Shown: piece by piece, positions 1 through 64,000 of the stretch
How positions within the stretch are numbered: the stretch's first letter is position 1
Layout: each line of letters begins with the position of its first letter
DNA from: Parcubacteria group bacterium
GTDB lineage: Bacteria; Patescibacteriota; Minisyncoccia; Moranbacterales; UBA2206
Assembly: GCA_041659505.1 (NCBI GenBank)
Contig: JBAZYF010000001.1
Span: 101,475 to 165,474, forward strand
Length of the DNA stretch: 64,000 nucleotides
Reading direction: 5' to 3'
Made by a program: the position numbers and the translations under genes
The notes under the pieces: model-generated
Database searches by the model: none
Seen by the model: only the letters and a program-made list of their open reading frames with translations
What the model was told of the DNA's origin: nothing

Positions 1-281
1 AAGGCTTTCTGGATATTCTCCGCACTTTCCAGATTAGTCAGCAAGATAATGGGTATTTTTTTAGTTTCCTCGTCGGCCTTTAACATATCCAAGACTTCAA
101 AGCCATCCTTTTTTGGCAGGATAATATCCAGCAAGATTAGGTCTAGATTTTTCGTTTTGGCCAATTTCACCGCCTCCTCGCCATCAAACACGTTCATAAC
201 TTCGAAACCTTCTTCAGTCAAGAATTCCAGCAAAGCCTTATTCAGAGTCGGCTCATCTTCCGCAACTAATATTTTCGTCAT
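1..281 (-). CDS. Response regulator, CheY-like receiver domain. The N-terminal part is in the window; the gene continues beyond the window start.
   Basis: Reverse translation from ATG at 279-281 reads MTKILVAEDEPTLNKALLEFLTEEGFEVMNVFDGEEAVKLAKTKNLDLILLDIILPKKDGFEVLDMLKADEETKKIPIILLTNLESAENIQKA... It has the acidic pocket, phospho-acceptor D and conserved K/T of REC domains. The + strand ORF 49..339 in the track is its antisense shadow. Confidence 0.75.
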   Translation of the reverse strand, partial: MTKILVAEDEPTLNKALLEFLTEEGFEVMNVFDGEEAVKLAKTKNLDLILLDIILPKKDGFEVLDMLKADEETKKIPIILLTNLESAENIQKA

Positions 282-361
282 ATTTTTTTATTCCTCCAGA
301 CCTCTCCTCTATAGAAAACAATCCGGACGAGAAAATTAATTAACTTTAAAAATTGTTAAAC

Positions 362-1336
362 TTATTCACTTTGGATACTTTTTTCTTGCTTGACTTTTCT
401 GCTTACCGGGATAGAAAAGCTAAAAATAGAACCAAGACCTTCTACTGAATCAAACCAAATTTCTCCCCCCAACTGACCAATTATGTTTTTAGAGATGTAC
501 AGACCCAACCCGGTCCCCTCTGTCTGATATTTGACAATGTTATCACTACGAAAAAATTTATCAAACACACGTCCGTGCTGCTCAAGCGGTATCCCGACGC
601 CATTATCTTTAATGCTGAAAATGACAAATTCTCCTTTCTTGAGAAGTTTTATCTCAATTTTTCCATGGTTAGTAGTATATTTAATTGCATTACCCAGAAG
701 ATTCTCCACTACCATTTGTAGTTTTTCCGGATCACCAAAAACCAATGGAACTTTTTTGGTATCACTAAAAATTACTTCGATAGATTTTTCCTTGGTTAAT
801 GGAGAGACGCCAGTAATCGCTCCTTTCGTAATTAATACAAGATTGGTAGGCATTCTTTTAATGATGAGCCTCCCTTGATCGATTCTTGCTACATCTAAAA
901 GATCATTGATTAATCTGGTCATCTTATTGCTGAGTGTATTGATATTTTCAATGCTTTCACGCTGCTTTCCGTCGATTTTTTCCTTGCGAAACTTGCACAA
1001 TAACAACTCTGTTTCCCAGCGGATAGCAGAAAGTGGGGTGCGTAACTGATGCGAAGCAACAGAAACAAATTCGCTTTTCATTTTATTTAGCTTTATCATT
1101 TGTTCCACCATAGTAATCACAACATTGCCCACAACCAAAACAACGATCACCACGAAACTTTCTGCCACAACTAAGAGCTCGGGACTATCATAATTCTTTG
1201 AAACATAGAAAGTCGCTGTCATTATTACTACAGCAACAACACCCATCATAATAAACAAAAACCCAGGGGTCTGCCAAAATTTTACCCCCAACTCACGCGC
1301 TTGTTTTTTTAAATTCAAATCATTGACGATCCACAT
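362..1336 (-). CDS. Sensor histidine kinase with an N-terminal TM region, a HisKA domain (H-box SHQLRTPL) and a HATPase_c domain (N box GNAIKYT, G1 DNGVGI, G2 GTGLGL).
   Basis: The 324 aa ORF carries canonical HK motifs. It lies immediately upstream of, and on the same strand as, the response regulator at 1-281, so it is probably a two-component operon. Confidence 0.85.
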   Translation of the reverse strand: MWIVNDLNLKKQARELGVKFWQTPGFLFIMMGVVAVVIMTATFYVSKNYDSPELLVVAESFVVIVVLVVGNVVITMVEQMIKLNKMKSEFVSVASHQLRTPLSAIRWETELLLCKFRKEKIDGKQRESIENINTLSNKMTRLINDLLDVARIDQGRLIIKRMPTNLVLITKGAITGVSPLTKEKSIEVIFSDTKKVPLVFGDPEKLQMVVENLLGNAIKYTTNHGKIEIKLLKKGEFVIFSIKDNGVGIPLEQHGRVFDKFFRSDNIVKYQTEGTGLGLYISKNIIGQLGGEIWFDSVEGLGSIFSFSIPVSRKVKQEKSIQSE

Positions 1337-1412
1337 ATATCTTTTGTTTTACTTCGCTCCGCCGTATCCGCCAGCTGGCGGAGAAGAAGAGCTATTTTTA
1401 TTTTGTAATTAA

Positions 1413-1421
1413 ATTATACCA
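1413..1421 (-). promoter_or_regulatory. Candidate extended -10 promoter (TGgTATAAT on the minus strand) for the HK-RR operon. A perfect 14 bp palindrome CCGCCAGCTGGCGG at 1368-1381 sits in the 5' leader.
   Basis: The reverse complement of 1413-1421 is TGGTATAAT. It lies ~77 nt upstream of the HK start at 1336. The palindrome is read directly from the sequence. Confidence 0.35.
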
Positions 1422-1508
1422 TAAAAAAATTAAAAAGTAGAGCACGCAACTAGAAAAGTTCTCCGATGCTAAACCTGCCGCATATAATCCAACCAGCAGA
1501 TCCCATTC

Positions 1509-3146
1509 TCACTCAACAGCAAGACCACTAGGAACACTGGGTGGAACCGTGTCCGCTCCTTGCAATTCATAGGCGCCGATATCATAGGCACCGCCTTGGG
1601 GACGGAGGAATGGTGAAGTGAATCCGGCACTGTTGATGGAAAGATTATAGGGACTGCCGAGGGTGGCGCCGGTGTTGATGGTGGGGCCTGATATGGTGGC
1701 GAAATAGTTTGTATTAGGAAGCATATTGGTGCCGTAGGTTCCATTAAAGCCGGTGGGAAGGGTGCCTCCGGTAAAGTTGGGGTCGGTGGTTTGGGCGGAT
1801 GCTTCCCAGGTGAGGACGCCGGCGCGATTATAACTCGTTCCACTACTGATGTGCGTGTCCGATAAACCAGAAGATCGATACACTAAATTGTTCGAGTGTG
1901 TCATAACATTATACTGATCGATAACCGGAATAAGATCATCGCCATAAACAATATTGTTCCGGAAATTGACTTCTGGTTCTCCGGTGTTTACACCAAAAAA
2001 TCCAATTGCGACAACGGCCTTAAAGTTTGTATTTTCATTCCCGGTTGAATAAATTGTATTATTATAGACATTAAAAACACTGCCCGTGTAATCATACCCG
2101 CCAGCAAGAGCAAACTCTGCTCCGTTTCCATTAGCATTCGTGATGCCATTATTGTAGATCAAGTTATTATAAAATGAAGCTGTTTCTGACAGACCTTGGA
2201 CATTAGTAATTGCAACGCCGTATAAAACATTTCCGCTGATAAGATTATTTCTAGCGATAAAATTATTCGGCGCCCCATTTTCCCCTTCCGGAGAAGTTCT
2301 GACAACTATTCCATAACCATTATTATTGATAAGCGTCGAGTATTCAACAGTAACATTGTCAACGTCATTGGCCATTTCCAGTCCACAGCCAGCTCCCAAT
2401 GCAGAACCGTTGTCCCGAGATACGCAATTCCTGATAAGCACACCGTCTATCTTGTTGCCGGGATAACCCCACGGAGCATACATGGCGATTCCTTCATGAT
2501 TGTTATTATGAAAGCTGGAGTTGAGAATTGATAAGTTGCTAGTAACTATGCCGGGGTTAGCCGTAGATATGACGTTTATGCCATAACCCCAATGTCCAGT
2601 GACGTTTGAATCTCCCGTATCCATAATATCGTGTACATCCACATTGTCGATCATGATGTTGGTTATATTCTCTGTGGCACTATTTCCAATCAAAATTCCT
2701 GAATTCCAATAATCATTCCCGTCCAGTTCAAATCCTCTGAATATCGTATTGCTAGTCGAGAGATCAACCATGCCATATGCGCCATTCGAATGATCTCCAA
2801 TGGCCTCAAATTTGGCTCTGGTTCCACTACCATAAGTTTCACCGTCATAGGTCACATTAGCTATGCCTATAGCTAAGACTCGTGATCCAGTTGGAGCAGC
2901 CCAGATATCTTGCGATCGGAAATAGACCGTGTCTCCATTGGCTAAAGTTACTGCTCCTGACCAGTTCGGCATTCCAGGGCAATGCGCCCAAGCATTTGCA
3001 TCATCTAGTCCAGAGAGAGCATCATTACCTCCGTTTTTGACATAGTAGGTGGCGGCACTAGCTTTAGCACTCATGCCAAAAATTGCAATAAACAAAATTG
3101 CTAGGAAAAAGATTTTTATTTTTGGATTTTTGATTTTGAGATTCAT
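1509..3146 (-). CDS. Secreted right-handed parallel beta-helix protein, array paralog P1 (545 aa), DUF1565-like.
   Basis: Signal peptide MNLKIKNPKIKIFFLAILFIAIFGMSAKASA followed by ATYYVKNGGND. The middle is Asn-rich and beta-helix-like (NN, YNN, FRNN motifs). The conserved C-terminal module is ...TWEASAQTTDPNFTGGTLPTGFNGTYG...GAYDIGAYELQGADTVPPSVPSGLAVE-stop. Confidence 0.85.
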   Translation of the reverse strand: MNLKIKNPKIKIFFLAILFIAIFGMSAKASAATYYVKNGGNDALSGLDDANAWAHCPGMPNWSGAVTLANGDTVYFRSQDIWAAPTGSRVLAIGIANVTYDGETYGSGTRAKFEAIGDHSNGAYGMVDLSTSNTIFRGFELDGNDYWNSGILIGNSATENITNIMIDNVDVHDIMDTGDSNVTGHWGYGINVISTANPGIVTSNLSILNSSFHNNNHEGIAMYAPWGYPGNKIDGVLIRNCVSRDNGSALGAGCGLEMANDVDNVTVEYSTLINNNGYGIVVRTSPEGENGAPNNFIARNNLISGNVLYGVAITNVQGLSETASFYNNLIYNNGITNANGNGAEFALAGGYDYTGSVFNVYNNTIYSTGNENTNFKAVVAIGFFGVNTGEPEVNFRNNIVYGDDLIPVIDQYNVMTHSNNLVYRSSGLSDTHISSGTSYNRAGVLTWEASAQTTDPNFTGGTLPTGFNGTYGTNMLPNTNYFATISGPTINTGATLGSPYNLSINSAGFTSPFLRPQGGAYDIGAYELQGADTVPPSVPSGLAVE

Positions 3147-3159
3147 TAGAAATTTTAAA

Positions 3160-4911
3160 TTATTCCACCGCTAGTCCGCTTGGCATATTCGGTGGAATCG
3201 CGTCAGATCCATGATATTCATAAGCACCAATGCTTGGAGGATTATTTATGGATTGTCCTAAATAATCCGTTGCCAGTCCCACATCGATTCCTGTCCATTT
3301 TGCGGGGGATGGAGCCGTTAGATTATAATCACCACCAGAAAAATTAAATAATAGAGGGTCAGAAACAGAACTATTAGCATCATACCCCAATGTGTTCCAT
3401 TGTAAAAATGTTTTACTTCCCCCATCATCTTCGATGGCCCATTCAGATGTGCCCCTATTAACATTGCTGGCCGGAAAGTACAAATTATAATTAATCACCG
3501 AGTTACTAACTGACCCTAAATACACAAGCCAATTTAAATTAGGGAGATTGTCGCTAACTACGATATTATTTTCAATGATATAGCTATCTAATTGGCCTAT
3601 TGAATATATGCCTATCCGACTGTCTGTTATGATCGTGTTATTATATATATAATTTTCTCCTCCTGGCGTAGCAATGGGAAAAATACTTAGATTACTAGTC
3701 CAACCATCAGAATTGCCGCCGTACAAAATATTGTAGTAAATTTTGTTATTATAAAAGGACGAGGCAAGTTGTTCAGGTGCTAATTGAATGGTATTTTGCA
3801 AAGTGTTGATATAATTTCTATAGATATTATTATTCGACCCATCGTGACAGGAACCGACATAATGAACAAATCCCCGGCACATCCCAGTAATATTATTTTC
3901 ATATACACTTGAGTTGTTTAAAGCTTGCGTCCCGATGCCTTCCGTATCTGTCCCACCTGACCAGCCCCAATATGTATAGGCGAAATCAATGTCATAATCA
4001 TTTCCGTATGTTCTCCAGATATAGGGGGTATTTTTGGCCTGAGAGCAATGAGTTATCGCATTAGATGCGATAGTTGCTCCCATAAAAGCACCCGCGTCAC
4101 CTTGAGTAGCAGTGTTAGCAGTTCCAAGCTCTATGCTATTTTGGACATAGCTAAAATTATTATCCGTGATACTAATTCCCGTGGATATGGCATTGTTGGT
4201 AAAAATCTGTACGCCTTGTATGATATCATCGAAATCAGAATTAGTAACTAGGATGTAATCATTATGAGAACCAGCAATGTTGGCAGTATAGACGCCATTG
4301 CCATATCTTCTAAAAGACAATCCATCAATAGTTATATAGCTATGAGAACCTAAGTTTATACCATACAAACGAGTATACTGAATAATGTGATCAGCCGGTA
4401 TCCCACTGGTTGGTTTATAGTAATTTTTCCATCCGCTTTCCCAGTATACATTTCCATAATTACATTCTGTGTCTCTGCCATATCTTAGTGGCACATCATC
4501 CTCATAGATTGCATTATTAGTCACCGCCGTTGTGCTATATACTCCAGCCACCGGATCATTGGCAGTCCACTCGGTAATTGTGACACTCCCATCCAGAATA
4601 GCCTTGCCTGTCCCATAAGAATTAATAATGATAGGATTCCCCTCTGTGCCAGAAGCGCCAACAGTAACTGTTCCATAATATGTCGTCCCACCTTTCTGCG
4701 AATAAGTATTGCCCGCCACCCACGATACTTCCGCCCAAGTTTTAAAAGGGCCACTAGCTCCGCAAGTTATAGTTGTACCATTGCCACTGCTTCCACAAGT
4801 TGGATCGATGTAGACCGTGGCAGCACTAGCCTTAGCACCAAAGCTAAAAAGGCCACAAAATATTAATAGACTTAGAAAAATTAATTTAGAATTTAGTAAT
4901 TTAGACTTCAT
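3160..4911 (-). CDS. Secreted beta-helix protein, array paralog P2 (583 aa), divergent subfamily.
   Basis: It has the same signal peptide style (…FGAKASA then ATVYIDPTCGSSGNGTT…PFKTWAEV). The cap and middle are different. It shares only the GAYEYHG motif and the terminal tail IPPNMPSGLAVE with the others. Confidence 0.8.
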   Translation of the reverse strand: MKSKLLNSKLIFLSLLIFCGLFSFGAKASAATVYIDPTCGSSGNGTTITCGASGPFKTWAEVSWVAGNTYSQKGGTTYYGTVTVGASGTEGNPIIINSYGTGKAILDGSVTITEWTANDPVAGVYSTTAVTNNAIYEDDVPLRYGRDTECNYGNVYWESGWKNYYKPTSGIPADHIIQYTRLYGINLGSHSYITIDGLSFRRYGNGVYTANIAGSHNDYILVTNSDFDDIIQGVQIFTNNAISTGISITDNNFSYVQNSIELGTANTATQGDAGAFMGATIASNAITHCSQAKNTPYIWRTYGNDYDIDFAYTYWGWSGGTDTEGIGTQALNNSSVYENNITGMCRGFVHYVGSCHDGSNNNIYRNYINTLQNTIQLAPEQLASSFYNNKIYYNILYGGNSDGWTSNLSIFPIATPGGENYIYNNTIITDSRIGIYSIGQLDSYIIENNIVVSDNLPNLNWLVYLGSVSNSVINYNLYFPASNVNRGTSEWAIEDDGGSKTFLQWNTLGYDANSSVSDPLLFNFSGGDYNLTAPSPAKWTGIDVGLATDYLGQSINNPPSIGAYEYHGSDAIPPNMPSGLAVE

Positions 4912-4938
4912 TTTAAATTTAGAATTTAGACTTTAAAA

Positions 4939-6438
4939 TTATTCTACTGCTAGTCCTGATGGAACTGTTGGTGGAGTTGTATCTGTTCCTTGGTATTCAT
5001 AGGCGCCGATGTCATAAGCTCCGACTGGACGTAAGAATGGTGAAGAGAGTCCGGCGCTGTTGATGGAAAGATTATAGGGACTGCCGAGGGTGGCGCCGGT
5101 GTTGATGGTGGGGCCTGATGTGGTGGCGAAATAGTTTGTATTAGGAAGCATATTGGTGCCGTAGGTTCCATTAAAGCCGGTGGGAAGGGTGCCTCCGGTA
5201 AAGTTGGGGTCGGTGGTTTGGGCGGTGGGTTCCCAGGTGAGGACATCGGATCGGTTATAATTTATATTTGTCACAACATGATCGGCAATATCACTTGAAG
5301 ATCTAAAAATTAGATTATTGGAATGAGTAAGTAGACCCAGATAATCATAAACTGCTTGATAGTTGTCAGAGCATGCAATATTATTCTTGAAATTTATTAT
5401 GGGAGTACCAATGGCCCAACGCAGATTAATAGCACTATAGACATCTGCAAAGAGTGTATTATTATAAAAATTCAAAACTGTTCCCGTTAGATCACCACCC
5501 AGATAAATTTCGTTTGAACCATTACTGTAAATAAGATTATTGTTAATACCACCAGTAACAGCCACACCAGCACTATCAACATCATACACGGTTATGCCAT
5601 GATCGCCATTATTATATATAATATTATATTTTATATCTAAACCGGTAGGGCTTCCATTTTCGCCAATAATAGATATCCCATTTGAGGCTGAATTGTAAAA
5701 AGATGAAAACTCTACTATAACATTTCTCGCGTCATTTTTAATCGCCAACCCAGATCCCCACGTTGATCCATCTTGCCCAGAGTCATGGCCCGAACAATTA
5801 CGTAATATTATATTGCTTTCAATGCCGCTTCCTCCACTATATACAACAAACGCCTCGTGTCCAGTATTATATACATTCGTATTAGATATTAAAACATCGC
5901 TAACGGCCGTACTAGGCTGTGCCGACACTCTGACACCATAAACATAATTACCCTCTGGGCAAATATTATCATGCACCTGACAATCATCAATTATTATATT
6001 TGATTTGTCAGCACCATAAATAGTAATACCATCAGTAATTTGGCTGTTCATATCGACATTAAAACTCCTAACCGTAACATTACTCTGCCCGATAAAAATC
6101 ACATAAGCTAGATTGCCAGTGGCTTTAAATGTAGCCCTCGTCCCGCTTCCATATATAGATCCATCATAAATTACACCTGCAGTAGCTACTAAAACAGGCG
6201 TCGTTGCGCTTGTCCACACATCTTGGCTACGAAAATATACAGTATCCCCGCTCGTCACTGTTGCCTCCACTTTGTCAATCGTCTCCCAAGCATTAGCATC
6301 ATCCAACCCGGAAAGAGAATCATTGCCTCCGTTTTTGACATAATAGGTGGCGGCGCTGGCTTTGGCACTCACGCCGAAAATTGCTAAAAATAAAATTGTT
6401 AGGAAAAAGATTTTTAGTTTTAAGTTTTGGTTTGGCAT
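4939..6438 (-). CDS. Secreted beta-helix protein, array paralog P3 (499 aa).
   Basis: N-terminus MPNQNLKLKIFFLTILFLAIFGVSAKASA then ATYYVKNGGNDSLSGLDDANAWETI. The C-terminal module is near-identical to P1 at the nucleotide level (about 170 nt). Confidence 0.85.
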   Translation of the reverse strand: MPNQNLKLKIFFLTILFLAIFGVSAKASAATYYVKNGGNDSLSGLDDANAWETIDKVEATVTSGDTVYFRSQDVWTSATTPVLVATAGVIYDGSIYGSGTRATFKATGNLAYVIFIGQSNVTVRSFNVDMNSQITDGITIYGADKSNIIIDDCQVHDNICPEGNYVYGVRVSAQPSTAVSDVLISNTNVYNTGHEAFVVYSGGSGIESNIILRNCSGHDSGQDGSTWGSGLAIKNDARNVIVEFSSFYNSASNGISIIGENGSPTGLDIKYNIIYNNGDHGITVYDVDSAGVAVTGGINNNLIYSNGSNEIYLGGDLTGTVLNFYNNTLFADVYSAINLRWAIGTPIINFKNNIACSDNYQAVYDYLGLLTHSNNLIFRSSSDIADHVVTNINYNRSDVLTWEPTAQTTDPNFTGGTLPTGFNGTYGTNMLPNTNYFATTSGPTINTGATLGSPYNLSINSAGLSSPFLRPVGAYDIGAYEYQGTDTTPPTVPSGLAVE

Positions 6439-6441
6439 TTT

Positions 6442-8046
6442 TTAATCTACACTTAGTCCACTCGGCGCATTCGGCGCAGTTATATCCGCTCCTTGATATT
6501 CATAAGCCCCAATATCATAAGCTCCAGCTAATCTAGCAATTGGATTGTCAGTACCGGCCGTGTTGATGTTGCCGTCATAGGGACTGCCAAGTGTGGCACC
6601 GTTGTTGATGGTGGGGCCGGATGTGGTGGCGAAATAATTGGTGTTGGGAAGCATGTCTGTGCCGTAGATGCCAGTGAAACCGGTAGGAAGCGTGCCGCCG
6701 TTAAATTGCGGGTCGGTGTTTTGGGCGGTGGGTTCCCAGGTATTGACCGCAGTTGAGGTATAGTCGGTAGTTTCCGTTTTAACTAACGTTCGACCAAGAG
6801 TTGTGGAATAAAATAAATTATTAGAATGATTCACAACTGGCGCTCCATCGATGAAAAGCTCTGTAAAATTACCGGCATACAAGATATTATTCTTAAAATT
6901 TACTTCTGCACCTTCTAGATTAGCCCACAAGCCTAAATTAACAAGACGAGCTGAATTCGTACAGGCCTTAGTCAGGGAATAAAAAGTATTATTGTAAATA
7001 TCAAAGACAGTGCCAGCCCCAAAAGCATCATCCGTGGCATTGCTACTTATGACAGAAAACTCAGCACAGTCCCCAATGCTCGGTTGACCATTTTCGTAAA
7101 GTAAGTTTCCATAGAAAGCACCTGACATAGTAAGTGCAGATGGGCTATATATGCGGATACCCGTATCAGCATTATTGTATATAACATTATATCTAACAAT
7201 CATGTTTATCGGGGCGGAAAAAACATTTTCCCCGCCTTCATAATCAGGCGAGGTTCTTACCAAAATTCCATCATGAATATTATCATACGCCCTGTTATAT
7301 TCGAGCGTAACATTTTTTGAATCATTAACGATAGAGAAACCTTCTAAATTATTGTGCGATATGCAATTTCTTACTAAAACAGTTTCGTTTTGGTTACCTG
7401 GCGTATTCCAACTAGCATAAACATCTATCCCGGTAGCATAGAGACAATCATATGTTTCAGTGTTTAATATTTGCACATTACTAGTTTTATGTCCTCCACT
7501 ATTGGAGACGATAATTCCATATCTGCCTGTATTGTGCACCGTACAATTATCAACGGTAATACCTGAGATGTCTTTGTCAGCAACATAGCCTATCCCGATA
7601 CCATCAAGCGAAGTTTGATCATTAGAATCTATATCAAACCCTCTAAAAATAATGTTACTTTCATTTAGGTCGGCAGTACTCCAATTGTTATACGAAGAGA
7701 CAGCATTTGATTTAAATTTAGCTCTTGTTCCTAATCCATAAGTAGCTCCGTCATAAATAACACCGCTAGTAGCATGCAACACGACTCCGGAAGTAATACT
7801 GGATTCCCACACATCTTGCGAACGAAAATAAACCATATCCCCGCTGGTCACTGTCGCCTCTACTTTAGCAATCGTCTCCCAAGCATTCGCATCATCCAAT
7901 CCCGAAAGACTATCATTGCCTCCGTTTTTGACGTAATAGGTGGCGGCACTGGCACTTGTACTCAAAACGAAAATCCCACTAAAGATAATTAGGCCAAAAA
8001 GGATTAAATTAAAATTTAGGAATCTAGTTTTCATTTCAAAATTCAA
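6442..8046 (-). CDS. Secreted beta-helix protein, array paralog P4 (534 aa).
   Basis: Same conserved cap. The C-terminal variant is ...DGNINTAGTDNPIARLAGAYDIGAYEYQGADITAPNAPSGLSVD, shared with P5. It is only 3 nt from the P3 start. Confidence 0.85.
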   Translation of the reverse strand: MNFEMKTRFLNFNLILFGLIIFSGIFVLSTSASAATYYVKNGGNDSLSGLDDANAWETIAKVEATVTSGDMVYFRSQDVWESSITSGVVLHATSGVIYDGATYGLGTRAKFKSNAVSSYNNWSTADLNESNIIFRGFDIDSNDQTSLDGIGIGYVADKDISGITVDNCTVHNTGRYGIIVSNSGGHKTSNVQILNTETYDCLYATGIDVYASWNTPGNQNETVLVRNCISHNNLEGFSIVNDSKNVTLEYNRAYDNIHDGILVRTSPDYEGGENVFSAPINMIVRYNVIYNNADTGIRIYSPSALTMSGAFYGNLLYENGQPSIGDCAEFSVISSNATDDAFGAGTVFDIYNNTFYSLTKACTNSARLVNLGLWANLEGAEVNFKNNILYAGNFTELFIDGAPVVNHSNNLFYSTTLGRTLVKTETTDYTSTAVNTWEPTAQNTDPQFNGGTLPTGFTGIYGTDMLPNTNYFATTSGPTINNGATLGSPYDGNINTAGTDNPIARLAGAYDIGAYEYQGADITAPNAPSGLSVD

Positions 8047-8062
8047 ATTAAAAAATTTTAAA

Positions 8063-9937
8063 TTATTCTACGGCCAGTCCGCTCGGCGCTCCGGGCGCGG
8101 TTGTATCCGCTCCTTGATATTCATAGGCGCCAATATCATAAGCTCCAGCTAATCTAGCAATTGGATTGTCAGTACCGGCCGTGTTGATGTTGCCGTCATA
8201 GGGACTGCCAAGTGTGGCACCGTTGTTGAGGGCATTGCCGGAAGTTATTTTGAAATAGTCGGTGTTGGGCACTATGTTGGCTCCATAAGTGCCGGAGAAT
8301 CCAGTTGGCAAAGTTCCGCCGGTAAATTGTGGGTCGGTGTTTTGGGCGGTGGGTTCCCAGACTGTAGTGACTGATCGATCATAGGTACTAGCCACCCACT
8401 TCTCACCAGCTACCGTATTCACATCTGAATACATATTGCCACCTTCATCGCGATAGACTTTGAGATAATTTGCTGAAACTTCATAGATATAAAATAAAGA
8501 ACCATTGAGATCGGGTGAGCTAAATCCTGTCCATTTCACAAAATTACCAACACTAAACAAACTGGTCCAATCACCTCCGCCAACTTTGGTAAAATACATA
8601 TAATCCCCCACGATGGATACCGTAACCACAGTCGAAGAAATTGGGATACTATCGTATGCAGCATCCCTAATGACCGCCAAAGAAGAACCGTCAGAACGAT
8701 AAATTAAATTGCTAGAATGAGTGAGCCAATGATGGCGATCATCTACGGCATAGCTATCGGAAGTATAAATTATATTATTTTTAAAATTAAATACTGGCGT
8801 TCCAAAAATATTTCCTCCGTATTCTGCAACAGCCATACCCGTGCCATAGCTACCATCATTATAAATAGTGTTATTATAAAAACTAAAAACGCTTGATGAG
8901 TAGTTAGCATTAGACACTGATATGCCAGGAGAGTTGTTATAAATAATATTTCCATAAAATGACCCACTCAAAATCTGACTATAATTATCTTGGATGAGAA
9001 TTCCTGAATCATTGTCATAAAGTTCATTATATCTGACAAGCATATTATTAGGTCCGCCATTACCCACCCCTCCATCGGGCGAAGTTCGTATGCTGATACC
9101 ATCTGCTTGTCCAAACAAGGCACAATATTCAACCGTCACATTATCAGAATTATTATTTATTGCTATGCCCATCCCAACACCCGTTCCAAGGACATCGGTC
9201 CCATTATCATGTACCTTACAATTCCTAATTAGCACCCTGTCAACACCATTTCCGGTGGAATTCCAACTGGGATATATAGCAATACCCTCATGATAATTAC
9301 TATAAACTTCGCTGTCTAGAATGCTGATGTCTGTGTTGATTATACCATCAGTCCGAGAACTTATTAATATTCCATACATCCATTCAGCTGATAAATTAGC
9401 TGGGTTTCCTAAATCAAAGACCTTGCAATTTTCAATAATAATATTTGAAATAGGTGCAATCAGACTTGCACTATAGCCAACAGATATTCCGGTCGTATTT
9501 ATTTGATTTCCATCAATGGAAAAATTATTAAATGAAACATCGCTTACGTTAATTTCAACCAACTCATTGGTAGCATCTCCAGTAAATCCAGTGCTGGCCT
9601 GCAATACAGCTCTTGTGCCACTGCCATAAGCAGAGCCATCGTAAGTTACGCCTTCTGTAGCTCTTAATAGTGGTACCACAGTTGATGAAGATGTCCACGT
9701 ATCCTGACTGCGAAAATAAACCGTATCCCCACTCGTCACGGAAGATTGAACTTTAGCAATCGTCTCCCAAGCATTGGCATCATCCAACCCCGAAAGGCTA
9801 TCATTGCCTCCGTTTTTGACGTAGTAGGTAGAGGCACTAGCTTTTGCACTCACACCAAAAACTGCACAAAATATAATTACCAGGAAAAAGATTTTTAGTT
9901 TTGAGTTTTGGATTTTGAGCTTCATTTTAAATTTCAA
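8063..9937 (-). CDS. Secreted beta-helix protein, array paralog P5 (624 aa), with an extra ~100 aa insert before the C-terminal module.
   Basis: Conserved cap. The insert YMYFTKVGGGDWTSLF...KWTGFSSPDLN is homologous to an insert in P8. The tail is APGAPSGLAVE. Confidence 0.85.
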   Translation of the reverse strand: MKFKMKLKIQNSKLKIFFLVIIFCAVFGVSAKASASTYYVKNGGNDSLSGLDDANAWETIAKVQSSVTSGDTVYFRSQDTWTSSSTVVPLLRATEGVTYDGSAYGSGTRAVLQASTGFTGDATNELVEINVSDVSFNNFSIDGNQINTTGISVGYSASLIAPISNIIIENCKVFDLGNPANLSAEWMYGILISSRTDGIINTDISILDSEVYSNYHEGIAIYPSWNSTGNGVDRVLIRNCKVHDNGTDVLGTGVGMGIAINNNSDNVTVEYCALFGQADGISIRTSPDGGVGNGGPNNMLVRYNELYDNDSGILIQDNYSQILSGSFYGNIIYNNSPGISVSNANYSSSVFSFYNNTIYNDGSYGTGMAVAEYGGNIFGTPVFNFKNNIIYTSDSYAVDDRHHWLTHSSNLIYRSDGSSLAVIRDAAYDSIPISSTVVTVSIVGDYMYFTKVGGGDWTSLFSVGNFVKWTGFSSPDLNGSLFYIYEVSANYLKVYRDEGGNMYSDVNTVAGEKWVASTYDRSVTTVWEPTAQNTDPQFTGGTLPTGFSGTYGANIVPNTDYFKITSGNALNNGATLGSPYDGNINTAGTDNPIARLAGAYDIGAYEYQGADTTAPGAPSGLAVE

Positions 9938-9945
9938 ATTGAAAA

Positions 9946-11538
9946 TTATTCCACCGCCAGTCCGCTCGGTGCCCCAGGTGCTGTTGTATCAGCTCCTTGG
10001 TATTCATAAGCCCCAATGTCATAAGCGCCGACTGGACGTAGAAAGGGAGAAGCTAATCCGGCACTATTGATGGAGCTATTGAAAGGACTGCCGAGGGTTG
10101 CGCCGGTATTGATAGTTGGCCCTGCGGTGGTGGCAAAATAATTAGTGTTGGGTAGCATATTTGATCCGTAGGTACCAGTAAATCCGGTGGGGAGGGTACC
10201 GCCGGTGAATTGCGGGTCGGTGTTTTGGGCGGTGGGTTCCCAATCGCCGATATTAGCACTTGTATATGTACTATTTTGAGTCCAAGCTAATGCACCCGCT
10301 GAAGGTCTGTAATAAATATTATTGGTATGTTGGGATGTTGTTAGTTGTGCGCCATAATCATAAAAACAACGAGCTGCCAAATCGCAATAATAAATATTAT
10401 TTCGGAACTCTATGCCGGAAGCATTACTACCTCCTTCATAAATTCCAGCGCAACCAAACATACTCGTGCTACCAGGAGAGTAAATTGTATTGTTATACAT
10501 CTTAATTGATTTGTCATGATAATCTATGCCACTCAATGCAATAGAAGCATCAATAAGTATATTGCCATAGAATGCGCCAGAACCATAAAAGTGAGGGAAG
10601 TCAAAATAACCGCTCGTAGAAAAACCAGTCCCCTGCATAAGATTATGCCTTATAATAAAATTATCCGGGTACTCATCTGGTCCGGTATAGTCTGGGCCGT
10701 AATTCAAAACAGCTATAGCTGAACCGCTTACAGTATTGTACTCAATGGTTATATTGTCCGAATCATTACCGATATCAATAGGATGAGTACTGCCACCAGC
10801 CTGCCCAACATCATACACGGTATTTCCTCGAACAAGCGCCATATTAACTCTATTGCCAGCGACACCCCAATTTGGATAAACAGCAATACCTTCATGCCCC
10901 GCTTCATGAACTATATTATTAGTCACCGTCACGTTGCTAGTTGTATGACTTCCGCGCGCTCCCACAAGAATTGCATAGTAGTAGGATGGATTAGGACTGT
11001 CTGTCGTGATGCCATTAATAATCTCACAATAATCCACAGTGATATCGGTAATGTCCCCCGACGGAGTTGGGCTAGTCCCGCCAATATACACACCACCGAG
11101 AGATAGCTCATTGCTATCAACCAAAAACCCCCTAAAAGTGACATTGCTTGTGTAAATTTGCACCACGCCATAACCAGCGACTCGGGACGTGGCTTGTAAT
11201 TTCGCTCTTGTTCCAGATCCGTATGTCGCCCCGTCATAAATCACCCCCTCCGTACAATTAAGCACGGGGTCTGCTCCTGTCCACGTATCCTGCGATCGAA
11301 AATACACAGTATCGCCACTCGTAGCAGAGGAGCTAACTTTGTCAATCGTCTCCCAAGCATTAGCATCATCCAACCCGGAAAGAGAATCATTGCCTCCGTT
11401 TTTGACATAATAGGTGGCGGCGCTGGCTTTGGCACTCAAGCCAAAAAAACCACAAAATATAATTACCAAAAAAATAATTTTGAATTTAAACTTGCTTGCC
11501 CCGGATGAGCAAAGCAATTTTTCGGAGTGTTTTTGCAT
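9946..11538 (-). CDS. Secreted beta-helix protein, array paralog P6. The ORF is open to 11607, but the start is most likely the Met of MQKHSEK... at 11538.
   Basis: ...KFKFKIIFLVIIFCGFFGLSAKASAATYYVKNGGNDSLSGLDDANAWETI... The conserved C-terminal module ends APGAPSGLAVE. The longer ORF would overlap the upstream ATPase stop at 11549. Confidence 0.8.
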   Translation of the reverse strand: MQKHSEKLLCSSGASKFKFKIIFLVIIFCGFFGLSAKASAATYYVKNGGNDSLSGLDDANAWETIDKVSSSATSGDTVYFRSQDTWTGADPVLNCTEGVIYDGATYGSGTRAKLQATSRVAGYGVVQIYTSNVTFRGFLVDSNELSLGGVYIGGTSPTPSGDITDITVDYCEIINGITTDSPNPSYYYAILVGARGSHTTSNVTVTNNIVHEAGHEGIAVYPNWGVAGNRVNMALVRGNTVYDVGQAGGSTHPIDIGNDSDNITIEYNTVSGSAIAVLNYGPDYTGPDEYPDNFIIRHNLMQGTGFSTSGYFDFPHFYGSGAFYGNILIDASIALSGIDYHDKSIKMYNNTIYSPGSTSMFGCAGIYEGGSNASGIEFRNNIYYCDLAARCFYDYGAQLTTSQHTNNIYYRPSAGALAWTQNSTYTSANIGDWEPTAQNTDPQFTGGTLPTGFTGTYGSNMLPNTNYFATTAGPTINTGATLGSPFNSSINSAGLASPFLRPVGAYDIGAYEYQGADTTAPGAPSGLAVE

Positions 11539-11548
11539 TTTTTTATTC

Positions 11549-12730
11549 TTACCGAATCTCCCCGCCCCAGATATAGTCGAAGAAGTTCGGCACAATCTGC
11601 CGACCAATCAGCCGGTACTTTTTCAGCCCGGCAGTCCGAGCTAAATTTTCCAGTTTCTTTTTGTCAGTTTCAATTGGTGTTTCTTTTACTTCCAATCCAA
11701 CTTTTTCATCAAGTACAAAATCAATCTCCCGACCGTTTTTGAGAGAATAATATTGCAACTTGCCCTGCTGGCGCAATTGATTGAAAATAGCATTTTCAAA
11801 TTTTGAACCGCCATTCAGATCCGCTAGGATTCCCGCCAGGCCATTGTCGCAAAAATAAATCTTTTGAGCTTTCACAATTTCTCGATCGAAACTTTTTGTA
11901 TAAATCGGGACTCTCTGGATTAAATAAGTTTTTTCGAAAAGATCCAAATAGCTGACTACTGTTGGACGAGAGAGATTGGAAAGACGTGCTAACTTGGAAT
12001 AATCCAGTTTTGTTCCAACGCGACCGGCTAACATTTTTAACAAATTATAGATATTCTGTTCGTTCCTAAAATCAGCCAAAAATTTAATGTCGATGTTGAG
12101 ATATGAGCTAATGATATCTCTAAGCAAATCCTTCTTTTCTTCCTCTGTATCGGCCAAAACCACTTCGGGAAAACCGCCAAATTCAACATAATTTTCATAG
12201 TAACTTCTTACTCGTTCATGCTCAATCGGATTGGCCTTTTTTTCCTGCCATTTCTCAGCTTTAAGATAGAAAACCTTATGAAAAACCAAATATTCTCCAA
12301 AATCCAAGGGATAGATTTCGAATATTTTTTTGCGCCCAGCCAGTGATTCACTGAAAAGATTTTTCAGATAATAGGAACTCGATCCGGTTACGATAAACTT
12401 CACATCAAAAGTATCGTATAAATATTTCAGAATACTAGCGATCGCTGGAAACATTTGAATTTCGTCTATTGCCAAATACATACGATCAGACATTGACAAC
12501 CCCTTGCTGGCAAGTTCCTTGAGAATGTTGTCATAATTTTTTTGATTAAACAGCGCCCGATTATCCACTCGCTCCAAATCGAGATAGAGTTTATTTTTTG
12601 AAGGAATGTCTTCCAGCAATTGATTGAGCAGTGTGGTCTTTCCTGTTCGGCGCATACCGGTAATCACGGTTATTTGCCTTGATTTGAGATGTTTTTTCAG
12701 TTCGGGATAAATTTTGCGCTCTAAAAACAT
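11549..12730 (-). CDS. AAA+ superfamily ATPase (COG1373/DUF4143 type) embedded in the beta-helix array.
   Basis: Walker A GMRRTGKTT, Walker B LAIDEIQ, and a sensor segment IVTGSSSY. The C-terminal half is of DUF4143 type. This is one of two such ATPases in the window; the other is at 33885-35126. Confidence 0.8.
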   Translation of the reverse strand: MFLERKIYPELKKHLKSRQITVITGMRRTGKTTLLNQLLEDIPSKNKLYLDLERVDNRALFNQKNYDNILKELASKGLSMSDRMYLAIDEIQMFPAIASILKYLYDTFDVKFIVTGSSSYYLKNLFSESLAGRKKIFEIYPLDFGEYLVFHKVFYLKAEKWQEKKANPIEHERVRSYYENYVEFGGFPEVVLADTEEEKKDLLRDIISSYLNIDIKFLADFRNEQNIYNLLKMLAGRVGTKLDYSKLARLSNLSRPTVVSYLDLFEKTYLIQRVPIYTKSFDREIVKAQKIYFCDNGLAGILADLNGGSKFENAIFNQLRQQGKLQYYSLKNGREIDFVLDEKVGLEVKETPIETDKKKLENLARTAGLKKYRLIGRQIVPNFFDYIWGGEIR

Positions 12731-12767
12731 AGATTTTTACATTAATAATTACTAAACTATATATATA

Positions 12768-12796
12768 ATATTACATTTAGTATCAATATTTGTCAA
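12768..12796 (-). promoter_or_regulatory. Sigma70-like promoter for the embedded ATPase. On the minus strand the -35 is TTGACA (12796-12791), the spacer is 17 nt, and the -10 is TAATAT (12773-12768).
   Basis: Hexamers were read on the reverse strand. The -10 lies ~38 nt upstream of the ATG at 12730. A 13 bp palindrome TGCTACTGTAGCA sits adjacent at 12797-12809. Confidence 0.45.
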
Positions 12797-12827
12797 CTGC
12801 TACTGTAGCATGGCTATTTTAAGCCTT

Positions 12828-14480
12828 TTATTCTACAGACAGTCCGCTAGGCGAAGCTGGCGGAGTTATCTCCGTGCCTTGATATTCATAGGCGCCGATA
12901 TCATATGTGCCAACTGGACGTAGAAAGGAAGTCTCCAGTCCGGCGCTGTTGATGGAACTGTTGTAGGGACTCCCAAGGGTGGCGCCAGTATCGAGAGCGT
13001 TGCCAGTTGTAATTTTAAAATAATCTGTATTAGGAAGCATATCGGTACCGTAGGTGCCGGTGAATCCGGTGGGGAGGGTGCCGCCAGTGAATGCGGGGTC
13101 GGTGGTTTGGGCGGTGGGTTCCCAAGTCAAAACGCCTGAACGGTTATAATTCACAGTGCTTGCAAATGTGGTAACGTGATTATCACTTGAACCGGATGAC
13201 CGAAAAATTAGATTGTTTGAATGTGTCAGGAAATTACCAGGGCAAGTAAAATCATCACTCCCACGACATTCTGCGATTCCTTCCCAGTTACTCGTGTAAA
13301 TCGCGTTATTTTTAAAATTAAACACAGGGATTGGAGTTCCTGCGATATCGCAGGAAGTATACTCGCAAGCCACAACTGGTTGCTTATACACGCACGGATT
13401 GTTAGTGCTGTAGATAGTATTATTATAATAACTGAATACTGATCCGCTATAATCACCATTAGGAATATCAATATCATGACATGCACCACTGCCACTCCAT
13501 CCAACACCAGTATCAAAGAATAAATTACCATAATATGCACCTGTCGAACCTTCCAGTCCCGCATCCCCGGTGCGATAAGACAACCCGAATCTATTATTAT
13601 AAATCATATTATAGCGCACAATTAGATTTGATACTGATTCGGAAGTGTCATAATTAGATGTTCCAACTATAATGCCCGTACCATTATCATGTATATTCGA
13701 GTACTCAATTGTAATATTATCTGATCTGTTCATGATATAAAAACCTTGGTCAAATCCAGAAGCATAAGTGATACCATCGCCACGACCAACATCGTATACT
13801 TCGCAATTTCTGACTGTTATTCTATTAATCCTACAGCCTGTCCTGTTCCAAGAATTATATAATGCAAACCCCTCATGACCCGTGCTGTACACCTTTGTAT
13901 CAGTAATTAATACATCGCTAACAACAACATCATTCGCGCTGATCCCTCCGACATAAAAACCATAAGCCCAATGGCCGGTAGGGACTAAGCTATTATGCAC
14001 ATCACAAGAATCAACAACTATATTACCAAAACTCACAGGAGCTCCCTGTCCGATGGCAAAAATGCATAATATCTGATCATTCCCATCTACATCAAATCCA
14101 CGAAAAACAACATTAGATACGTTTATTTTAACAACCGCCATATTATCAGCGGATGAGCTTGTTGCTCTCAGCGTGGCTTTTGCGCCAGAGCCATATTCAT
14201 TGCCAATATATGTTACCCCGGACACCGCAGTTAAAACAGTTGCTGCCCCTGTCCACGTATCCTGCGATCGAAAATACACAGTATCGCCACTCGTAGCAGA
14301 AGAGCTAACTTTAGCAATCGTCGCCCAAGCATTGGCATCATCCAATCCAGAAAAAGAATCATTACCTCCGTTTTTGACATAGTAGGTGGCAGCCTCAGAA
14401 TTCTTGACCATGCCAAAGAAGCTGCAAAATATAATTAAGTTAAAAAAGATTGCATTAAAAATTTTAAATTTAATTTTCAT
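12828..14480 (-). CDS. Secreted beta-helix protein, array paralog P7 (550 aa).
   Basis: MKIKFKIFNAIFFNLIIFCSFFGMVKNSEA then ATYYVKNGGNDSFSGLDDANAWATI. The C-terminal module ends TPPASPSGLSVE. Confidence 0.85.
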   Translation of the reverse strand: MKIKFKIFNAIFFNLIIFCSFFGMVKNSEAATYYVKNGGNDSFSGLDDANAWATIAKVSSSATSGDTVYFRSQDTWTGAATVLTAVSGVTYIGNEYGSGAKATLRATSSSADNMAVVKINVSNVVFRGFDVDGNDQILCIFAIGQGAPVSFGNIVVDSCDVHNSLVPTGHWAYGFYVGGISANDVVVSDVLITDTKVYSTGHEGFALYNSWNRTGCRINRITVRNCEVYDVGRGDGITYASGFDQGFYIMNRSDNITIEYSNIHDNGTGIIVGTSNYDTSESVSNLIVRYNMIYNNRFGLSYRTGDAGLEGSTGAYYGNLFFDTGVGWSGSGACHDIDIPNGDYSGSVFSYYNNTIYSTNNPCVYKQPVVACEYTSCDIAGTPIPVFNFKNNAIYTSNWEGIAECRGSDDFTCPGNFLTHSNNLIFRSSGSSDNHVTTFASTVNYNRSGVLTWEPTAQTTDPAFTGGTLPTGFTGTYGTDMLPNTDYFKITTGNALDTGATLGSPYNSSINSAGLETSFLRPVGTYDIGAYEYQGTEITPPASPSGLSVE

Positions 14481-14507
14481 TTCAAATTAAAAATTTTAAA
14501 TTTCAAA

Positions 14508-16424
14508 TTATTCCACTGCCAGTCCACCAGGCACACTGGGTGGAACCGTGTCCGCTCCTTGCAATTCATAGGCTCCAATATCATAGGCTCCGCCTTGGGG
14601 ACGCAAGAATGGCGAAGCCAGTCCGGCGCTGTTGATGGAGCTGTTAAATGGACTGCCGAGAGTCGCTCCAGTATCAATGGTTGGTCCTGTGGTGGTGGCG
14701 AAATAATTAGTGTTGGGTAGCAGATTGATGCCGTAGGTGCCGGTGAAACCGGTGGGAAGGGTGCCGACGGTGAACTCAGGGTCGGTGTTTTGGGCGGTTG
14801 GTTCCCAGGTAGCGACGGCTGAACGATTAAAATTAGTCATCGTCCCCTTTACTCCAGTCACAATATTAATATCCGTATAGGGTATTGAAGTTTTTGCAAC
14901 TCTCAGCTGATTTTCCGTCACCGCATCAACCATAAACACAATATTATTAAGTGCCGGCGTGGTAAAGCCAGACCATTTAAAAAAGTTATAATGTGTAAAA
15001 ATAGTTGTCCAGTCCGTACCGCCTGATTTGGTAAAATATGTATATGTTGCATCGTTAGAAACAGTTACTTCCGTCTCTGGAATAACCTCCGCGTAGCTCA
15101 TATTAGAAATGGCAGCCCCAGTCGATCCTGATGCTCTGTAAATAAGATTATTGGAGTGAGCTGTAATTTTAGTAAGATGATCATAAACTCCAATAGCATT
15201 ATTACTATAAATAATATTATTTTTAAAATTAACTATAGGGTAGTTCGCCATAGCGTTAGAGTATTGGAAAAAAGACACAATCCCATAACTTGTGGCTGAT
15301 ACGGTATTGTAAATAGTGTTGTTATAAATATCAAACGTACTTGCTTCGTATTCGCCATTACTAACTTCCAAATCGATGCCGGCATTATTGTAAAATATGT
15401 TGCTATAAATATTAGCATTAAGTGAGTGCACCAGGCCTATCTGCGTAGAAAAACCACTTCCCGTATTTTCATAAATCAGATTATTTCTAATTATCAAATT
15501 ATCTGGTGATCCGGCCGCAGCTTCCGGCGATGTCCGCTCCCAGATTCCCGTCATGCCATTATCACGGATACTATTAAATTCAACAGTGACATTATCTGCA
15601 TTGTTAGCGACAAGCACTCCTACTCCGCCATTGCCATATGTGCCGTTAGCATTGGTATAGGTCGGCCTAGTACCGCAATCATGAACATTATTTCCCCGCA
15701 CTGACACACCATCAACTCTCGGGTTCGTTCTTACCCATGCTGTGTAAATAGCAACACCTTCATGATAGGTATAGGCAACTTCATTATTGATTATATTAAA
15801 ATTAGTATGTGTGATATTATCATCGCCACCAGCAGCATAAAGTCCATATTGCCAGTTAGGTTGCCAAGTTTCATTAAGAATATTAGGATCAGTAATGCTG
15901 TGATTACCTCCGACAAGATTCGGATTGCCTGTGTGATGAATATAACAGTCCTTAACTGTAATATTGTCGATGGCCTTTCCGGCTCCATATCCAACATAAA
16001 GGCCACCACCGGTCCCCATTGAACTACCATCTACCTCAAATCCCTTGAAAACCACATCACTTTCATTGATAACGACTAAGCGATGCGTGTCCGCCTCAAG
16101 GCCAGTTATACCCTTTAATTCTGCCTTGACGCCAGCGGATGGCCACTCATTTCCAATATAAGAAACCCCTCTCTCGGCAGTCAAAAATGGGGCCGTTGAA
16201 AATTCCCAAATATCGCCGGAATTAAAATACACCATGTCCCCGCTAGTGACTGTCAATTGAACTTTGGCAATCGTCTCCCAAGCGCTGGCATCATCCAATC
16301 CAGAAAGACTATCATTGCCTCCGTTTTTGACGTAGTAAGTCGCAGCCTCTGAATTTCTTGCCATTCCAAAGATTCCGCAAAACAAAATTAGAAAGACGAA
16401 AATTTTTAATTTAGTTATTTTCAT
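14508..16424 (-). CDS. Secreted beta-helix protein, array paralog P8 (638 aa), with the same insert domain as P5.
   Basis: MKITKLKIFVFLILFCGIFGMARNSEA then ATYYVKNGGNDSLSGLDDASAWETI. The last ~80 nt are near-identical to P1 (...RPQGGAYDIGAYELQGADTVPPSVPGGLAVE). Confidence 0.85.
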   Translation of the reverse strand: MKITKLKIFVFLILFCGIFGMARNSEAATYYVKNGGNDSLSGLDDASAWETIAKVQLTVTSGDMVYFNSGDIWEFSTAPFLTAERGVSYIGNEWPSAGVKAELKGITGLEADTHRLVVINESDVVFKGFEVDGSSMGTGGGLYVGYGAGKAIDNITVKDCYIHHTGNPNLVGGNHSITDPNILNETWQPNWQYGLYAAGGDDNITHTNFNIINNEVAYTYHEGVAIYTAWVRTNPRVDGVSVRGNNVHDCGTRPTYTNANGTYGNGGVGVLVANNADNVTVEFNSIRDNGMTGIWERTSPEAAAGSPDNLIIRNNLIYENTGSGFSTQIGLVHSLNANIYSNIFYNNAGIDLEVSNGEYEASTFDIYNNTIYNTVSATSYGIVSFFQYSNAMANYPIVNFKNNIIYSNNAIGVYDHLTKITAHSNNLIYRASGSTGAAISNMSYAEVIPETEVTVSNDATYTYFTKSGGTDWTTIFTHYNFFKWSGFTTPALNNIVFMVDAVTENQLRVAKTSIPYTDINIVTGVKGTMTNFNRSAVATWEPTAQNTDPEFTVGTLPTGFTGTYGINLLPNTNYFATTTGPTIDTGATLGSPFNSSINSAGLASPFLRPQGGAYDIGAYELQGADTVPPSVPGGLAVE

Positions 16425-16671
16425 TTTTAATACAACGCACCCTAAAAAAACTTCCTGGGAATATCCTTATTTTAGCATGAAACAGGTGAAAAATAAACCT
16501 AGACTATTCTACCCACAAAGAAAAAAATTAGTATAATTTCAAAATCCTAATTTCCAGCGTCAAATTAATTTCAAATGCCAAATTTCAAATTAAACAGCTT
16601 CTTTTGTAATTTGAGCTTTAGATTTGGTTGGAAATTTAACATTTTGATTTTGAAATTAGCCCTTAGCATTA

Positions 16672-16710
16672 CAAAAAAAGACGCCACTTGCAAGCGTCCC
16701 TTTTGTTTTT
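16672..16710 (-). terminator. Rho-independent terminator downstream of groEL. The hairpin GACGC-N9-GCGTC is flanked by A/T runs and looks bidirectional.
   Basis: AAAAAAAGACGCCACTTGCAAGCGTCCCTTTTGTTTTTT lies directly after the groEL stop at 16739. Confidence 0.5.
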
Positions 16711-16738
16711 TATTTCTTGCTTCCTGTTTCTTTTATTC

Positions 16739-18415
16739 CTACATCATCCCACCCATCCCTCCCATTCCCGGCATTCCCATTCCGCCGCCTGCTCCCGCTT
16801 CTTTTTTCTCCGGCTTATCAGCGACTGCCGCTTGAGTAGTAAGGAAAATTGCCGCGATACTCACGGCATTTTCCAGCGCTGCTCGCGTCACTTTCATCGG
16901 ATCGATAATCCCGCTTTTCAGCATATCCGGGACAAATTCACCTGTGCTGGCATCAAATCCGAAATTGACTGATTTATTCTTAGTAATTTCATAAACAACC
17001 ACGCCAGGATCTTTCTGTCCGCCGTTAGCCACGATTTGTTTGGCCGGTTCTTCTAAGGCGCGCAAAAGCAGTTTGTAGCCCACACCATATTCCAGATCCT
17101 TGAATTTATTTCCCGCCAGAGCGCTTTCGGCTTTTGCGGACAAGTTCGCCGCTACTCGCAAGAGCGCCACACCCCCGCCCGCCACAATCCCCTCGGCATA
17201 GGCCGCGCGGGTTGCCGCCAGGGCGTCTTCCATTTTGTGTTTCATATAGGTCAATTCTGTTTCGGTCGCCGCGCCAACTTTAATGACCGCCACACCGCCG
17301 GAAATCTTAGCGAGCCGTTTTTGCAATTTTTCTTTGTCCCATTTGCTGTCGCTGGCTGATAGTTGCTTTTTAATCTGCGCTTCGCGCGCATCAATATCTT
17401 TTTTCTTACCCTTGCCACCGACAATCGTCGTTACATCTTTCGTCGCGATAACCTTGGAAGCTTGCCCAAGCATCGAAAGTTCCACATTTTCCATTTTCAT
17501 TCCGGTTTCATCAGAAATCACTTTACCTCCAGTGATGATGGCAATGTCTTCCAGAATGGCTTTTTTATTATCCCCAAATTCCGGCGCTTTTACTGCGAGC
17601 ACATTCAAAGTCCCTCGCAACTTATTCACAACCAAAGTCGTCAGTGCCTCGCCATCGACGTCTTCCGCGATAATTACAATGTCTTTTTTTCCACCGGCTG
17701 TGATCTTTTCCAAGATCGGCAAAATTTCCGCAATAGTAGAAATCTTTTTGTCCGTGATAATGATATAGGCCTCTTTCATCTCCGCTTTCAGCGATTCATT
17801 GTTAGTGAGCATATATGGTGAGATGTAGCCCTTGTCAAAATTCATGCCTTCCACCAATTCTTTTTCCAAGCCAAATGTCTGTGATTCTTCCACCGTCACC
17901 ACGCCGTCTTTTCCGACCTGCGAAATCACCTCAGAAATCATTTTCCCCATCTCGACACTTTCCGCGGAAATCGTCGCTACTTGAGCAATTTCTTCCTTGG
18001 AAGTGACGGCCTTGGCTGTTTTTTTCAGCTCCGCCACGACATCATTTTTCGCGTCTTCAATCCCCCGCCGGATACTGATCGGATTCATCCCAGTCGCCAC
18101 CAGTTTTGAACCTTCCCGCACGATCGCTTGCGCAAGAACTGTCGCCGTGGTCGTACCGTCGCCGGCCGTGTCATTAGTTTTGTTCGCGACTTCCTTGATC
18201 AAATCAGCTCCGATGTTTTCAAACTTATCCTCCAGCTCGATTTCCTTGGCAATGGAAACTCCGTCATTGGTGATGACCGGCGACCCAAAACCTCTATCCA
18301 AAATCACATTCCGCCCTCTTGGTCCAATCGTGATTTTAATCGCGTCCGCCACTTTGTCAATCCCCGCCTTGATTTTTTTCCTTGCGTCTTCATCAAACTT
18401 GATAATTTTGCTCAT
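16739..18415 (-). CDS. groEL: Chaperonin GroEL (Cpn60).
   Basis: 558 aa. The N-terminus MSKIIKFDEDARKKI..., the segment ...AVKAPEFGDNKKA... and the C-terminal GGM repeat tail GGGMGMPGMGGMGGMM are all typical of GroEL. Confidence 0.95.
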   Translation of the reverse strand: MSKIIKFDEDARKKIKAGIDKVADAIKITIGPRGRNVILDRGFGSPVITNDGVSIAKEIELEDKFENIGADLIKEVANKTNDTAGDGTTTATVLAQAIVREGSKLVATGMNPISIRRGIEDAKNDVVAELKKTAKAVTSKEEIAQVATISAESVEMGKMISEVISQVGKDGVVTVEESQTFGLEKELVEGMNFDKGYISPYMLTNNESLKAEMKEAYIIITDKKISTIAEILPILEKITAGGKKDIVIIAEDVDGEALTTLVVNKLRGTLNVLAVKAPEFGDNKKAILEDIAIITGGKVISDETGMKMENVELSMLGQASKVIATKDVTTIVGGKGKKKDIDAREAQIKKQLSASDSKWDKEKLQKRLAKISGGVAVIKVGAATETELTYMKHKMEDALAATRAAYAEGIVAGGGVALLRVAANLSAKAESALAGNKFKDLEYGVGYKLLLRALEEPAKQIVANGGQKDPGVVVYEITKNKSVNFGFDASTGEFVPDMLKSGIIDPMKVTRAALENAVSIAAIFLTTQAAVADKPEKKEAGAGGGMGMPGMGGMGGMM

Positions 18416-18449
18416 AAATTTATTTAGAATATTAATGAATTAAGCTATT

Positions 18450-18476
18450 TTAGCAATCACAATACTAGAGTGCTAA
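18450..18476. promoter_or_regulatory. CIRCE-like inverted repeat (HrcA operator) upstream of groEL: TTAGCAaTC-N9-GAGTGCTAA.
   Basis: It matches the CIRCE consensus TTAGCACTC-N9-GAGTGCTAA with one mismatch. It lies 35-60 nt upstream of the groEL ATG at 18415. Confidence 0.6.
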
Positions 18477-18529
18477 CATAGTCTATTTTGACAAAATCTG
18501 AAAATTTAGTCAAGCAACCCCGCGCGCGC

Positions 18530-19522
18530 CTAATAATTTATCGTTGCTTCTGCTATTTTTTCTACCCTTGCCTTAAATTCCTCAAATACTCTCGGGCCTT
18601 GTTTTTCAAAATTAGGCCAAAAAGCCAGTTCTTCGTCTGCATAAATTATCACTCCGCCTATTTTTTTTGTTTTTGGATTAGCCTTTATTTTAGCTGTTTG
18701 AAATTCTCGCAGATTGTTTTCAATAATTCTTGGGGCAAAAATCTTTTCCAAATTTTCTCTTACTGTTTTTGAAAATTGACTGTCTCTTATTTCTTTCATG
18801 TTTGCCAACCTATCGCTGAAGTTTGGACGAATCTCCTCTATCCATTTGTTTTTTTCTAAAAATTCATGATAAAAATTAAGCCCAAAAATTGGTACCATAA
18901 ACACATATTCATGGGCGGAAAAAAGATCCTTTATTGATACAGAAAAATCCGTAGATAAAAAATGATTGAGACAAATCTTATTTTTTATCTTTTCTCCGTG
19001 CCTTCTTATGCCAAGAACAGAAAGAAAAGCTACTGTCAAAAATCTTCCTGTAAAAATATGACCTTTTTCCAAAATAATCATCAAGTCCAAATCACTCTTC
19101 TCCTCGGCATTTTTCATTGCCATACGACCTGTCACGGCAATCATTCGGATAAATGGCACAAAGCGCAAAAGCTTAATTACGCGCCGAACAATTTTGTATT
19201 TCTCTTCCGAAATCTTATTCCTCTCGATTCTTTGCGCCACCAAATCTTTTCGCCCAGGCAAAAAATAATACCCACGAAAAGTTTCGATTTGCTTTTTCAA
19301 CGCTTCACTTTCTAATTCATTAATGATATCTATAATTAATATTTTCTTTTTTTCTTGCTTGCTTGCCGTAGCATTTTTGTCCACCGCAGCTTTAGCGGAT
19401 GAGGAGGCATAGGCAGGATCACTGATCAAATATTTCCACAACTCAAAAACCGTCAAAGGATAATCCAAGACGTCATAGTAGCAAATAGTGGCGAGAATGT
19501 TTTGGGAAAGACTATCAGACAT
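18530..19522 (-). CDS. Hypothetical protein with a Pol-beta-like nucleotidyltransferase fold motif (VTGRMAMKNAEEKSDLDLMII).
   Basis: 330 aa ORF with a G-x(10)-SDLDL pattern typical of the minimal NTase fold. No other recognisable domain. Confidence 0.45.
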   Translation of the reverse strand: MSDSLSQNILATICYYDVLDYPLTVFELWKYLISDPAYASSSAKAAVDKNATASKQEKKKILIIDIINELESEALKKQIETFRGYYFLPGRKDLVAQRIERNKISEEKYKIVRRVIKLLRFVPFIRMIAVTGRMAMKNAEEKSDLDLMIILEKGHIFTGRFLTVAFLSVLGIRRHGEKIKNKICLNHFLSTDFSVSIKDLFSAHEYVFMVPIFGLNFYHEFLEKNKWIEEIRPNFSDRLANMKEIRDSQFSKTVRENLEKIFAPRIIENNLREFQTAKIKANPKTKKIGGVIIYADEELAFWPNFEKQGPRVFEEFKARVEKIAEATINY

Positions 19523-19640
19523 TAATTTTCAATTTCTAATTTTCAATTTTCAAACAATTTTCAATGTTATAATTTTTGAATTTAGAAATTAATTCATTGG
19601 TCATTGTTTAGAAATTGGAAATTAGAAATTAGAAATTTCC

Positions 19641-22448
19641 CTAAAGGTATTTCCCCGTCCAACTTTTTTTGCATTTTTTCAGTTCCGCTGGTGAGCCTTC
19701 AAACACAATTTCTCCTCCGCCCGATCCGCCTTCCGGACCCAGATCGATCACCCAATCAGAATTGCGGATCACATCCACATTATGTTCAACGACTAAAACT
19801 GTATTACCTTTGTCGACCAGTGCGTCCAAAACACCCAGGAGTTTGCGGATATCTTCAAAGTGCAGTCCAATCGTTGGTTCATCTAAGATGTACAAAGTTT
19901 TTCCCGTTGCTCGACGTGCCAGCTCCGTGGCCAATTTGATCCGCTGCGCCTCACCACCAGAAAGATCAACGGCGCTTTGTCCTAATTTTAAATAACCCAA
20001 GCCGACTTTTTCCAGCGTGGATAATTTATCTGTCACTAGTTTGGAGTTTTTGAAAAACGCCAGAGCATAGCTCACGCTCATATCAAGTACTTGCGCAATA
20101 TTCACTCCGCGGTATTCAATCTCAAGAGTCCGCTGATTATACTTCGCGCCATTACACGTTTCACACGGCACATAGACATCCGGCAAGAGGTGCATCTCGA
20201 TTTTTTTCTTGCCCTCACCTTGGCAATCCTCACAACGTCCGCCCTTCATATTGAAACTGAAACGGCTAGCATCATACCCACGCGTCTGTGCCTCCTCTGT
20301 TTCGGCAAACAGCTCACGGATGAGCGAAAAAACTCCGGTGTAAGTTGCGGCGTTCGAGCGCGGGGTGCGACCGATCGGTGCTTGATTGATACTGATCACC
20401 TTGTCGATGTTTTCCATTCCGCTAATTTTTTTGTGCTGTCCAGGAGCTTCTTTGGTATTGAAAAAATGTTTAGCCAAAGCTTTGGACAAAATGTCTGAAA
20501 CTAAAGTTGATTTGCCCGAACCGGAAACGCCGGTAAGCGAAATAAATTTTCCCAAAGGTAAGCTCACATCAATATCTTTCAAATTATGCTCTGTCGCTCC
20601 CTGAATCTTGATAAATTTGCCCGAACCCTTGCGCGCTTTTTTCTTATCCCCGACCTGTCTTTTTCCGTTCAGGTACTGCGCGGTCACGGTTTTAGATTTG
20701 AGCAGCGTCGCGAGGTCACCAGAAAAAATCACCTCGCCACCTTCTTCGCCAGCCCCTGGCCCCATATCAATAATCCAATCTGCTGCCCGAATGATCTGTT
20801 CGTCGTGCTCCACGGTAATCAAAGAATTACCCGCTTCACGCAATTCTTCCATCGTCGCAATTAATTTTTCCGTATCACGATTATGCAATCCGATCGATGG
20901 TTCGTCTAAGACATAGGTGATGCCGGAGAGTTCTGAGCCAATCTGCGTCGCCAAGCGAATCCGCTGTCCTTCTCCGCCAGAAATCGAATTAGCCGAGCGC
21001 GAAAGTGAGAGATAACCCAATCCCACATTTTGGAGTGCGGCACTGCGCGCTTTCATTTCCTTGACCAATGGTAAAATAATATTTTTCTTCGCTGAGCTGA
21101 TGTTGATTTTTTCCAGCGCTTCCAAGAATTGCGAAAAATCAACCAGTGGCATATCCACAACCTGATCAATTGATTTGTCCGCCACGAGCACTGAAAGATA
21201 CTCCCCGCGCAGACGCTTGCCCAAACAAAGCGGGCAAACTTTCTCAATCATATATTTTTCAATCTCGCTTCTCAGATAGTTGGAATTCAGTTCTTCATAT
21301 TTCTTTTTCATCGTCGGGATGACGCCTTCGAAAATGATCTTCGGGTCATTGGATCCATAGAGCACGATATTCAAATGTTCCCGACTGATTTTTTTCACCG
21401 GAATATCGACAGAAAATCCATATTTCTCTCCCAGCATTTGCAAAATGTTATTCCCGCTCGTCAGCACGCTTGAGCGTCCGCCGGATTTGTTCCACGACAA
21501 AATCGCACCTTCAGCCAGTGTGAGATTTTTATTAGGAATGAGCAAATCTTCATCGATTTCCTTAATCACACCCAATCCTGAACAATGTTGGCAGGCGCCC
21601 TCGGGACTATTGAAAGAAAAATGTTTCGGTGTAATGTCCGCCACTTCAAAAAAACATTTCTTGCAGACAAAATCACGGTTATAAATTTTTTCTGTCTCAT
21701 TATCTTTAACAACCACGGCAGCACCTTTGCCCAATTTAAAAGCCGTTTCAATCGAATCTAAGATCCGTTCTCGATCAGGATTTTTCTTATTAAGCACGAT
21801 GCGATCAATTACAATTTCTGCGCTACACGTTTCGTCTGCTTCCAATTCGTTCTGCGACAGTGCCTCGGTCAGCGACACGATTTTTCCTCGAAATCGAATC
21901 CGCGCATAACCCAATTGACTGACACTTTTGAGCCGCTCTTTCAAGCTCTGATCTTTACCATTCAGCTTAGCGAGAATTGCAATATTAGTCTTTTCCGGCG
22001 AATCAAGAATGTCCTCCAATACTTCGGCATTAGAAATTTTTTCCAACGGCGTCTTGCAGTGCGGACAATGCGGCGCTCCGGCCTTAGCATAAAGCACACG
22101 CAGATAATCATAGATCTCTGTGAGCGTCCCCACCGTCGAACGCGGACTGCGCGCGATACTTTTTTGATCGATCGAGATAGTTGGCGTCAGATTTTCAATC
22201 TTGTCCACATCCGGTTTAGCCGACACATCCAGAAACTGTGTCGCATAACTCGACATGCCCTCGAGATAGCGCCGATTGCCTTCCGCATAAATCGCATCAA
22301 ACGCCAAAGAAGATTTTCCACTGCCAGAGAGTCCGGTAATGACCACCAGCTTATCCCGCGGAATTTCCACATCAATATTTTTCAAATTATTCACCCGCGC
22401 TCCGCGGACAATGATTTTGCTCCGATCTTTGGGTTTGTTTTTTGACAT
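19641..22448 (-). CDS. uvrA: Excinuclease ABC subunit A (UvrA), canonical length.
   Basis: 935 aa. Two ABC ATPase modules ([20 protein letters not shown]), zinc-finger Cys pairs, and the C-terminal LSGGE signature. Confidence 0.95.
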
Positions 22449-22541
22449 AAAGAAAAAAGAGGTTACATTTTTTAAAAAGACGCTAAAAGCATTACTAGGA
22501 ACAAATTTTACACTAGTTTTTAGGTTTTGGCAAGCTGCTGA

Positions 22542-23219
22542 CTATTCCAACGTCAAAACCTTACTATTCTCACGAAGCCATTTTCTGGCTGTTTTATATT
22601 CCGGCATCACGGTGGCGACTTTGTTCCAAAATTTTTGCGAATGGTTTTTTTCCGGAATGTGCATTAGCTCGTGGATGATGACATAATCTACCACCGCCTC
22701 CGGCGCCATAATGAGCCTCCAATTGAAGTTCAAACTATTTTTTGGTCCGCAAGAGCCCCAGTTGGTTTTGGCGTTGGAAATTTTAAGCGAACAGTATTTG
22801 AGGTTTAACTCTCCCGCGATCATTTTTGTCCGCTCGGAAATGGCTTCCTGCGCTTGTTTTTTGTACCAATCATGCATTCGTGCTTTTGCCCGCCACAAAA
22901 AAACTCTAGGAAAAAGTAATTTATGATCTTCGGTGACTTTAATCGTTGTCCCTTCCACTATTTCTAATTTATATCTTTTTCCCAGATAGAGAAATTCTTC
23001 GCCCGCCTCAAAAGTTTTTTTGGTCGCCTTGGGGCGCCGTTCAAATTCGCGCATCTTCCTTTCAATCCAAGCAAATTTTTCCTCGACCATTTTTTCGATG
23101 TAGCTGAGCGGCGTGCGCATCGGCGCACGCACGACCAACATCGCATCATGTGTAACCATAAGGGCAATATTTTTTCGCTTAGAGCGGATGATTTTTGAGA
23201 TTTTGATTTTATTTTCCAT
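22542..23219 (-). CDS. YgjP-like zinc metallohydrolase (DUF45/M48-like, HEXXH motif HELMH).
   Basis: The ORF is open to 23294. The first 25 codons read through a REP-like repeat, so the start is more likely [10 protein letters not shown] at 23219. [12 protein letters not shown] is a typical DUF45 motif. Confidence 0.65.
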
Positions 23220-23239
23220 ATCGCTAGCTTTATTTATAT

Positions 23240-23294
23240 CCCCTTCTCCATTAGGGAGAAGGTGGCCAAAGGCCGGATGAGGGAGGAGCCTCAC
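23240..23294. repeat. REP/MITE-like palindromic element (family 1, half copy). It has a CCTTCTCC-ATTA-GGAGAAGG hairpin plus a GGCCAAAGGCCGGATGAGGGAGG module.
   Basis: The same modules recur at 23658-23882, 51524-51669, 53911-54068 and 58318-58390. Confidence 0.7.
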
Positions 23295-23641
23295 GAAAAC
23301 TCATCAAGCTTCAGAAACACTCCAGTTAAATTAGAATTAATTTCTCCATTCCAAACTCTTAATACTCGATAGCCTTGTCTTTCAAGATACTTAGTACGCT
23401 CTAAGTCGTACTCCTCTTGTTCGCTATGCTGCCAGCCATCTAGTTCTATTATTAACTTCTTTTCTTCGCAGATAAAATCCACAATATATTTCCCGATTTG
23501 ATATTGTCTTCTAAACTTTAGGTTCTTGAACTGTCTGTTTTTAATTCTAGACCAGAGAATTATTTCTTGTGGCGTTGATTCTTTTCTTAGCTTTCTGCTT
23601 CGTTGTAAAGTTTTGGCTGTTAATTTTACTCTGAGTTTCAT
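23291..23641 (-). CDS. DUF559-type endonuclease domain protein (Vsr/PD-(D/E)xK-like).
   Basis: ...YIVDFICEEKKLIIELDGWQHSEQEEYDLERTKYLERQGYRVLRVWN matches the DUF559 pattern. The ORF's N-terminal extension (to 23704) runs through the repeat, so the start is likely MKLRVKL at 23641. Confidence 0.65.
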   Translation of the reverse strand: MKLRVKLTAKTLQRSRKLRKESTPQEIILWSRIKNRQFKNLKFRRQYQIGKYIVDFICEEKKLIIELDGWQHSEQEEYDLERTKYLERQGYRVLRVWNGEINSNLTGVFLKLDEFS

Positions 23642-23657
23642 TGGGTTTTGTTCAATG

Positions 23658-23882
23658 CCCCTTCTCCTCTCGGGAGAAGGTGCCCGGAGGGCGGATGAGG
23701 GCAAGGGCGTTTGATTAAGAAAAAATTAGCTTTGTTTAGATTATTCTTAGCTTATCACCCTTGCCCTCACCTGTCATGAGTACATGACATCCTCTCCCGA
23801 GGGGAGAAGAGGAATTGAAGAGACTATTTTATAGCCTCACCTGTCACGTGCTCGTGACATCCTCTCCCTAAGGGAGAGGAGG
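23658..23882. repeat. REP/MITE-like composite element (family 1). Two inverted arms flank ~55 bp, plus an extra tandem half.
   Basis: The left arm ...GGGAGAAGGTGCCCGGAGGGCGGATGAGGGCAAGGGC and the right arm CCCTTGCCCTCACCTGTCATGAGTACATGACATCCTCTCCCGAGGGGAGAAG are reverse complements in their modules. The GTCACGTGCTCGTGAC and TCCTCTCCCTAAGGGAGAGGA hairpins repeat at 23826-23882. Confidence 0.75.
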
Positions 23883-23891
23883 AAATTTTTA

Positions 23892-25262
23892 TTATTCCAT
23901 AAAACTCTTCCCTCGTAATTTTTTATGATACGTAATTGCAAAACGATGGGCTTCGTCGCGGACGCGTTCGATGATTTCGTCGGATATTTCCGGCACACTA
24001 CCGAAAGAATAGCGGTCGAGTTTTTTACGGGTCGGACCTTTGGCGACAGCCAAAAGCGGGATCTCCAGATGAAAATTTTTGAGCACACGCCGCACCGCTG
24101 TGAGATGACCTTGCCCGCCGTCTAAAATTATAAGATCTGGCATCGGCCAATTATTGCCAAATCTGCGCCCCAAAACTTCCGCCATCGAAGCCGTATCATT
24201 TGCGCCTTCGATGGTTTTTATTTTAAATTTGCGATACTGACTCTTGTTTGGGCCTATTTCCCCATTCGCATTATCAAACACCACCATAGACCCGACGCTC
24301 GATTTTCCGGAAATATTAGAAATGTCATAACCCTCAATGCGAAATGATTTTGCGTCGCCCTTGTAGAGACGAGGCACTGCCTCGTCTTGGCATTGTTGGT
24401 TTGCGCATTGACGTTCATTGCTCTCAAGACGTGGCAATGCCACGTCTCTACCTTCTGATATCAACGCAATATCCCGAATATGCTGCAACGCAAAAATCGC
24501 ATTGCGCATTTTCCCCGCTTTTTCAAATTCCTGTTTCTCGCTTAATTCTGACATTTCTTTTTTCATTTTCGCAAGCAATGTTTTTTTCTTGCCTTCCAAA
24601 ATCATCCGTATGCCACGGATATTTTTCATATAATCCTCTTTAGAAATCGCCCCAGCATATGGCCCCGGACAAAGCCCGATCTGAAAATCCAAGCAACCAC
24701 TTTCCGTTTTTTGCGCCTTGGAATGATAGGGAAAAATTTTCCTAAGTATTTTCAGCGCAATTTCAATATTTTTTTTGGAAATATATGGACCATAGATTTT
24801 ACTAAATTTGGATTTTATATCGACATCTTGATCCATTTCTCTTTTTCGCAAAAACAATATCCGCGGAAAATCTTCTTTTGTAATGGCAACATAAGAAAAT
24901 GACTTATCATCTTTTCCATCCACATTAAACTTCGGCTGCCACTTTTTGATCAGTCCCTGCTCTAAAATATATGCCTCCAAAACCGTCTCGGTTTTTCGAA
25001 CTTCAATATCCGCCACTTGAGAAATAAACATTTCAATCGGTCGCGATCCCATTCGTAAATTCGTAGGGGTTTGATTCATCAAACCCTCGGCTATTCCGGG
25101 TTCAATAAATTGAACCCCTACAAAATACGAACCAACCCGGTCTTTAAGTGATGTCGCTTTGCCCACATACAAAATTTTCCCAGAATCATTTCTAAAAATA
25201 TAGACACCGGGAGAGGTGGGCAGACTTTTCAGTTTTTTGGCGATTTTGGTTGACATTTGCAT
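23892..25262 (-). CDS. uvrC: Excinuclease ABC subunit C (UvrC). This is a short form lacking the C-terminal HhH region and carrying an in-frame palindromic-element insertion.
   Basis: GIY-YIG domain (GVYIFRNDSGKILYVGKATSLKDRVGSYF), UVR-like segment (EKQEFEKAGKMRNAIFALQ), and the RNase H-like endonuclease domain (YDISNISG...PDLIILDGGQGHL...RDEAHRFAITYH). 456 aa. Confidence 0.9.
   Translation of the reverse strand: MQMSTKIAKKLKSLPTSPGVYIFRNDSGKILYVGKATSLKDRVGSYFVGVQFIEPGIAEGLMNQTPTNLRMGSRPIEMFISQVADIEVRKTETVLEAYILEQGLIKKWQPKFNVDGKDDKSFSYVAITKEDFPRILFLRKREMDQDVDIKSKFSKIYGPYISKKNIEIALKILRKIFPYHSKAQKTESGCLDFQIGLCPGPYAGAISKEDYMKNIRGIRMILEGKKKTLLAKMKKEMSELSEKQEFEKAGKMRNAIFALQHIRDIALISEGRDVALPRLESNERQCANQQCQDEAVPRLYKGDAKSFRIEGYDISNISGKSSVGSMVVFDNANGEIGPNKSQYRKFKIKTIEGANDTASMAEVLGRRFGNNWPMPDLIILDGGQGHLTAVRRVLKNFHLEIPLLAVAKGPTRKKLDRYSFGSVPEISDEIIERVRDEAHRFAITYHKKLRGKSFME
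24363..24450. repeat. Palindromic element (family 4) inserted in frame inside uvrC. It has two perfect hairpins, GACGAGGCACTGCCTCGTC and GACGTGGCAATGCCACGTC, flanked by TAGAGA...TCTCTA.
   Basis: Read directly from the sequence. It encodes ...RDVALPRLESNERQCANQQCQDEAVPRLYK... in the UvrC linker. A second copy lies intergenic at 41158-41226. Confidence 0.75.
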
Positions 25263-25322
25263 AGATATAAGCTACATTACAACATCTTCTTTGACAATAC
25301 AATTAACCAAATTGGAGGATAT

Positions 25323-25505
25323 ATGGCAGAAAAGGAACTGTTGTATAAATATCTTATAGTTATTTGCCGCGAAGGAATAACCGAAGTTATTCCCTTCGAA
25401 AACGAAATTACTCCCGAAAGTGTCGATGCATATTTCGAACGCGTTTCTGAACAATGGTCAGATGCATATTTTTGCAAAGTCCTTAAGGGGCCAATTAAAA
25501 TATAA
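25323..25505 (+). CDS. Small hypothetical protein (60 aa) with a strong Shine-Dalgarno (GGAGGatatatATG).
   Basis: MAEKELLYKYLIVICREGITEVIPFENEITPESVDAYFERVSEQWSDAYFCKVLKGPIKI. It is the first gene of a two-gene + strand module between uvrC and uvrA2. Confidence 0.5.
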   Translation: MAEKELLYKYLIVICREGITEVIPFENEITPESVDAYFERVSEQWSDAYFCKVLKGPIKI

Positions 25506-25522
25506 AAATAGGAGGTACAAAA

Positions 25523-25989
25523 TGGTAGACTGGAAGAAAGCCAAACATTTCTTTTTTAAGGCGATGATCAACGGATGGGCCGGTAACGCAGAAAAAATTA
25601 CGCTACCGCAAATGCCCGGATACAAAGTGATTTCATTCAGTGAGGAAGATTTATATCTCACTGATTGCTATTGCGTAACACCGGATTCCACAAGTTCGGT
25701 AGGAACCACTACGATATATTACGAGGATAATCCTATTTGGATTATGCAATACGGCGGTTACTACAGAAAAGAAGCTATTGGATTTCTTAAGGAAGTATTG
25801 CTTTCTTCCTATGAAAACCGTGACTTCATTGGCGGACGTGGCCCATATCAACAAAAAAATCATGACCTGATTTATACAAACAACCCATCAACAAATCGAT
25901 TTCATGATTTTAAAGGAGAAGAGAACATACACAACCAGACATATAACATCAAAATGGGATATCACCATTATTGGGGCATGAGTTTTTAA
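25523..25989 (+). CDS. Hypothetical protein (155 aa) with a strong Shine-Dalgarno (AGGAGGtacaaaATG).
   Basis: MVDWKKAKHFFFKAMINGWAGNAEKITLPQMPGYKVISFSEEDLYLTDCYC...IWIMQYGGYYRKEAIGFLKEVL... I recognise no confident family. It starts 17 nt after the upstream small gene. Confidence 0.55.
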
Positions 25990-26082
25990 TCTGAAATTTT
26001 CCCACCTCTCCCATAATCGCTCAACAGCACCAACCCGGACAATCGTCACAACCGACTTTTGCCCGGTTTTTTATTTCCAAAA

Positions 26083-26143
26083 AATCAGTGAAATCACTTT
26101 AATCAGTGAAAATCAGTGGTTCTGATGTTTAGTGGTTCAGGCA
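26083..26143. repeat. CACTGATT-rich repeat (family 6) immediately 3' of uvrA2. It contains AATCAGTGGTTCTGAT.
   Basis: AAAATCAGTGAAATCACTTTAATCAGTGAAAATCAGTGGTTCTGATGTTTAGTGGTTCAGG. A related element with terminal inverted repeats is at 39925-40026. Confidence 0.6.
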
Positions 26144-29100
26144 TTCTTTCAGATATTTCCCCGTCCAACTCTCTTTATCCCACTTCGCCACTTCTTCCGG
26201 TGTGCCGGAAACAATCACTTTGCCGCCTTCTTTCCCGCCTTCCGGACCCAGATCAATGATCCAATCGGCGGTTTTTATCACATCTAAATTGTGCTCGATT
26301 ACAATCACGGTGTTGCCCGCATCCACCAGACGATTAAGAATGCCCAACAATTTTTTGATATCATCGAAATGCAAGCCAGTCGTCGGTTCGTCGAGAATGT
26401 AAAGCGTGTCGCCTGTTGCACGACGAGAAAGTTCCGTGGAAAGTTTGATCCGTTGGGCTTCTCCGCCGGAGAGCGTCGTGGCTGATTGGCCGAGTTGAAT
26501 GTAGCCCAAGCCGACATCTTCCAAAACTTTGAGCTTGTCGGCGATATCATGAAAATTAGCAAAAAATTCGCGCGCTTCGGAGATAGTCAAGGCCAGCACA
26601 TCCGCAATATTTTTGTCACGGTATTTCACTTTCAGCGTTTCACTATTGTAGCGTTTTCCACCGCAAACATCGCAAGGCAGATAAACATCCGGCATAAATT
26701 GCATTTCGATCTTATTATATCCATCCCCCTGGCAATTATCACAGCGTCCGCCTTTGACATTGAAAGAAAAGCGTCCCGGCGAATAGCCTTTCGCTTTGGC
26801 GTCGCGCGTTTCGGCAAACAGTTCGCGAATGGCCGTGAATAGTCCCGTGTAGGTCGCGGGATTGGACCGTGGCGTGCGACCGATCGGCGATTGATCAATC
26901 ATAATTACTTTGTTGAGATAATGATCGCCGACAATTTCACTGTGCTTGCCTGGCCGTTCCAGAGAACGCATAATTTTGGCTGAAAGCGCTTTGTAGAGAA
27001 TATCTTCCACCAGCGTTGATTTTCCCGAACCGGACACTCCGGTCACGCAGGTCAAAACTTTGAGCGGAAACGACACAGTAATATTTTGCAAATTATGTTC
27101 GCGCGCTCCCCGCACCACGAGCGTTTTTTTGCTTTTGAGCGATCGACGATATGCCGGGGCTTCAATCGAAAGATCTCCCCGTAAATATTTGGCCGTCAGT
27201 GATTCTTCACTTTTCATCACTTCTAGAGGCGTTCCTTCGGCGACAATTTCTCCGCCGTGTTTTCCCGCGCCTGGCCCGATGTCCACGAGGTAGTCCGCGG
27301 CGCGCATCGTTTCTTCATCGTGCTCCACCACAATCAAGGTATTACCCACATCGCGCAGTTGCAAAAGCGTCGCAAGCAGTTTGGCGTTGTCCCGCGCATG
27401 CAGACCAATTGATGGCTCATCAAGGATATACAGCACGCCAACGAGCTGGGAGCCGATCTGTGAGGCTAGGCGGATGCGTTGTGATTCTCCACCGGCTAAA
27501 GTGTTAGCGGCGCGACCGAGCGAAAGATAGCCAAGGCCGACGTCTTGCAAAAATCCCAAGCGATTTTGAATTTCTTTCAAGATCCGGCTAGCGATCAACT
27601 CTTCACGTTTGGTGAAATTTATTTTTTGAAAAAAATCCAACGTTTCCCGCACACTGATGGTGGAAACTTCATGGATGTTTTTCCCGCCTGCAACGCTATG
27701 CTCTTCAGAACTAGTACTTTCCTTTATTTTTTTACTATAACCGTCAGAATTCTCCGTTCCACTTAACAGCGTAGCATTGCGGGCAGGATCGCCCACAGTC
27801 ACAAGTAAAGCTTCTTTTTTATAGCGCGAACCGAGACAAGTCGAACAGGGATTTTGGGACATATATTTCTCAATGTCTGTGCGCACGCCTTCCGAATCAG
27901 TCTTGAGATAGCGATCCTGCAAATAGCCCACCACTCCCCGCCAGTGCATATTATATTTCCAACTTGATCCGGTCTTGCTTCTCAAGGTCACAGGAATTTC
28001 ATCCCCGCCCGCATCGCTACGCGAAGCGTTGCGGGCGGGAGCGCCTTCCTCTAACGTTATATCCGTTATATCTGAAGTGCCATAGAGCAGGGTATTAAAA
28101 TCATCATCGGAAAGGTCGCGCAAACGCACATTATCCCGAATGTCATAAAAATTCGTCACTGCGCGCAAAATTGTTCCCTGCCAATTGTTTTTCTTATAAC
28201 TCCACGGCATAATTCCGCCTTCCGCGATCGTTTTGTTCATATCCGGCACAACCAGATCAGGATCAATCTCTTTTTTCACGCCCAACCCTTCACAGGATGG
28301 ACAAGCACCAAACGGACTATTGAAAGAAAACAGGCGCGGTTCCAATTCCGGAAAATCCACCTCATGCACCGGACAAGAAAAATTCTGATTGAAAATCATT
28401 TCGCCATCAAAACTAGGACCAGAGCTAAGCTCTCGGCTCCGAGAGCTTAGCTCTGGTTTCTCTAGTTTTTCGGATTTAAGTCCTCTTATGGTTTTTTTTG
28501 CTGTTTTATTTTTCCCATCTCCTGTCATCAATTTTATTTTCACAATTCCCTTAGACAATTTCAAGGCTTGTTCCACACCTTCAAAGATCCGCGAAATATT
28601 CTCGGAATTTATTTCTACCTTATCAACTAAGATATCAATATTGTGTTTTTTATAACGTTCTAATTTCACCCGTGTGCCGATCTTTTCATCCAGCGCATAT
28701 TTTTTTCCGTTGACAAAGGCGGTGGAGAAACCGCGCCGAAACATCTCCTCGAGAAGTGTCGAGTATTCCCCTTTGCGTTCCCGCACGATAGGAGAAAAAA
28801 TTTCAATCGCACAATCATCTTTTTTTGATTTTTTATCCTTACCTGTCGTGCAAATATTCAAAATCCGATCCACAATTTCATCTGTGGACAGTTTCACGAT
28901 TTCTCGGTTGCAAATCGGACAATGCGCCACACCGATTTTGGCATAAAGCAGACGCAGATAGTCGTGAATTTCCGTCACCGTTCCCACGGTTGAACGTGGA
29001 TTGTGTGAAGCGGCTTTTTGGTCAATCGAAATCGCGGGACTAAGCCCCTCGATTGAATCGACTTCCGGCTTTCCCATCTGACCCAAAAACTGGCGGGCAT

Positions 29101-29281
29101 AGCTCGACAGACTTTCCAGATATCGCCGTTGTCCCTCGGCAAAAATGGTATCAAAAGCCAGCGTACTCTTGCCTGAGCCGGAAATTCCGGTGAAAACAAT
29201 AAATTTATTCCGCGGTAGATCGAGATTGATATTCTTGAGATTGTGCTCTCTCGCTCCGCGAATGATTAATTCGTCTTGCAT
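26129..29281 (-). CDS. uvrA: UvrA paralog (UvrA2), 1050 aa. It is a complete two-module UvrA with several G+C-rich insertions.
   Basis: [65 protein letters not shown]... plus a second module [11 protein letters not shown] and the LSGGEAQR signature. It is ~110 aa longer than the copy at 19641-22448 because of three insert segments. Confidence 0.9.
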   Translation of the reverse strand: MQDELIIRGAREHNLKNINLDLPRNKFIVFTGISGSGKSTLAFDTIFAEGQRRYLESLSSYARQFLGQMGKPEVDSIEGLSPAISIDQKAASHNPRSTVGTVTEIHDYLRLLYAKIGVAHCPICNREIVKLSTDEIVDRILNICTTGKDKKSKKDDCAIEIFSPIVRERKGEYSTLLEEMFRRGFSTAFVNGKKYALDEKIGTRVKLERYKKHNIDILVDKVEINSENISRIFEGVEQALKLSKGIVKIKLMTGDGKNKTAKKTIRGLKSEKLEKPELSSRSRELSSGPSFDGEMIFNQNFSCPVHEVDFPELEPRLFSFNSPFGACPSCEGLGVKKEIDPDLVVPDMNKTIAEGGIMPWSYKKNNWQGTILRAVTNFYDIRDNVRLRDLSDDDFNTLLYGTSDITDITLEEGAPARNASRSDAGGDEIPVTLRSKTGSSWKYNMHWRGVVGYLQDRYLKTDSEGVRTDIEKYMSQNPCSTCLGSRYKKEALLVTVGDPARNATLLSGTENSDGYSKKIKESTSSEEHSVAGGKNIHEVSTISVRETLDFFQKINFTKREELIASRILKEIQNRLGFLQDVGLGYLSLGRAANTLAGGESQRIRLASQIGSQLVGVLYILDEPSIGLHARDNAKLLATLLQLRDVGNTLIVVEHDEETMRAADYLVDIGPGAGKHGGEIVAEGTPLEVMKSEESLTAKYLRGDLSIEAPAYRRSLKSKKTLVVRGAREHNLQNITVSFPLKVLTCVTGVSGSGKSTLVEDILYKALSAKIMRSLERPGKHSEIVGDHYLNKVIMIDQSPIGRTPRSNPATYTGLFTAIRELFAETRDAKAKGYSPGRFSFNVKGGRCDNCQGDGYNKIEMQFMPDVYLPCDVCGGKRYNSETLKVKYRDKNIADVLALTISEAREFFANFHDIADKLKVLEDVGLGYIQLGQSATTLSGGEAQRIKLSTELSRRATGDTLYILDEPTTGLHFDDIKKLLGILNRLVDAGNTVIVIEHNLDVIKTADWIIDLGPEGGKEGGKVIVSGTPEEVAKWDKESWTGKYLKECLNH
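28419..28456. repeat. Perfect 38 bp palindrome CCAGAGCTAAGCTCTCGG|CTCCGAGAGCTTAGCTCTGG, inserted in frame in uvrA2.
   Basis: Read directly. It encodes KPELSSRSRELSSGP within a uvrA2-specific insert. Related GC-rich palindromes (CCCGCCCGC...GCGGGCGGG at ~28004-28046 and ~27770-27800) lie in two further inserts, both of which encode PARNA motifs. Confidence 0.7.
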
Positions 29282-29335
29282 AATATATAAAAAGTGTGAT
29301 GTGTTTAAATTTAGTATACTCTAGTTTACAGCTCT

Positions 29336-29354
29336 TTGAGTTTTCCTGCAAGCG
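29336..29354. repeat. 19 bp direct repeat TTTGAGTTTTCCTGCAAGC (copy 1). It is followed by two hairpins at 29374-29425.
   Basis: An identical 19-mer recurs at 30285-30303. The pair brackets the single gene 29411-30157. Confidence 0.7.
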
Positions 29355-29410
29355 AACTGTCCCTAAAATATTACGAGCCGGTACAAATGAGTTTGCACCG
29401 GCTCGCTTCC

Positions 29411-30157
29411 CTATTTAGGGATGTTGAAAGCTGTTTTTTTGAAAACCAGTCCGAAGAGCTGGCCACCACGCAAGGCTCGCTTGCTTATTTTTGCCTGATC
29501 AACAGAAAGAATCTCACTGAGATATCCCTCCCCATCGTCCCGTGGCAATACCACGCTTAGAATCTGAATAATCCAGAAATTTCCATCGGCATCTTGCAAT
29601 AAAGAGTTGTTAATATCGCAGACCCGACTTAAAGATATCGTGGTTAAATCAGCGACATAACAATAGTTGTAGATCGCCGAGGAATCCTGTGGCAAAAGGT
29701 CTTGATCCAAAATCCCTAGCTGAAGAAATTCCGATTTTTTGACTTGCCCGAATGCAAATAAATAACAGGCCGGACTAGTGATCACACCTCTCAGCGAGAA
29801 ACTGACCGGTTTGTCCTTATAAAGGGCATATATCCCTCTCGGCAGGACATTAGAATCGTGCAGTGCCCAGGCATAAGACCCATTGGCATATTTGAAATGG
29901 CATAATGTTCCTAGTCCTTCATTAAATACTAGCTCCATTTCAGAAGGGACGGTAAAAAATGACCATCCGCTAGACTGATAAAACGGGGACTCCAAAAAGA
30001 CCTGGTTCAGAATTGACATCGTTTCAACCACTATCCTTTTCTGATGGATTATTTCCTTTCCATTAAAAAAGTACAGAGCTCTCTGCTCACTTGCAAATGC
30101 TAACAAAGAACTTGATAACAAAACAATCATTACCATTAAACACAACCCTCTTTTCAT
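29411..30157 (-). CDS. Secreted hypothetical protein (248 aa) with an N-terminal signal peptide.
   Basis: MKRGLCLMVMIVLLSSSLLAFASEQ... No recognisable domain. It is flanked by the 19 bp direct repeats. Confidence 0.55.
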   Translation of the reverse strand: MKRGLCLMVMIVLLSSSLLAFASEQRALYFFNGKEIIHQKRIVVETMSILNQVFLESPFYQSSGWSFFTVPSEMELVFNEGLGTLCHFKYANGSYAWALHDSNVLPRGIYALYKDKPVSFSLRGVITSPACYLFAFGQVKKSEFLQLGILDQDLLPQDSSAIYNYCYVADLTTISLSRVCDINNSLLQDADGNFWIIQILSVVLPRDDGEGYLSEILSVDQAKISKRALRGGQLFGLVFKKTAFNIPK

Positions 30158-30284
30158 AAGACACCTCCTTGTGTGGTTTGTTGAAAAAATAATTGGTTAT
30201 CCTTATGTTTACACCAAAGAACAGCTTAGTCAAATAGCTCCTCAGTATAGGCTAAGATTTGAAACACTACATGGCTTGAAACTT

Positions 30285-30303
30285 TTTGAGTTTTCCTGCA
30301 AGC
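30285..30303. repeat. 19 bp direct repeat TTTGAGTTTTCCTGCAAGC (copy 2).
   Basis: Exact match to 29336-29354. Confidence 0.7.
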
Positions 30304-30389
30304 CAAAATCTTAGAAAAAAATTCAAGCCAGCTTTTAATAGAACAAAGCTGGCTTTTTTAGGCAGAGACATTGCACTGCACTTCTGGAG

Positions 30390-30575
30390 TTAATAGAAAA
30401 TGGCCATATCCCCTGGCTTGAGAGAAATGCCTTTTTCCACTCCCTTATTAAGATCGAATGAGGCAGATCCAAGTTCAACCATCTCCGAGTTTGCAATTGA
30501 GGCTGGATCATACATATACACTTTCTCGATGAACTCACCGAGAGTTCTTGAGTCTACAACTGGAAATTCTGGCAT
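30390..30575 (-). CDS. Small hypothetical protein (61 aa) with a strong Shine-Dalgarno (AAGGAGGaatcatATG).
   Basis: MPEFPVVDSRTLGEFIEKVYMYDPASIANSEMVELGSASFDLNKGVEKGISLKPGDMAIFY. The longer track ORF (to 30692) has no RBS and is rejected. The gene overlaps the upstream gene's 3' end by 36 nt. Confidence 0.5.
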   Translation of the reverse strand: MPEFPVVDSRTLGEFIEKVYMYDPASIANSEMVELGSASFDLNKGVEKGISLKPGDMAIFY

Positions 30576-30609
30576 ATGATTCCTCCTTTTAAAAAAGATT
30601 AAAAAAAAA

Positions 30610-31188
30610 TTAAGCAACGAACACTCTTCTGTAGCAGGCACGATCATTCTTACGAATTGGATCATGAAGCCCAATGCGCATCTGGCCATCACAAATCAAT
30701 GAGGTTACCCACCCTATACCAGGAATGCTGTCATCATTGAAACGTGACCCAGCGCAAAAAGCGATACGATTATGATCCAGTTGAAGTCCAGTTTCGTCGA
30801 AAAATTTGAGCGCATGGATCATTCCCTCAGTCAACGTTGCAGTCAAAACTCCAACCATTGAGACTTCCTTGGGAGACAATCCTCCCAAATCATCATCCGG
30901 CTCATCTCGCATAAGAATTGCATATGATCCGTTTTGCGCATGTCGATCGCTTTTCGCGACAAGTCGGTCTAGTTTTTTTTGCTCTGGAAGCCATAGATTG
31001 AATAGCTTTACAAATTTGTCGCGGAGTTGCTCGAAAGGAACATCTGCCATGACTATGTGTCTATAGCCGACTTTACTCTCAGGCATTTTAACATTAGAAA
31101 AATCACAATACATGTCAAAATGCCTCTTGTAAAAAGACTGTAAATCTTTGATGGCTTCCATGCAAGATTTTTCTGGTAATATTGGCAT
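30610..31188 (-). CDS. Hypothetical protein (193 aa) with a strong Shine-Dalgarno (AAGGAGGagactggtcATG).
   Basis: MPILPEKSCMEAIKDLQSFYKRHFDMYCDF... I recognise no family. It lies immediately downstream of the LexA-like repressor on the same strand. Confidence 0.5.
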   Translation of the reverse strand: MPILPEKSCMEAIKDLQSFYKRHFDMYCDFSNVKMPESKVGYRHIVMADVPFEQLRDKFVKLFNLWLPEQKKLDRLVAKSDRHAQNGSYAILMRDEPDDDLGGLSPKEVSMVGVLTATLTEGMIHALKFFDETGLQLDHNRIAFCAGSRFNDDSIPGIGWVTSLICDGQMRIGLHDPIRKNDRACYRRVFVA

Positions 31189-31303
31189 GACCAGTCTCCT
31201 CCTTACGTTCAAAAATGTTAAAGAGCCAAACTCTCCGTTAAATATAGCTACCGCTATAATAAACCAATTTATTACAATAAACCAGCGTTGTCAACCCCAA
31301 AAC

Positions 31304-31963
31304 CTAAAGGCTCACATATTTCACCGGCAAAACTTTTCGGAAAATGCCGGCAAAAATGAAGGAGTCGGATTTGTGGATAAAGATCGGCTGGTGGATCGGG
31401 TTGGTCGATTTGGGAAAAAGGCCGATCACGTCTTCACTGACTTTTTTGTAGCGTTTGATGGTGGCCATGCCGTTCACCACTGCCACGACAATCTTACCTT
31501 CCAATTCTTCCTGGTGTTCATATTTCTCAAAAATGACGTAGTCGCCATCGTTGATTTTTTCCTTGTCCATCGAATCGCCCAAGGCCTTCACGGCAAAAAG
31601 CAAAGACTCATCTTTGTCACGAAAAAGCGCTTTGGAAATTTGCAAAAAGCCGTCGACATTGTCCTGCGCATAAGCCAGCGCTTCTCCGCAAGATGCCAAG
31701 CCATAGACCGGCACAGAGAAAATATTTTTAAAATTAGTATAATTCTTGTTTTCCACCAGATAGATTTTCTTGTTCTTATCACGCTTGATTAGATCCTTTT
31801 TTTCGAGTGATTCAATCACTTGCATTACCGATTTCAAACTATCCTTCACACCTTGCGACTCCAAAAATTTTTGCAACCGATAGCTGGTGGGATTAGCTTT
31901 CCCCTGGTCGATCAGCTCTCGGATCGATTCCAGGATGTTTTGTTGTTTGGCTGTTAGGATCAT
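31304..31963 (-). CDS. lexA: LexA-like repressor (N-terminal wHTH plus S24 peptidase domain with Ser/Lys dyad).
   Basis: 219 aa. The N-terminus MILTAKQQNILESIRELIDQG is wHTH-like. It has the self-cleavage region VYGLASCGEA, the catalytic GDSM, and the Lys in ATIKRYKK. This matches the LexA/CI/UmuD S24 family. Confidence 0.75.
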   Translation of the reverse strand: MILTAKQQNILESIRELIDQGKANPTSYRLQKFLESQGVKDSLKSVMQVIESLEKKDLIKRDKNKKIYLVENKNYTNFKNIFSVPVYGLASCGEALAYAQDNVDGFLQISKALFRDKDESLLFAVKALGDSMDKEKINDGDYVIFEKYEHQEELEGKIVVAVVNGMATIKRYKKVSEDVIGLFPKSTNPIHQPIFIHKSDSFIFAGIFRKVLPVKYVSL

Positions 31964-32029
31964 AGTTTTATTTTGGTTTTTACGCGTCTAAATTTTAGTA
32001 AACACGTAAATCCTCTTTTTTTAATAATT

Positions 32030-32064
32030 ACAGTGTTATTTTAACATTGATAGTCTAACACTGT
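32030..32064. promoter_or_regulatory. Candidate operator upstream of the lexA-like gene: ACAGTGTTA-N17-TAACACTGT, with an inner 13 bp palindrome TGTTATTTTAACA (32034-32046).
   Basis: The inverted repeats were read directly. They lie 70-100 nt upstream of the repressor start at 31963. Assignment as an operator is inference. Confidence 0.3.
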
Positions 32065-32084
32065 CAAGTGCCCCTATTTACACT

Positions 32085-32112
32085 AAAAAAGCCCCGAATA
32101 ATCGGGGCTTTT
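32085..32112 (-). terminator. Rho-independent terminator (GCCCCG-AATAAT-CGGGGC plus a T run on the minus strand) after the DsbA-like gene.
   Basis: AAAAAAGCCCCGAATAATCGGGGCTTTT. The A run on + equals a T run on the minus strand, downstream of the stop at 32134. Confidence 0.6.
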
Positions 32113-32133
32113 GGCACTAATAAATTCTCAGGC

Positions 32134-33210
32134 TTAATTTCCGCAAGCAGCACCAGAGGCACTAGCAGCGGCAGGAGCAGTGCCCTCACCAAATCCCGGT
32201 GCGGGAGCAGCAGAGGAAAGTGTTGTCGAACATTCTTTCGGTTCAGTCTTAAATCCAGAGCAAATAGTTTTCAAAAGACTTGTAGCATCTCTTCCAGCTG
32301 AAGCAGCCTCCACCCCGTTAATTACGAGTGTTGGAGAACCTTTCACGCCATATTTTTCATTATCCGCCTTGTTCACATTGAACGGCGGGTATGATCCTTG
32401 GTAAGTACTCTTATCCTCATAATTTTTCGTCACGTCAAATTGAGTATCCGCTTGCGTCATGCAGGTTTTCACTGTTGCCGCAGCGACACCGGCTGTTTGC
32501 ATACAACTATCCTCTGTACCTTGCCCAACCTTGAGAAAACAAGTCAGGTAAGCACTTAATTTTGCCGGCTGATTTTTTTGGATGCAATATTGTCTCAAAT
32601 TTTCATCCAATTCTTTTTTGTCATGCATCGCGTAGTTGACAAATTTCAGAGTATAGTTAATTTTTGTTCCAAGAGCAGTGAGTACTGGCAGGATGCCTTT
32701 TTCAATCTGTGTTCCATATGGGCAATAACTCATCACGAACAGTTCCACAACCGGCTTGTCAGTTTTAGGAATTTCTGCCACAGGCTTGGTTTCTCCCGGT
32801 GTTTGCTCAGCAGCCATTTTTTGCTCTGTTTCCGCGATATCCATCACGCTAGGAAAAAACTTTGATCCGTCAGTTGATAGATAGGAAGTAATTTCTTGCT
32901 TTTGCGCTCCTTCGCCGATTGAAACCATCACTTTAAACATTCCGTTTTCCTTGGCCACTGACGTGATGTCGGCTTTCGCTCCACCTTGCATCAAATTGTT
33001 GTTGATGAAATCTGCCACTTTTGCCTTCGCCTGGCTTTCCGTCAAATTGTGTTTACTCCAAACTAGCTTATAGTAACCATAACCACCAAGCGCAACAACC
33101 AAAAGGATGATTGCAATAATCTTGGGCAAATGTTTTTTATATTTCTCGCAACCGCAAGTCCCCTTCTCGCAGCAGTCCGCATCCATGGACTCTTTCTTTT
33201 CTTCTTCCAT
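32134..33210 (-). CDS. Membrane-anchored thioredoxin-fold thiol-disulfide oxidoreductase (DsbA-like, CPYG active site).
   Basis: A TM segment IIAIILLVVALGGYGYY, then ...VMSYCPYGTQ... and a C-terminal Cys-rich region. Confidence 0.6.
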   Translation of the reverse strand: MEEEKKESMDADCCEKGTCGCEKYKKHLPKIIAIILLVVALGGYGYYKLVWSKHNLTESQAKAKVADFINNNLMQGGAKADITSVAKENGMFKVMVSIGEGAQKQEITSYLSTDGSKFFPSVMDIAETEQKMAAEQTPGETKPVAEIPKTDKPVVELFVMSYCPYGTQIEKGILPVLTALGTKINYTLKFVNYAMHDKKELDENLRQYCIQKNQPAKLSAYLTCFLKVGQGTEDSCMQTAGVAAATVKTCMTQADTQFDVTKNYEDKSTYQGSYPPFNVNKADNEKYGVKGSPTLVINGVEAASAGRDATSLLKTICSGFKTEPKECSTTLSSAAPAPGFGEGTAPAAASASGAACGN

Positions 33211-33357
33211 AATTTATTTTGAATTATTTATTAGATTACCGGTGATTGCCGATACTTTTGCTATTATAACCAATCAGCGAATTTCGTGCAAGCGCTCATT
33301 TTTAGCATCCGCATCCAAAATTTTATCCAGATCTTTGATAAATTAATTACTCCACGC

Positions 33358-33861
33358 CTAAGGCAACAGCGACTCAATATATTTTTTCATATTCGATACA
33401 AACTCTTCCGGTCGCTCTTGTGCATGTTTTCTCAATTCTTCTGGCGAAATCCAAGCCACCGCCTCAACTTCATCTTCTTGCAACACAAATTCATCGGCTT
33501 TTTTATCAATAGTCAGCATAAACCATTGAGTGAAATGGTAGCTCCCGTCAATTTTTGTTTTTGGTCCAAGTTCTGGTTTAATATTTTTTAGTCCCAATTC
33601 TTCTTCGGCTTCTTTGATTATATTATCCAAATAAGTTTCCCCTTTCTCGACTGTTCCCGCAACCGCAGGTCCCCACATCCCTGGATGATGCGCCTTAGAA
33701 TGATGCCGCTTCGCCAAAAGAATTTCACCACGAGAATTAGTTATCCATAAAGCCGAGACGCGATAAATGTTTTTCTTTTTGAAAGCGCCTCTCTCTTCAT
33801 GCCCAATAATTTCATCATTTTCATCAACGATGATTATTTTTTGTTTGGCTGGTTCGGTCAT
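33358..33861 (-). CDS. NUDIX hydrolase.
   Basis: NUDIX box GTVEKGETYLDNIIKEAEEELGL (Gx5Ex7REUxEExGU). Confidence 0.8.
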   Translation of the reverse strand: MTEPAKQKIIIVDENDEIIGHEERGAFKKKNIYRVSALWITNSRGEILLAKRHHSKAHHPGMWGPAVAGTVEKGETYLDNIIKEAEEELGLKNIKPELGPKTKIDGSYHFTQWFMLTIDKKADEFVLQEDEVEAVAWISPEELRKHAQERPEEFVSNMKKYIESLLP

Positions 33862-33884
33862 AGTAAGTACTTATTCTTTTTATA

Positions 33885-35126
33885 CTAAATTTTTCTGAAA
33901 CAATCAATTATTTCAATCTTTTCTATTTTTTTCAGTTGTCCAATTGTAACAACATAGCCAACGAGAAGTTTATTCTTTTCCACAAAACGCTTGACTGCAG
34001 AGATATCCTTTGCGCTGGTGTTTTTTTTGAATTTAATCTCTATTGGGATAAGCGCGGGAGCCGCGTCAAGCAAGATATCAATTTCTTCCCCACTTTTTGT
34101 GCGATAATATTTAATCGTTTCTGGATCCACTCCTTTTTTAATCAGCTCGGAAACATAAAATCCTTCAAAGAGAAATCCCGCGTCAGAACGCGCGTCAACT
34201 GAAGAAAAATTTCCCAAAAAATAATTTCGCACGCCATTATCAAGAAAATAAATTTTGGGCATTTTAGAAATTTCCTTGTTTTTGTTGGTAAAATATGGAC
34301 GCAGAATTGAAATAATATATGTCTCTTGCAAAATAGCCAAATAATTTTGCACGGTTTCTGTGCTTATCTCCGCTGCCGCTCCATACTTGGCATAGTTCGC
34401 CGTCTGCCCATGATTGATGGCTAAAATTTTCATGAGCTGACTGGCATTTCTTAACTTTTCCATTCTGACATATTCGGCAAAATCCTTTTTAATATAGAGA
34501 TCAAAAATGGAACGCAGTGCCTCTTTTTTTTCTTCAATAGTTTTGGACAAAACGACATCCGGATATCCACCAAAGACTAAAAATTCTTCCAGCAAAGCAT
34601 AGGCTTCGCGCATTGGAGAGAAGTAGTCTCCCGTTTGTACTTTTGGGAGTTGGTTTATTTTTGCAATAAGCTCAGACCTATCCTTAAAGTACAAAAATTC
34701 CTCAAAACTCAGTGGATAGACATGGGTGATTATTTTTCGTCCTGCCAAACTTTCTTGAATTGAATTTTTTATTTCCAATGATGATGATCCGGTAGCATAT
34801 ATTTTAATATTACTGTGGTGATCGTGGACGGATTTTATCACTCGCGATAAATCAACGTAACGTTGGAATTCATCCAAAAAAACATAGAAGAAATTTTTCT
34901 GTTTTTCCTCATAACCGTTTGTCTTGAAAGTGGCGATAGCTTTTTCGTAGGTCGCTACTTGCTCATAATCTGAAAAAATATCCACATCAAAAAAAATTCC
35001 TCCCAACTGTCGGTGCAGTTCTTTCAGAATTGTCGTTTTCCCCACTTGCCGGGGTCCAATGATAATTGAAGCCTTTTGGGAATTCTGTTGACCCAATATT
35101 TTACTGAAAACAAGCCTTTTTTTCAT
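33885..35126 (-). CDS. AAA+ superfamily ATPase (COG1373/DUF4143 type), second paralog.
   Basis: Walker A GPRQVGKTT, Walker B FLDEFQ, and YATGSSS. The start is taken at MKKRLVFSK. The ORF is open to 35204. Confidence 0.75.
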   Translation of the reverse strand: MKKRLVFSKILGQQNSQKASIIIGPRQVGKTTILKELHRQLGGIFFDVDIFSDYEQVATYEKAIATFKTNGYEEKQKNFFYVFLDEFQRYVDLSRVIKSVHDHHSNIKIYATGSSSLEIKNSIQESLAGRKIITHVYPLSFEEFLYFKDRSELIAKINQLPKVQTGDYFSPMREAYALLEEFLVFGGYPDVVLSKTIEEKKEALRSIFDLYIKKDFAEYVRMEKLRNASQLMKILAINHGQTANYAKYGAAAEISTETVQNYLAILQETYIISILRPYFTNKNKEISKMPKIYFLDNGVRNYFLGNFSSVDARSDAGFLFEGFYVSELIKKGVDPETIKYYRTKSGEEIDILLDAAPALIPIEIKFKKNTSAKDISAVKRFVEKNKLLVGYVVTIGQLKKIEKIEIIDCFRKI

Positions 35127-35190
35127 ATTTTTTACTAAAATAAGGTTATACCTGCTTTTAGTATATACTTTTATCTGGCATACGTCAAGT

Positions 35191-35607
35191 TTAGTATAAA
35201 TCATCTTCCGTCAAAACTTCAATGCCATTTTTCTTGAGCAGTTTTGTCATCACTCCGTCACCCTCAATCATAACGCCGGAAAAAGTGCCGTCATAAATTT
35301 TTCCACATCCACAGGATGGACTTTTTTGCTTCAAAATGGCAGTTGTAATTCCTCTGGCTTTAGCAATCTTCAAAACCTGCTCGGCACCGATTTTGAAATT
35401 AGCCGTCACATCAACCCCGCTTTTTGTGAAAACCCGATCGCCTCTTATCTCAGTTTGCTCCCGCGGAGTCAAAAGCCCCCTCAACTGCTCAGGACAAACC
35501 GGAACCAAAGTTTCTTTTTTAGCCAAAGCCAAAACTTTTTCATTGGCCTTATCACTGCCATCGTAACGACATTTTATACCCAAAAGGCATGCGCTGCAAA
35601 GTTTCAT
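35191..35607 (-). CDS. DUF523 family protein (TudS-like, Cys-rich).
   Basis: MKLCSACLLGIKCRYDG...VPVCPEQLGG...KSPSCGCG is the DUF523 pattern. Confidence 0.65.
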   Translation of the reverse strand: MKLCSACLLGIKCRYDGSDKANEKVLALAKKETLVPVCPEQLRGLLTPREQTEIRGDRVFTKSGVDVTANFKIGAEQVLKIAKARGITTAILKQKSPSCGCGKIYDGTFSGVMIEGDGVMTKLLKKNGIEVLTEDDLY

Positions 35608-35610
35608 AAA

Positions 35611-35832
35611 TTATTCATTTATCAATTTAAATCTAGGAGTTTCTTTCCCATCAACTATCACGTTTTCCAAAAACATCTGCTTGGGCCGCACCCATACGGA
35701 ACCTTTTCCAAAAGTTCTACATTCGTATAGTGCCCTATATACGACCATCTCTTCCAGTGTCTCGCTATGATGAGCGACGGCGATAACTTCAATGATGCCA
35801 CCCTTATAATGTTTATATTTTCCTAGTTTCAT
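35611..35832 (-). CDS. DUF1653 family small protein.
   Basis: MKLGKYKHYKGG...ALYE...GSVWVRPKQMF. Confidence 0.65.
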   Translation of the reverse strand: MKLGKYKHYKGGIIEVIAVAHHSETLEEMVVYRALYECRTFGKGSVWVRPKQMFLENVIVDGKETPRFKLINE

Positions 35833-35862
35833 AAAGCGTTTTATTACTCCTCTCTATGCGAT

Positions 35863-36366
35863 TTAAATTGAAGTTTTTATTTTCTCCGCCATTTTTTTTA
35901 ATTTTTTAAAATCCGCCATCGGGCCATCAGCTGAACTCAGATAGCCGGCATATTTTTTAAAATATTCAGATTTTTCACTGTTATACCGTTTCCAAATACC
36001 TTTTTTCATATGCCCCGTTCCGTGCATTGGAACAAGCTTGATGTGTGCATGGTCTATTCCGGTGCCTTCCATAATGAGTCCAACTCGACCAACGTCTTTA
36101 AAATAATCTTCCAAAAGTTTTGCTACTTTCTTGGCGGCTAGGATAAAATTTGCCAAAGCCTTGTCATCCATTTTCAAGACGTCGCTAGCGTAATGCTTTT
36201 TGGGAATAATCATCGCAAATCCTTCCGTATTGGGAAAAGGAGACAGCCAAGCCATATAGTTTTTATCCTCCCAAATCAAACTATCACCTAAGGGTTTGAT
36301 TTTACCTTTGGCGATTTCGCAAAAGATGCATTCACCCACGTCTGTTTTGTTTTTGTAGTTTGCCAT
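35863..36366 (-). CDS. HIT family hydrolase.
   Basis: Histidine triad IDHAHIKLVP. N-terminal CIFCEI. Confidence 0.8.
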   Translation of the reverse strand: MANYKNKTDVGECIFCEIAKGKIKPLGDSLIWEDKNYMAWLSPFPNTEGFAMIIPKKHYASDVLKMDDKALANFILAAKKVAKLLEDYFKDVGRVGLIMEGTGIDHAHIKLVPMHGTGHMKKGIWKRYNSEKSEYFKKYAGYLSSADGPMADFKKLKKMAEKIKTSI

Positions 36367-36459
36367 AATATTTTAAAGCTTGCTTAAAATTATATTTCGT
36401 GTTATTTTCCAGTATCAGCAACGACTGATATTGAAAATCATAGCCAAAAGGAGGCAAAA

Positions 36460-36753
36460 ATGCAACAAGCAAAACGAGATGACACAGGCTGCTGTATCGG
36501 CGAGATAAAAGCGGTAATGCCAGGCGACATTCTTACGCTTTTCCCAAGCGGCGATATTTTATTTCTTCGTGGATGTTATGGAATCGCAATTCCAGAAAGC
36601 GGAGTCATGCCAGAAAACGGGATTTGGACAGAAAAAAGCGTCTCTTCCCTAATCGCTTTCATTATAGACGAATTCGGACTTGCCGTAGAAAGAACGGAGA
36701 AAAAAAGCCTAATCTCCCCGGGTAATAATGTTTATTACCGCTTCATGCGATAA
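36460..36753 (+). CDS. Hypothetical small protein (97 aa) with a strong Shine-Dalgarno (AAAGGAGGcaaaaATG).
   Basis: MQQAKRDDTGCCIGEIKAVMPGDILTLFPSGD... No recognised family. Confidence 0.5.
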   Translation: MQQAKRDDTGCCIGEIKAVMPGDILTLFPSGDILFLRGCYGIAIPESGVMPENGIWTEKSVSSLIAFIIDEFGLAVERTEKKSLISPGNNVYYRFMR

Positions 36754-36768
36754 AACATCGCACGAAGC

Positions 36769-36812
36769 ATATGCCCGTTCAAGGATTAAAACCTTGCGGG
36801 CATATTATTTTT

Positions 36813-36815
<3 letters not shown>
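36769..36815. terminator. Convergent terminator hairpin ATATGCCCG-N19-CGGGCATAT plus a T run, between the hypothetical gene and the uvrB stop.
   Basis: Read directly. TATTTTTTT follows the stem. Confidence 0.55.
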
Positions 36816-38876
<2,061 letters not shown>

Positions 38877-38963
38877 AATGATTATATCTTGATAATATCA
38901 GACATTCTTTAAAATTTGAATTATTCGGACTGCAATCACCATTCACTCAAAAAGGAGGACCAG

Positions 38964-39380
38964 ATGAATACTAATACTAGATTTACTATTTCAGGTGCCA
39001 TTATAATGACAATAGTACTGGGACTTTTGCTGCTAGCTCATAGATTAGATGAAAGGGGGGTGGTTTCTGCTGGTATTACCAGCGCCGCTATACAGGAAAT
39101 ACGGCCTATCAGCACAACCCGTGACCCACAAAACATCAACCCAGAAAATGATTTTATTGGATTCGAGATTATCTTCACCAGTGAAATCCAATGCGGAAAA
39201 TTCAAAACCAATGTGGTAAGATTTTCCGCAGATCATTCAACTGGGTCTGGGCTTAGACAGATATTTATTATTGCTGGAAACCCCCAGCATAAATATGAAC
39301 TCCAGGATTTTACCATTCGCACCAAAGATGGTGGTAAAAGTTTTTATGTGATAACTTCGGTTATCGCAATCCTGAAATAA
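38964..39380 (+). CDS. Hypothetical membrane-anchored protein (138 aa), Shine-Dalgarno AAAAAGGAGGaccagATG.
   Basis: MNTNTRFTISGAIIMTIVLGLLLLAH... The upstream in-frame extension to 38916 lacks an RBS. Confidence 0.5.
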   Translation: MNTNTRFTISGAIIMTIVLGLLLLAHRLDERGVVSAGITSAAIQEIRPISTTRDPQNINPENDFIGFEIIFTSEIQCGKFKTNVVRFSADHSTGSGLRQIFIIAGNPQHKYELQDFTIRTKDGGKSFYVITSVIAILK

Positions 39381-39418
39381 TTCAATTCCATCTTCTTTCC
39401 AAGCGAACTCACTCGCAC

Positions 39419-39461
39419 CTGCCATATTTCCAAGAAACATCGGGAATATGGCAGTTTTTTT
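39419..39461 (+). terminator. Rho-independent terminator CTGCCATATTTCC-N-GGAATATGGCAG followed by TTTTTTT.
   Basis: Read directly, 40 nt after the stop at 39380. Confidence 0.7.
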
Positions 39462-39558
39462 ATTTTAAATTGTCTTGAACTGTGATTTTTGTGATTATTT
39501 GATGGACTATGATTTCTTAATCAAAATCCCAATCATAGTTTTCATTCAATCAGACGAA

Positions 39559-39861
39559 TCATAGTTCGAGATTAAGATAACAAGCGTAGCGATCAAGTTT
39601 CCAATCCCGCACCTGCCTTACAGTATTTGAACCTATTTCGACCATTTTAACCAACTGGTTAAAATGGTTATCCGTGTCCTGAACGCTATTAATGCAAGCC
39701 TTTATAGCCCTACTGATAACTTCCTGGGCTTTTTGCCAATTTGGATAACCCAAGAGAGGCATCAGCTCCCGCGCTTCCCAAAATTCGACACCATTTTCAT
39801 CGATCTTTTTAATGTTCTCAAAGTCCTTGTGGACTCCCAATGCAACTTCCATTTTTGTCAT
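39559..39861 (-). CDS. DinD-family (DNA-damage-inducible protein D) N-terminal domain protein, only 100 aa.
   Basis: ...GVEFWEARELMPLLGY...VEIGSNTVRQVRDWKLDRYACYLNL closely parallels the N-terminal domain of E. coli DinD (…GAEQWSARQLGKLLGY…VKIGSNAKRALKDIVLSRYACYL…). It lacks the C-terminal two-thirds. Confidence 0.6.
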   Translation of the reverse strand: MTKMEVALGVHKDFENIKKIDENGVEFWEARELMPLLGYPNWQKAQEVISRAIKACINSVQDTDNHFNQLVKMVEIGSNTVRQVRDWKLDRYACYLNLEL

Positions 39862-39924
39862 AGTTTTAGTGTTAGTTTTATTATAATGATATTATAACAC
39901 TAAAGCAAAACTACTGTCAATTGT

Positions 39925-40026
39925 CTGAACCACTGATTATCACATGAGCTCACATGATTTCACTGATTTATGAATCTAATCATGTGAAATCAGCGTAATC
40001 AGTGCGAATCAGTGGTTCTGATTTAT
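39925..40026. repeat. CACTGATT-family element (family 6) with ~15 bp terminal inverted repeats (TCTGAACCACTGATT ... AATCAGTGGTTCTGA) 3' of manC.
   Basis: The inverted termini were read directly. Internal CACATGA and CACTGATT repeats. Related to 26083-26143. Confidence 0.6.
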
Positions 40027-41096
40027 AGATACTTCCCTCCCCGCTCTTTCAACTCTTCCACTATTTTTTTCACATCCTGCGCTCGGGATTTGGGACAAAT
40101 GAGCAGTGCATCATCCGTGTCCACAATTAGCAAATTGTCTATGCCAATTGTTGCAATCAATTTATTTCCATTCCCCTTGATAAGCGAGTTTCTGCTTTCA
40201 ATAGCCAAAATATTACCATCCGTATAGGCTTGTTCTGGAGAAGCTAGGTATTCATAAATAACCCCCCAGGTGCCCATGTCCATCCACTTAAATGGATTGA
40301 TAATCAGGTAGGTCTGATCAAAAATATGTTTTGTAACATCTTCTACTGGGCCAGATTTCATAGAAGCATAAATTTTATCCACTTCCCTCGTTGAATCTTT
40401 TTTCCCGAGAGCTGTTTTTATCTTCATCAGTGCCTTATGCCAGGCGGGGTTATGTTTTTCATAAAGAGCCAGCATCAAATCGGGATACCAGCAATAGTGA
40501 TTTGAGTGGGTTGCTATTTTGAAATTACTGATTAGCTCCTCTGTTTCTTCGTAGGTATCCAGCCGGGGGATAAATTTTTGAATTTTGAAAATATCCATAT
40601 CCTCCTTGCTTTTGACCTGCTCACCTAGCATTAAATAGTCAATGCCCATATCTGGGTAGAGCGCTTTTTGTCCTCCAGTTACCAGCTTTTTCTCTTTCTT
40701 AACTAGTCTTTCGGCGGCTCTTGTCATTTCAATGAATTTTTTGTCCGGCTTACGAAGGCAATCCGCTTGAACAATCATGAAAGGTTCTTTGGGATATTTC
40801 ATAGCTACTTTCACAATTGCAAAGCCTGTGGCTGGCCCGGTATTTCTCGCCACGTCCGGTTCAATAATAATATTTTCTAGAGATATTTCCGGCGCATCTT
40901 CAACTACATACTTCACATATCTTCTTTTGGTTGAAACAAAAATATCCTGAGATCCATATTCCTTGAGTAACGATTCAACATTTTGCCTGAAGAGAGTTTT
41001 ATTTCCCACTATTGGCTGAAATTGCTTTGGCTTGTCTTCTCGACTCAATGGCCAAAGTTTAGTTCCTTGCCCTCCTGCGAAGATTATAAATTTCAT
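40023..41096 (-). CDS. manC: Mannose-1-phosphate guanylyltransferase (GDP-mannose pyrophosphorylase).
   Basis: The N-terminus MKFIIFAGGQGTKLWPLS is the nucleotidyl transferase glycine loop. 357 aa. Confidence 0.75.
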   Translation of the reverse strand: MKFIIFAGGQGTKLWPLSREDKPKQFQPIVGNKTLFRQNVESLLKEYGSQDIFVSTKRRYVKYVVEDAPEISLENIIIEPDVARNTGPATGFAIVKVAMKYPKEPFMIVQADCLRKPDKKFIEMTRAAERLVKKEKKLVTGGQKALYPDMGIDYLMLGEQVKSKEDMDIFKIQKFIPRLDTYEETEELISNFKIATHSNHYCWYPDLMLALYEKHNPAWHKALMKIKTALGKKDSTREVDKIYASMKSGPVEDVTKHIFDQTYLIINPFKWMDMGTWGVIYEYLASPEQAYTDGNILAIESRNSLIKGNGNKLIATIGIDNLLIVDTDDALLICPKSRAQDVKKIVEELKERGGKYL

Positions 41097-41157
41097 ACTG
41101 TTTCTTTTTAGTTAATTAAGTGGATTACCCCCTAATTAAACCACACCATTTGAAAAA

Positions 41158-41226
41158 ACGGAAATCTGGTAGAGACGAGGCACTGCCTCGTCTTAATGCT
41201 GGTGGTTTTTAAGACGAGGCAGTGCC
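41158..41226. repeat. Palindromic element (family 4), intergenic copy: GGTAGAGACGAGGCACTGCCTCGTCTT-N15-AAGACGAGGCAGTGCCTCGTCTCTAC.
   Basis: It has the same hairpin module as the uvrC in-frame insert (24363-24450). Confidence 0.75.
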
Positions 41227-41351
41227 TCGTCTCTACGGGGGATATTCGGCTATTACAAGCCAAGAAATGACTTAAAATAGCCATTTTGGACTTGACGAAA
41301 GAATGGCGCCGTGCTAACCTCAAATGAGTCATAGACTGGAAATTTTAATCT

Positions 41352-41597
41352 TTGATTTTCAAAAAAATGCTAAAAATCATTAATATTGCTGAAATCGTCA
41401 TCGCTATCGCGCTCATCGTTTCTATCTTATTGCAAAACAGAGGCGCGGGACTGTCCGGCACATTCGGTGGCGGATTTGAAGGCTATTACACCCGACGTGG
41501 ATTCGAAAAGTTCTTGGTCTATTTTTCCATCTTTCTTTCCACCGCCTTTATCATTCTGGCTATTATTAATTTGATTTTGACTAACAAGTTAAACTAA
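41352..41597 (+). CDS. secG: Preprotein translocase subunit SecG.
   Basis: Two TM helices flank LLQNRGAGLSGTFGGG, which matches the SecG signature (LLQ.GKG.GLG..FGG). Confidence 0.75.
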   Translation: MIFKKMLKIINIAEIVIAIALIVSILLQNRGAGLSGTFGGGFEGYYTRRGFEKFLVYFSIFLSTAFIILAIINLILTNKLN

Positions 41598-41706
41598 ACA
41601 TATTAGTAAACCGCTCGAAAATTGCAAGTGGCTCTCACCGCAATGTTTTGCGAAGCTCTACAGAGTCAGCAACTTCAAAGAAAAACTGCTCCTTTCTTTT
41701 TTAGTC

Positions 41707-43314
41707 TTGCTTTTCATTTCTTCTCTCGGCTATTGGGGGATTTCTTTCTATTATTCGCACACCCAAGCATTGCCAAATTATGGCGGTGAATACATCGAGG
41801 GTAGCGTCGGTCAACCGCAACATATCAATCCTTTGCTCAGCGCGTCCAATGATGTTGATGCTGATCTGTCTAAGATTATCTATAACGGCCTTCTGAAATA
41901 TGACGACAAAGGAGCACTTATCCCTGACTTAGCAGAGCGCTACGAAATCAGCGAAGATAAGACCGTCTATACTTTTTATCTGAAAAAAAATGTCACTTGG
42001 CATGATGGCGTGTCCTTTTCTGCCCGGGATGTAATTTTTACTTTCAACCTGATTAGTGACCCGGCCTACAAAAGCCCTCTACGCTCCAATTGGCAAGGCG
42101 TCACAGCCAATCTTGTCGATGATTCCACTGTCACTTTTACCACCAGCCCATATGCCGGGTTTCTCAGCAATGCTACTTTTGGCATTCTCCCTCAGCATCT
42201 ATGGGACAGTGTAAAACCAGAAAATTTTTCTTTGGCCCAATTTAATCTGGAACCGATCGGCACCGGACCGTTCAAATATAGCGGTTCATACCAAAAAGAT
42301 TCCAAAGGCAACATCCTTTCCTACAAACTAGTCGCCAATCCAAACTATTTCGACGGGAAACCTTATCTTTCCAAAATCACTTTTAATTACTACACGGACG
42401 AAGATTCCGCGCTAGACGCCTATAACCGCAAAGAGATTATGGGGATGAGCAGCATCTCTTCTCAGAAAATAGCTGCGATAAAGAATAAAAACAGTTCATT
42501 GGAACATATTTTTTCCATTCCGCGCTATTCGGCAGTTTTCCTCAATCAAAGCAAAAGCCTGCCCTTGGCTGACGATAAGGTCAGAGAAGCCCTGAACTAT
42601 GCCACCGACCGGAAGGAAATCATCCAACTCGTACTTGATGGAAAAGGCACGCCCGTCTACTCCCCGATTCTCCCGGGAATGCTTGGCTATTCTGCCGATC
42701 TAGGAAAAGTAGATTATGATCAGGAAAAAGCCAAAAAAATTCTGGATGATGCCGGCTGGAAAGTATCCGATGATAAATTCCGCAAAAAAAATGATACGCT
42801 GTTGGAAATAAATCTTATCACTACTGATTGGGATGAATTTACTGAAAGCGCAGAAATTCTCAAGACTCAGTGGGAAAAAATCGGAGCCAAGGTTGCCATA
42901 GAAAGTCTCTCTGTTTCGGATATCCAACAAAATTTTATCCGGCCAAGAGAATATGAAGCTTTGCTTTTCGGCCAAGTGATGGGTGCCGACCCCGACCTCT
43001 ATTCTTTCTGGCACTCGGCCCAGAAAAAAGATCCCGGTCTCAATCTCGCAATGTTCGGCGATAGTGAAACAGATAAATTGATCGAGAATGCTCGCATCGA
43101 ATTTGATCCCGCCAAGCGCGCCGAGCTTTATACGCAATTCCAAGAGAAATTAGTGGCTGAAATACCCGCTATCTTTCTTTGCAGCCCGGAATATATCTAC
43201 CCAGTCAACAAAAAAGTCCAAGGCATCGACATCCAAAATCTCATCTCCCCCGCCAAACGCTTTTCCAATATTGACAAGTGGTTCATCAGCACCAAACGGG
43301 TTTGGAAGAAATAA
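41707..43314 (+). CDS. ABC transporter substrate-binding protein, family 5 (peptide/nickel type). It is an orphan with no adjacent permease. It starts at TTG with no in-frame ATG upstream.
   Basis: N-terminal signal-anchor then ...LSKIIYNGLLKYDDKGALIPDLAERYEISEDKTVYTFYLKKNVTWHDGVSFSARDVIFTF..., the SBP_bac_5 pattern. Confidence 0.75.
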   Translation: MLFISSLGYWGISFYYSHTQALPNYGGEYIEGSVGQPQHINPLLSASNDVDADLSKIIYNGLLKYDDKGALIPDLAERYEISEDKTVYTFYLKKNVTWHDGVSFSARDVIFTFNLISDPAYKSPLRSNWQGVTANLVDDSTVTFTTSPYAGFLSNATFGILPQHLWDSVKPENFSLAQFNLEPIGTGPFKYSGSYQKDSKGNILSYKLVANPNYFDGKPYLSKITFNYYTDEDSALDAYNRKEIMGMSSISSQKIAAIKNKNSSLEHIFSIPRYSAVFLNQSKSLPLADDKVREALNYATDRKEIIQLVLDGKGTPVYSPILPGMLGYSADLGKVDYDQEKAKKILDDAGWKVSDDKFRKKNDTLLEINLITTDWDEFTESAEILKTQWEKIGAKVAIESLSVSDIQQNFIRPREYEALLFGQVMGADPDLYSFWHSAQKKDPGLNLAMFGDSETDKLIENARIEFDPAKRAELYTQFQEKLVAEIPAIFLCSPEYIYPVNKKVQGIDIQNLISPAKRFSNIDKWFISTKRVWKK

Positions 43315-43397
43315 CTTTTTTCTGTTTTTTCACTTTTCATAAGATAACTGTTCCGATAAAAAATCTGGTAATAAGTAATTTTTTTAAAATAATCCTT

Positions 43398-44423
43398 ATG
43401 CCAAAAACAAACAAGATCGACAAAGAAAATCTGCGTCAAGTCATCATCGACTCTCCCAAGCAGTTTGCCGAAGGATTCCGGTTAGCAAAAAACATCAAAC
43501 TAAAAAAACAGAAATTCACCGCCGTCTGCGTTTCCGGTATGGGAGGCTCATCACTGCCGGCTGATCTGCTACGAACTTACGTTGATCATCTTTTTGAAAC
43601 CAACTCAAAGGATAATGCGCCCTTGGAAATAATCCAAAATAAATCCTACGCCCTTCCCAAAAGGACACTCAAAAATTGCTTACACATCTTCGCATCTTAT
43701 TCCGGCAATACAGAAGAGACGCTTTCTGCTCTCGACGAAGCGATAAAATTGAAACTTCCTTCTGTCGGGCTGATGCACGGCGGAAAATTGCAAGAACTTT
43801 GCACGAAAAACAACATCCCATATGTCATCCTACCAGCCGTCAGTCAACCGCGCTATGCCAGTGGCTATTTTTTCGCTACCAGCCTGCAGATTCTTAATAA
43901 TCTCAACCTTATTGAAGATAAATCAAAAGAAATCGATCGTCTGGCTAAAAAACTGGAGGAGATGGTTACAACACTCGAAGCACCAGGGAAAATTTTGGCC
44001 AAGAAATTAAATGGAAAAACGCCGATTATCCACACGACAGACAAATATCGATCGGTTGCTCTTATCTGGAAAATTAAAATTAACGAAAATGCCAAGACGC
44101 CTTGTTTTTGGAATTTTTATCCAGAACTCAATCATAATGAAATGGTCGGCTACACTTTGCCCCAAGGAAAATTTCACATCGTAACGCTCCTTGACCCGAC
44201 TGATAATCCCAGAATTATAAAGCGGATGAAAATCACCGCCCCCCTGCTCAAAACTAAAGGAATCGAAACGACTTTTTTTGAAATGCCCGGTACTGAATTA
44301 TTCACCAAAATTTTTAGCACGCTACTTTTTGGCGATTGGGTTTCCTATTACCTCGCCCTTGCCTACGGCCAAGACCCAACGCCAGTTGATATGGTGGAAG
44401 ATTTGAAAAAAGCCCTAGCTTAG
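43398..44423 (+). CDS. Bifunctional phosphoglucose/phosphomannose isomerase (SIS domain, archaeal-type PGI/PMI).
   Basis: MPKTNKIDKENLRQVIIDSPKQF...AVCVSGMGGSSL... 341 aa. The track ORF extends upstream to 43278 without an RBS. Confidence 0.65.
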   Translation: MPKTNKIDKENLRQVIIDSPKQFAEGFRLAKNIKLKKQKFTAVCVSGMGGSSLPADLLRTYVDHLFETNSKDNAPLEIIQNKSYALPKRTLKNCLHIFASYSGNTEETLSALDEAIKLKLPSVGLMHGGKLQELCTKNNIPYVILPAVSQPRYASGYFFATSLQILNNLNLIEDKSKEIDRLAKKLEEMVTTLEAPGKILAKKLNGKTPIIHTTDKYRSVALIWKIKINENAKTPCFWNFYPELNHNEMVGYTLPQGKFHIVTLLDPTDNPRIIKRMKITAPLLKTKGIETTFFEMPGTELFTKIFSTLLFGDWVSYYLALAYGQDPTPVDMVEDLKKALA

Positions 44424-44433
44424 AAAACAAAAA

Positions 44434-44466
44434 ACCGCGCTTTTCAAAAGTGCGGTTTTTTTATGG
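44434..44466 (+). terminator. Terminator-like hairpin (AACCGC...GCGGTT with a nested CTTTTCAAAAG) plus a T run after the PGI/PMI gene.
   Basis: AAAAACCGCGCTTTTCAAAAGTGCGGTTTTTTT. Confidence 0.5.
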
Positions 44467-44470
44467 AACG

Positions 44471-44479
44471 TGGTATAAT
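44471..44479 (+). promoter_or_regulatory. Extended -10 promoter TGgTATAAT for the phosphomannomutase gene.
   Basis: TGGTATAAT at 44471-44479, 30 nt upstream of the ATG at 44509. Confidence 0.4.
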
Positions 44480-44508
44480 TGAAGCACTTAATTTTTAACT
44501 ACAAAACT

Positions 44509-45846
44509 ATGGAACCAAAAATTTTCAAAGCCTATGATATTCGCGGACTTTATCCGGCAGAAATCAACAAAGACGTCGCTTATACTATCGGCCGGGCACT
44601 CGTTACGCATACCAGTGCCAAAAAAGTGATCGTTGGATTTGATATGCGCGAATCTTCTCCGGAATTAGAAGCGGGTTTAATTTCCGGCATTACTGACCAA
44701 GGTGCTGACATTATCAGAATTGGAATCTCCACCACCCCGATGCTCTATTTTGCCTCCTGGCAAATTGAGGCAGATGTGGCAGTGATAATCACCGCTTCGC
44801 ACAATCCGGCCGAATGGAATGGGATGAAATTTTGCCTCAAAGGCGCTGTACCAATCGGTGAAGGCAGTGGGATGGAAGAGGTGCGAGACCTGGCCATTGC
44901 TGGAAATTTTCCAGAAAATACCACAAAGGGCGTGGTGACAGAAGAACTGGATTTTCACCAGAAATATCTCAGCTATATGGAACAGTTTTTTGTCACAGGT
45001 AAACCAAAGAAAAAATTAGTGATTGATTTTGCCAACGGAATGGGCATTTTGGATAAAGAAGTTTTTGAAAAATTTCCGACTGAAATTGAGGCGATTTATA
45101 TGTACGATACGCTCGACGGAAACTTCCCTAACCACGAAGCCAACCCGTTGAAAACGGAAACGCTCGCCGCGCTTCAGGAAAAAGTCGTGGCAGAAAAAGC
45201 CGATCTCGGCATCGCTTATGATGGTGATGCGGACCGCGTCGGTTTTGTTACAGAAACCGGAGAGGTTGTTTCCATGGATTACCTCATCGCCCTTTTGGCC
45301 AAGGAAGTACTCAAAAAAGATCCGGGAAGCCTCATCCTAATGGATCTGCGTAGTTCTAATGCGGTACGAGAAGTGATTGAAGAAGCGGGCGGGAAAGTGA
45401 ATCGTTGTCGCGTCGGACATTCACTGATCAAAAAACAGATGCGCGAGCAAGGGGCAGTTTTTGCCGGCGAACTTTCCGGCCACTATTTCTTCGCGGAAAA
45501 TAGTAAAGCAGAAATGACCACATTCGCTGTCATCACACTTTTAAATCTCATGAATGAAACTGGCAAAAAAATGTCTGAATTAATTACTGAATTAAAAAGG
45601 TATTTTCACAGCGGAGAAATTAATTCTGATGTCGCCGACAAAGATGCAGTGATGAGAAACCTCAAAGAAATTTACAAAGCCGGAAAGTTGGATGAGCTAG
45701 ATGGCATCCGCATCGACTTTCCTGAATGGTGGTTTAACGTTCGCGCCTCAAACACCGAACCAAAGTTAAGATTAAATTTGGAAGCGAAGACAAAGGAGTT
45801 GATGGAAGAAAAAAGGGATGAAGTTCTGGGGATTATTAGAGGCTAA
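44509..45846 (+). CDS. Phosphomannomutase/phosphoglucomutase (alpha-D-phosphohexomutase).
   Basis: MEPKIFKAYDIRG..., active-site TASHNP (IITASHNPAEWNGMKF), and Mg-binding DGDADR. Confidence 0.85.
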   Translation: MEPKIFKAYDIRGLYPAEINKDVAYTIGRALVTHTSAKKVIVGFDMRESSPELEAGLISGITDQGADIIRIGISTTPMLYFASWQIEADVAVIITASHNPAEWNGMKFCLKGAVPIGEGSGMEEVRDLAIAGNFPENTTKGVVTEELDFHQKYLSYMEQFFVTGKPKKKLVIDFANGMGILDKEVFEKFPTEIEAIYMYDTLDGNFPNHEANPLKTETLAALQEKVVAEKADLGIAYDGDADRVGFVTETGEVVSMDYLIALLAKEVLKKDPGSLILMDLRSSNAVREVIEEAGGKVNRCRVGHSLIKKQMREQGAVFAGELSGHYFFAENSKAEMTTFAVITLLNLMNETGKKMSELITELKRYFHSGEINSDVADKDAVMRNLKEIYKAGKLDELDGIRIDFPEWWFNVRASNTEPKLRLNLEAKTKELMEEKRDEVLGIIRG

Positions 45847-45856
45847 TAATCAAAAA

Positions 45857-45879
45857 AGAGCCTCGAGGCTCTTTTTTTA
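45857..45879 (+). terminator. Rho-independent terminator AGAGCCTC-GAGGCTCT followed by TTTTTTT.
   Basis: Read directly after the PMM stop. Confidence 0.7.
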
Positions 45880-45880
45880 T

Positions 45881-46051
45881 GTGTCATTCCCGCGAAGGCG
45901 GGAATCCAGGTTCCACTAGCTTTAAACTCTGGAAAATCGAGATGCAAGTCTAACATGCTTTTAGTTTCAGTAAGTCTTGAATTTTAATAATTCGTTTTTT
46001 CCTAGTGTTGAACTTGAGGTGCCTGGATCCCCGCCTTCGCGAGGATGACAC
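45881..46051. repeat. MITE-like element, family 2, copy 1. Its ~30 bp terminal inverted repeats are GTGTCATTCCCGCGAAGGCGGGAATCCAGGTTCCACTAG ... CCTGGATCCCCGCCTTCGCGAGGATGACAC.
   Basis: The terminal inverted repeats were read directly. There are three copies in the window (also 59118-59320 and 63497-63665). Confidence 0.8.
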
Positions 46052-46126
46052 TCATTGAAGTGTCTTGCAAAAAAAAGAAACGAGTCATCGGCTCGCTTCT
46101 CATCTTTCTCAGTAAATTAGAACAAT

Positions 46127-47293
46127 TTAAAGGATAAACCCCACTTTTTTCTTCACCTCATCCAACTTCTTCTTCGCCAATGGTCGGACTTTTTTGGCGC
46201 CGTCTTCGAGGATCTTTAGCACTTTTTCGTCAGACAATTCCGCCATCCGTCTTTGGAACGGTTCGAGGAATTTGATAATTACTTCTGCGAGTTCTGTTTT
46301 GAAGTCAGAATACTTTTTACCCACAAAAAGCTCCGCCACTTCTTGGGGTTTTTTATTGTCCAAAAGAGCATAAATATTGATCAAATTTTTGAGCGCCGGT
46401 TTATCGTCAGAATAAATAATTTCACTGCCGCTGTCCGTCACCGCTTTTTTGATTTTTCTCTTCACTGTATCCGCGTCATCGCTAAGTGCGATGTAGTTAT
46501 ATTCCGATTTGGCCGATTTAGACATTTTCTTGGTTGGATCATCAAGACCCATGATATTTTCACTTTCTTTGTTTGTGTACGCCTCTGGCACCACAAATGT
46601 CTCGCCAAATTTATGATTAAATCTTTGTGCTAAAGTCCGCGCTAGTTCGATGTGTTGCTTTTGGTCTTTGCCGACAGGCACCGCCTGGGTATCATAGAGC
46701 AAAATATCAGCCGCCATTAAAACTGGGTAATCAAAAAGACCAACCGAAGATTTATTAAATGTTTCTCTGATAAATTTTTTATATACATCAACGGTTGAAA
46801 GTATGGCTGTTTTATGCAAAAAATTTGCAAGTTCAAGAATCTTATCTGCTTTAACCGCTCTATCGATTACGAACCCATTGTTTTCTAAATTCGTTATTAT
46901 ATCTTCCTTTGATTTTTCCATCATTGCTTCAACAAAAACATCTTCGTCAAAACCAGTCTTATCTTTGAATTGAGTCATTTTATTCAGATCACCATTCTGG
47001 GTAATCGTATTTAAAATCCAACTCAGCTCCGCATGCTCCGAAACGTGCGATTGGATAAAAATTGAACATTTCCCTGGGTCTATCCCCGCTGCCAAATAAA
47101 TCTTGGCGATTTCAATTGTGCGACGACGTAGCGTTTCCGGATCTTGCGGAACCGTGATGGCGTGCATATCCACGACACAAAAAATCGAATCATACTCCTC
47201 TTGTAACTTGACCCAATTCTGGATTGCGCCGAGATAGTTTCCAATGTGAAGATTCCCCGATGGCTGAATGCCAGAAAATATGCGTTTTTTCAT
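46127..47293 (-). CDS. trpS: Tryptophan--tRNA ligase (TrpRS) with an ~60-70 aa insertion.
   Basis: HIGH-region GIQPSGNLHIGNYLG, KMSKS motif, and the TrpRS-specific GKDQKQHIELAR. Confidence 0.85.
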   Translation of the reverse strand: MKKRIFSGIQPSGNLHIGNYLGAIQNWVKLQEEYDSIFCVVDMHAITVPQDPETLRRRTIEIAKIYLAAGIDPGKCSIFIQSHVSEHAELSWILNTITQNGDLNKMTQFKDKTGFDEDVFVEAMMEKSKEDIITNLENNGFVIDRAVKADKILELANFLHKTAILSTVDVYKKFIRETFNKSSVGLFDYPVLMAADILLYDTQAVPVGKDQKQHIELARTLAQRFNHKFGETFVVPEAYTNKESENIMGLDDPTKKMSKSAKSEYNYIALSDDADTVKRKIKKAVTDSGSEIIYSDDKPALKNLINIYALLDNKKPQEVAELFVGKKYSDFKTELAEVIIKFLEPFQRRMAELSDEKVLKILEDGAKKVRPLAKKKLDEVKKKVGFIL

Positions 47294-47297
47294 AGGA

Positions 47298-48137
47298 TTA
47301 TTTACCGCTTAGTTTTTTAGTATCTTTATTTTTCAAAAAATTATTCTTCGAAACAATCGGCCGTTTCAATTTCCTTTCAATTTGCTTTCTGGCCGTTCCA
47401 GCAATTTGTCCACCGACTCGCGCGTCATCTTTCAGTCTCGGCAAGCCCTGGGAATCTTTTGTGCGATGAATTTCCGTCGTTGTTCTTTCTCCGAGCATCG
47501 TGAGTATGAGCTCGAAATCATCCATGTGATCACGCAGATTTTCCCACTTCAACCCTTTCACCTTTTTATATTCCGCTGGCGTTATACCAAAAGTAGCCTT
47601 GGAAATTTCTGCAGTCAAAATTTCATAATCCCGCTGCTCTTTTGCTCCACGTTTTTGCCATTCATCGGTTAGTTCTTCGCGAACAGCAATACCGCGCATC
47701 CGTTTTTCAATCCAATCTTCGGGATAGCCTTTGAGCTTATAGAGCAGTTTCGTTCTTTTAGTCGCCAGTTCAGGATTTTCAATTTCTTGTATTCGCTCAT
47801 AGCCCACTTTCGCCAACCAACGTTTTAGTGGCTCAGCTTTGGGCGAAGGAATTGATTGAACAATACGAAACATTCCCTCAGTATTGGCGCAATCAGTTTC
47901 ATATTTTTTCCCATCTGTCGCCTCCAATTTCAGTTGTACCCAAATTGGGGACAACTGAAGATCAATAAACTCGCGCCGTTTTACCTTACCCCAATATTGC
48001 CTTGGGGTGGGGCTATCTGTTAGTACAGCAACCACATCAACAATCGAAAACCACCACTCTTTCTGATGCAGCGTTTTTCGAATTGACTTGCCTCTAAATA
48101 TGGCGATTTGATTATTTTGATTTTCGCTGTCCAACAC
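47298..48137 (-). CDS. Bro-N domain / DinD-family protein (DNA-damage-inducible protein D-like, antirepressor-like), 279 aa.
   Basis: The N-terminus IAIFRGKSIRKTLHQKEWWFSIVDVVAVL is Bro-N/KilA-N-like. The C-terminal half (...KGLKWENLRDHMDDFELILTMLGERTTTEIHRTKD...) parallels the E. coli DinD C-terminal region. The DinD comparison is from memory. Confidence 0.5.
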   Translation of the reverse strand: MLDSENQNNQIAIFRGKSIRKTLHQKEWWFSIVDVVAVLTDSPTPRQYWGKVKRREFIDLQLSPIWVQLKLEATDGKKYETDCANTEGMFRIVQSIPSPKAEPLKRWLAKVGYERIQEIENPELATKRTKLLYKLKGYPEDWIEKRMRGIAVREELTDEWQKRGAKEQRDYEILTAEISKATFGITPAEYKKVKGLKWENLRDHMDDFELILTMLGERTTTEIHRTKDSQGLPRLKDDARVGGQIAGTARKQIERKLKRPIVSKNNFLKNKDTKKLSGK

Positions 48138-48303
48138 AATTTTACAAAAAATTAACTAAATCCATTTTAGCCCATTTTATCGTTTCGGGCAATTCTCGCT
48201 AAAACAAAAGCCCCGCCTAAGCAGAGCTCCTGTATTTTTACTGATTCCCGTTCACTGCTTGCCTACCAAAGCTTTAGCGTGGGCAGGTTTACTGCTCACT
48301 GTT

Positions 48304-50121
48304 TTAAACTTCAATAATCACCGGCAAAACCATTGGGCGTCTTTGCGTCTGTTGGAAGAGATAGAGTCCGACGACTTCGCGGATGTTGTCTTCGATGAAT
48401 TTCTTTTCTGGTGAAGTTTTTTTGGAGGTCGTATCCTTGATCGCTTTTTGCACGCGCCGCTTTGTTTCATTGATCAGGTCAAAGTTATCTTTGACATAGA
48501 TGAATCCGCGAGAAGTGATTTGAATGTTACCGACAATTTCTTTTTTCTTGCTGTCAAGAATGACTGTGATGACAAACATTCCATCAGCGCTGAGCACTTG
48601 ACGGTCACGAATGACCACTTGTCCCACGTCGCCGACACCCAGTCCATCCACCATCACATAGCTCGTGTCAACTTTTTTCGGCAAGACTTTGGCTTTACCT
48701 TTTTGCACTTCCAAAACGTTGCCGTTGTCCAGCACAAAAATATTTTCTTTGCGAAATCCGATCCGCACTGCCAGTTTTTCCGCTTCTTTGAGCATATAGT
48801 GATTAGCATAGACCGGCAAGAAAAAATCTGGGCGCACTTGCCTGAGCATCTCTTGGATATCTTGTGCGCTACAATGACCACTAGTGTGGACATCCATCAC
48901 ATCCGAGTGGATGACATTGTCGCATTTGCGATAAAGATTATCTTTCAAACGTTGGACCGTCCGTTCGTTGCCCGGAATGACCGAGGAAGAAAAGATGACT
49001 GTATCGTTTTTCTTGATTTTGATGAAGCGATGATTGTCCGTGATGATGCGTGAAAGCACAGCATTCCCCTCGCCTTGCGCACCGGTACAGATGATCACTA
49101 CTTTGTTTTCCGGGTATTTGTGCAAGTCGTTGACGGTAATCAGGGTTTCTTTGTGCATCTTGATGTACCCCAGTTCTTTAGCAATCTCCACATTCATTTT
49201 CATGCTATAGCCATCCAGGGCTACTTTCTTGCCGACTTTTTCGGCATATTCCAAAATGTGGCCGATGCGCCTGATCTGGGAAGAAAAGGTACCAATGATA
49301 ATCTTGCCGGTCGCTTCGCGGATCAGTTTTTCCAAGTTATAGTACATTTCCTCTTCGGTCGTACGGGATGGATTGGTAACGATTGCGCCGAGGCTTTCCA
49401 GCATCAAAATTCTAGGGCTGGGCAATTTCGACAAATGATCATAGGTCAAAAGCTTTCCGCCCTCGGGCGTTTTTTCCATCGTCCAGTCGCCGGGATGAAT
49501 CACGGTTCCGTCCGGGGTTTTGAGAATCACGCCGACGGCGTCCATGATGGAATGTTCGATCTCAAAAAATTCGATAGTAAACTTTCCTAAGGATACTTTA
49601 TCCGTGACTGATTTGACGCGGATGGTTTTCAGATTTTGAGCAGAACCTTTTTCAAAGTCTTCCAATTTTTTCTTGACCATAGCGAGCGTCATGTCGCGAC
49701 CGATGATTGGCGGATAGCCCAGTTGGCGCAGAAGGATCGGCGCCGCACCGATATGATCCAAATGGCCATGGCTCAAAACGACACCACGGATATTTTTTTC
49801 TTTACCTTTGAGATAGCTGATATTGGGAATGATGTAATCAATTCCCGGCATATCTTCTTCCGGAAATTGCAGACCCATGTCAAGGATGACGATATCTCCG
49901 CCATATTCAAACACAGTCATGTTGCGCCCAACTTCCTCATTACCGCCCAAGGGAATGATGCGCAAACTCTCCTTAGAACTTCCCGAATTTGTTGTCATCG
50001 GCATCGGGCTGCGATTTGGTTTTGGTTTTAGCCTCGCTAAACCGTCGAGGTTTTTGGGTATCGCAAAACTGTTTGGACGTGCCAAACCAGCTGGCGATAC
50101 ATTGGTTGTTTTCTTAAACAT
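48304..50121 (-). CDS. rnj: Ribonuclease J (metallo-beta-lactamase/beta-CASP RNase). The start is uncertain; an alternative Met lies ~40 codons in.
   Basis: The HxHxDH motif (VVLSHGHLDHIGAAP), the beta-CASP region and the C-terminal domain all match RNase J. Confidence 0.85.
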   Translation of the reverse strand: MFKKTTNVSPAGLARPNSFAIPKNLDGLARLKPKPNRSPMPMTTNSGSSKESLRIIPLGGNEEVGRNMTVFEYGGDIVILDMGLQFPEEDMPGIDYIIPNISYLKGKEKNIRGVVLSHGHLDHIGAAPILLRQLGYPPIIGRDMTLAMVKKKLEDFEKGSAQNLKTIRVKSVTDKVSLGKFTIEFFEIEHSIMDAVGVILKTPDGTVIHPGDWTMEKTPEGGKLLTYDHLSKLPSPRILMLESLGAIVTNPSRTTEEEMYYNLEKLIREATGKIIIGTFSSQIRRIGHILEYAEKVGKKVALDGYSMKMNVEIAKELGYIKMHKETLITVNDLHKYPENKVVIICTGAQGEGNAVLSRIITDNHRFIKIKKNDTVIFSSSVIPGNERTVQRLKDNLYRKCDNVIHSDVMDVHTSGHCSAQDIQEMLRQVRPDFFLPVYANHYMLKEAEKLAVRIGFRKENIFVLDNGNVLEVQKGKAKVLPKKVDTSYVMVDGLGVGDVGQVVIRDRQVLSADGMFVITVILDSKKKEIVGNIQITSRGFIYVKDNFDLINETKRRVQKAIKDTTSKKTSPEKKFIEDNIREVVGLYLFQQTQRRPMVLPVIIEV

Positions 50122-50467
50122 ACTTTTCGAAAATTAAAGACACCAAAAAAAGTTGGTTGCCCTTAACAAAAGCGACATACGCGCTTTTTTATTTAAAGAA
50201 ATTAGTTAGTATTATCAATCCCAGAGAAACTCCGGGCTTTTTTTCTACAAAAAGCTACGCGAAACAAATAATAAGCTCGTCACGCCGTAGCCCTGGCGGA
50301 GGAGGAGTTAATAATAAAGAAATAGAATAATTGACTAAAACAAAAGGTTTTCTTCCACTGCTGAAATTATATCATACTATTATACACGAATCAACAGAAT
50401 TGTCAAATGGTCTTGTGGAAACCGGTGAAATTAGCTAGACTGAAAATATTATCCATAAAGAAACACT

Positions 50468-51520
50468 ATGTCACTAAAAATCGGGATTGTCGGACTGCCA
50501 AATGTGGGAAAATCAACCCTTTTTAAAGCCTTAACCAGGACACAGGTAGATATCAGCAACTACCCTTTTTGCACGATCGAACCCAATGTGGGAATCGTAA
50601 AAGTGCCAGATGAACGCCTTGATAAGCTGGCTGAAATGTCAAAGTCGGCCAAAATCATTCCAGCCATCATTGAATTTGTCGACATTGCCGGCATCGTGAA
50701 AGGCGCCTCGACTGGGGAAGGCTTGGGTAACAAATTCCTTTCCAATATCCGCGAGGTTGACGCCATCTGCCAAGTCGTTCGAGTATTTGATAATTCTAGC
50801 ATCATTCACGTTAATAATAAAATCGATCCAGAAAGTGACATTGAAACGATCAACACTGAACTAATTTTGGCTGATCTAGAAACTATTGGCAAAGTGAAAA
50901 TTCGCCTTGAAAAAGAAATGCGTGGCAATAAAAAGGGCGCTGCTGAACAACTGGACGTACTGAATAAAATTAGGGAAAATCTTGAAGCAGGAAAAACGGC
51001 CAACTCTACCAGCCTAGATCTTGAAGAAGAAAACACAAAAATCATCGTGCGCGAACTGTCCCTACTCACGATGAAACCGTTTTTATACATTTTCAATGTC
51101 GCTGACGTCGAAACTAAATTATCGGAAAATCTGGAAAAATTACCGCATGTCAAATTGGATATAAAAATCGAAGAAGAATTGATCGAGATGACGAAAGCGG
51201 AAGCCGAGGAACTGAGCGTGCGATCAAATCTAGATGAACTCATCGTACGCGCCTATGAACTTTTGGGGCTCATCACCTTTCTCACTACCGGCAAAGATGA
51301 AACGCGCGCCTGGACAATCAAAAAGGGCTGGACCGCACCGCTGGCCGGCACCGCCATCCACAATGATTTCAAAGATAAATTCATCCGCGCCGAAGTGATC
51401 AACTGGCAAAAACTCCTGGACGCCGAAACCTGGTCAAAAGCCAAAGAACTCGGAACACTCCGCTTGGAAGGCAAGGAATATGTCGTTGCCGATGGGGATG
51501 TGATTGAGTTTAAGATTTAA
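50468..51520 (+). CDS. ychF: Redox-regulated ATPase YchF (Obg-family GTPase/ATPase with a C-terminal TGS domain).
   Basis: [23 protein letters not shown]... 350 aa. The C-terminal [22 protein letters not shown] matches the TGS domain. Confidence 0.9.
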
Positions 51521-51523
51521 ATC

Positions 51524-51669
51524 CACCTCATCCGGCCTTCGGCCACCTTCTCCTTAGTAAGGAGAAGGGCTCAACGCATAACCTCCTCGATTCCTAAGCT
51601 CAGAGAAATTGATACAACATATCTGCATTTGTCCCCTCTCCTTACTAAGGAGAGGGTTAGGGTGAGGTG
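51524..51669. repeat. REP/MITE-like element (family 1). Two inverted arms flank ~55 bp.
   Basis: CACCTCATCCGGCCTTCGGCCACCTTCTCCTTAGTAAGGAGAAGGGC ... CCCCTCTCCTTACTAAGGAGAGGGTTAGGGTGAGGTG. Confidence 0.7.
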
Positions 51670-51699
51670 AATTAATTCGTAATTCTTAGAGAAAACTAT

Positions 51700-52503
51700 A
51701 TGACCATCATCCACGCAATAATTTTCGGCATCATTCAGGGCTTGGGAGAATTTTTGCCCATCTCCTCTTCTGCTCACCTAGTAATCTTTCCTTGGCTGTT
51801 CAATTTTCCAGATCCGGGACTGGCTTTTGATGTCGCGTTGCATTTTGGCACATTAATCGCTGTCGTATTATTTTTCTGGAAAGATTGGCTGAAAATTATT
51901 GCCCTCGCTTTTGGTTTTTCGAAAAAATTAAAATTAACTTCAGTCATAAATTATCCCAAAAATACGTTTTGGCTTTTGGTGATCGCCACAATTCCGGGAG
52001 CGCTTATTGGGTATCTTCTCGAAAAACAAGCGGAAACAATTTTCCGCTCTCCGCTCCTCATCGCCGGTACACTAGTTCTGGCCGGATTAGTTTTGTATTG
52101 GGTTGATAAAATGGGCAAGAAAAATCAGAACTTTGATAAAGTCACTCCCAAAAATGCACTCCTAATCGGGCTTTCCCAAGCCGTCGCGATTATTCCCGGC
52201 ATTTCTCGTTCCGGTGCAACAATTTCAACGGCTCTCGCTTTGGGCCTTGATCGTACGAGCGCCGCGCGTTTTTCATTCCTGATGTCTGCGCCAATTATTT
52301 TTGGCGCGACGATTTTAAAATTTTCCGATCTCATTGCTGATTTCAGTTTTGTCCAATTTATTGCTATCCTCTTTTCCGCCCTCTCCGGTTTTCTCGCTAT
52401 CGCCTGGATGTTAAAATTCATCGAACGCGTAAGCTACAAAATCTTTTTCTGGTACCGTTTGGCTTTTGCGGTGGTTATTGTTTTGATTTTTTTCTGGCGC
52501 TAA
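51700..52503 (+). CDS. uppP: Undecaprenyl-diphosphate phosphatase (UppP/BacA).
   Basis: MTIIHAIIFGIIQGLGEFLPISSSAHLVIF... is the BacA signature. 267 aa, polytopic membrane protein. Confidence 0.9.
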   Translation: MTIIHAIIFGIIQGLGEFLPISSSAHLVIFPWLFNFPDPGLAFDVALHFGTLIAVVLFFWKDWLKIIALAFGFSKKLKLTSVINYPKNTFWLLVIATIPGALIGYLLEKQAETIFRSPLLIAGTLVLAGLVLYWVDKMGKKNQNFDKVTPKNALLIGLSQAVAIIPGISRSGATISTALALGLDRTSAARFSFLMSAPIIFGATILKFSDLIADFSFVQFIAILFSALSGFLAIAWMLKFIERVSYKIFFWYRLAFAVVIVLIFFWR

Positions 52504-52647
52504 ATTTGACTAATCCCCCATTATGCGCTAAACTGTGCAAACAACCTAGAAAGCCCCGAAGTTCTCTCGCCTGGCAACTTTTTTTGCCAGGATAAGAGCA
52601 CAAACATTCCGCATCGGGGCAAACTCTGGCGGTTTTTGTTTTTAGGT

Positions 52648-52784
52648 GTCATCCTGAGCGTAGTCCGTACTCGGACGAAGTCGAAGGATCTGCTATCGAA
52701 TATCGTTAGCTTCATATCTAAAGGCTAAGTGTTGGGTTACGCAAAGCAGATTCTTCGACTCCGCTGCGCTGCGCTCAGAATGAC
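52648..52784. repeat. MITE-like element, family 3: GTCATCCTGAGCG...CGAAGTCGAAGGATCTGCT // AGCAGATTCTTCGACTCCG...CGCTCAGAATGAC.
   Basis: Nested imperfect inverted repeats plus an internal GTCCGTACTCGGAC palindrome. Single copy in the window. Confidence 0.65.
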
Positions 52785-52851
52785 AATTGCGATTTTTCAT
52801 ACACAAGAGTAAAGTTATATTAATTAACTAATTCATTAGAACGAAAAAATT

Positions 52852-53358
52852 ATGCGTTACGAACTGTTCTATCTCGTCGGTGTTTCGAAAGAAGTCGACT
52901 TGGATAAAATCAAGGCTGAGGTAGACGAAATTGTCACCAGCCACGCGGGTGTTTTTGAAGAAAAGATGACCCAGGAAAAAAGAAAGATGGCTTATAAGAT
53001 CAAAAAGGACACTCATGGCATTTATGTAGCCAAGCGGTTTTCCACTGAAGAACCGGCTAACGTCCCGGAAATCATCAACAAGCTCAATCTCCACCCGGGA
53101 GTTTTGCGTTTCATCATCAGCGATGCATCGGAACTGCCAGAACTGAAAACGAAAGAAGAGCGCATCGAGCAAGAAGAAAAAAGAGGTGAAGTAGAAAAAA
53201 TGCGCGAGGCGAAAAAAGAAGCGGAAGAGCTAGAAAAAAATCCGGTCAAAAAAGAAGAAGTAGCCCCAGCCGCTCCAAAGACCCCAGAAGAAGTCACCCA
53301 AAAAGCCGAAGACGCCGAGGCGTTGGATAAAAAACTGGACGAAATTCTCAACAGCTAG
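52852..53358 (+). CDS. rpsF: 30S ribosomal protein S6 with an acidic/lysine-rich C-terminal extension.
   Basis: MRYELFYLVGVSKEV...MAYKIKKDTHGIYV matches the S6 core. Confidence 0.85.
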   Translation: MRYELFYLVGVSKEVDLDKIKAEVDEIVTSHAGVFEEKMTQEKRKMAYKIKKDTHGIYVAKRFSTEEPANVPEIINKLNLHPGVLRFIISDASELPELKTKEERIEQEEKRGEVEKMREAKKEAEELEKNPVKKEEVAPAAPKTPEEVTQKAEDAEALDKKLDEILNS

Positions 53359-53422
53359 TTTTTATTAATTATTAAGTATAGACGACCTGCAATTGCGGGA
53401 CGTCTCTACCGATAACAAAAAT

Positions 53423-53905
53423 ATGAACATCAACAAAGTGATCCTCGTCGGAAGATTGACTCGGGATCCCGAAGTAAGAACTACAACTACCGGACAAACT
53501 GTCACTTCCATCTCAATTGCTACTAACCGCTTCTGGAAAGACAAGAACGGACAAAAGCAAGACCAGACAGAATTCCACAATGTCGTACTTTGGGGCAAGC
53601 TCGGTGAAATTGCCGGACAATATCTGACAAAAGGACAAGAAGCCTATTTCGAAGGTAGAATGTCCACAAGGAAATATACTGGAAAAGATGGCACTGAACG
53701 ACGCACAACCGAAGTAGTCGCCGAGAATATGCAACTGGGATCGCGCGCCGGACAAGGTGGCGGACAAGCAGCGGGAACTTACAACAAACCGATTGCTGCT
53801 CCAGCGCAAGCTCAAAGTCCACAAGCACCATCTTCAGAAGAAATCCCCACGATAAATCTTGATGAAGAGGAAGACGAGGTGAGAATTGAGGACGTACCAT
53901 TTTAG
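53423..53905 (+). CDS. ssb: Single-stranded DNA-binding protein.
   Basis: MNINKVILVGRLTRDPEVRTTTTGQTVTSISIATNRFW... is an OB fold. It has a Gly/Gln-rich linker and an acidic tail ending DVPF. Confidence 0.9.
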   Translation: MNINKVILVGRLTRDPEVRTTTTGQTVTSISIATNRFWKDKNGQKQDQTEFHNVVLWGKLGEIAGQYLTKGQEAYFEGRMSTRKYTGKDGTERRTTEVVAENMQLGSRAGQGGGQAAGTYNKPIAAPAQAQSPQAPSSEEIPTINLDEEEDEVRIEDVPF

Positions 53906-53910
53906 TAATT

Positions 53911-54068
53911 CCTCCTCTCCCTTAGGGAGAGGATGTCACATACTCGTGACAGGTGAGGGAAAAGGGCTAAAAAATTATAGGTAAACTAACTAAAATTAGT
54001 CTTTCTATAACATCAAGTCCCCTCCCTCATCCGCCCTTCGGGCACCTTCTCCCTAAGGGAGAAGGGGT
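53911..54068. repeat. REP/MITE-like element (family 1). Two inverted arms flank ~55 bp.
   Basis: CCTCCTCTCCCTTAGGGAGAGGATGTCACATACTCGTGACAGGTGAGGGAAAAGGGC ... CCCCTCCCTCATCCGCCCTTCGGGCACCTTCTCCCTAAGGGAGAAGGGG. Confidence 0.7.
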
Positions 54069-54098
54069 AATTCGTTTAATTTGTAAGTAATTTAAAGT

Positions 54099-54341
54099 AT
54101 GTATAACAATCGCAACAGCAACGAAATCAGCGTGCCGGAGAAAAAACTCTGCCACTTCTGCCAGAATCGGATCGAAAAGATCGATTTCAAGGATGCCTAT
54201 TTCATCCGCCGTTTTATGAATTCTCAAGGCAAGATTTATCCACCAAAGCGTCATGGAACCTGCACCAAACACCAAAGAGTGCTCACGAACGCGATCAAAA
54301 AAGCCCGCGTCATGGCGCTGGTGCCTTTTGTGGCAAGATAG
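54099..54341 (+). CDS. rpsR: 30S ribosomal protein S18.
   Basis: ...CHFCQNRIEKIDFKDAYFIRRFMNSQGKIYPPKRHGTCTKHQRVLTNAIKKAR. Confidence 0.9.
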   Translation: MYNNRNSNEISVPEKKLCHFCQNRIEKIDFKDAYFIRRFMNSQGKIYPPKRHGTCTKHQRVLTNAIKKARVMALVPFVAR

Positions 54342-54475
54342 CCTTTTAGTGTCATTAAAAGCAGGTTCGAGTTTGTAACTCGAACCTCATAGTTTACTAG
54401 CTAAATCTGTTCTATGGTAAACTAAAAGGACCGGGTTACAAACCCGCTCCTGCGAAATTAAATAAAAAAATATTT

Positions 54476-55033
54476 ATGATTGGAATTTCAGATATCAAGA
54501 CTGGGAAAAATATCATCTTGAATGGGATGCCATTTGCCGTGCTTTACCACGAACACTCCAAGACCGGACGCGCGGGATCAGTGCTGCGCACGCGCCTCAA
54601 GAACCTGACGACCGGAGCGGTCCTCGAAAAAACCTTTCAAGGTGCCGAACATGTGGAAGAAGCGACGATCACCAAATCCAAAGCCCAGTTTCTCTACAAA
54701 GAAAACACCGATTATTGTTTTATGGATAACGAATCCTACGAACAATTCTCGCTTTCCACGGAAACACTGGGAGATAATGTGGATTACTTGACCGAAGGAA
54801 CGGAAGTGATGTTTCTCAATTTTGAAGGTAACGCAATCAACATCGAACTGCCGGTCAAGATGAAACTGAAAGTGACTGAAGCGCCACCAGGCATCAAAGG
54901 CAATACCGTTTCCACTGGAGGCAAAATGGTCACCCTAGAAACCGGTAAAAAAATCTCCACTCCTCTTTTCGTTGAAGCTGGAGATGAAATTATCGTCAAC
55001 ACGGAAAAGGGTGAATATGTCAGTCGAGCGTAA
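54476..55033 (+). CDS. efp: Elongation factor P.
   Basis: MIGISDIKTGKNIILNGMPFAVLYHEHSKTGRAGSVLRTRLKNLTTGA... matches EF-P domain I with its conserved loop. Confidence 0.9.
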   Translation: MIGISDIKTGKNIILNGMPFAVLYHEHSKTGRAGSVLRTRLKNLTTGAVLEKTFQGAEHVEEATITKSKAQFLYKENTDYCFMDNESYEQFSLSTETLGDNVDYLTEGTEVMFLNFEGNAINIELPVKMKLKVTEAPPGIKGNTVSTGGKMVTLETGKKISTPLFVEAGDEIIVNTEKGEYVSRA

Positions 55034-55052
55034 AATTAGAATTTATTCGTAG

Positions 55053-55075
55053 AGACGCCCCGCTGGGCGTCTTTA
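55053..55075 (+). terminator. Possible efp terminator hairpin AGACGCCC-CGCT-GGGCGTCT. The T run is weak.
   Basis: Read directly. Confidence 0.4.
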
Positions 55076-55130
55076 AAAACCAGTTATTTTACAAAATACT
55101 TTTAGGGGAGTCAAAGGAAAGGAGAGCGAT

Positions 55131-55526
55131 ATGAAAGATGAGAATAGCACCGGGAATAAAGGCCCCGAGCGCATACTCAAGATCGGACATAACATGTACA
55201 CGACCTTGGAAGCGCAACAGCTCAAGGCAAGAATAAAATCTCCTGATTTGATGGACATTGAACCAATAACTGCGGGCGAACTTATTGAGCAACCAAAAGA
55301 GAAAACGCAAAGTCCCGCAAAAAAACGTAGAAAAAAGTACTTCAACGGAAGGGGGCCATTTTCCAAGATTAACCAATTAACAACCACTATCGGCATGATT
55401 AATGCCGTAACTAACCATGGCCTGGGCGGAGATGGATTTAGTGCCATCAGAAGCTCCGAAATTGCCCAAGGCGTATCAGAATATTACAAGATCGCCACCG
55501 ATCTAAATTATGGGAAAATAAAATGA
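55131..55526 (+). CDS. Hypothetical protein (131 aa) flanked by 15 bp perfect inverted repeats. Shine-Dalgarno AAAGGAAAGGAGagcgatATG.
   Basis: MKDENSTGNKGPERILKIGHNMYTTLEAQQLKARIKSPDLMDIEPITAGE... The basic segment KKRRKKY. No recognised family. Confidence 0.5.
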   Translation: MKDENSTGNKGPERILKIGHNMYTTLEAQQLKARIKSPDLMDIEPITAGELIEQPKEKTQSPAKKRRKKYFNGRGPFSKINQLTTTIGMINAVTNHGLGGDGFSAIRSSEIAQGVSEYYKIATDLNYGKIK

Positions 55527-55610
55527 TTTATCCAAAATCGACTCCCTGAAAAAAGGGGAACAGCGATTCCCCTCCCCTAAAAGTATTTGGTGAAAATTAA
55601 CTATCCGAGT

Positions 55611-56231
55611 TTAAATCCCCACCAACCGATTGACTTCTTTTTGAATCACTTTTTTTATTTCTTCCCAATCCGCCCTTTGGAGCATCACAGGAGATGCTTC
55701 ATTTTGTGCGTCCTCAAAATAGACAAGACTTTTCAAAATATGCATCTTATTGTAGTGGATATTGGCGTATCTTTTTTCAAAAAATCCGATAATTTCTTCC
55801 AAAGAATATTTTTTCAATAAAAAATACAGATCAATAAAATCTTTTTTGCTTCCTCGTGACGAGATAGCATCAACTTTCATCGCCGCGATATCCCGCTCAT
55901 CCGCCAGTTTTGCATCCTCAAAAGCAATAAAGGGAAATAGTGGCGAATAATTATAATATAAAAATGTTATTTTCACCCCATCCAAAATTCCATGCAAAGT
56001 TCCTGGGGCTTCGCTAACCACTTCAAAATTACCAGTATCTGCCAACTGGCCTTTTAATTTTCCCAAACTAAACTCTTTTTCCGTAAACCAATCCAAATCA
56101 ATCGACTCACGTTGGCCAAGTTGAATTGCCAAGGCTGTTCCGCCAGCCAGATAAAAATCTTTGACGATGCCGGATGAGACTAGTTTGTCCAAAACGGACT
56201 GAGTTTTTTTTGTGATTGCTTCTTTGTGCAT
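55611..56231 (-). CDS. AbiEii/AbiGii-family nucleotidyltransferase (type IV toxin-like).
   Basis: The N-terminal motif FYLAGGTALAIQLGQRESIDLDWF matches the AbiEii/DUF1814 signature (F.LkGGTAL...R.S.DlD.f). 206 aa. Confidence 0.6.
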   Translation of the reverse strand: MHKEAITKKTQSVLDKLVSSGIVKDFYLAGGTALAIQLGQRESIDLDWFTEKEFSLGKLKGQLADTGNFEVVSEAPGTLHGILDGVKITFLYYNYSPLFPFIAFEDAKLADERDIAAMKVDAISSRGSKKDFIDLYFLLKKYSLEEIIGFFEKRYANIHYNKMHILKSLVYFEDAQNEASPVMLQRADWEEIKKVIQKEVNRLVGI

Positions 56232-56470
56232 TCTATTTGTGATAAATTAAAATATTGGCACCAAAAAAACTGCGACTTCGGATTCAGCTTATTACTTTCA
56301 AGCGCATATTGCTTTAGCTTCTCCTTGCCATATTGCTCACTTGCCCACCGCACATCATCTGTGTCGCCAAAAGCCAAAATTCTCTCCACGACGAATTTTT
56401 CATTTTTTTGAGCATTTAGTTCTTTTAGGTCAACATCCCAAAAAAGGGCTGTTTTTTGTAGTGTTTCCAT
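56180..56470 (-). CDS. Small hypothetical protein (96 aa) overlapping the AbiEii-like gene. It is a putative cognate partner (antitoxin?).
   Basis: METLQKTALFWDVDLKELNAQKNEKFVVERILAFGDTDDVRWASEQYG... It overlaps the downstream toxin-like ORF by 52 nt. It has no AbiEi-type HTH. Confidence 0.35.
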   Translation of the reverse strand: METLQKTALFWDVDLKELNAQKNEKFVVERILAFGDTDDVRWASEQYGKEKLKQYALESNKLNPKSQFFWCQYFNLSQIECTKKQSQKKLSPFWTN

Positions 56471-56549
56471 ATCTTCAATTATAGCACAAAATCACCAAAA
56501 AATCCAGCTTTCTATTGTAAGCGCTAGAAATACTTGCTAGACTAGTCTT

Positions 56550-56996
56550 ATGGGCGTACTTGCAATCAACAAAAGAGCCAATTTTGACTATTCCCTCCTG
56601 GATCAGTATGAGGCTGGTTTGGTTTTGAGCGGACAGGAGGTCAAATCGGCCCGATCAGGCCAAGTCAGTCTGAAAGAAAGCTTTGTGACGCTCAAAGGCA
56701 CGGAATTATACCTTACTAACGCCTACATTGCACCATATAAGCAAGCGGGGCTAAAACAGGTCAATGATCCGACCCGCGCGAGAAAACTGCTCCTGCGAAA
56801 GTCAGAAATCCGCCAATTGATTGGAAAAGTCCGCACAGAAGGCTTGACATTAGTGCCACTTAGGTTGTATACTAAGAAACGACTATTGAAGTTATCTTTT
56901 GCCGTGGGAAAAGGCAAAAAGAAGTTCGATAAGCGCGAGGATTTAGCCAAAAAAGAGGCCAAACGGAATATTGATAGGGCGCTCAAGAATTCTTAA
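56550..56996 (+). CDS. smpB: SsrA-binding protein SmpB.
   Basis: ...ANFDYSLLDQYEAGLVLSGQEVKS... and a C-terminal basic tail. It lies adjacent to tmRNA. Confidence 0.9.
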   Translation: MGVLAINKRANFDYSLLDQYEAGLVLSGQEVKSARSGQVSLKESFVTLKGTELYLTNAYIAPYKQAGLKQVNDPTRARKLLLRKSEIRQLIGKVRTEGLTLVPLRLYTKKRLLKLSFAVGKGKKKFDKREDLAKKEAKRNIDRALKNS

Positions 56997-57099
56997 CTTT
57001 TGCAGTTTCTGATATCTAAATAAATAATCTCTGTGCTTGGAAATTAGGGCAATTGGGATTTGTTTAGAAATTAGAAATTGAAAATTAGAAATTATACCT

Positions 57100-57528
57100 G
57101 GGGATGCCTGGTTTCGACAGGTTGTACGTTTAAAATATGCAAGCCGAGCTCTTATAGCTGCTCGTAAAACCGCTATTAAAGTTATAAGTGTAAACTTACT
57201 AACAAAAGCAAAAACTGCGATTGCGCAAGCTTTCACAGTCAACTTTGCTACCGCTCTTGCCTAATACTAGTCTTTACTAGTTAGGGCACCAGCCATCGGA
57301 CTTATTTTCGCCCAAGAGGTAAAATCCGGTGTCACATCATTGGGCTAGCTCTCGATATTTTTCTTGACGATCAAGAGCAAAACTAAAGTCAGGGATAGAT
57401 CGGAAAGGTTTTGTTCGCCATTCACTTTTCGATCGACCCGCCTCGTGCGGAAAATAAGGCGGAATAAGCTTGTAGTATATTTTGAATGAATAATTTTGGA
57501 CGCGAGTTCAACTCTCGCCATCTCCACA
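57100..57528 (+). ncRNA. ssrA: tmRNA (SsrA).
   Basis: The 5' end GGGGATGCCTGGTTTCGACAGG and the 3' end GGACGCGAGTTCAACTCTCGCCATCTCCAC match the conserved tRNA-like ends (E. coli: GGGGCUGAUUCUGGAUUCGACGGG ... GGACGCGGGUUCAACUCCCGCCAGCUCCACCA). The internal ORF ends ...FATALA-TAA, as tag peptides typically do. It lies immediately downstream of smpB. Confidence 0.8.
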
Positions 57529-57787
57529 AAATATTTCAATACTATTTGAAATATACGAGTAATGGGTTTCCGCCCAAGGCGGATCAGCCTCGGGCTGACA
57601 ACTCCCATCATCTCCACAACTACGAATTACGAATTTATACGAATGTACTAACGCGTGAATCGCTTAGCGTATAAATAATATAAAGTTTATATATTTTTCG
57701 TACATTCGTACCAATTCGTAATTCGTAGAGAATACGAAACATAATCATTAAATTAAAGCTATCAGACGAACACCCTACAAACGACCA

Positions 57788-58312
57788 GTGGTCAGAAAAG
57801 GACCGATCACGAGAATCAACGATCAGATCCGCGTACCGGAAGTGCGGGTTATTCGTGATTCTGATAATGCGCAATTGGGCGTCATCCCGACCAGCCAAGC
57901 CTTGGAGCTGGCACATGACGAAGGACTTGATCTCGTGGAAATCGCTCCTCAAGCCAAACCTCCGGTTTGCAAGATTATGGATTTTGGAAAATTTCAATAC
58001 CAAAAATCTCGTTTGGAAAGAGTGAATAAGACCAAGCAGAAAAAATCCGAAGTGAAAGGCATCCGATTGGGAGTTCGTACCGATACGCACGATTTGGAAT
58101 TTAAGAAAGCCCAAGCAGAAAAATTTTTGAAAAAAGGCGCTAAGGTGAAAGTAGAACTAACAATGCGTGGAAGAGAAAAGGCCCATCAAGATCTGGCTCG
58201 GGCCAATCTGAAACAGTTCCTCCATGAGATCGCGATCCCCTACAAGATCGAACAAGAGATCAAGCGCTATCCAGGAGGATTCAATGCTATTATCGCTCCG
58301 GACGAAGAATAG
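57788..58312 (+). CDS. infC: Translation initiation factor IF-3.
   Basis: ...INDQIRVPEVRVIRDSDNAQLGVIPTSQALELAHDEGLDLVEIAPQAKPPVCKIMDFGKFQYQ... The true start may be a non-AUG codon upstream. Confidence 0.9.
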   Translation: MVRKGPITRINDQIRVPEVRVIRDSDNAQLGVIPTSQALELAHDEGLDLVEIAPQAKPPVCKIMDFGKFQYQKSRLERVNKTKQKKSEVKGIRLGVRTDTHDLEFKKAQAEKFLKKGAKVKVELTMRGREKAHQDLARANLKQFLHEIAIPYKIEQEIKRYPGGFNAIIAPDEE

Positions 58313-58317
58313 CTCCA

Positions 58318-58390
58318 TTCCCCTTCGCCCCTAGGGAGAAGCCTGCCTGCCGGTAGGCAGGGTGGCCAAAGGCCGGATGAGGGAAAGGGC
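58318..58390. repeat. REP/MITE-like element (family 1, half copy): ...CCTGCCTGCCGGTAGGCAGGGTGGCCAAAGGCCGGATGAGGGAAAGGGC.
   Basis: It shares the GGCCAAAGGCCGGATGAGGGA module with 23240-23294. Confidence 0.65.
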
Positions 58391-58448
58391 TAAATAATAT
58401 AGAAAACATTTTTTAAGATAAATAATTATTGAGTTAGATTTTAAATTT

Positions 58449-58643
58449 ATGCCAAAGCTAAAAACGAAAAAAGCGCTTGCCAAGAAGATCAAGATAACGA
58501 AAAACAAAAAGGTGATCCGCCGATCAACTGGACAAAACCACTATAACTCGAAAGAAAACGGCAAGGTCGGACGAGAGAAAAAGGGCGACAAAAGACTCTT
58601 CAAAGCTGATGAGAAAAATGTCCTAAAGAGAATGCACTGTTAA
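58449..58643 (+). CDS. rpmI: 50S ribosomal protein L35.
   Basis: MPKLKTKKALAKKIKITKNKKVIRR... is L35. Confidence 0.9.
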   Translation: MPKLKTKKALAKKIKITKNKKVIRRSTGQNHYNSKENGKVGREKKGDKRLFKADEKNVLKRMHC

Positions 58644-58724
58644 ATTGTTAAATGGTTACATTGTTTCATTGCTAATATATTTTCATAACCATTTAGCAAT
58701 TTAACAATATAACAATGTAAATAT

Positions 58725-59069
58725 ATGACTAGAGTAAAACGCGGAATGGCCGCCTCAAAAAGAAGAAAGAATCTCTTGGAAGACGCCAAAGGTTTCAAAT
58801 GGAGAAGAAGTACTAATTATCGCGCCGCCAAAGAAGCTGTGATCAAAGCGGGCTCTTATGCTTTCCGCGATCGCCGAGCGAAAAAGCGCGTGATGCGAAA
58901 ATTGTGGATCACAAGGCTCAATATTGCTCTTCGCGAATTGGGATTCAAATACAGCCAATTTATTAAAATTATGGCTGACAAAAAAATTGAGCTAGATCGC
59001 AAAGTGCTTTCTCAGATGGCCGTAACTGAACCGAAAGTTTTTGCTAAGTTGATCGAGTCGGTGAAATAG
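58725..59069 (+). CDS. rplT: 50S ribosomal protein L20.
   Basis: MTRVKRGMAASKRRKNLLEDAKGFKWRRS...RDRRAKKR... is L20. The order infC-rpmI-rplT is classic. Confidence 0.9.
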   Translation: MTRVKRGMAASKRRKNLLEDAKGFKWRRSTNYRAAKEAVIKAGSYAFRDRRAKKRVMRKLWITRLNIALRELGFKYSQFIKIMADKKIELDRKVLSQMAVTEPKVFAKLIESVK

Positions 59070-59092
59070 ATTTTATTTCAACATTTTTAAAA

Positions 59093-59114
59093 CCCCGCAT
59101 GAGCGGGGTTTTTT
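59093..59114 (+). terminator. Rho-independent terminator CCCCGC-ATGA-GCGGGG followed by TTTTTT.
   Basis: Read directly after the rplT stop. Confidence 0.75.
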
Positions 59115-59117
59115 GAT

Positions 59118-59320
59118 GTGTCATTCCCGCGACCGCGTGCCGCCTTAGCTTTAGCGGTGGAGCAAGGCGGGAATCCAGTTTCCACTAGTTATCAACTCTG
59201 GAAAATCGAGATGCAAGTCCAGCAAGCTCTCAATTTCAGTTAGTCTTGAATTTCAATAATTCGTTTTTTCTTAATTTAAGATCTGAGGTGCCTGGATCCC
59301 CGCCTTCGCGGGGATGACAC
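59118..59320. repeat. MITE-like element, family 2, copy 2.
   Basis: GTGTCATTCCCGCGACCGCG...GGCGGGAATCCAGTTTCCACTAG ... CCTGGATCCCCGCCTTCGCGGGGATGACAC. The internal sequence is similar to copy 1. Confidence 0.8.
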
Positions 59321-59332
59321 AAGAGAAAAACA

Positions 59333-59533
59333 TTACCTCTTCTTCCCCAAAATCACCTCACGGATCAAACGTCGGAGGCCATAAAAGGGCAACCAGATCC
59401 AGAGTGTTTTTTTGAACCAGGTGTTCCAAAAAGCATTGGGATTGGTGGCGAAATAATCAAAGACAAGGTAGAGGATGAAAAAAAGCAGAATGAATGGTCC
59501 AAACATCAGCACATAGGCATCAAATATATTCAT
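59333..59533 (-). CDS. Small hypothetical membrane protein (66 aa).
   Basis: MNIFDAYVLMFGPFILLFFILYLVFDYF... One or two TM helices. Confidence 0.4.
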   Translation of the reverse strand: MNIFDAYVLMFGPFILLFFILYLVFDYFATNPNAFWNTWFKKTLWIWLPFYGLRRLIREVILGKKR

Positions 59534-59553
59534 GAATTTGGCTAAAAAATAAA

Positions 59554-60273
59554 TTAATTTTTATTATTAATCTCATAGAGCACGTCTTTTTTCTCCACCA
59601 TAATTTTCCAGCCTTTCTTTTGAGCGATCTGGCGCAGATTCAAATCGGGATTGAAAGCGATCGGCGCATCGACCAGTTCCAAAAATGATGCGTCAGATTG
59701 CGTATCACCAATCCCAAAAGATCCGACCAGCGAGATATCATTTTCTGCCACAAACTGCTTCACGACTGAACCCTTGTCATGCGTCGGCTCAAAGACAGTT
59801 TTCCCCGTATAAAGCTTATTTTTGTCGATTTCATAGACACTGCCATAGTAAGCATCAAATTGGAGAATTTCGGCATATTCTTTCACGATCTCGATCGGTG
59901 AACCGGAAATCATGAGCATCACGTGGTCATGGCGCATCTCTTCAATAATTTTTTTAGCAAAGATGTAGGTCCGCTTGGCATTGAAATCAGCCACTACCTT
60001 TGCCGCCTTGATGATATCCTCCTGACTCTTGCCTTTTAGATTTTTTTCATATAAATCCACTAGTTTCACGCGATACGCCTCATAGGTCCCCTCGTTGTCC
60101 AGCCAGTGGCCATAGAGAGTCATTAGTTCACTACGGACAGTTTTGGGAAATATCTTCATCCAAGACAATTCGTTCAAAAGTTCAAAAGCTAAATTTTTAC
60201 GAAAAATCGTACCATCAATATCAAAAATAGCAATTTTTTTCTTATGCATTTTTTTGCAGATTTCTTTGATCAT
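59554..60273 (-). CDS. HAD-IB family hydrolase (phosphoserine phosphatase-like).
   Basis: Motif I IAIFDIDGTI, motif II S/T in MLMISGS, motif III K, and motif IV GDTQSD. Confidence 0.7.
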   Translation of the reverse strand: MIKEICKKMHKKKIAIFDIDGTIFRKNLAFELLNELSWMKIFPKTVRSELMTLYGHWLDNEGTYEAYRVKLVDLYEKNLKGKSQEDIIKAAKVVADFNAKRTYIFAKKIIEEMRHDHVMLMISGSPIEIVKEYAEILQFDAYYGSVYEIDKNKLYTGKTVFEPTHDKGSVVKQFVAENDISLVGSFGIGDTQSDASFLELVDAPIAFNPDLNLRQIAQKKGWKIMVEKKDVLYEINNKN

Positions 60274-60280
60274 GCTTTTT

Positions 60281-60949
60281 TCAAAATCTTAGATATTTAT
60301 CCCAATGCGCATACAGCTCGGCAGTCGTGGCCAGATCGCGCGCACAATACCTGGCAATCTCCAAATACTTTCCTGCCTGATAGAGCTCACCTACCATATC
60401 TCCTGTAATACCTTCGTCTTTGGAACTAACGATTCCGAAAAATTTAGCATAAAAATCCAAATTGTACCGGCGCGTCGCTCCATAAAAAGTCAACTGCTCT
60501 AAGAGATCGCAATGTGTCACGTGGGAATAACGATAACCGAAAAGATTCTTGGCGGGATGAATTTCATGTTTGGCACTGCGAAGTGCCAGAAACGGTCCGT
60601 CGAAACTACGCCCGTTGAACGTGATGATCTGGTCATAGCTTTGCATCAGTTCCCAAAATTTTTCCAAGATTTCTCTTTCTGTCCCACTCACATATTTCAC
60701 TCCATTTTCTTCAAATTCAATTTTTTCTTCGCCCTTATTTTGAAAAAGGATCAGCCCCTTTAACGTGCCCGGATTAAGCATCCCAATCGTTACAATCTCG
60801 CCCGTGAGAGGGCTAAGCCCCAGGCGCTTTTTCACTTCATCCTGCTCTTCATCATCTTTGGCGTATTTGAGCAGATACTCCTGCGTTTCCCTTTCCAACG
60901 CCTCAAAATCAAAACCGATCGTCTCGATATCAACAACAATTCTTGCCAT
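60281..60949 (-). CDS. RNase H-like fold 3'-5' exonuclease domain protein.
   Basis: MARIVVDIETIGFDFE... is the Exo I motif DxE. ...ITFNGRSFDGPFL... and the C-terminal YCARDL (Exo III-like Y..D). Confidence 0.55.
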   Translation of the reverse strand: MARIVVDIETIGFDFEALERETQEYLLKYAKDDEEQDEVKKRLGLSPLTGEIVTIGMLNPGTLKGLILFQNKGEEKIEFEENGVKYVSGTEREILEKFWELMQSYDQIITFNGRSFDGPFLALRSAKHEIHPAKNLFGYRYSHVTHCDLLEQLTFYGATRRYNLDFYAKFFGIVSSKDEGITGDMVGELYQAGKYLEIARYCARDLATTAELYAHWDKYLRF

Positions 60950-61005
60950 AAAATTATCTTGAACTGAAATTGTTTAGGCTTTTTTAGTATTCAATTTATT
61001 TCTGT

Positions 61006-61284
61006 CTATTCTTCCCCGTTCGCTTCCATCAAATCTACACCATGCTTCTTATGTATCAAACGCAATTCATCAAATCTTTTGACTTGCAATGTAATTTTTC
61101 TTATTGCCTCAGGATCTCCTTTTGTCACTGTATCATATAGCAGTTCCATTAATGATTTTTTATATTCTTCCCAGTCTATACTTTTATCAGCTTTAAGTTC
61201 TTCCCTGACAGTCTCCATGAAAAACAACCCTGGGTCATCTGCTTTTTTTTCGATCCCCCTATTTTCTCCAAACAATTCTACCAT
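61006..61284 (-). CDS. Hypothetical protein (92 aa).
   Basis: ORF only. No recognised motifs. Confidence 0.3.
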   Translation of the reverse strand: MVELFGENRGIEKKADDPGLFFMETVREELKADKSIDWEEYKKSLMELLYDTVTKGDPEAIRKITLQVKRFDELRLIHKKHGVDLMEANGEE

Positions 61285-61314
61285 ATTTTTTTCTTTAATA
61301 ATTACACATCTATT

Positions 61315-62463
61315 CTAATACACAATCACCGGAGTGCCAACCTCGGCCCAGTCGTAGACGATTTTGGCCGGTCCGACGCCCAAGCGCATACAACCATGCG
61401 AAACGGGGATCCCCAGGTGATTGGCGCCTTCCTTGTAGCCTCCTGGCCACTCCGGTAGCTCGTGGATGCCGAATTTACCACCTGGAACGATAGCCATCCA
61501 GTTAGGCATATAGAGACCGTAGGCTTTGGAATAGGCACGCGGCGTTTTATTGTAAATCTGGTGCGTACCGACCGGCGTTTCCATTCCCCGCTTGCCTGAT
61601 GAAATCAGAAAAGCGTCGAGCAGTGTTCCGCTTTCAAAGGTGGTCATTATTTGAGTAGCCAGATTAACATCAATATATTTCCCTTCGGTTATTTTGGCCT
61701 TGGTATATTTTTTCGCTTGATCGATGCGGAGCGCATGATCTTTTTCCCAAACAACTGGAGTAGGCTTCAATGTTTCAAACACTCCATCATAAATCTGCTT
61801 GTAGTTTTCATCCCCGTCCTCCGTCACTTTAGCAAATATTTTCAACGTATATTTTATACCATTTTCAATATTGCTTTTTGGTAAAATTTTAAATTGAGTC
61901 TTCTGGGGATTGAGCTGGTAATCCAAGCCATTGCCTGGATTTAGGACAAATTTGATGTAATAATTTTCAACTGATCGATTGAAATTGACCATAATCGGAT
62001 CTTCTGCTCCCAAAACCACATCTGTCGCGCCATCAACTGGAAAAACTGATCCTATCTCTGGAAGTCCAGCTACAGAAAAAGCTAGCTTTCTGTCTAAAAT
62101 TTTGGTCAGCATCGTTGTGCGCCCTTCTGGCAGACTGATTACATAGCTCACTGTAGGCTGCCAAAAAGTTCTCGGGGTGATAGTCAATTTTCTTTTTGCC
62201 TCATCAAAATCAAACGTCACTTTTTCATCTGGAATAATTTTTATCCCTTTTGCATAATCAGCATTCCAGACCGGTACAGAAAAATTAATTTCAACCGCCT
62301 CTTTCACGCCAACATCTTTTGTTTTCTTCACTACGACATTTTCCTGATAAGCTTTCCCATAAAACTGCCAGCCATAAAAAGCGATCAAACTCAAAGAAGC
62401 CAAAATCAAGCAAAATAAAAATGTTTTGACGAAAAGTTGGAAGAAGTTTGATTTTTTTTGCAT
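61315..62463 (-). CDS. L,D-transpeptidase (YkuD domain) with an N-terminal TM anchor.
   Basis: Catalytic HGCMRL near the C-terminus (...GIPVSHGCMRLGVGPAKIVYDW...). Confidence 0.8.
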   Translation of the reverse strand: MQKKSNFFQLFVKTFLFCLILASLSLIAFYGWQFYGKAYQENVVVKKTKDVGVKEAVEINFSVPVWNADYAKGIKIIPDEKVTFDFDEAKRKLTITPRTFWQPTVSYVISLPEGRTTMLTKILDRKLAFSVAGLPEIGSVFPVDGATDVVLGAEDPIMVNFNRSVENYYIKFVLNPGNGLDYQLNPQKTQFKILPKSNIENGIKYTLKIFAKVTEDGDENYKQIYDGVFETLKPTPVVWEKDHALRIDQAKKYTKAKITEGKYIDVNLATQIMTTFESGTLLDAFLISSGKRGMETPVGTHQIYNKTPRAYSKAYGLYMPNWMAIVPGGKFGIHELPEWPGGYKEGANHLGIPVSHGCMRLGVGPAKIVYDWAEVGTPVIVY

Positions 62464-62466
62464 AAA

Positions 62467-63483
62467 TTATTGATTATGAAACATCCCTTTCGCCGTGTCC
62501 CACAGTTCTGGGTGATTATTATTCACTTTCAACCAATACCACCACTCCGCGCCCCAGAGATAGATTTCTGGAAAACCAACTTGCCGGGCGAAGGAAACAT
62601 TATCCTGCAGTTTTTGGACATTCATTGACTCAAATTGTTTTTCCAGAGGTTGATTAGTTGTCCAGCCATTGATCCATGGTTCCGCTTGCAACTCAATCAC
62701 AATTGCATTGTCATTTTTGACAAACAACTGATTCATCCAATATTTGAATTGAAAAAAGCGCGGACCGATCGGATAGGTATAAAAAAGATCATATTTAGCA
62801 GTATAAATCGTCCGGTACATTGTCGTACCGAAAATATCCGCCCGAGAAATTGCATTGTACCATAAGCTAAGTTCTCCCGAATCAGTCACGATGATTTTTC
62901 GACTGGGGTCAGTTTTGTGCGCCATCGCGATTTCACTATCCAATAGATTTTTGTCCAAGACCGGACACTCCCCAAATTTCAAAAACGGCTCATTCTCAAT
63001 CTGCCAATATTTGACCGCCTTAGAATTTTTATAATGCTCAACCACGACCCGCACAAATTCCACCAGCTCCATTTTTCTCTTAGCATCATCATTTTTGAGA
63101 TATTCCGGGATGAAACATTCTGGCCAACGTGGCACTTTTTGTCCAACGGCGAGAATTATTTCGGCATTGCGTTTTTCGGCCTCCTGCATCTGCCAATCTA
63201 GATCAGTAAAATCATATTGACCTTCTTGCGGTTCCACCCAATCCCAATAGACCGGCACACGGATCTTTTTCACACCCAAATCATCCAAAGTAGCAAGGTA
63301 GGCCGCGCGCCAATCCAGACCAATATCCTCAGCGTAGCGCTTGGAAAAGGTGACACCCAGTTTTGCGTCAGTATTTTCTTTGGCTACAGGAATATTAAAA
63401 AAAATCAGAATTACACAAGCAAGAGCAAAGATGACGAGGAAGGTTTTGAAGATAATTTTGAGCACTTTTTTTGTTTTTTGCAT
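62467..63483 (-). CDS. Membrane-anchored TIM-barrel glycoside hydrolase (GH5-like clan GH-A). NEP catalytic motif WQIENEP.
   Basis: 338 aa. N-terminal TM helix. ...KYWQIENEPF... is the typical acid/base NEP of clan GH-A. Confidence 0.55.
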   Translation of the reverse strand: MQKTKKVLKIIFKTFLVIFALACVILIFFNIPVAKENTDAKLGVTFSKRYAEDIGLDWRAAYLATLDDLGVKKIRVPVYWDWVEPQEGQYDFTDLDWQMQEAEKRNAEIILAVGQKVPRWPECFIPEYLKNDDAKRKMELVEFVRVVVEHYKNSKAVKYWQIENEPFLKFGECPVLDKNLLDSEIAMAHKTDPSRKIIVTDSGELSLWYNAISRADIFGTTMYRTIYTAKYDLFYTYPIGPRFFQFKYWMNQLFVKNDNAIVIELQAEPWINGWTTNQPLEKQFESMNVQKLQDNVSFARQVGFPEIYLWGAEWWYWLKVNNNHPELWDTAKGMFHNQ

Positions 63484-63496
63484 TTTTGTTTCTGCC

Positions 63497-63665
63497 GTGT
63501 CATTCCCGCGAAGGCGGGAATCCAGGTTCCACTAGTTATGTATTATAAAAAAATGAATTATAAATTCTCAGATTTCATATTACAGCTTGTTTATTTTTTA
63601 TTTGTTCGTTTTCTCTAAAAGTTAAGCCTGAGGTATCTGGATCCCCGCCTTCGCGGGGATGACAC
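63497..63665. repeat. MITE-like element, family 2, copy 3. Same terminal inverted repeats, different AT-rich interior.
   Basis: GTGTCATTCCCGCGAAGGCGGGAATCCAGGTTCCACTAG ... CTGGATCCCCGCCTTCGCGGGGATGACAC. Confidence 0.8.
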
Positions 63666-63672
63666 GAATTAA

Positions 63673-63993
63673 TTATCTCTTCACATGCGAAACCAGTCCG
63701 ATTCCAACGGCAATAATAATAATCGCTAAAATCTTCTGCAGAACGGTTTTCCAATCTTTTTTTTCTTGCATCACTTCGGGCACCCAGGCGGAAAAAAGGA
63801 TGCTGAGGATGAAAATAAAGACATATTCGACAGAAACCAGTGCGCTCACGATCGTCACACTAGCTGTGGCCAGTGAGGTGGCATATTCTTTCAGAAACGA
63901 TCCACTGCCACCCATAATTTTGGCCAGCACAAAAGAAGCGCCTGATTTTTGGTGGTCTTTTTGGGGCTTTTTAAATTTCAAAAGTGAACCCAA
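63673..63993 (-). CDS. Hypothetical membrane protein (106 aa). It may extend beyond the window end.
   Basis: Two predicted TM helices (…ASVTIVSALVSVEYVFIFILSILFSAWV…, …ILAIIIIAVGIGLVSHV). The start lies within 8 nt of the window edge. Confidence 0.35.
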   Translation of the reverse strand: MGSLLKFKKPQKDHQKSGASFVLAKIMGGSGSFLKEYATSLATASVTIVSALVSVEYVFIFILSILFSAWVPEVMQEKKDWKTVLQKILAIIIIAVGIGLVSHVKR

Positions 63994-64000
63994 GATGGCT

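What the first reader, a model, noticed from the sequence alone, without database searches (positions are those of the whole stretch)
1509..16424. Tandem array of eight secreted beta-helix paralogs with conserved ends and a hypervariable core: candidate surface-variation / host-attachment locus
Eight same-strand genes are separated by only 3-27 nt, apart from one embedded ATPase. All share:
- a Sec signal peptide with an AxA site;
- an ~90 aa cap starting ATYYVKNGGNDSLSGLDDANAWETI...VYFRSQDTW (DUF1565-like start of pectate-lyase-fold proteins);
- an Asn-ladder-rich beta-helix core whose length varies by insert domains in P5 and P8;
- a conserved ~100 aa C-terminal module WEPTAQ(T/N)TDP...GAYDIGAYEYQG.
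The pattern is constant termini with a diversified ligand-binding face. Surface adhesin or depolymerase families undergoing diversifying selection look like this, and it is not what a housekeeping enzyme looks like. If the organism is an episymbiont, such proteins are candidates for host recognition. No comparable named system with this cap, this tail and an embedded ATPase is known to me.
Basis: partly seen in the sequence, partly recalled or inferred. Interest (0 to 1): 0.85.

Follow-up and report, generated by a model that had tools for sequence, protein, structure and literature searches.

The report
Tagged beta-helix glycan enzyme gene battery
A tiny-genome Parcubacterium carries eight tandem genes for secreted beta-helix proteins that look like an old, conserved toolkit of polysaccharide-processing enzymes rather than a fast-varying surface coat, and all share a short selected C-terminal tag that may anchor them to the cell surface.

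Summary
The eight minus-strand genes, their short spacers and the embedded ATPase are real. The window comes from a Parcubacteria MAG (locus tags WC848_00535-00575).

Two parts of the description fail. Gene 2 (3160-4911) belongs to a different beta-helix family and shares only the leader and the last 24 residues. The cores are not hypervariable.
- Synonymous sites between paralog cores are saturated.
- Each core is closer to proteins from other genomes (45-90%) than to any sibling (35-42%).
- The one available ortholog pair gives core dN/dS of 0.08.

The conserved ends are kept alike by gene conversion, shown by 100-105 nt identical tracts.

Full-length relatives outside this lineage are single-copy genes beside Wzy polymerase or sugar-nucleotide genes in polysaccharide loci of Geobacter, Smithella and unnamed metagenomic contigs. 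The W5 model (pLDDT 91) matches alginate epimerases, lyases and phage depolymerases.

Best reading: a battery of secreted polysaccharide-active enzymes with distinct old specificities. The ATPase is an unrelated passenger.

New point: the 15-residue tail is strand A of a fibronectin-III domain. It is under purifying selection across unrelated proteins. Tail-bearing genes lie next to operons for strand-A-less Fn3-dockerin and cohesin proteins, which suggests a split-domain docking tag. That step is untested.

The parts
14508..16424 (-). W8: secreted beta-helix protein, 638 aa, with inserted beta-barrel domain
   Evidence: ORF. Pfam Beta_helix 59.5 bits. Identical to P0051, a Parcubacteria MAG protein.
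12828..14480 (-). W7: secreted beta-helix family member, 550 aa (WC848_00570)
   Evidence: Scores 806 bits against the 7-member HMM. Identical to P0002.
11549..12730 (-). AAA_14 + DUF4143 ATPase: an unrelated passenger gene, not part of the battery
   Evidence: Pfam. A second copy at 33885-35204 is only 31% identical. It has its own TTGACA-17-TAATAT site at 12796-12768.
9946..11538 (-). W6: family member, 530 aa from ATG 11538. The longer TTG ORF to 11607 overlaps the ATPase.
   Evidence: Identical to P0007. Its ortholog in L005 is 85% identical at the aa level, with core dN/dS 0.08.
8063..9925 (-). W5: family member, 620 aa, with inserted beta-barrel domain. This is the protein that was modelled.
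6442..8034 (-). W4: family member, 530 aa. It lacks the conserved Glu of the HEG motif (YATGIDVY).
   Evidence: Identical to P0021.
4939..6438 (-). W3: shortest family member, 499 aa
   Evidence: Used as the query.
3160..4911 (-). W2: member of a different secreted beta-helix family (mature start ATVYIDPTC...). It shares only the leader and the last 24 aa with the others (WC848_00540).
   Evidence: Its homolog P0127 lies in a Wzy polysaccharide locus.
1509..3146 (-). W1: family member, 545 aa, with the variant cap AWAHCPGMPNWSG
   Evidence: Identical to P0001. Found at 100% identity in a second sample, L001.
4939..4989 (-). C-terminal tail tag (last 16 codons plus stop) of W3. The equivalent tails lie at 1509-1559, 3160-3210, 6442-6492, 8063-8113, 9946-9996, 12828-12878 and 14508-14558.
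   Evidence: Repeat family D4 has 8 copies. For the last 7 codons in 19 genes, pS is 0.67 and pN 0.24. The tail is homologous to Fn3 strand A of L114. It is coil in the model, pLDDT 73-82.
8372..8686 (-). Inserted beta-barrel domain of about 100 aa in W5. The W8 copy lies at 14820-15125.
1694..1798 (-). 105-nt tract identical to 5121-5225 (W1 and W3 C-modules): a gene-conversion tract. Others: 6269-6371 = 11336-11438 (W3/W6 leader and cap, 103 nt) and 6509-6608 = 8130-8229 (W4/W5 C-module, 100 nt).
   Evidence: Synonymous sites in the cores are saturated.
16425..16738 (-). Non-coding region upstream of W8: GroEL terminator-like hairpin, then AT-rich TTTGAAATT repeats. Presumed promoter region of the array.
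   Evidence: Sequence. No terminator-like sites between the genes. The promoter role is inferred only.

Best explanation
The locus is a co-transcribed battery of secreted right-handed beta-helix carbohydrate-active proteins. Seven are anciently diverged subtypes of one family, which has about 350 clusters at 50% identity in public data. One belongs to a second family.

Outside this Parcubacteria lineage both families occur as single-copy genes next to the Wzy polymerase and glycosyltransferases of exopolysaccharide or O-antigen loci. Their ancestral job is therefore to cut or modify one particular extracellular polysaccharide.

The Parcubacterium has no such biosynthetic locus around the array. 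It has collected many subtypes, each with its own conserved specificity. It most likely uses them to cleave or remodel foreign (host or neighbour) surface polysaccharides for access or feeding.

The common leader, cap, C-terminal module and tail are kept alike inside the genome by gene conversion and by selection on the tail. The bodies evolve slowly under purifying selection.

Shown: anatomy, fold, evolutionary pattern and gene contexts. Inferred: enzymatic activity, substrate origin and surface retention.
For: **Origin**
- Window proteins equal NCBI 'MAG: Parcubacteria group bacterium' proteins WC848_00540 and WC848_00570.

**Fold**
- The W5 model has pLDDT 91.3.
- Foldseek: GH136, PL9 and tailspikes.
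- The cap matches a PL9 rhamnogalacturonan lyase N-terminus, E 5.9e-6.

**Context of homologs**
- Wzy_C, Wzx and glycosyltransferase neighbours occur in Geobacter, in Smithella next to the EpsH exosortase, and in L087.
- L091 and L098 have Wzy_C and GT1 neighbours.
- L096 is next to a sugar-nucleotide epimerase/GDP-mannose-dehydratase-type gene rather than Wzy.
- The W2-family homolog P0127 is also in a Wzy locus.
- All of these are single-copy.

**Evolution**
- Core pS is 0.76, saturated.
- Every core is closer to an outside protein (45-90%) than to a sibling (35-42%), while C-module and tail are closest to siblings.
- Neighbour-joining with 60 bootstraps: the MRCA of the 7 paralogs spans a median of 93 of 118 leaves for the core and 11 for the termini.
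- Ortholog core dN/dS is 0.08.
- Conserved polar residues across 106 homologs, in W5 numbering: D138, E213, R234, E266, R298, H403.
- Conversion tracts of 100-105 nt link paralog termini.
- The family has 346 clusters at E<=1e-30.
- The rest of the window is housekeeping, with no Wzy locus.
Against: - No catalytic residue or CAZy family could be assigned. Sequence identity to any solved enzyme is at most 19%.
- W4 lacks the conserved Glu213.
- Only one ortholog pair was available for dN/dS.
- Trees are neighbour-joining on p-distance-derived distances.
- The sister sequences are mostly unnamed metagenomic proteins, so the direction and number of transfers are unknown.
- Nothing shows that the substrates are foreign rather than the organism's own envelope glycans.
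- The lifestyle of this Parcubacterium is unknown.
Confidence: 0.6

Rival explanations
1. One reading: a surface adhesin or antigen family whose cores diversify rapidly under positive selection, with constant ends. That is, a surface-variation or host-recognition locus.
For: - The pattern within the genome is conserved ends and divergent cores.
- Conversion tracts show recombination between paralogs.
- Array content differs between related Parcubacteria.
Against: - The cores are old: pS is saturated.
- Each core has closer relatives in other genomes.
- Ortholog core dN/dS is 0.08, and the core is more conserved than the termini.
- There are no silent cassettes, no perfect simple repeats and no invertible elements.
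- The DNA is identical in a second sample.
Confidence: 0.08
2. Self-directed enzymes: the proteins mature, trim or epimerise the Parcubacterium's own envelope or capsular polysaccharides, as AlgG, AlgE or RbmB-type enzymes do for their producers.
For: - Orthologous families sit inside biosynthetic EPS loci elsewhere.
- The window encodes ManC, PGM and PGI sugar-nucleotide enzymes.
Against: - Eleven or more divergent subtypes in a genome with contigs of 656 kb and 152 kb far exceed what one own polysaccharide needs.
- No Wzy, Wzx or glycosyltransferase genes lie next to either array.
- Array content turns over between relatives.
Confidence: 0.2
3. Static lectin-type adhesins: catalytically inactive beta-helices that bind different host glycans, forming a fixed attachment repertoire rather than enzymes.
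For: - The fold is shared with PfbA and autotransporter passengers.
- An accessory beta-barrel insert occurs in W5 and W8.
- W4 lacks a conserved acidic residue.
- Saccharibacteria need dockerin and Fn3 envelope proteins that are thought to target host glycans (PMC10633639).
Against: - D138, E266 and R298 are conserved at 95% across 106 homologs from several phyla.
- The EPS-locus context of relatives argues for chemistry on the polymer.
Confidence: 0.12

Closest known systems
Beta-helix enzymes encoded in exopolysaccharide loci (alginate C5-epimerases AlgG/AlgE, Vibrio cholerae VPS lyase RbmB)
   Same: - Secreted.
- Homologs of the window family lie inside Wzy-type polysaccharide loci.
   Different: - Identity is at most 19%.
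- The epimerase DPHE motif could not be aligned to the family's conserved residues.
- Here the genes are detached from any biosynthetic locus and multiplied into arrays.
Phage tailspike or capsule depolymerase sets (e.g. Klebsiella phage K64-1, CBA120 TSP1-4)
   Same: - Several beta-helix glycan-cleaving proteins of different specificity are carried by one small genome that depends on a host.
- Structural matches: 9k4a, 6f7k, 5w6p and others.
   Different: - The window proteins appear to be monomeric secreted proteins with Sec leaders.
- There are no virion-attachment N-domains.
- No trimerisation evidence is available.
- The setting is cellular, not viral.
PL9 pectate / rhamnogalacturonan lyases (Pel9A, BT4170) and the DUF1565-type N-terminal cap
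   Same: - The N-terminal cap ATYYVK.GG.D...G matches BT4170 residues 2-45 (E 5.9e-6).
   Different: - Pfam DUF1565 gives no hit in any of the eight proteins.
- PL9 catalytic Lys and Ca-site residues were not identified.
Cellulosome-type cohesin-dockerin display
   Same: - A close homolog (L114) carries Fn3 plus dockerin after the same C-module.
- The same MAG encodes Fn3-dockerin and cohesin-type proteins near its second array.
   Different: - The window proteins have no dockerin. They stop after the first Fn3 strand.
- Any link to the cohesin system is inferred.
Split Ig-like domains completed in trans (donor-strand complementation in chaperone-usher pili; SpyTag/SpyCatcher). This comparison rests on my own knowledge.
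   Same: The concept is shared: a short terminal beta-strand that could complete an incomplete Ig/Fn3-type fold on another polypeptide.
   Different: - No structural or biochemical evidence exists here.
- No isopeptide residues were identified.
- The idea would be new for enzyme display.
NCBIfam NF041518 'choice-of-anchor Q' domain
   Same: The ...R..G.(Y)DIGAYE C-terminal motif resembles the end of that model.
   Different: The score is 19.2 bits against a cut-off of 25, in only 2 of 8 proteins. No sorting-signal domain follows, only a 15-aa tail.

Membership tests
Pfam PF13229 Beta_helix / pectin-lyase-fold superfamily | Profile score above the gathering cut-off (25.9 bits) | tested here: inconclusive
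   Above the cut-off in W1 (27), W3 (34.3), W4 (45) and W8 (59.5). W6 scores 22.3. W2, W5 and W7 give no hit.
Pfam PF13229 Beta_helix / pectin-lyase-fold superfamily | Right-handed parallel beta-helix three-dimensional fold | tested here: met
   [not shown]
Pfam PF07602 DUF1565 | Profile match to the N-terminal region | tested here: not met
   No hit at E<=0.01 in any of the eight proteins. Among 120 homologs, only P0076 carries it.
NCBIfam NF041518 choice-of-anchor Q | Score at or above the curated cut-off of 25 bits | tested here: not met
   19.2 bits in W1 and W8. No hit in the other six.
Polysaccharide lyase / glycoside hydrolase / C5-epimerase (catalytic beta-helix enzymes) | Family-specific catalytic residues (e.g. 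AlgE YG(F/I)DPH(D/E); PL9 Lys and Ca site; GH28 Asp triad) | tested here: inconclusive
   Conserved D138, E213, E266, R298 and H403 exist. They could not be aligned to known catalytic motifs.
Polysaccharide lyase / glycoside hydrolase / C5-epimerase (catalytic beta-helix enzymes) | Demonstrated activity on a polysaccharide | not testable with these tools
   Needs biochemistry.
Antigenic / phase-variation locus | Switching machinery: silent cassettes with long identical flanks, perfect simple-sequence repeats, or invertible segments | tested here: not met
   The longest identical tracts are 100-105 nt. Only degenerate heptamer periodicity was found, at 70-82% matches. All eight genes are complete ORFs with leaders.
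Antigenic / phase-variation locus | Positive or relaxed selection on the variable part; variation between closely related populations | tested here: not met
   Ortholog core dN/dS is 0.08. DNA is 100% identical in a second sample over 3.75 kb.
Cellulosomal (dockerin-bearing) enzyme | Dockerin domain in the protein | tested here: not met
   No Dockerin_1 hit in W1-W8. It is present in homolog L114 and in the adaptor g8.
Fn3 (PF00041) strand A as the C-terminal tail | Tail homologous to the start of an Fn3 domain | tested here: met
   The W3 tail is YEYQGTDTTPPTVPSGLAVE. L114 reads YEYQGTVVDTTPPTVPTNLSASAVSSSQINLSW..., where Pfam fn3 aligns from profile position 3 at that Pro (48 bits).

The most novel reading that the evidence does not exclude
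**Proposal.** The 15-residue tail (DTT(A/P)Pxx-P(S/T/G)GL(A/S)V(E/N)-COOH) is a trans-acting docking tag. It is strand A of a fibronectin-III domain. It would complete, by beta-strand complementation, small Parcubacterial proteins that consist of a leader or membrane anchor followed by an Fn3 that starts at strand B, with or without a dockerin. One 177-aa Fn3(minus A)-dockerin adaptor, plugged into a cohesin protein on the cell, could then display many different tagged enzymes. This would be a two-piece version of the enzyme-Fn3-dockerin architecture seen intact in homolog L114.

**Evidence**
- The tail is homologous to Fn3 strand A.
- The tail is under purifying selection in 19 genes with at least 4 unrelated bodies: pS 0.67 against pN 0.24.
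- The tag also occurs on non-beta-helix proteins (L088 318 aa, L168, L028).
- The 60 adaptor homologs inspected, out of 87 found, all begin their mature chain at GSAxLxWNAN..., leaving no room for strand A.
- Adaptor/cohesin operons adjoin tail-gene arrays in 3 of 5 loci examined, including the second array of this same MAG.

**Not shown**
- Any physical interaction.
- A profile-level fusion test was uninformative.
Probability: 0.25. Interest if true: 0.8.

Novelty: new variant of a known kind. Interest (0 to 1): 0.55.

Why it matters
Parcubacteria have minimal genomes and are thought to live off other cells. How they engage those cells is largely unknown.

A conserved toolkit of 11 or more polysaccharide-directed beta-helix proteins has closest relatives inside the EPS loci of Geobacter and Smithella-type bacteria. 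This gives concrete, testable candidates for how such an organism gets through or feeds on the surface glycans of its partners. It also hints at who those partners are.

The locus is a clean example of chimeric gene evolution: old, purified cores inside ends that are homogenised by gene conversion. Such a pattern can be mistaken for hypervariability.

If the tail proves to be a split-Fn3 docking tag, it would be a new natural principle of protein display and a ready-made peptide/partner pair.

Tried and rejected
- **Stop-codon read-through or alternative code fusing the genes.** Rejected. Stops are TAA seven times and TGA once. Each is followed by a new Met and leader. Other genes in the window translate normally with table 11.
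- **ATPase as a system component.** Rejected.
Uninformative, because core synonymous sites are saturated. Replaced by an ortholog comparison.
- **Phase variation by repeats.** Only imperfect 7-nt periodicity occurs at the junctions.
- **Exact look-up of W3.** Found nothing. The 656-kb source contig could not be fetched; only a 3.7-kb twin was returned.
- **Genome scan with the 106-sequence alignment.** Failed. Redone with 17 sequences.
- **Pfam on the insert, the C-module and W2.** No families.
- **Aligning the family to the alginate-epimerase catalytic motif.** No convincing register.
- **In-silico 'complementation'.** The tail fused to the mature adaptor gave an fn3 score of 30.2 bits against 30.5 for a scrambled tail.
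- **Literature.** No paper on Parcubacteria beta-helix arrays or on cohesin-dockerin in Parcubacteria. Only a remark on essential dockerin and Fn3 envelope proteins in Saccharibacteria.
- **GC content.** The array (0.40-0.43) does not differ from the rest of the window, so there is no sign of recent transfer.


Full report
**Origin and anatomy**

The window comes from a 'Parcubacteria group bacterium' MAG. Five array proteins equal database proteins carried on a 656-kb contig. Gene 2 is WC848_00540 and gene 7 is WC848_00570.

On the minus strand lie, in order of transcription:
- W8, 14508-16424
- W7, 12828-14480
- an AAA_14/DUF4143 ATPase, 11549-12730
- W6, 9946-11538
- W5, 8063-9925
- W4, 6442-8034
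- W3, 4939-6438
- W2, 3160-4911
- W1, 1509-3146

Spacers are 3-27 nt, counted from the first possible start codon. GroEL lies upstream and a histidine kinase downstream. The rest of the window is housekeeping: UvrA twice, UvrB, UvrC, a tRNA synthetase, RNase J, YchF, PGM, PGI, ManC and a tmRNA.

Each array protein has a Lys-rich n-region, a hydrophobic stretch and an AxA-type site directly before the conserved mature N-terminus. This was judged by inspection, because no predictor was available.

Seven proteins share the mature start ATYYVKNGGND..., a beta-helix body and a C-terminal module of about 100 aa. W5 and W8 carry a homologous insert of about 100 aa.

W2 does not fit this description.
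- Its mature start is ATVYIDPTCGSSGNG.
- phmmer with W3 does not find it.
- An HMM of the seven matches it only in the leader and first ~100 residues and in the last 24 residues.
- It has its own family of about 27 full-length homologs.

Family tests gave mixed results.
- Pfam Beta_helix passes its cut-off in four of eight proteins.
- DUF1565 gives no hit.
- NF041518 (choice-of-anchor Q) scores 19.2 bits against a cut-off of 25, in two proteins.
- The insert, the C-module and W2 match no Pfam family.

The ATPase belongs to a generic family. A second copy, 31% identical, lies at 33885-35204 among unrelated genes. The embedded copy has its own promoter-like site. I treat it as a passenger gene.

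**The cores are old and conserved, not hypervariable**

Nei-Gojobori counts were made on the seven paralogs.
- In the core, pS is 0.76 (saturation) and pN is 0.45. dN/dS between paralogs therefore cannot be estimated.
- In the leader, cap and C-module, mean pS is 0.54-0.59.
- Individual pairs fall as low as 0.23-0.27, and a different pair is lowest in each segment.

Against 115 outside homologs, every core is closer to an outside protein (45-90% identity) than to its best sibling (35-42%). The C-module and tail are closest to siblings, at 81-100%.

Neighbour-joining trees with 60 bootstrap replicates agree.
- For the core, the smallest clade holding all seven paralogs contains a median of 93 of 118 sequences.
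- For the termini, that clade contains a median of 11.

W6 has an ortholog in a related organism (L005, a Logan assembly) at 85% aa identity.
- Core: dN/dS 0.08, dS 0.57, 91% aa identity.
- Cap: dS 0.94.
- C-module: dS 1.31.

Between orthologs, then, the termini have diverged more than the core. This is the reverse of the pattern seen inside the genome.

Long identical tracts link paralog termini.
- W1 and W3 C-modules: 105 nt.
- W3 and W6 leader and cap: 103 nt.
- W4 and W5 C-modules: 100 nt.

Given saturated cores, these are gene-conversion tracts.

No switching machinery was found. The only repeats are imperfect 7-nt periodicity at the junctions. A contig from another sample is 100% identical over 888-4640.

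**What the proteins are**

The W5 model is confident (pLDDT 91.3, pTM 0.91) and is a right-handed beta-helix.

- Pel9A, 28.4
- polygalacturonase, 28.1
- alpha-1,3-glucanase
- alginate lyases
- the Vibrio VPS lyase RbmB, 27.4
- many phage tailspike depolymerases
- the adhesin PfbA, which scores lower at 24.7

Foldseek gives GH136, PL9 and tailspikes. A profile of 106 homologs matches the N-terminus of a PL9 rhamnogalacturonan lyase (E 5.9e-6) and, weakly, mannuronan epimerases.

Across the 106 homologs several polar residues are 87-95% conserved: D138, R234, E266, R298 and H403 in W5 numbering. E213 is conserved at 70% or more and is replaced in W4. I could not map these residues onto known catalytic motifs.

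**Gene context elsewhere**

The family has 346 clusters (50% identity) at E<=1e-30 among 1.84 billion representatives.

Named full-length relatives are from Geobacteraceae, Smithella, Gastranaerophilales and KSB1.

In every non-Parcubacterial locus with enough flank, the gene is single-copy. In most it lies in a polysaccharide biosynthesis cluster.
- Geobacter: DegT, deacetylase, Wzx, Wzy and GT2 upstream, GT4 downstream.
- Smithella: Wzy, acyltransferase, GT2 and GT4, with the EpsH exosortase nearby.
- L087.
- L091 and L098: Wzy_C and GT1 neighbours.
- L096: a sugar-nucleotide epimerase/dehydratase neighbour.

A W2-family homolog also sits in a Wzy locus.

The ancestral role is therefore tied to one particular extracellular polysaccharide, as for AlgG/AlgE and RbmB.

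In the Parcubacterium there is no such locus next to the array. The same MAG has a second array on a 152-kb contig (L006 = L090). It holds three family members and three proteins with other bodies.

The related organism L005 shares only the W6 ortholog. Its four downstream genes have no counterpart in either array. The repertoire therefore turns over by gene gain and loss, not by sequence hypervariation.

**Best explanation**

The locus is a battery of secreted polysaccharide-active beta-helix proteins with distinct, old specificities. Most likely they are depolymerases or modifying enzymes aimed at surface glycans of other cells.

They are fitted with a common leader and C-terminal end. These ends are kept uniform by gene conversion and selection. 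Confidence is about 0.6.

The rivals are the following.
- Self-directed envelope maturation (0.2).
- Inactive lectin-type adhesins (0.12).

**The tail**

All eight proteins end DTT(A/P)Pxx-P(S/G)GL(A/S)V(E/D)-stop.

The same tail ends proteins with unrelated bodies.
- W2 in this window.
- Four genes in L005 and three in L006.
- A 318-aa non-beta-helix protein in L088.
- Four genes in L168.
- Seven genes in a separate Parcubacteria genome, L028.

Over the last seven codons of 19 genes, pS is 0.67 and pN is 0.24. Pro, Gly, Leu and Val are nearly invariant although each is encoded by three to six different codons. The peptide itself is therefore under selection.

In the W5 model the tail is an unpacked coil, pLDDT 73-82.

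In the close homolog L114 the same stretch continues. YEYQGTVVDTTPPTVPTNLSASAVSSSQINLSW... runs into a complete Fn3 domain, with the Pfam profile aligned from position 3 (48 bits). Two dockerin repeats follow. The tail is thus the linker plus strand A of an Fn3 domain.

About 1.2 kb downstream of the second array in the same MAG lie four relevant genes.
- A 177-aa protein with a leader, an Fn3 that starts at strand B (profile position 14-15) and a dockerin.
- A cohesin-type protein.
- A third protein.
- A 135-aa membrane-anchored Fn3 that also starts at strand B.

The 177-aa protein has 87 homologs of 165-180 aa. The named ones are from Parcubacteria, Moranbacteria and Portnoybacteria. In the 60 whose N-termini were inspected, the mature chain begins GSAxLxWNAN.E.DL.GYKIYY, which leaves no room for strand A.

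In three of five such operons examined, tail-bearing genes are immediate neighbours: L006, L167 (Moranbacteria) and L168.

This suggests that the tail completes the Fn3 of an adaptor in trans and thereby docks diverse enzymes to a cohesin scaffold or to the membrane. It is an inference from homology, selection and gene neighbourhood. A sequence-profile fusion test was uninformative, and no complex prediction could be run. I give it a probability of about 0.25.

Similar short tails (PPTGLRVE, APKNLRVVE) and two other tail classes occur on homologs from other phyla, in both families. Whatever the tail does may therefore be wider than Parcubacteria.

**Insert domain**

The insert of W5 and W8 recurs in at least ten homologs at two different positions, twice in P0056.

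It models as a small six-stranded beta-barrel on a long hairpin, pLDDT 82.

**Verdict**

This is a new variant of a known kind, namely multi-paralog beta-helix carbohydrate-active proteins. Two features are worth follow-up: the chimeric evolution of ends and cores, and the selected Fn3-strand tail with its adaptor/cohesin neighbourhood.

Noticed in passing
window 4883-4940, 14459-14509, 9892-9919, 3110-3143: Every gene junction of the array shows degenerate 7-nt periodicity (for example AATTTAG x8.6 at 70% matches). It runs from the spacer into the first ~10 codons and encodes the Lys-rich start of the leader. A 7-nt unit would shift the reading frame if copy number changed, but the copies are imperfect. 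Its function is unexplained.
   Followed up: partly
window 16425-16738 and the junctions near 8047-8062, 9938-9945, 14481-14507: The motif AATTTGAAAT(G) sits directly before several start codons and occurs about four times in the region upstream of W8. No Shine-Dalgarno sequence is visible in the junctions.
   Followed up: no
window 33885-35204 (-): A second AAA_14/DUF4143 ATPase, 31% identical to the one embedded in the array, lies among DNA-repair genes.
   Followed up: partly
window 57100-57529 (+): A tmRNA gene (Rfam 148.6 bits) with tag peptide AIAQAFTVNFATALA.
   Followed up: yes
window 19641-22448 and 26129-29281 (-): Two UvrA paralogs lie within 7 kb, together with UvrC (23892-25262) and UvrB (36813-38876).
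   Followed up: no
window 9946-11607 / 11549-12730: W6 has an unusually long n-region (MQKHSEKLLCSSGASKFKFK...), and its start lies 10 nt after the ATPase stop. The L005 ortholog has a normal leader. This suggests that the ATPase insertion displaced the original start.
   Followed up: partly
L006 15091-19442; L167 10001-17787; L168 9596-13094; L166 1427-6201: A conserved Parcubacterial operon has this order: (small TM-anchored Fn3) - 165-180 aa Fn3-dockerin - cohesin-type protein of 460-680 aa ending ...Y(N/S)WYA(V/I)...K.Y..K - a protein of about 360-400 aa. It is duplicated in L167. I found no description of it in the searched literature.
   Followed up: partly
L028 1160-15519 (Parcubacteria isolate SO_2017_SWC_36): A separate Parcubacteria genome has seven tandem genes (390-598 aa) that all end DTTPPAAP(S/Q)GL(S/T)V(Q/N). 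Two of them lack the DIGAYEY motif. Tail-tagged gene arrays therefore recur in this group.
   Followed up: partly
homologs P0030, P0038, P0041, P0078, P0099 and others; P0096, P0102, P0111, P0114: Homologs from other, unnamed organisms carry two further short C-terminal tail classes after DIGAYEY: GTVAQSGGSAGSGFK(L/M/I)QGVTIR and ...GGxxIxNTGAVFSG(I/M)(S/T)F. The W2 family carries the same classes. Tails thus follow the organism rather than the protein family.
   Followed up: partly
L170 5930-7594 and 10933-12597: The W2-family gene in a Wzy locus is flanked by two DDE_Tnp_1 transposase genes of equal length, a possible composite-transposon arrangement.
   Followed up: no
window 61315-63483 (-): A YkuD L,D-transpeptidase with Big_5 domains lies next to a GH5/GH42-like glycoside hydrolase.
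   Followed up: no

Follow-up and report, generated by a model that had tools for sequence, protein, structure and literature searches.

Probable short-tract gene conversion between the terminal modules of tandem beta-helix paralogs in a Parcubacteria genome

A Parcubacteria MAG carries, on the minus strand at 1509-16424 of the window (the whole 64,000-nt stretch of DNA analyzed here), eight tandem paralogs, P1-P8, that code for Sec-signal right-handed beta-helix proteins. As judged from sequence comparison, the terminal modules of this family very probably evolve in concert through short-tract ectopic gene conversion. The modules display an excess of pair-specific tracts, each bounded by two breakpoints, synonymous divergence (dS) within these tracts is low, and in the converted regions paralogs resemble one another more closely than they do an ortholog (a comparison made with one ortholog). 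An earlier note on this DNA had proposed segmental gene conversion among the array members, and the tracts bear this out, with significant results from both site permutation and the PHI test. The process is ordinary gene conversion of a gene family, not programmed antigen switching.

Organization of the array

All eight genes are complete, with a start codon, a Sec-type signal peptide and a stop codon, and their products range from 499 to 638 aa (Table 1). They share a layout composed of a conserved ~250-nt 5' module comprising the signal peptide and N-cap, a strongly diverged core (~900-1300 nt) and a conserved 3' module (~320 nt). Spacers in the array measure 3-27 nt, a search between the array genes identified no convincing terminators or separate promoters, and the array is probably co-transcribed. 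A gene for an AAA_14/DUF4143 ATPase splits the array between P7 and P6, and a promoter-like site lies by this gene at 12796-12768. A Shine-Dalgarno motif within the conserved 'GLAVE' codons was considered and rejected, as it does not lie at a consistent distance from the true ATG starts.

The P1 protein is represented by identical entries in NCBI, JGI and ENA (Parcubacteria MAG). P2 resembles the other members only in its signal peptide and last ~70 nt; over 72 nt its 3' end matches Q3, a member of a second array, at 87.5% identity. This second array, of six paralogs, resides on another contig of the same genome and brings the family to 14 genes.

Table 1. Coordinates of the array genes and candidate conversion tracts in the window
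Feature	Coordinates	Strand	Description
P1	1509..3146	-	545 aa, secreted right-handed beta-helix paralog; ORF; Pfam Beta_helix 27.0 bits
P2	3160..4911	-	583 aa, divergent subtype; ORF
P3	4939..6438	-	499 aa; tract partner of P1 (C-terminal module) and P6 (N-terminal module)
P4	6442..8034	-	530 aa from ATG; ORF; identical to P0021
P5	8063..9925	-	Paralog; extra ~95-aa insert common to P5 and P8
P6	9946..11538	-	530 aa; ortholog of the core (85% identical), R1, in locus L088
ATPase gene	11549..12730	-	Non-family; Pfam AAA_14 5.7e-33, DUF4143 2.8e-29
P7	12828..14480	-	550 aa; ORF; identical to P0002
P8	14508..16424	-	638 aa; first array gene, downstream of GroEL; ORF
T1, P1 copy	1630..1798	-	168/169 nt identical to P3 5057-5225
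T1, P3 copy	5057..5225	-	Partner of P1 1630-1798
T2, P1 copy	1534..1618	-	79/85 nt identical to P8 14533-14617
T2, P8 copy	14533..14617	-	Partner of P1 1534-1618
T3, P4 copy	6479..6608	-	Near-identical to P5 8100-8229 (~130 nt); 100-nt exact run
T3, P5 copy	8100..8229	-	Partner of P4 6479-6608
T4, P3 copy	6269..6371	-	103/103 nt identical to P6 11336-11438; N-terminal module
T4, P6 copy	11336..11438	-	Exact repeat of P3 6269-6371
T5, P6 copy	11271..11349	-	Near-identical to P7 14243-14321 (~79 nt); 53-nt exact run
T5, P7 copy	14243..14321	-	Partner of P6 11271-11349

Pair-specific tracts in the terminal modules

Tracts were detected by a GENECONV-style permutation of polymorphic sites, run with 8 or 10 paralogs, whose null takes these sites as exchangeable; under it four pairs (P1-P3, P4-P5, P3-P6 and P6-P7) reach a global p<0.001. 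The P1-P3 tract, T1, is made up of two exact runs, 105 and 63 nt long, and matches at 104 of 105 polymorphic sites (global p<0.001), with identity falling to 72.7% in the 3' flank and 62.6% in the 5' flank, and with a dS of 0.024 inside vs 0.95 in the remaining module. The earlier note had described the 3' ~260 nt of P1 (1540-1800) and P3 (4960-5230) as almost identical throughout; a true tract does lie inside this block and holds the string then quoted, but the block as a whole is only 87.2% identical, and the tract spans 169 nt and stops short of the 3' end. The companion claim of near-identity at the 5' ends of the same genes (2900-3146 vs 6220-6438) did not survive realignment, which gave just 71.0% identity. 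The first 160 nt of the two genes are 81.9% identical (84.7% over 150 nt by BLAST), the corresponding P1-P5 value is 82.5%, and the site-permutation test is not significant for the P1-P3 5' block.

The match of the P1 tail to P8, also reported previously, holds: identity is 85.5-86.6% over the last ~82 nt, compared with 66-84% for all other pairs. T2, the tract in question, has a dS of 0.26 inside vs 1.03 outside, and P8 is the nearest neighbour of P1 in this stretch with a bootstrap of 1.00; the permutation gives pairwise p values of 0.0025 to 0.034 and a global p that is not significant, and T2 is an older or weaker tract. The C-terminal module of P1 accordingly reads, in its sequence, as a mosaic in which a P3-like patch precedes a P8-like one. 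When the gene is divided into segments, the nearest neighbour of P1 shifts from Q4 (N1) to P5 (core), P3 (C1, 99%) and P8 (C2, 85%), with bootstraps of 1.00 at C1 and C2 and a weak 0.53 at the core.

Stronger tracts, absent from the earlier note, join P4 to P5 (T3), P3 to P6 (T4) and P6 to P7 (T5), each with a global p<0.001. T3 matches at 62/65 to 66/68 polymorphic sites and has a dS of 0.071 inside vs 1.03 outside. T4 matches at all 54 of 54 sites with a dS of 0.044, and T5 at 52 of 56 with a dS of 0.21 inside vs 1.51 outside. The N-terminal module of P6 thereby appears as a second mosaic, with a P3-like patch and then a P7-like patch.

Considered jointly, the modules contain pair-specific exact repeats of 105, 103, 100, 63, 53 and 41 nt within sequence that is otherwise 70-85% identical, and the PHI test is significant (p<0.001) for both the C module (z=-11.4) and the N module (z=-4.0). 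The pairs that share tracts show dS values of 0.95-3.4 elsewhere in the module, and other pairs have a median dS of 0.84-1.4 in the tract columns, such that dS is 15- to 40-fold lower in the tracts than in the flanks or than in other pairs at the same columns. The comparison of synonymous sites inside and outside the blocks, put forward in the earlier note as a check on its proposal, thus shows unequal divergence and favours conversion. The suggestion that conversion is 'ongoing' can be retained only insofar as the tracts span a gradation of ages (dS 0.02 to 0.26).

Each tract has two breakpoints, and none crosses an intergenic junction. A duplicated 3'-intergenic-5' junction unit of the kind found in lpl arrays was tried as a description of the tracts and rejected: the junctions J54 and J43 are 100% identical in the C module and 57% identical across the spacer. 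GC-biased gene conversion was likewise rejected. GC3 is 0.40-0.56 in the C module vs 0.27-0.40 in the cores, but the same contrast between ends and core is present in single-copy homologs of other phyla and is therefore a property of the family, not a signature of conversion.

The variable cores and the P6 ortholog

Every tract sits inside a conserved terminal module, with no tract reaching into or across a variable core. Between cores, all pairs have 40-60% nucleotide identity and saturated dS, and no core segment is common to any pair. The PHI test is weakly significant in the core as well (z=-3.4), and old core recombination may be responsible.

An ortholog of P6 from another metagenome, termed R1 (locus L088), provides a reference for the tempo of evolution along the gene. 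The P6 core is 86% identical to that of R1 at the nucleotide level and 44-47% identical to those of its paralogs, with dN 0.064, dS 0.62 and dN/dS ~0.10 (single ortholog). Divergence from R1 is greater at the ends, with 75% nucleotide identity and a dS of 1.28 in the C module, 80% in the N module and 57% in the signal peptide. In the T4 stretch, P6 is 95-100% identical to P3 vs 82-88% to its own ortholog, and in the T5 stretch 93% identical to P7 and only 75-77% to R1; identity to this one ortholog across the two patches is thus 75-88%. On these comparisons the P6 core reads as stably inherited under purifying selection, not as hypervariable, and P6 is the probable acceptor of the sequence shared with P7. 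R1 is the sole ortholog found, and polarity and timing consequently rest on one outgroup; R1 may itself have been converted within its own genome. A degenerate DNA pattern for the P6 core, searched against metagenome contigs, gave no match. Because the terminal modules diverge faster between orthologs than do the 'variable' cores, they are poor orthology markers.

A model for concerted evolution of the gene ends

The terminal modules would retain enough identity for homologous recombination, so that paralogs misaligned on the same chromosome or on sister chromosomes could undergo repeated, non-reciprocal conversion over ~80-170 nt, presumably by RecA-type homologous recombination. Patches of one gene's end would be overwritten by those of another, giving rise to ends that are both concerted and mosaic, and the cores, too diverged to recombine, would pass down vertically, kept by purifying selection as separate functional specificities.

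Alternative explanations

The conserved ends could instead be maintained as recombination arms for the swapping or import of whole beta-helix cores, between arrays or from related cells, in which case the short patches would be traces of exchanges that were aborted or only partly completed. An array composition unlike that in L088, a P6 core flanked by ends unlike the ends of R1, and the weak PHI signal in the cores are observations compatible with such exchange, which we nevertheless regard as unlikely. If it did occur, it would supply a combinatorial repertoire of glycan-recognizing or glycan-degrading proteins that sets the host range of an episymbiont.

Programmed surface variation of the vls, pilE-pilS, msp2 or tprK type, in which the ends would serve as arms for moving core cassettes into an expressed copy, is a very unlikely account of the array. 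Variable cores flanked by conserved ends, a tandem array of secreted proteins in a probable episymbiont, and the fact that conversion between members does occur all invite it. The vlsE, pilE/pilS, msp2/p44 and tprK systems combine a single expression site with donor cassettes that are truncated and lack promoters; variable segments are copied, the resulting variation is visible within populations, and in msp2/p44 a variable centre lies between conserved ends. These Borrelia, Neisseria, Anaplasma and Treponema systems have in common with the array the segmental, non-reciprocal conversion of sequences for surface or secreted proteins. The array differs from them in having complete copies of which only the conserved segments are copied, cores under purifying selection and invariant assemblies. 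All eight ORFs are intact, none being truncated or distinctively promoterless, and with spacers this short and free of terminators the array lacks the arrangement of an expression site and silent cassettes. The tracts all fall within the arms, no core is shared by any pair, the P6 core has evolved under constraint relative to its ortholog, no recombinase or reverse transcriptase gene is adjacent, and the consensus is identical in separate assemblies. Repeat-based switches of the kind known from Mycoplasma vlhA (GAA repeats) and H. pylori babB (CT repeats) are likewise lacking: no A/T run of at least 8 or G/C run of at least 7 occurs across the array, TRF reports only imperfect AT-rich 7-nt repeats, and the only two dinucleotide repeats are short (TA)5 runs, one in the P2 core (3642) and one upstream of the ATPase gene (12758), both outside the promoters and 5' coding regions of the array genes. 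The earlier note had cast the conserved blocks as homology arms for cassette exchange and had likened the array to vls, vlh and tpr; neither idea fits a family of intact genes that exchange terminal patches and leave the cores unexchanged.

Recent tandem duplication or unequal crossing-over, with the blocks as remnants of young duplicates whose cores diverge rapidly, is highly unlikely as the source of the tracts. The genes are indeed arranged in tandem, and array organization differs between this genome and L088, so unequal exchange probably reshaped the arrays. However, within the same gene pair core dS is saturated and tract dS is 0.02-0.07, the P6 core is slow-evolving (dN/dS 0.1), and the tracts are 80-170 nt segments with two breakpoints and no extension into the neighbouring gene.

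It is extremely doubtful that the mosaics are artefacts of short-read metagenome assembly through chimeric joins or collapsed repeats. The source MAG was assembled with k=141, a Logan contig (k=31) breaks exactly in a 32-nt inter-paralog repeat, and T3, T4 and T5 come from a single assembly. The longest exact repeat, at 105 nt, is nevertheless shorter than k=141, and both flanks of every tract copy are unique; an erroneous join would exchange the flanks and create no identity. The P2-P1-kinase stretch that includes T1 and T2, the mosaic end of P1, is 100% identical in a separate assembly (L004), the first ~120 nt of P8 are confirmed by a Logan contig (L001) with 100% identity to the window, and the second array is identical in the ENA and JGI assemblies; wherever a second assembly covers either array, the consensus is 100% identical. 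Exact-protein look-ups of P3, P6 and P4 for other contigs or strain variants returned nothing, and a search with a C-terminal pattern for variants or chimeras retrieved only the second array of the same strain.

Strong purifying selection on the modules with no recombination deserves next to no credence. In its favour, protein-level conservation of the modules extends across phyla, and even single-copy homologs have raised GC3 in them, which shows family-wide constraint. Against it, a dS of 0.02-0.07 in the three youngest tracts vs ~1 just outside them or in other pairs at these columns rejects selection alone; within the tracts, codons for the same amino acid are identical at 95-98% for one specific pair, compared with medians of 51-64% for other pairs at the same positions; and divergence between orthologs is greater in the modules than in the core.

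Relation to known gene families

The known systems most like the array are bab of H. pylori and lpl of S. aureus; it does not resemble vls, vlh or tpr. In the bab genes (babA/babB/babC), intragenomic conversion in the 5' (~60-240 bp) and 3' regions yields chimeric genes, and, as in the array, the bab genes and related Hop outer-membrane-protein paralogs are full-length and expressed, with a middle that diverges between homologous 5' and 3' regions (PMC4552749). The bab genes differ in occupying dispersed loci and in that conversion moves a CT-repeat phase-variation switch and alters adhesin expression; the array has no repeat switch, encodes beta-helix, enzyme-like secreted proteins and is not known to produce chimeras that segregate between isolates. 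The S. aureus lpl genes are also tandem paralogs in which conserved blocks alternate with variable ones, and recombination at a conserved block results in incongruent phylogenies within one ORF (Tsuru and Kobayashi 2008, PMC2568036). In lpl, however, the conserved block is mid-ORF and the variable unit, 3'-intergenic-5', extends over two genes (PMC2568036), whereas in the array the gene ends are conserved, the ORF core is variable and the tracts stop before the intergenic spacer.

No paper linking gene conversion to the Candidate Phyla Radiation (CPR) turned up in the literature library searched. The array offers a clean, quantifiable case of short-tract gene conversion in a CPR bacterium, with no new mechanism, and homologous recombination evidently acts on ~100-nt homologies in a ~0.8 Mb genome.

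Fold, function and distribution of the family

Pfam Beta_helix (PF13229) scores above cutoff in four of the eight genes, and an AlphaFold2 model of P3 is a right-handed beta-helix (pLDDT 93.3, pTM 0.90). Foldseek matches include PL9 lyases, GH136, alginate epimerases (AlgE) and tailspikes, with probability 1.00 to PL9, GH136 and AlgE, E values of 1e-8 to 1e-5 and 10-16% identity to solved structures; a profile match to the N-terminus of a PL9 rhamnogalacturonan lyase has E=1.8e-5. The array proteins are thus like PL9 pectate/rhamnogalacturonan lyases, GH136 enzymes, alginate C5-epimerases and phage tailspike depolymerases in fold and in an N-terminal motif. Single-copy homologs are located in Wzy/glycosyltransferase EPS loci, and this context, together with the modeled fold, points to a glycan-directed function for the array proteins.

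Where detected among 79 loci fetched from GTDB species representatives, the family is single-copy per locus and forms no array, and none of these loci shows the 14-copy amplification; the only other array was found in L088 (Logan). The stably kept cores of these diversified proteins plausibly offer a way to learn how such episymbionts handle glycans of the host or the environment. With 14 genes of ~1.7 kb each on contigs of at least 808 kb, the family makes up ~3% of the known genome.

Organization of the array and its surroundings

Eight tandem paralogs, P1 to P8, span positions 1509-16424 of the window on the minus strand, with a histidine kinase gene on one flank and GroEL on the other. Spacers between family members measure 3-27 nt, no terminator-like sites were found between the array genes, and the rest of the window holds no additional copies of the family. 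The ATPase gene between P7 and P6 may have been inserted into the array; its 3' end lies 10 nt ahead of the P6 start, and it has a promoter-like site of its own (TTGACA-17-TAATAT, 12796-12768). AT-rich imperfect 7-nt tandem repeats (AATTTAG x8.6 at 4883-4940 and AAATTTT x7.7 at 14459-14509) cover the intergenic spacer and first codons of P2 and P7; the lysine-rich n-region of these signal peptides is encoded by the repeats. Just upstream of the GroEL-array region are two UvrA paralogs (19641-22448 and 26129-29281) and a UvrC gene (23892-25262), on the minus strand. The 64-kb window contains a tmRNA gene (57100-57527, plus strand) with the tag peptide AIAQAFTVNFATALA and no detected tRNA genes.

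The same genome carries a second array of six paralogs, Q1 to Q6, at positions 2793-13873 of the 152-kb contig L002, whose array region is identical to that of contig L090 over 10 kb. Small secreted FN3-containing proteins come after Q1-Q6. With 14 genes, the two arrays take up ~3% of the known contigs, which total 808 kb. Similarities between the two arrays amount to 85-90% over 70-150 nt; these are older, and conversion would have been mostly intra-array.

Genes of the P1-P8 array region and pair-specific near-identical tracts (window positions)
Feature	Position	Strand	Remark
Histidine kinase	362-1336		flank of array
P1	1509-3146	-
P2	3160-4911	-
P3	4939-6438	-
P4	6442-8046	-
P5	8063-9937	-
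P6	9946-11538	-
AAA_14/DUF4143 ATPase	11549-12730	-	inside array, between P7 and P6
P7	12828-14480	-
P8	14508-16424	-
GroEL	16739-18415		other flank of array
T1 (P1-P3)	1630-1798, 5057-5225		168/169 nt identical
T2 (P1-P8)	1534-1618, 14533-14617		79/85 nt identical
T3 (P4-P5)	6479-6608, 8100-8229		100-nt exact run
T4 (P3-P6)	6269-6371, 11336-11438		103/103 nt identical
T5 (P6-P7)	11271-11349, 14243-14321		53-nt exact run

Near-identical tracts in the conserved gene ends

All paralogs but the divergent P2 share a conserved 5' (N) module of ~250 nt and a 3' (C) module of ~320 nt, each 70-86% identical among copies; the cores are 40-60% identical. Within the modules, particular pairs share the much closer tracts T1 to T5. 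An earlier note had proposed that P1 and P3 are almost base-for-base identical over ~260 nt at the 3' end; the near-identical tract (T1) is real but covers 169 nt, the longer ranges being 87% identical overall. The proposed match of the P1 tail to P8 holds in the weaker form of T2, while the supposed near-identity of P1 and P3 at the 5' end disappears on alignment (71-82% identity, not above that of P1 and P5). T3, T4 and T5 were absent from that account.

In a GENECONV-style test, which scores the maximal match run at polymorphic sites and permutes site order within each module (7 or 10 aligned paralogs), T1, T3, T4 and T5 were globally significant (p<0.001), and T2 reached pairwise significance only (p=0.0025-0.034). 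In the PHI test, z was -11.4 (C module), -4.0 (N module) and -3.4 (core), the core signal being confounded by saturation. The nearest neighbor of P1 varies by segment: Q4 in N1, P5 across the core at a weak bootstrap of 0.53, P3 in C1 (99%) and P8 in C2 (85%), the last two with bootstrap 1.00.

Uniform purifying selection, under which synonymous divergence should be equal inside and outside the tracts and which the earlier note had named as grounds for dropping its proposal, is ruled out as sole cause. The dS within tracts (T1 0.024, T4 0.044, T3 0.071, T5 0.21, T2 0.26) is far below that of the same pairs in the remainder of the module (0.95-3.4) and that of other pairs at the tract columns (median 0.84-1.4); core dS between paralogs is saturated. 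As to misassembly, the longest exact inter-paralog repeats (<=105 nt) fall below the assembler k of 141, and unique flanks lie on either side of every tract copy. A separate ENA assembly (L004) is 100% identical to window positions 888-4640, which take in the end of P2, all of the P1 mosaic and the start of the kinase gene, and ENA and JGI assemblies of the second array are identical; T3, T4 and T5 rest on one assembly. A Logan contig of the same strain (L001, k=31) matches the window at 100% as far as 16305, where it terminates inside a 32-nt exact repeat common to P4 (7904-7935) and P8 (16303-16334), indicating that such arrays fragment short-k assemblies.

Turnover of ends and core between orthologs

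P6 has an 85%-identical ortholog, R1, which heads a different array on L088, a Logan contig from a separate sample. The two cores are 86% identical (dN 0.064, dS 0.62), with a dN/dS of ~0.10; the P6 core is a stable unit under purifying selection. Identity falls to 80% in the N module (dN 0.113, dS 0.83), 75% in the C module (dN 0.131, dS 1.28) and 57% in the signal peptide (dN 0.563, dS 0.94). Patches of the P6 N module match P3 at 95-100% and P7 at 93% but R1 at only 75-88%. Between orthologs, then, turnover has been faster in the "conserved" ends than in the "variable" core, the signature of repeated overwriting by paralogs. This difference between the core and the ends of orthologous genes makes a neat illustration. 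By parsimony with one outgroup, P7 would have been the donor and P6 the recipient of the SSSATSGD...TWTGA patch. The RPQGGAYDIGAYELQG tail type is shared by P1, P8 and R1, and single-copy homologs have a near form of it; end variants thus arose before the species split and are being reassorted.

Mechanism and comparison with known systems

The tracts are best explained by non-reciprocal homologous recombination in short stretches (~80-170 nt) when paralogs misalign; it is restricted to those modules that remain similar enough. Each tract has two breakpoints and the intergenic spacers are not crossed, which argues against unequal crossing-over as tract origin, and the graded tract dS (0.02-0.26) points to recurrent events over time. 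None of this calls for a new mechanism. Bacterial multigene families are well known to undergo gene conversion; the literature searched appears to contain no earlier report of it from a CPR genome.

The patchwork had been likened to the vls, vlh and tpr antigenic-variation systems, an analogy that the array does not bear out: every copy is intact, an expression site with silent cassettes is lacking, core exchange is not detectable, the cores are not hypervariable, and the consensus is invariant across assemblies. Neither repeat-based switches nor a recombinase or reverse transcriptase adjoining the array was found. The closest analogues are the Helicobacter pylori bab genes, in which conversion within the homologous 5' and 3' parts yields chimeras (PMC4552749), and the tandem lpl cluster of Staphylococcus aureus (PMC2568036). 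That the conserved ends also serve as arms for whole-core swaps or imports, shaping host specificity, seems improbable.

Fold, relatives and probable role of the family

Every paralog has an N-terminal Sec-type signal peptide with the end AKASA|ATYYVKNGGND, and 4 of the 8 score above the Pfam threshold for Beta_helix. AlphaFold2 modeled P3 (76 homologs; pLDDT 93.3, pTM 0.90) as a right-handed parallel beta-helix, for which Foldseek returned GH136 lacto-N-biosidases, PL9 pectate/rhamnogalacturonan lyases, alginate C5-epimerases, phage tailspikes and RbmB at 10-16% identity; the family profile also matched the N-terminus of a PL9 rhamnogalacturonan lyase. The closest homologs elsewhere (45-48% identity) are single-copy genes within exopolysaccharide or O-antigen-like loci, beside genes for Wzy_C, GT4/GT2, polysaccharide deacetylase and exosortase EpsH. 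Given these fold matches and this setting, the family is most likely glycan-directed and amplified in a small Parcubacteria genome. Among the 79 GTDB genome loci fetched there were no arrays, with one copy per locus wherever the family was detected. The best GTDB matches are in Geobacter and Smithella rather than CPR bacteria, which hints at horizontal acquisition.

Among the loci of single-copy homologs, L005, L086 and L089 have, immediately downstream of the family member, a conserved neighbor of ~400-445 aa without a Pfam match. In L003 and L087 a polysaccharide deacetylase gene comes between the two. Shortly beyond this neighbor, every one of these loci except L003 has a GT4 glycosyltransferase. 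P5 (8393-8683) and P8 (14841-15122) have in common an extra insert of ~95 aa near the core end, which must be old because only 40/97 residues are identical. A metagenomic homolog (P0016) probably has it as well, since at 624 aa it equals P5 in length and aligns nearly end to end (55% identity). All eight paralogs stop right after the motif P-x-x-P-[SG]-G-L-[AS]-V-[ED], which resembles the way FN3 domains begin in other secreted proteins; one speculative reading is that the family descends from a longer ancestral protein with both beta-helix and FN3 parts. Finally, GC3 in the array genes is markedly higher in the terminal modules than in the core (C module 0.40-0.56, core 0.27-0.40). Because ends also exceed cores in most single-copy homologs from other phyla, in a comparison that covered the array genes and contigs L003, L005, L086, L087, L089 and L088, the low-GC3 cores look like a family-wide feature and not a product of conversion.

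Follow-up and report, generated by a model that had tools for sequence, protein, structure and literature searches.

Why should eight neighboring genes of an ultra-small bacterium encode proteins that all stop after the same 14 residues? The question is posed by a 64-kb window (the whole stretch of Parcubacteria DNA that was analyzed), in which eight minus-strand beta-helix paralogs share the ending D/E-x-x-[PA]-P-x-x-P-[SG]-G-L-[AS]-V-[ED]-stop, for example in the form GADTTAPGAPSGLAVE. CPR (candidate phyla radiation)/Parcubacteria are tiny, mostly uncultured, host-dependent bacteria, and to our knowledge the means by which they display enzymes and adhesins on their surface are largely unknown. 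The genes and their tails are listed here; bits given for tails are scores on the fibronectin type III (FN3) linker + A-strand PSSM discussed below.

1509..3146, minus strand: paralog 1, 545 aa, with signal peptide, right-handed beta-helix, DIGAYELQG and tail; Pfam PF13229 at 27 bits; identical to the Parcubacteria MAG protein P0001
1509..1553, minus strand: tail 1, DTVPPSVPSGLAVE + TGA, 19.7 bits
3160..4911, minus strand: paralog 2, 583 aa, divergent beta-helix body with 29% identity to paralog 1; identical to P0352; no Pfam match
3160..3204, minus strand: tail 2, DAIPPNMPSGLAVE + TAA, 17.0 bits
4939..6438, minus strand: paralog 3, 499 aa, the protein modeled with AlphaFold2 (AF2)
4939..4983, minus strand: tail 3, DTTPPTVPSGLAVE + TAA, 20.1 bits
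6442..8046, minus strand: paralog 4, 534-aa ORF; the deposited protein P0021 has 530 aa
6442..6486, minus strand: tail 4, DITAPNAPSGLSVD + TAA, 15.4 bits
8063..9937, minus strand: paralog 5, 624 aa, with an extra insert of ~90 aa
8063..8107, minus strand: tail 5, DTTAPGAPSGLAVE + TAA, 19.4 bits
9946..11607, minus strand: paralog 6, 553-aa ORF from TTG, the long form overlapping an ATPase gene; the true start is likely an internal Met giving 530 aa (P0007)
9946..9990, minus strand: tail 6, DTTAPGAPSGLAVE + TAA, 19.4 bits
12828..14480, minus strand: paralog 7, 550 aa; identical to P0002
12828..12872, minus strand: tail 7, EITPPASPSGLSVE + TAA, 17.1 bits
14508..16424, minus strand: paralog 8, 638 aa, sharing the ~90-aa insert with paralog 5; Pfam PF13229 at 59.5 bits
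14508..14552, minus strand: tail 8, DTVPPSVPGGLAVE + TAA, 20.0 bits

The C-terminal ends are VPPSVPSGLAVE, IPPNMPSGLAVE, TPPTVPSGLAVE and TAPNAPSGLSVD in paralogs 1 to 4, TAPGAPSGLAVE (twice) in paralogs 5 and 6, TPPASPSGLSVE in paralog 7 and VPPSVPGGLAVE in paralog 8. The motif (D)IGAYE[YL][QH]G precedes every tail, only 18 residues follow GAYE[YL], and the stop codon comes directly after the tail in all eight genes (seven TAA, one TGA); in paralog 1, positions 1509-1560 hold the stop and the last 16 codons. An alternative genetic code was ruled out by the stops, TAA in all but one gene, and by the signal peptide with which each following gene, 3-27 nt downstream, begins.

Pfam PF13229 scores above its cut-off in paralogs 1, 3, 4 and 8, which indicates a right-handed parallel beta-helix, and the AF2 model of paralog 3 is a beta-helix with a mean pLDDT of 93.8. 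Foldseek matches this model to GH136, PL9, alginate epimerases (AlgE/AlgG) and tailspikes, with E-values down to 2e-9. The eight paralogs are putative secreted sugar-acting enzymes, with the predicted fold of glycan-active enzymes. Their mature N-terminus is conserved across the array. The choice-of-anchor Q model NF041518 of NCBIfam gives 19.2, 13.7 and 19.2 bits for paralogs 1, 3 and 8 (curated cut-off, 25 bits), and its match stops at DIGAYE, just before the tail.

Codon usage was analyzed in 14 tail proteins of one MAG, namely the eight of the window and six encoded at locus L005, on a second contig of the same MAG. Counting back from the stop, P-10, P-7, G-5 and V-2 are invariant in all 14 tails, and L-4 is present in 13; these five positions use 4, 4, 2, 6 and 3 different codons, respectively. 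Synonymous pairs at the four invariant positions number 72, 67, 24 and 59, with 0 of 91 nonsynonymous, and L-4 has 65 synonymous and 13 nonsynonymous pairs (one single Phe). Because the residues are fixed while synonymous codons vary, the conservation of the tail exceeds chance or recent copying, and the tail is under selection at the protein level. The length from the Leu to the stop is also fixed. We rejected the reading of the tail DNA as a ribosome-binding site or promoter of the next gene, because codons vary freely and because the last gene of the array keeps its tail, though the nearest co-directional downstream gene is no closer than ~170 nt.

The motif is also strictly terminal. The pattern P..P.G[LVFI].V. 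occurs 26 times at C-termini and 0 times internally in 285,602 aa. It ends at least six unrelated bodies (beta-helix, Laminin_G_3, fn3 + RGI-lyase and proteins of ~375, ~275, 592 and 512 aa), and the 512-aa protein has only a signal peptide and the tail in common with the window paralogs. The tail is a conserved, autonomous C-terminal module. In homologues, variable Pro-rich spacers of 14-36 aa lie between GAYEY and the strand. The stretch following GAYEY is a favored site of alternative C-terminal modules, with a T9SS CTD (PF18962) in P0108 and other short tails elsewhere, and 6 of 120 family members have no tail at all. Desulfobacterota-type homologues with similar tails are located in EPS loci, with no adaptor of the type described below within 10 kb. 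Among homologues outside CPR, tail endings include ...PTGLRVE and ...KNLRVVE. A genome scan with a 24-sequence alignment returned mostly Desulfobacterota and Bacteroidales MAGs, the source MAG not being among them.

The original prediction of a conserved tail on all eight paralogs is borne out by the eight ORF ends and by the codon analysis. Its phrase that the tail is conserved where everything else varies holds for the divergent paralog 2, in which the tail is the best-conserved window relative to the other paralogs (68%). It does not hold overall: the 12-aa window at the tail ranks 25th of 347 in the eight-paralog alignment, and DIGAYEYQG, the N-terminal NGGNDSLSGLDD block and the ~100 C-terminal residues are at least as conserved as the tail in the other seven paralogs. 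Absence of the tail from homologues in related genomes was to count against a signal; that objection falls away because the tail recurs in homologues from other genomes and on unrelated proteins, the latter being what the proposed survey of other proteins was to look for.

What the module is can be read from a known domain. In the bacterial subfamily of FN3 (PF00041) with the signature W-x-aN-x-E-x-DL-x-GY-x-[IV]-YY, 367 internal repeats aligned on the Trp of strand B have the upstream consensus D(-23)-T-T-[PA]-P-a-a-P(-16)-t-G-L-a-[AV]-[TE](-10), and P-x-G/N-L-x-V/A begins exactly at -16 in 147 of them. The window tails carry this signature of linker plus strand A, which ends 10 residues before the strand-B Trp: they correspond to positions -23 to -10 of the consensus D-T-T-[PA]-P-x-x-P-x-G-L-x-[VA]-[ET]. 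On the subfamily PSSM they score 15.4-20.1 bits, compared with a median of 11.0 for true repeats and 5.1 for the best of 4,254 14-mers from the protein bodies, and shuffled tails attain the lowest real tail score in 6e-5 of trials. By sequence, the tail is identified as the inter-domain linker and first beta-strand (A) of this FN3 subfamily, in register. One difference is that V-2 is invariant in the 14 tails of the MAG, whereas Ala is preferred in internal repeats. A fused form, P0334, reads ...DLGCYEY-SDSGVDY-PPAAPTGLSAT-GYNGSVGLDW... and runs on into full FN3 domains.

The tail is not itself an FN3 domain, because its 14 residues are followed by a stop, without the B-G sandwich; Pfam finds no fn3 match (PF00041; seven strands, ~85-100 aa) in the window proteins. 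In the AF2 model of paralog 3, the last ~20 residues have no secondary structure and a pLDDT of 67-69, compared with 94-99 for the body. When tails were joined to the mature FN3 of an adaptor and scored with Pfam, the gain was 0.5-2.4 bits for real tails and 0.2-2.9 for shuffled ones, and the two sets were not separated. The subfamily-specific PSSM is preferred because the generic fn3 profile is without power in its first 13 positions. The original prediction did not recognize the motif as an FN3 A strand, and a literature search found nothing that describes this tail or a split FN3.

The complementary part of the domain occurs on other proteins. In 80 of 87 members of an FN3-dockerin family, the residues G[ST]Ax[LV]xW (positions -6 to 0) come immediately behind a signal peptide cleaved after A-x-A, so that strand B begins at the first mature residue. 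Pfam fn3 aligns to the adaptor from profile position 14/15, and AF2 models P0121, whose mature form spans residues 34-177, with six strands from the first mature residue on, no A strand, and then two dockerin helices (pLDDT 89.9). Many family members have a type I dockerin (PF00404); in P0121, this match is sub-threshold at 19.8 bits, yet the model contains two dockerin-type helices. Members of the family thus contain an Ig-like domain made without one edge strand, as an acceptor would be. An N-terminal A-less FN3 is found also in many large proteins (30 of 144 representatives) and, because it is common there, FN3 domains of this type may be stable and do their work even with strand A missing. 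No protein that begins with an A-less FN3 ends in the tail, which speaks against head-to-tail polymers. Joining the tail to the adaptor leaves ~3 residues of the A-B turn unaccounted for.

Tail genes and adaptor genes are neighbors. In five of seven independent FN3-dockerin loci of CPR genomes (L005, L039/40, L041, L045 and L048/49), tail genes immediately precede the adaptor gene, in the same orientation. At L043 there is no tail gene within 10 kb, and at L044, which is close to a contig end, none was seen. L005, L039, L041 and L044 have a homologous cassette, made up of a cohesin-type scaffold and a 360-410-aa TM protein, and a small FN3 protein is common to L005, L041, L043, L044 and L045; the L005 copy of the latter, at 19035-19442, has 135 aa. 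Cohesin PF00963 scores 38.2 bits in L039, the N-terminus of the L005 scaffold matches this cohesin at E = 9e-23, and cohesin is recorded also in L043, L045 and L048. The cohesin scaffolds follow the FN3-dockerin adaptor genes, and the scaffold of one locus has a peptidoglycan-binding domain.

This side-by-side arrangement of dockerin protein and cohesin scaffold is a property of the adaptor loci and not of the window. No adaptor was found within the 64 kb or just past their left edge, and a regular-expression search of the window returned no FN3 proteins. The left flank, represented by short duplicate contigs only, encodes a response regulator and a PilB-like ATPase and is not a cassette. Because the window is without an adaptor, the association of tail and adaptor rests on another contig of the same MAG.

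We favor, tentatively, a model in which adaptors with an A-strand-less FN3 receive the tail in trans, so that enzymes are docked non-covalently on the surface in the manner of a cellulosome. The enzymes would leave the cell by Sec export and lose their signal peptide; their tail, flexible and rich in Pro, would then insert beside the exposed strand B of an A-less FN3, completing it by beta-strand complementation. In CPR, two groups of small proteins would offer such an acceptor at their mature N-terminus, namely the FN3-dockerin adaptors and membrane-tethered FN3 proteins. The adaptor dockerin would bind the cohesin scaffold, and a single shared adaptor could in this way tether many different enzymes non-covalently to the cell surface. 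This would be a split-FN3 docking system occurring in nature, in which enzymes are tagged by strand A alone while shared adaptors supply the remaining strands, fused to a dockerin or membrane anchor; it seems to us a serious possibility, somewhat short of probable. The physical pairing of tail and FN3 and the anchoring to the surface are what we infer from sequence and gene order.

Other readings of the tail must be weighed against this one. It might be an evolutionary leftover of enzyme-FN3(-dockerin) fusions that lost the FN3 body, so that linker and A strand survive without a binding partner, as a stub that does no harm or acts as little more than a spacer. The same junction in the fused P0334, the use of the post-GAYEY site by other modules (or none), and the lack of structure of the tail in AF2 would all suit such an origin. 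A stub would decay, however, whereas here, amid abundant synonymous change, four positions never vary and a fifth deviates in a single tail of 14, the distance from Leu to stop is fixed, and the motif is never internal. That different genomes should carry one stub on six or more unrelated proteins, and that tails should cluster beside A-less FN3 adaptors in five of seven loci, also argues against a relic, which we consider unlikely. An intramolecular role, with the tail folding back to cap its own catalytic domain or to add an edge strand to it, has in its favor that the tail directly follows DIGAYEY, the C-terminal cap motif of the beta-helix family. It is very improbable given the absence of a strand from the modeled end, the Pro-rich spacers of homologues and the recurrence of the same tail after unrelated folds.

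The original prediction had considered a processing or attachment signal for a sorting enzyme and, as an alternative, a docking peptide. In the former case, a peptidase, transpeptidase or modifying enzyme would read P-x-G-L-x-V-x-COOH and cleave the protein or attach it covalently to the envelope. The strictly C-terminal position and fixed length fit such a tag, as does the weak choice-of-anchor Q match that ends just before the tail, the usual place for sorting signals. An S41/PDZ C-terminal processing peptidase is encoded ~6 kb from the L041 cassette, a sortase ~4 kb from that of L048, and an exosortase in L002, where EpsH lies near a distant homologue only. These cases are isolated: no sortase, exosortase or peptidase was found in the window or recurs across the loci, and the expected partner enzyme thus did not emerge at them. 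Moreover, the TM helix and basic anchor of all known sortase, exosortase, archaeosortase and rhombosortase signals are missing from the tail, and FN3 linker plus A strand accounts for the motif fully. An enzyme tag is accordingly quite improbable. A different binding partner is distinctly unlikely as well: the tail could dock to the cohesin scaffold or to the TM-anchored, beta-propeller-like 360-415-aa protein, which accompany tail genes as regularly as the FN3 proteins do, or the enzymes, given their shared conserved mature N-terminus, could associate with one another by strand exchange. No sequence logic ties the tail to these proteins, however, whereas tail and adaptor complete one FN3 in register, and the separation of A-less FN3 starts from tail ends speaks against self-association into head-to-tail polymers. 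Docking to the FN3 adaptors is favored because the tail is an FN3 linker and A strand by sequence and because tail genes adjoin those for A-less FN3-dockerin adaptors and cohesin scaffolds.

If the docking model is true, it would constitute a new natural principle of protein coupling, between the donor-strand complementation of pili and cohesin-dockerin binding, and would explain why dozens of unrelated secreted proteins have the same 14-residue ending. It would allow the glycan-active enzymes that these organisms display on their surface to be predicted by a simple sequence rule (P-x-x-P-x-G-[LV]-x-V-x-stop), would offer protein engineers a compact natural pair of peptide and domain for use as a tag, and would amount to a two-step, cellulosome-like assembly on the cell wall of organisms for which no anchoring routes for such proteins are known. 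Even a weaker reading aids annotation, since "hypothetical" C-termini and AGSAxLxW N-termini become two halves of one domain type.

Several known systems resemble this one in part. Sorting signals (LPXTG, PEP-CTERM, PGF-CTERM and the T9SS CTD) likewise occupy the extreme C-terminus, here after a choice-of-anchor-Q-like DIGAYE block, and in the homologue P0108 a T9SS CTD takes the position of the tail. The tail differs in having no TM helix, basic tail, signature motif or 80-aa CTD, and the original prediction was correct to set it apart from them. An ending of ...PSGLAVE-stop, with no LPXTG, hydrophobic stretch or basic residues and no sortase in the window, is not that of an LPXTG substrate. 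PEP-CTERM, PGF-CTERM and GlyGly-CTERM are excluded by the lack of a TM helix or basic cluster and of an exosortase-family gene in the window, and a T9SS CTD (a beta-sandwich of ~80-100 aa) by the 18 residues after GAYE[YL] and the lack of a CTD match in Pfam.

Cohesin-dockerin systems are closer, in that the adaptors have a dockerin of type I, their genes are followed by one for a cohesin scaffold, and the cargo is predicted to be secreted glycan-active enzymes. However, Pfam finds no Dockerin_1 in any window paralog, and the FN3-dockerin adaptor would be an extra, undescribed coupling step. Donor-strand complementation is used in extracellular fibers such as chaperone-usher pili, type V pili, TasA and archaeal threads. 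As there, an Ig-like fold lacks one edge strand and a matching terminal strand is present on another polypeptide. Here, though, the missing strand is A of FN3 rather than G of a pilin, enzymes carry the donor and an adaptor the acceptor, chaperone and usher are absent, and complementation is suggested by sequence. There is also no sign of polymerization, since an A-less FN3 start and a tail do not occur on the same protein.

Engineered split beta-sandwich tags include SpyTag/SpyCatcher, derived from CnaB2, and fragment complementation of FN3 monobodies. In these, as proposed here, one terminal beta-strand peptide rebuilds an Ig-like domain in trans. Those are laboratory constructs, with SpyTag forming a covalent link, whereas the system described here would be a natural one, presumably non-covalent and probably many-to-one.

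The window opens, directly downstream of GroEL, with eight minus-strand genes in an array. The array is broken once, by an AAA_14/DUF4143 ATPase gene; apart from that stretch, its intergenic gaps are 3-27 nt.

Genes of the array
1509-3146, minus strand, paralog 1
3160-4911, minus strand, paralog 2
4939-6438, minus strand, paralog 3
6442-8046, minus strand, paralog 4
8063-9937, minus strand, paralog 5
9946-11607, minus strand, paralog 6
11549-12730, AAA_14/DUF4143 ATPase gene
12828-14480, minus strand, paralog 7
14508-16424, minus strand, paralog 8

Paralog 6, in its long form starting at TTG, overlaps the ATPase gene by 59 nt, so its start is probably an internal Met (530 aa, database protein P0007). 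A second ATPase gene of this family lies at 33885-35204, and the family also occurs near a homologue in related locus L002. The array proteins have identical counterparts in a Parcubacteria-group MAG (locus tags WC848_). All of the products begin with a signal peptide (…SAKASA|ATYYV…), and they contain a right-handed beta-helix (PF13229). The solved folds closest to the AlphaFold2 (AF2) model of paralog 3 (mean pLDDT 93.8) are GH136 lacto-N-biosidases, PL9 pectate lyase, alginate epimerases and phage tailspikes. Paralogs 5 and 8 (8063-9937 and 14508-16424) share an extra insert of ~90 aa (…VTVS--Y-YFTK-GG-DWT--F---F-KW-GF--P-LN…; alignment columns ~620-720) that is absent from the other six, and homologue P0098 ends with a fragment of it.

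All eight proteins end with (D)IGAYE[YL][QH]G-x-[DE]-x-x-[PA]-P-x-x-P-[SG]-G-L-[AS]-V-[ED] and a stop codon, and the tails listed in the original prediction match the translations exactly, each ending at the stop. Codon usage was compared among these proteins and the six tail proteins of L005, another contig of this MAG (14 sequences, 91 pairs).

Codon variation at tail positions, counted back from the C-terminus (synonymous and nonsynonymous among 91 pairs)
P-10: invariant; 4 codons; 72 synonymous, 0 nonsynonymous
P-7: invariant; 4 codons; 67 synonymous, 0 nonsynonymous
G-5: invariant; 2 codons; 24 synonymous, 0 nonsynonymous
L-4: 13/14, one Phe; 6 codons; 65 synonymous, 13 nonsynonymous
V-2: invariant; 3 codons; 59 synonymous, 0 nonsynonymous

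The tail is under protein-level purifying selection. DNA identity, gene conversion or an overlapping regulatory site as the cause of its conservation is ruled out by the synonymous codon variation. The tail had also been described as conserved where everything else varies. This applies to divergent paralog 2, whose best-conserved stretch is the tail, but not to the other seven, in which DIGAYEYQG, NGGNDSLSGLDD and the ~100 C-terminal residues are at least as conserved; among 347 windows of the alignment of all eight, that of the tail comes 25th.

A counterpart of the tail exists within fibronectin type III (FN3, PF00041) domains. When P0121, a small FN3-dockerin protein from L005, was used as a phmmer query against 1.84 billion representatives, 5,485 matches were found, many with 10-28 tandem FN3 repeats. 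When 367 internal repeats were aligned on the strand-B Trp (position 0), the upstream consensus was D(-23)-T-T-[PA]-P-a-a-P(-16)-t-G-L-a-[AV]-[TE](-10)-a-G-D-G-s-V-t-L-s-W(0), and the motif P-x-G/N-L-x-V/A falls exactly at -16 in 147 of them. The tail therefore corresponds, in register, to positions -23 to -10, where this FN3 subfamily has its inter-domain linker and strand A. On a PSSM derived from 336 unique 14-mers of internal repeats, the eight tails score 15.4-20.1 bits, true internal repeats a median of 11.0 bits and the best of 4,254 body 14-mers 5.1 bits; the fraction of shuffled tails that score at least as high as the lowest real tail is 6e-5 of 16,000 trials. The ancestral architecture is seen in the fused relative P0334, whose sequence …DLGCYEY-SDSGVDY-PPAAPTGLSAT-GYNGSVGLDW… runs on into three full FN3 domains.

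Paralog 3 homologues, 120 in number and drawn from many metagenomes, were classified by the sequence following GAYEY.

C-terminal classes among 120 homologues
Spacer + P-x-[GN..]-[LFIM]-x-[VILF]-x(0-4)-stop (e.g. APPTGLRVE, AAPTGLAVQ, AAPKNLRVVE): 36
…GFKIQGVTIR (…SGGSAGSGFKIQGVTIR-stop): 18
…NTGAVFSGISF-stop: 6
…VPRIKISKLK-stop: 6
Tail absent (at most 5 residues): 6
Longer extensions, including one T9SS CTD (PF18962, P0108): 9
Unclassified: 37
No detected GAYE motif: 2

The spacer of the 36 tail-class homologues is 14-36 aa long, with PVVTP repeats in some, and the paralog-2 family has the same mix of classes. Alternative short tails at the same place (P0030, P0038, P0041 and others) all look strand-like. 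The original prediction called for a survey of related genomes for the tail on other proteins, and it does occur on several unrelated bodies. A 512-aa L005 protein has only the signal peptide and tail in common with the window paralogs, and similar tails are carried by a 282-aa neighbor (L001) and a 580-aa protein (L030). In loci from the candidate phyla radiation (CPR), the ending DTT[PA]P-x-x-P-x-G-[LV]-x-[VI]-x-stop is found on Laminin_G_3 proteins, an fn3 and RGI-lyase protein, three ~375-aa proteins, two of ~275 aa and one of 592 aa. The tail is thus not bound to the beta-helix fold. It is also strictly terminal: across the window and 47 loci, P..P.G[LVFI].V. has 26 matches (a few on duplicate contigs), each immediately before a stop codon, and no internal match among 285,602 residues. 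The signal peptide (…KLKIFFL-ILF--IFG-SAKASAAT…) is kept across the window paralogs (1509-16424) and recurs on an unrelated mature body (L005:2793-4331; 57% identity over 37 aa). The two ends of these proteins appear to travel together as modules.

The P0121 family (P0121-P0203; L005:15091-15624) comprises 87 clusters of CPR-wide proteins of 165-180 aa, the proposed adaptors, annotated from Parcubacteria, Moranbacteria and Portnoybacteria, with a signal peptide, FN3 and dockerin. Of the 87, 80 have a canonical signal peptide with A-x-A at its end and, directly after it, G[ST]Ax[LV]xW-NAN-x-E-x-DL-x-GYKIYY, so that the mature adaptor starts at -6, the start of strand B. The Pfam fn3 alignment begins at profile position 14/15, and the AF2 model of P0121 (pLDDT 89.9) has six strands (34-39, 48-56, 73-78, 83-89, 94-103 and 116-119) and then two dockerin helices, with strand A absent. 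In the neighboring small membrane-tethered FN3 proteins (125-139 aa), too, …ATLSW comes almost immediately after a TM or signal segment. In sequence terms, tail (-23 to -10) and adaptor (-6 to 0) together make a single FN3 domain divided within the A-B turn. Among 144 multi-FN3 representatives (P0208-P0351), 30 have a first FN3 that lacks strand A after the signal peptide (…A|G-x-x-x-V-x-W) and internal repeats that retain it. This first domain may serve generally as a receptor edge, or its truncation may just be tolerated; being common in other large proteins, such domains may need no partner.

Genes for tail proteins adjoin those for adaptors in five of seven independent FN3-dockerin loci.

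Tail genes directly upstream of FN3-dockerin genes, same strand
L005 (MAG of the window): 6
L039/L040: 1
L041: 4
L045: 3
L048/L049: 2
L043: none found within 10 kb
L044: none in the 1.8 kb upstream on the contig (alcohol dehydrogenase and small FN3 there)

The cassette order is tail proteins, small FN3, FN3-dockerin, scaffold and a TM protein of 360-415 aa. The small FN3 is homologous in L005, L041, L043, L044 and L045, and the scaffold and 360-410-aa TM protein in L005, L039, L041 and L044. The L039 scaffold contains a cohesin (PF00963, 38.2 bits), to which the L005 scaffold N-terminus is 35% identical (E = 9e-23), and the L048 scaffold additionally carries a PG_binding_1 domain. With a cohesin scaffold as the gene following FN3-dockerin, a cohesin-dockerin system is indicated in Parcubacteria, Moranbacteria and Portnoybacteria. 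The TM-anchored protein, which always follows the cohesin scaffold (L005:17725-18948, L039:12528-13622, L041:12018-13094, L044:5023-6201), has weak WD40 or beta-propeller-like matches.

No cassette was found near the window array, and the rest of the window holds housekeeping genes, including two UvrA paralogs (19641-22448 and 26129-29281; 935 and 1050 aa), UvrC (23892-25262) and UvrB (36813-38876). Past the left edge lie a response regulator and a PilB-like ATPase; this PilB/GspE-type secretion ATPase (L047:1663-2865) follows a histidine kinase/response regulator pair flanking the array. Tailed homologues of Desulfobacterota type, in exopolysaccharide (EPS) loci, have no adaptor within 10 kb. 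Beta-helix homologues outside the array (L001, L002 and L003) reside in EPS clusters with glycosyltransferases and Wzy_C polymerase, and in L002 also polysaccharide deacetylase and exosortase EpsH, which suggests that the enzymes act on the EPS of their own cell or of a neighbor.

We tentatively propose, at slightly less than an even chance, that the tail is a docking strand that pairs in trans with FN3 domains lacking strand A and thereby tethers enzymes. Once exported, the Pro-rich tail would line up along the free edge of strand B (beta-strand complementation), and many different enzymes could be held by membrane-bound FN3 or, alternatively, by a dockerin adaptor plugged into a wall-bound cohesin scaffold. 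That the tail is instead the relic of a lost FN3 is unlikely, being contradicted by the selection on it, its fixed length and its spread over unrelated bodies. Docking to another cassette partner, or self-association, is slightly more doubtful. The original prediction offered both a docking peptide, which is the part we retain, and a signal for a sorting enzyme. A tag for a processing or attachment enzyme seems a shade less probable again, since no enzyme recurs across loci and the tail lacks a TM or basic anchor. Within the window, the sole enzyme of transpeptidase type is a YkuD L,D-transpeptidase that has Big_5 domains (61315-62463) and adjoins a GH5/GH42-like glycosidase (62467-63483); this transpeptidase lies 45 kb from the array and has no evident link to it. 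An intramolecular cap is very improbable; in the paralog 3 model the last ~20 residues (pLDDT 67-69) have no secondary structure, and the tail is predicted to be unpacked on its own protein.

As originally stated, the tail is distinct from LPXTG, PEP-CTERM-type and T9SS signals, all of whose defining features it lacks. A sub-threshold choice-of-anchor Q match ends just before it, and literature searches did not find a description of this tail system. Unlike an FN3 domain, the tail comprises linker and strand A only. Its proposed action resembles donor-strand complementation coupled to cohesin-dockerin assembly, but it would differ from both in the strand donated, in the donor and acceptor proteins and in the added adaptor step.
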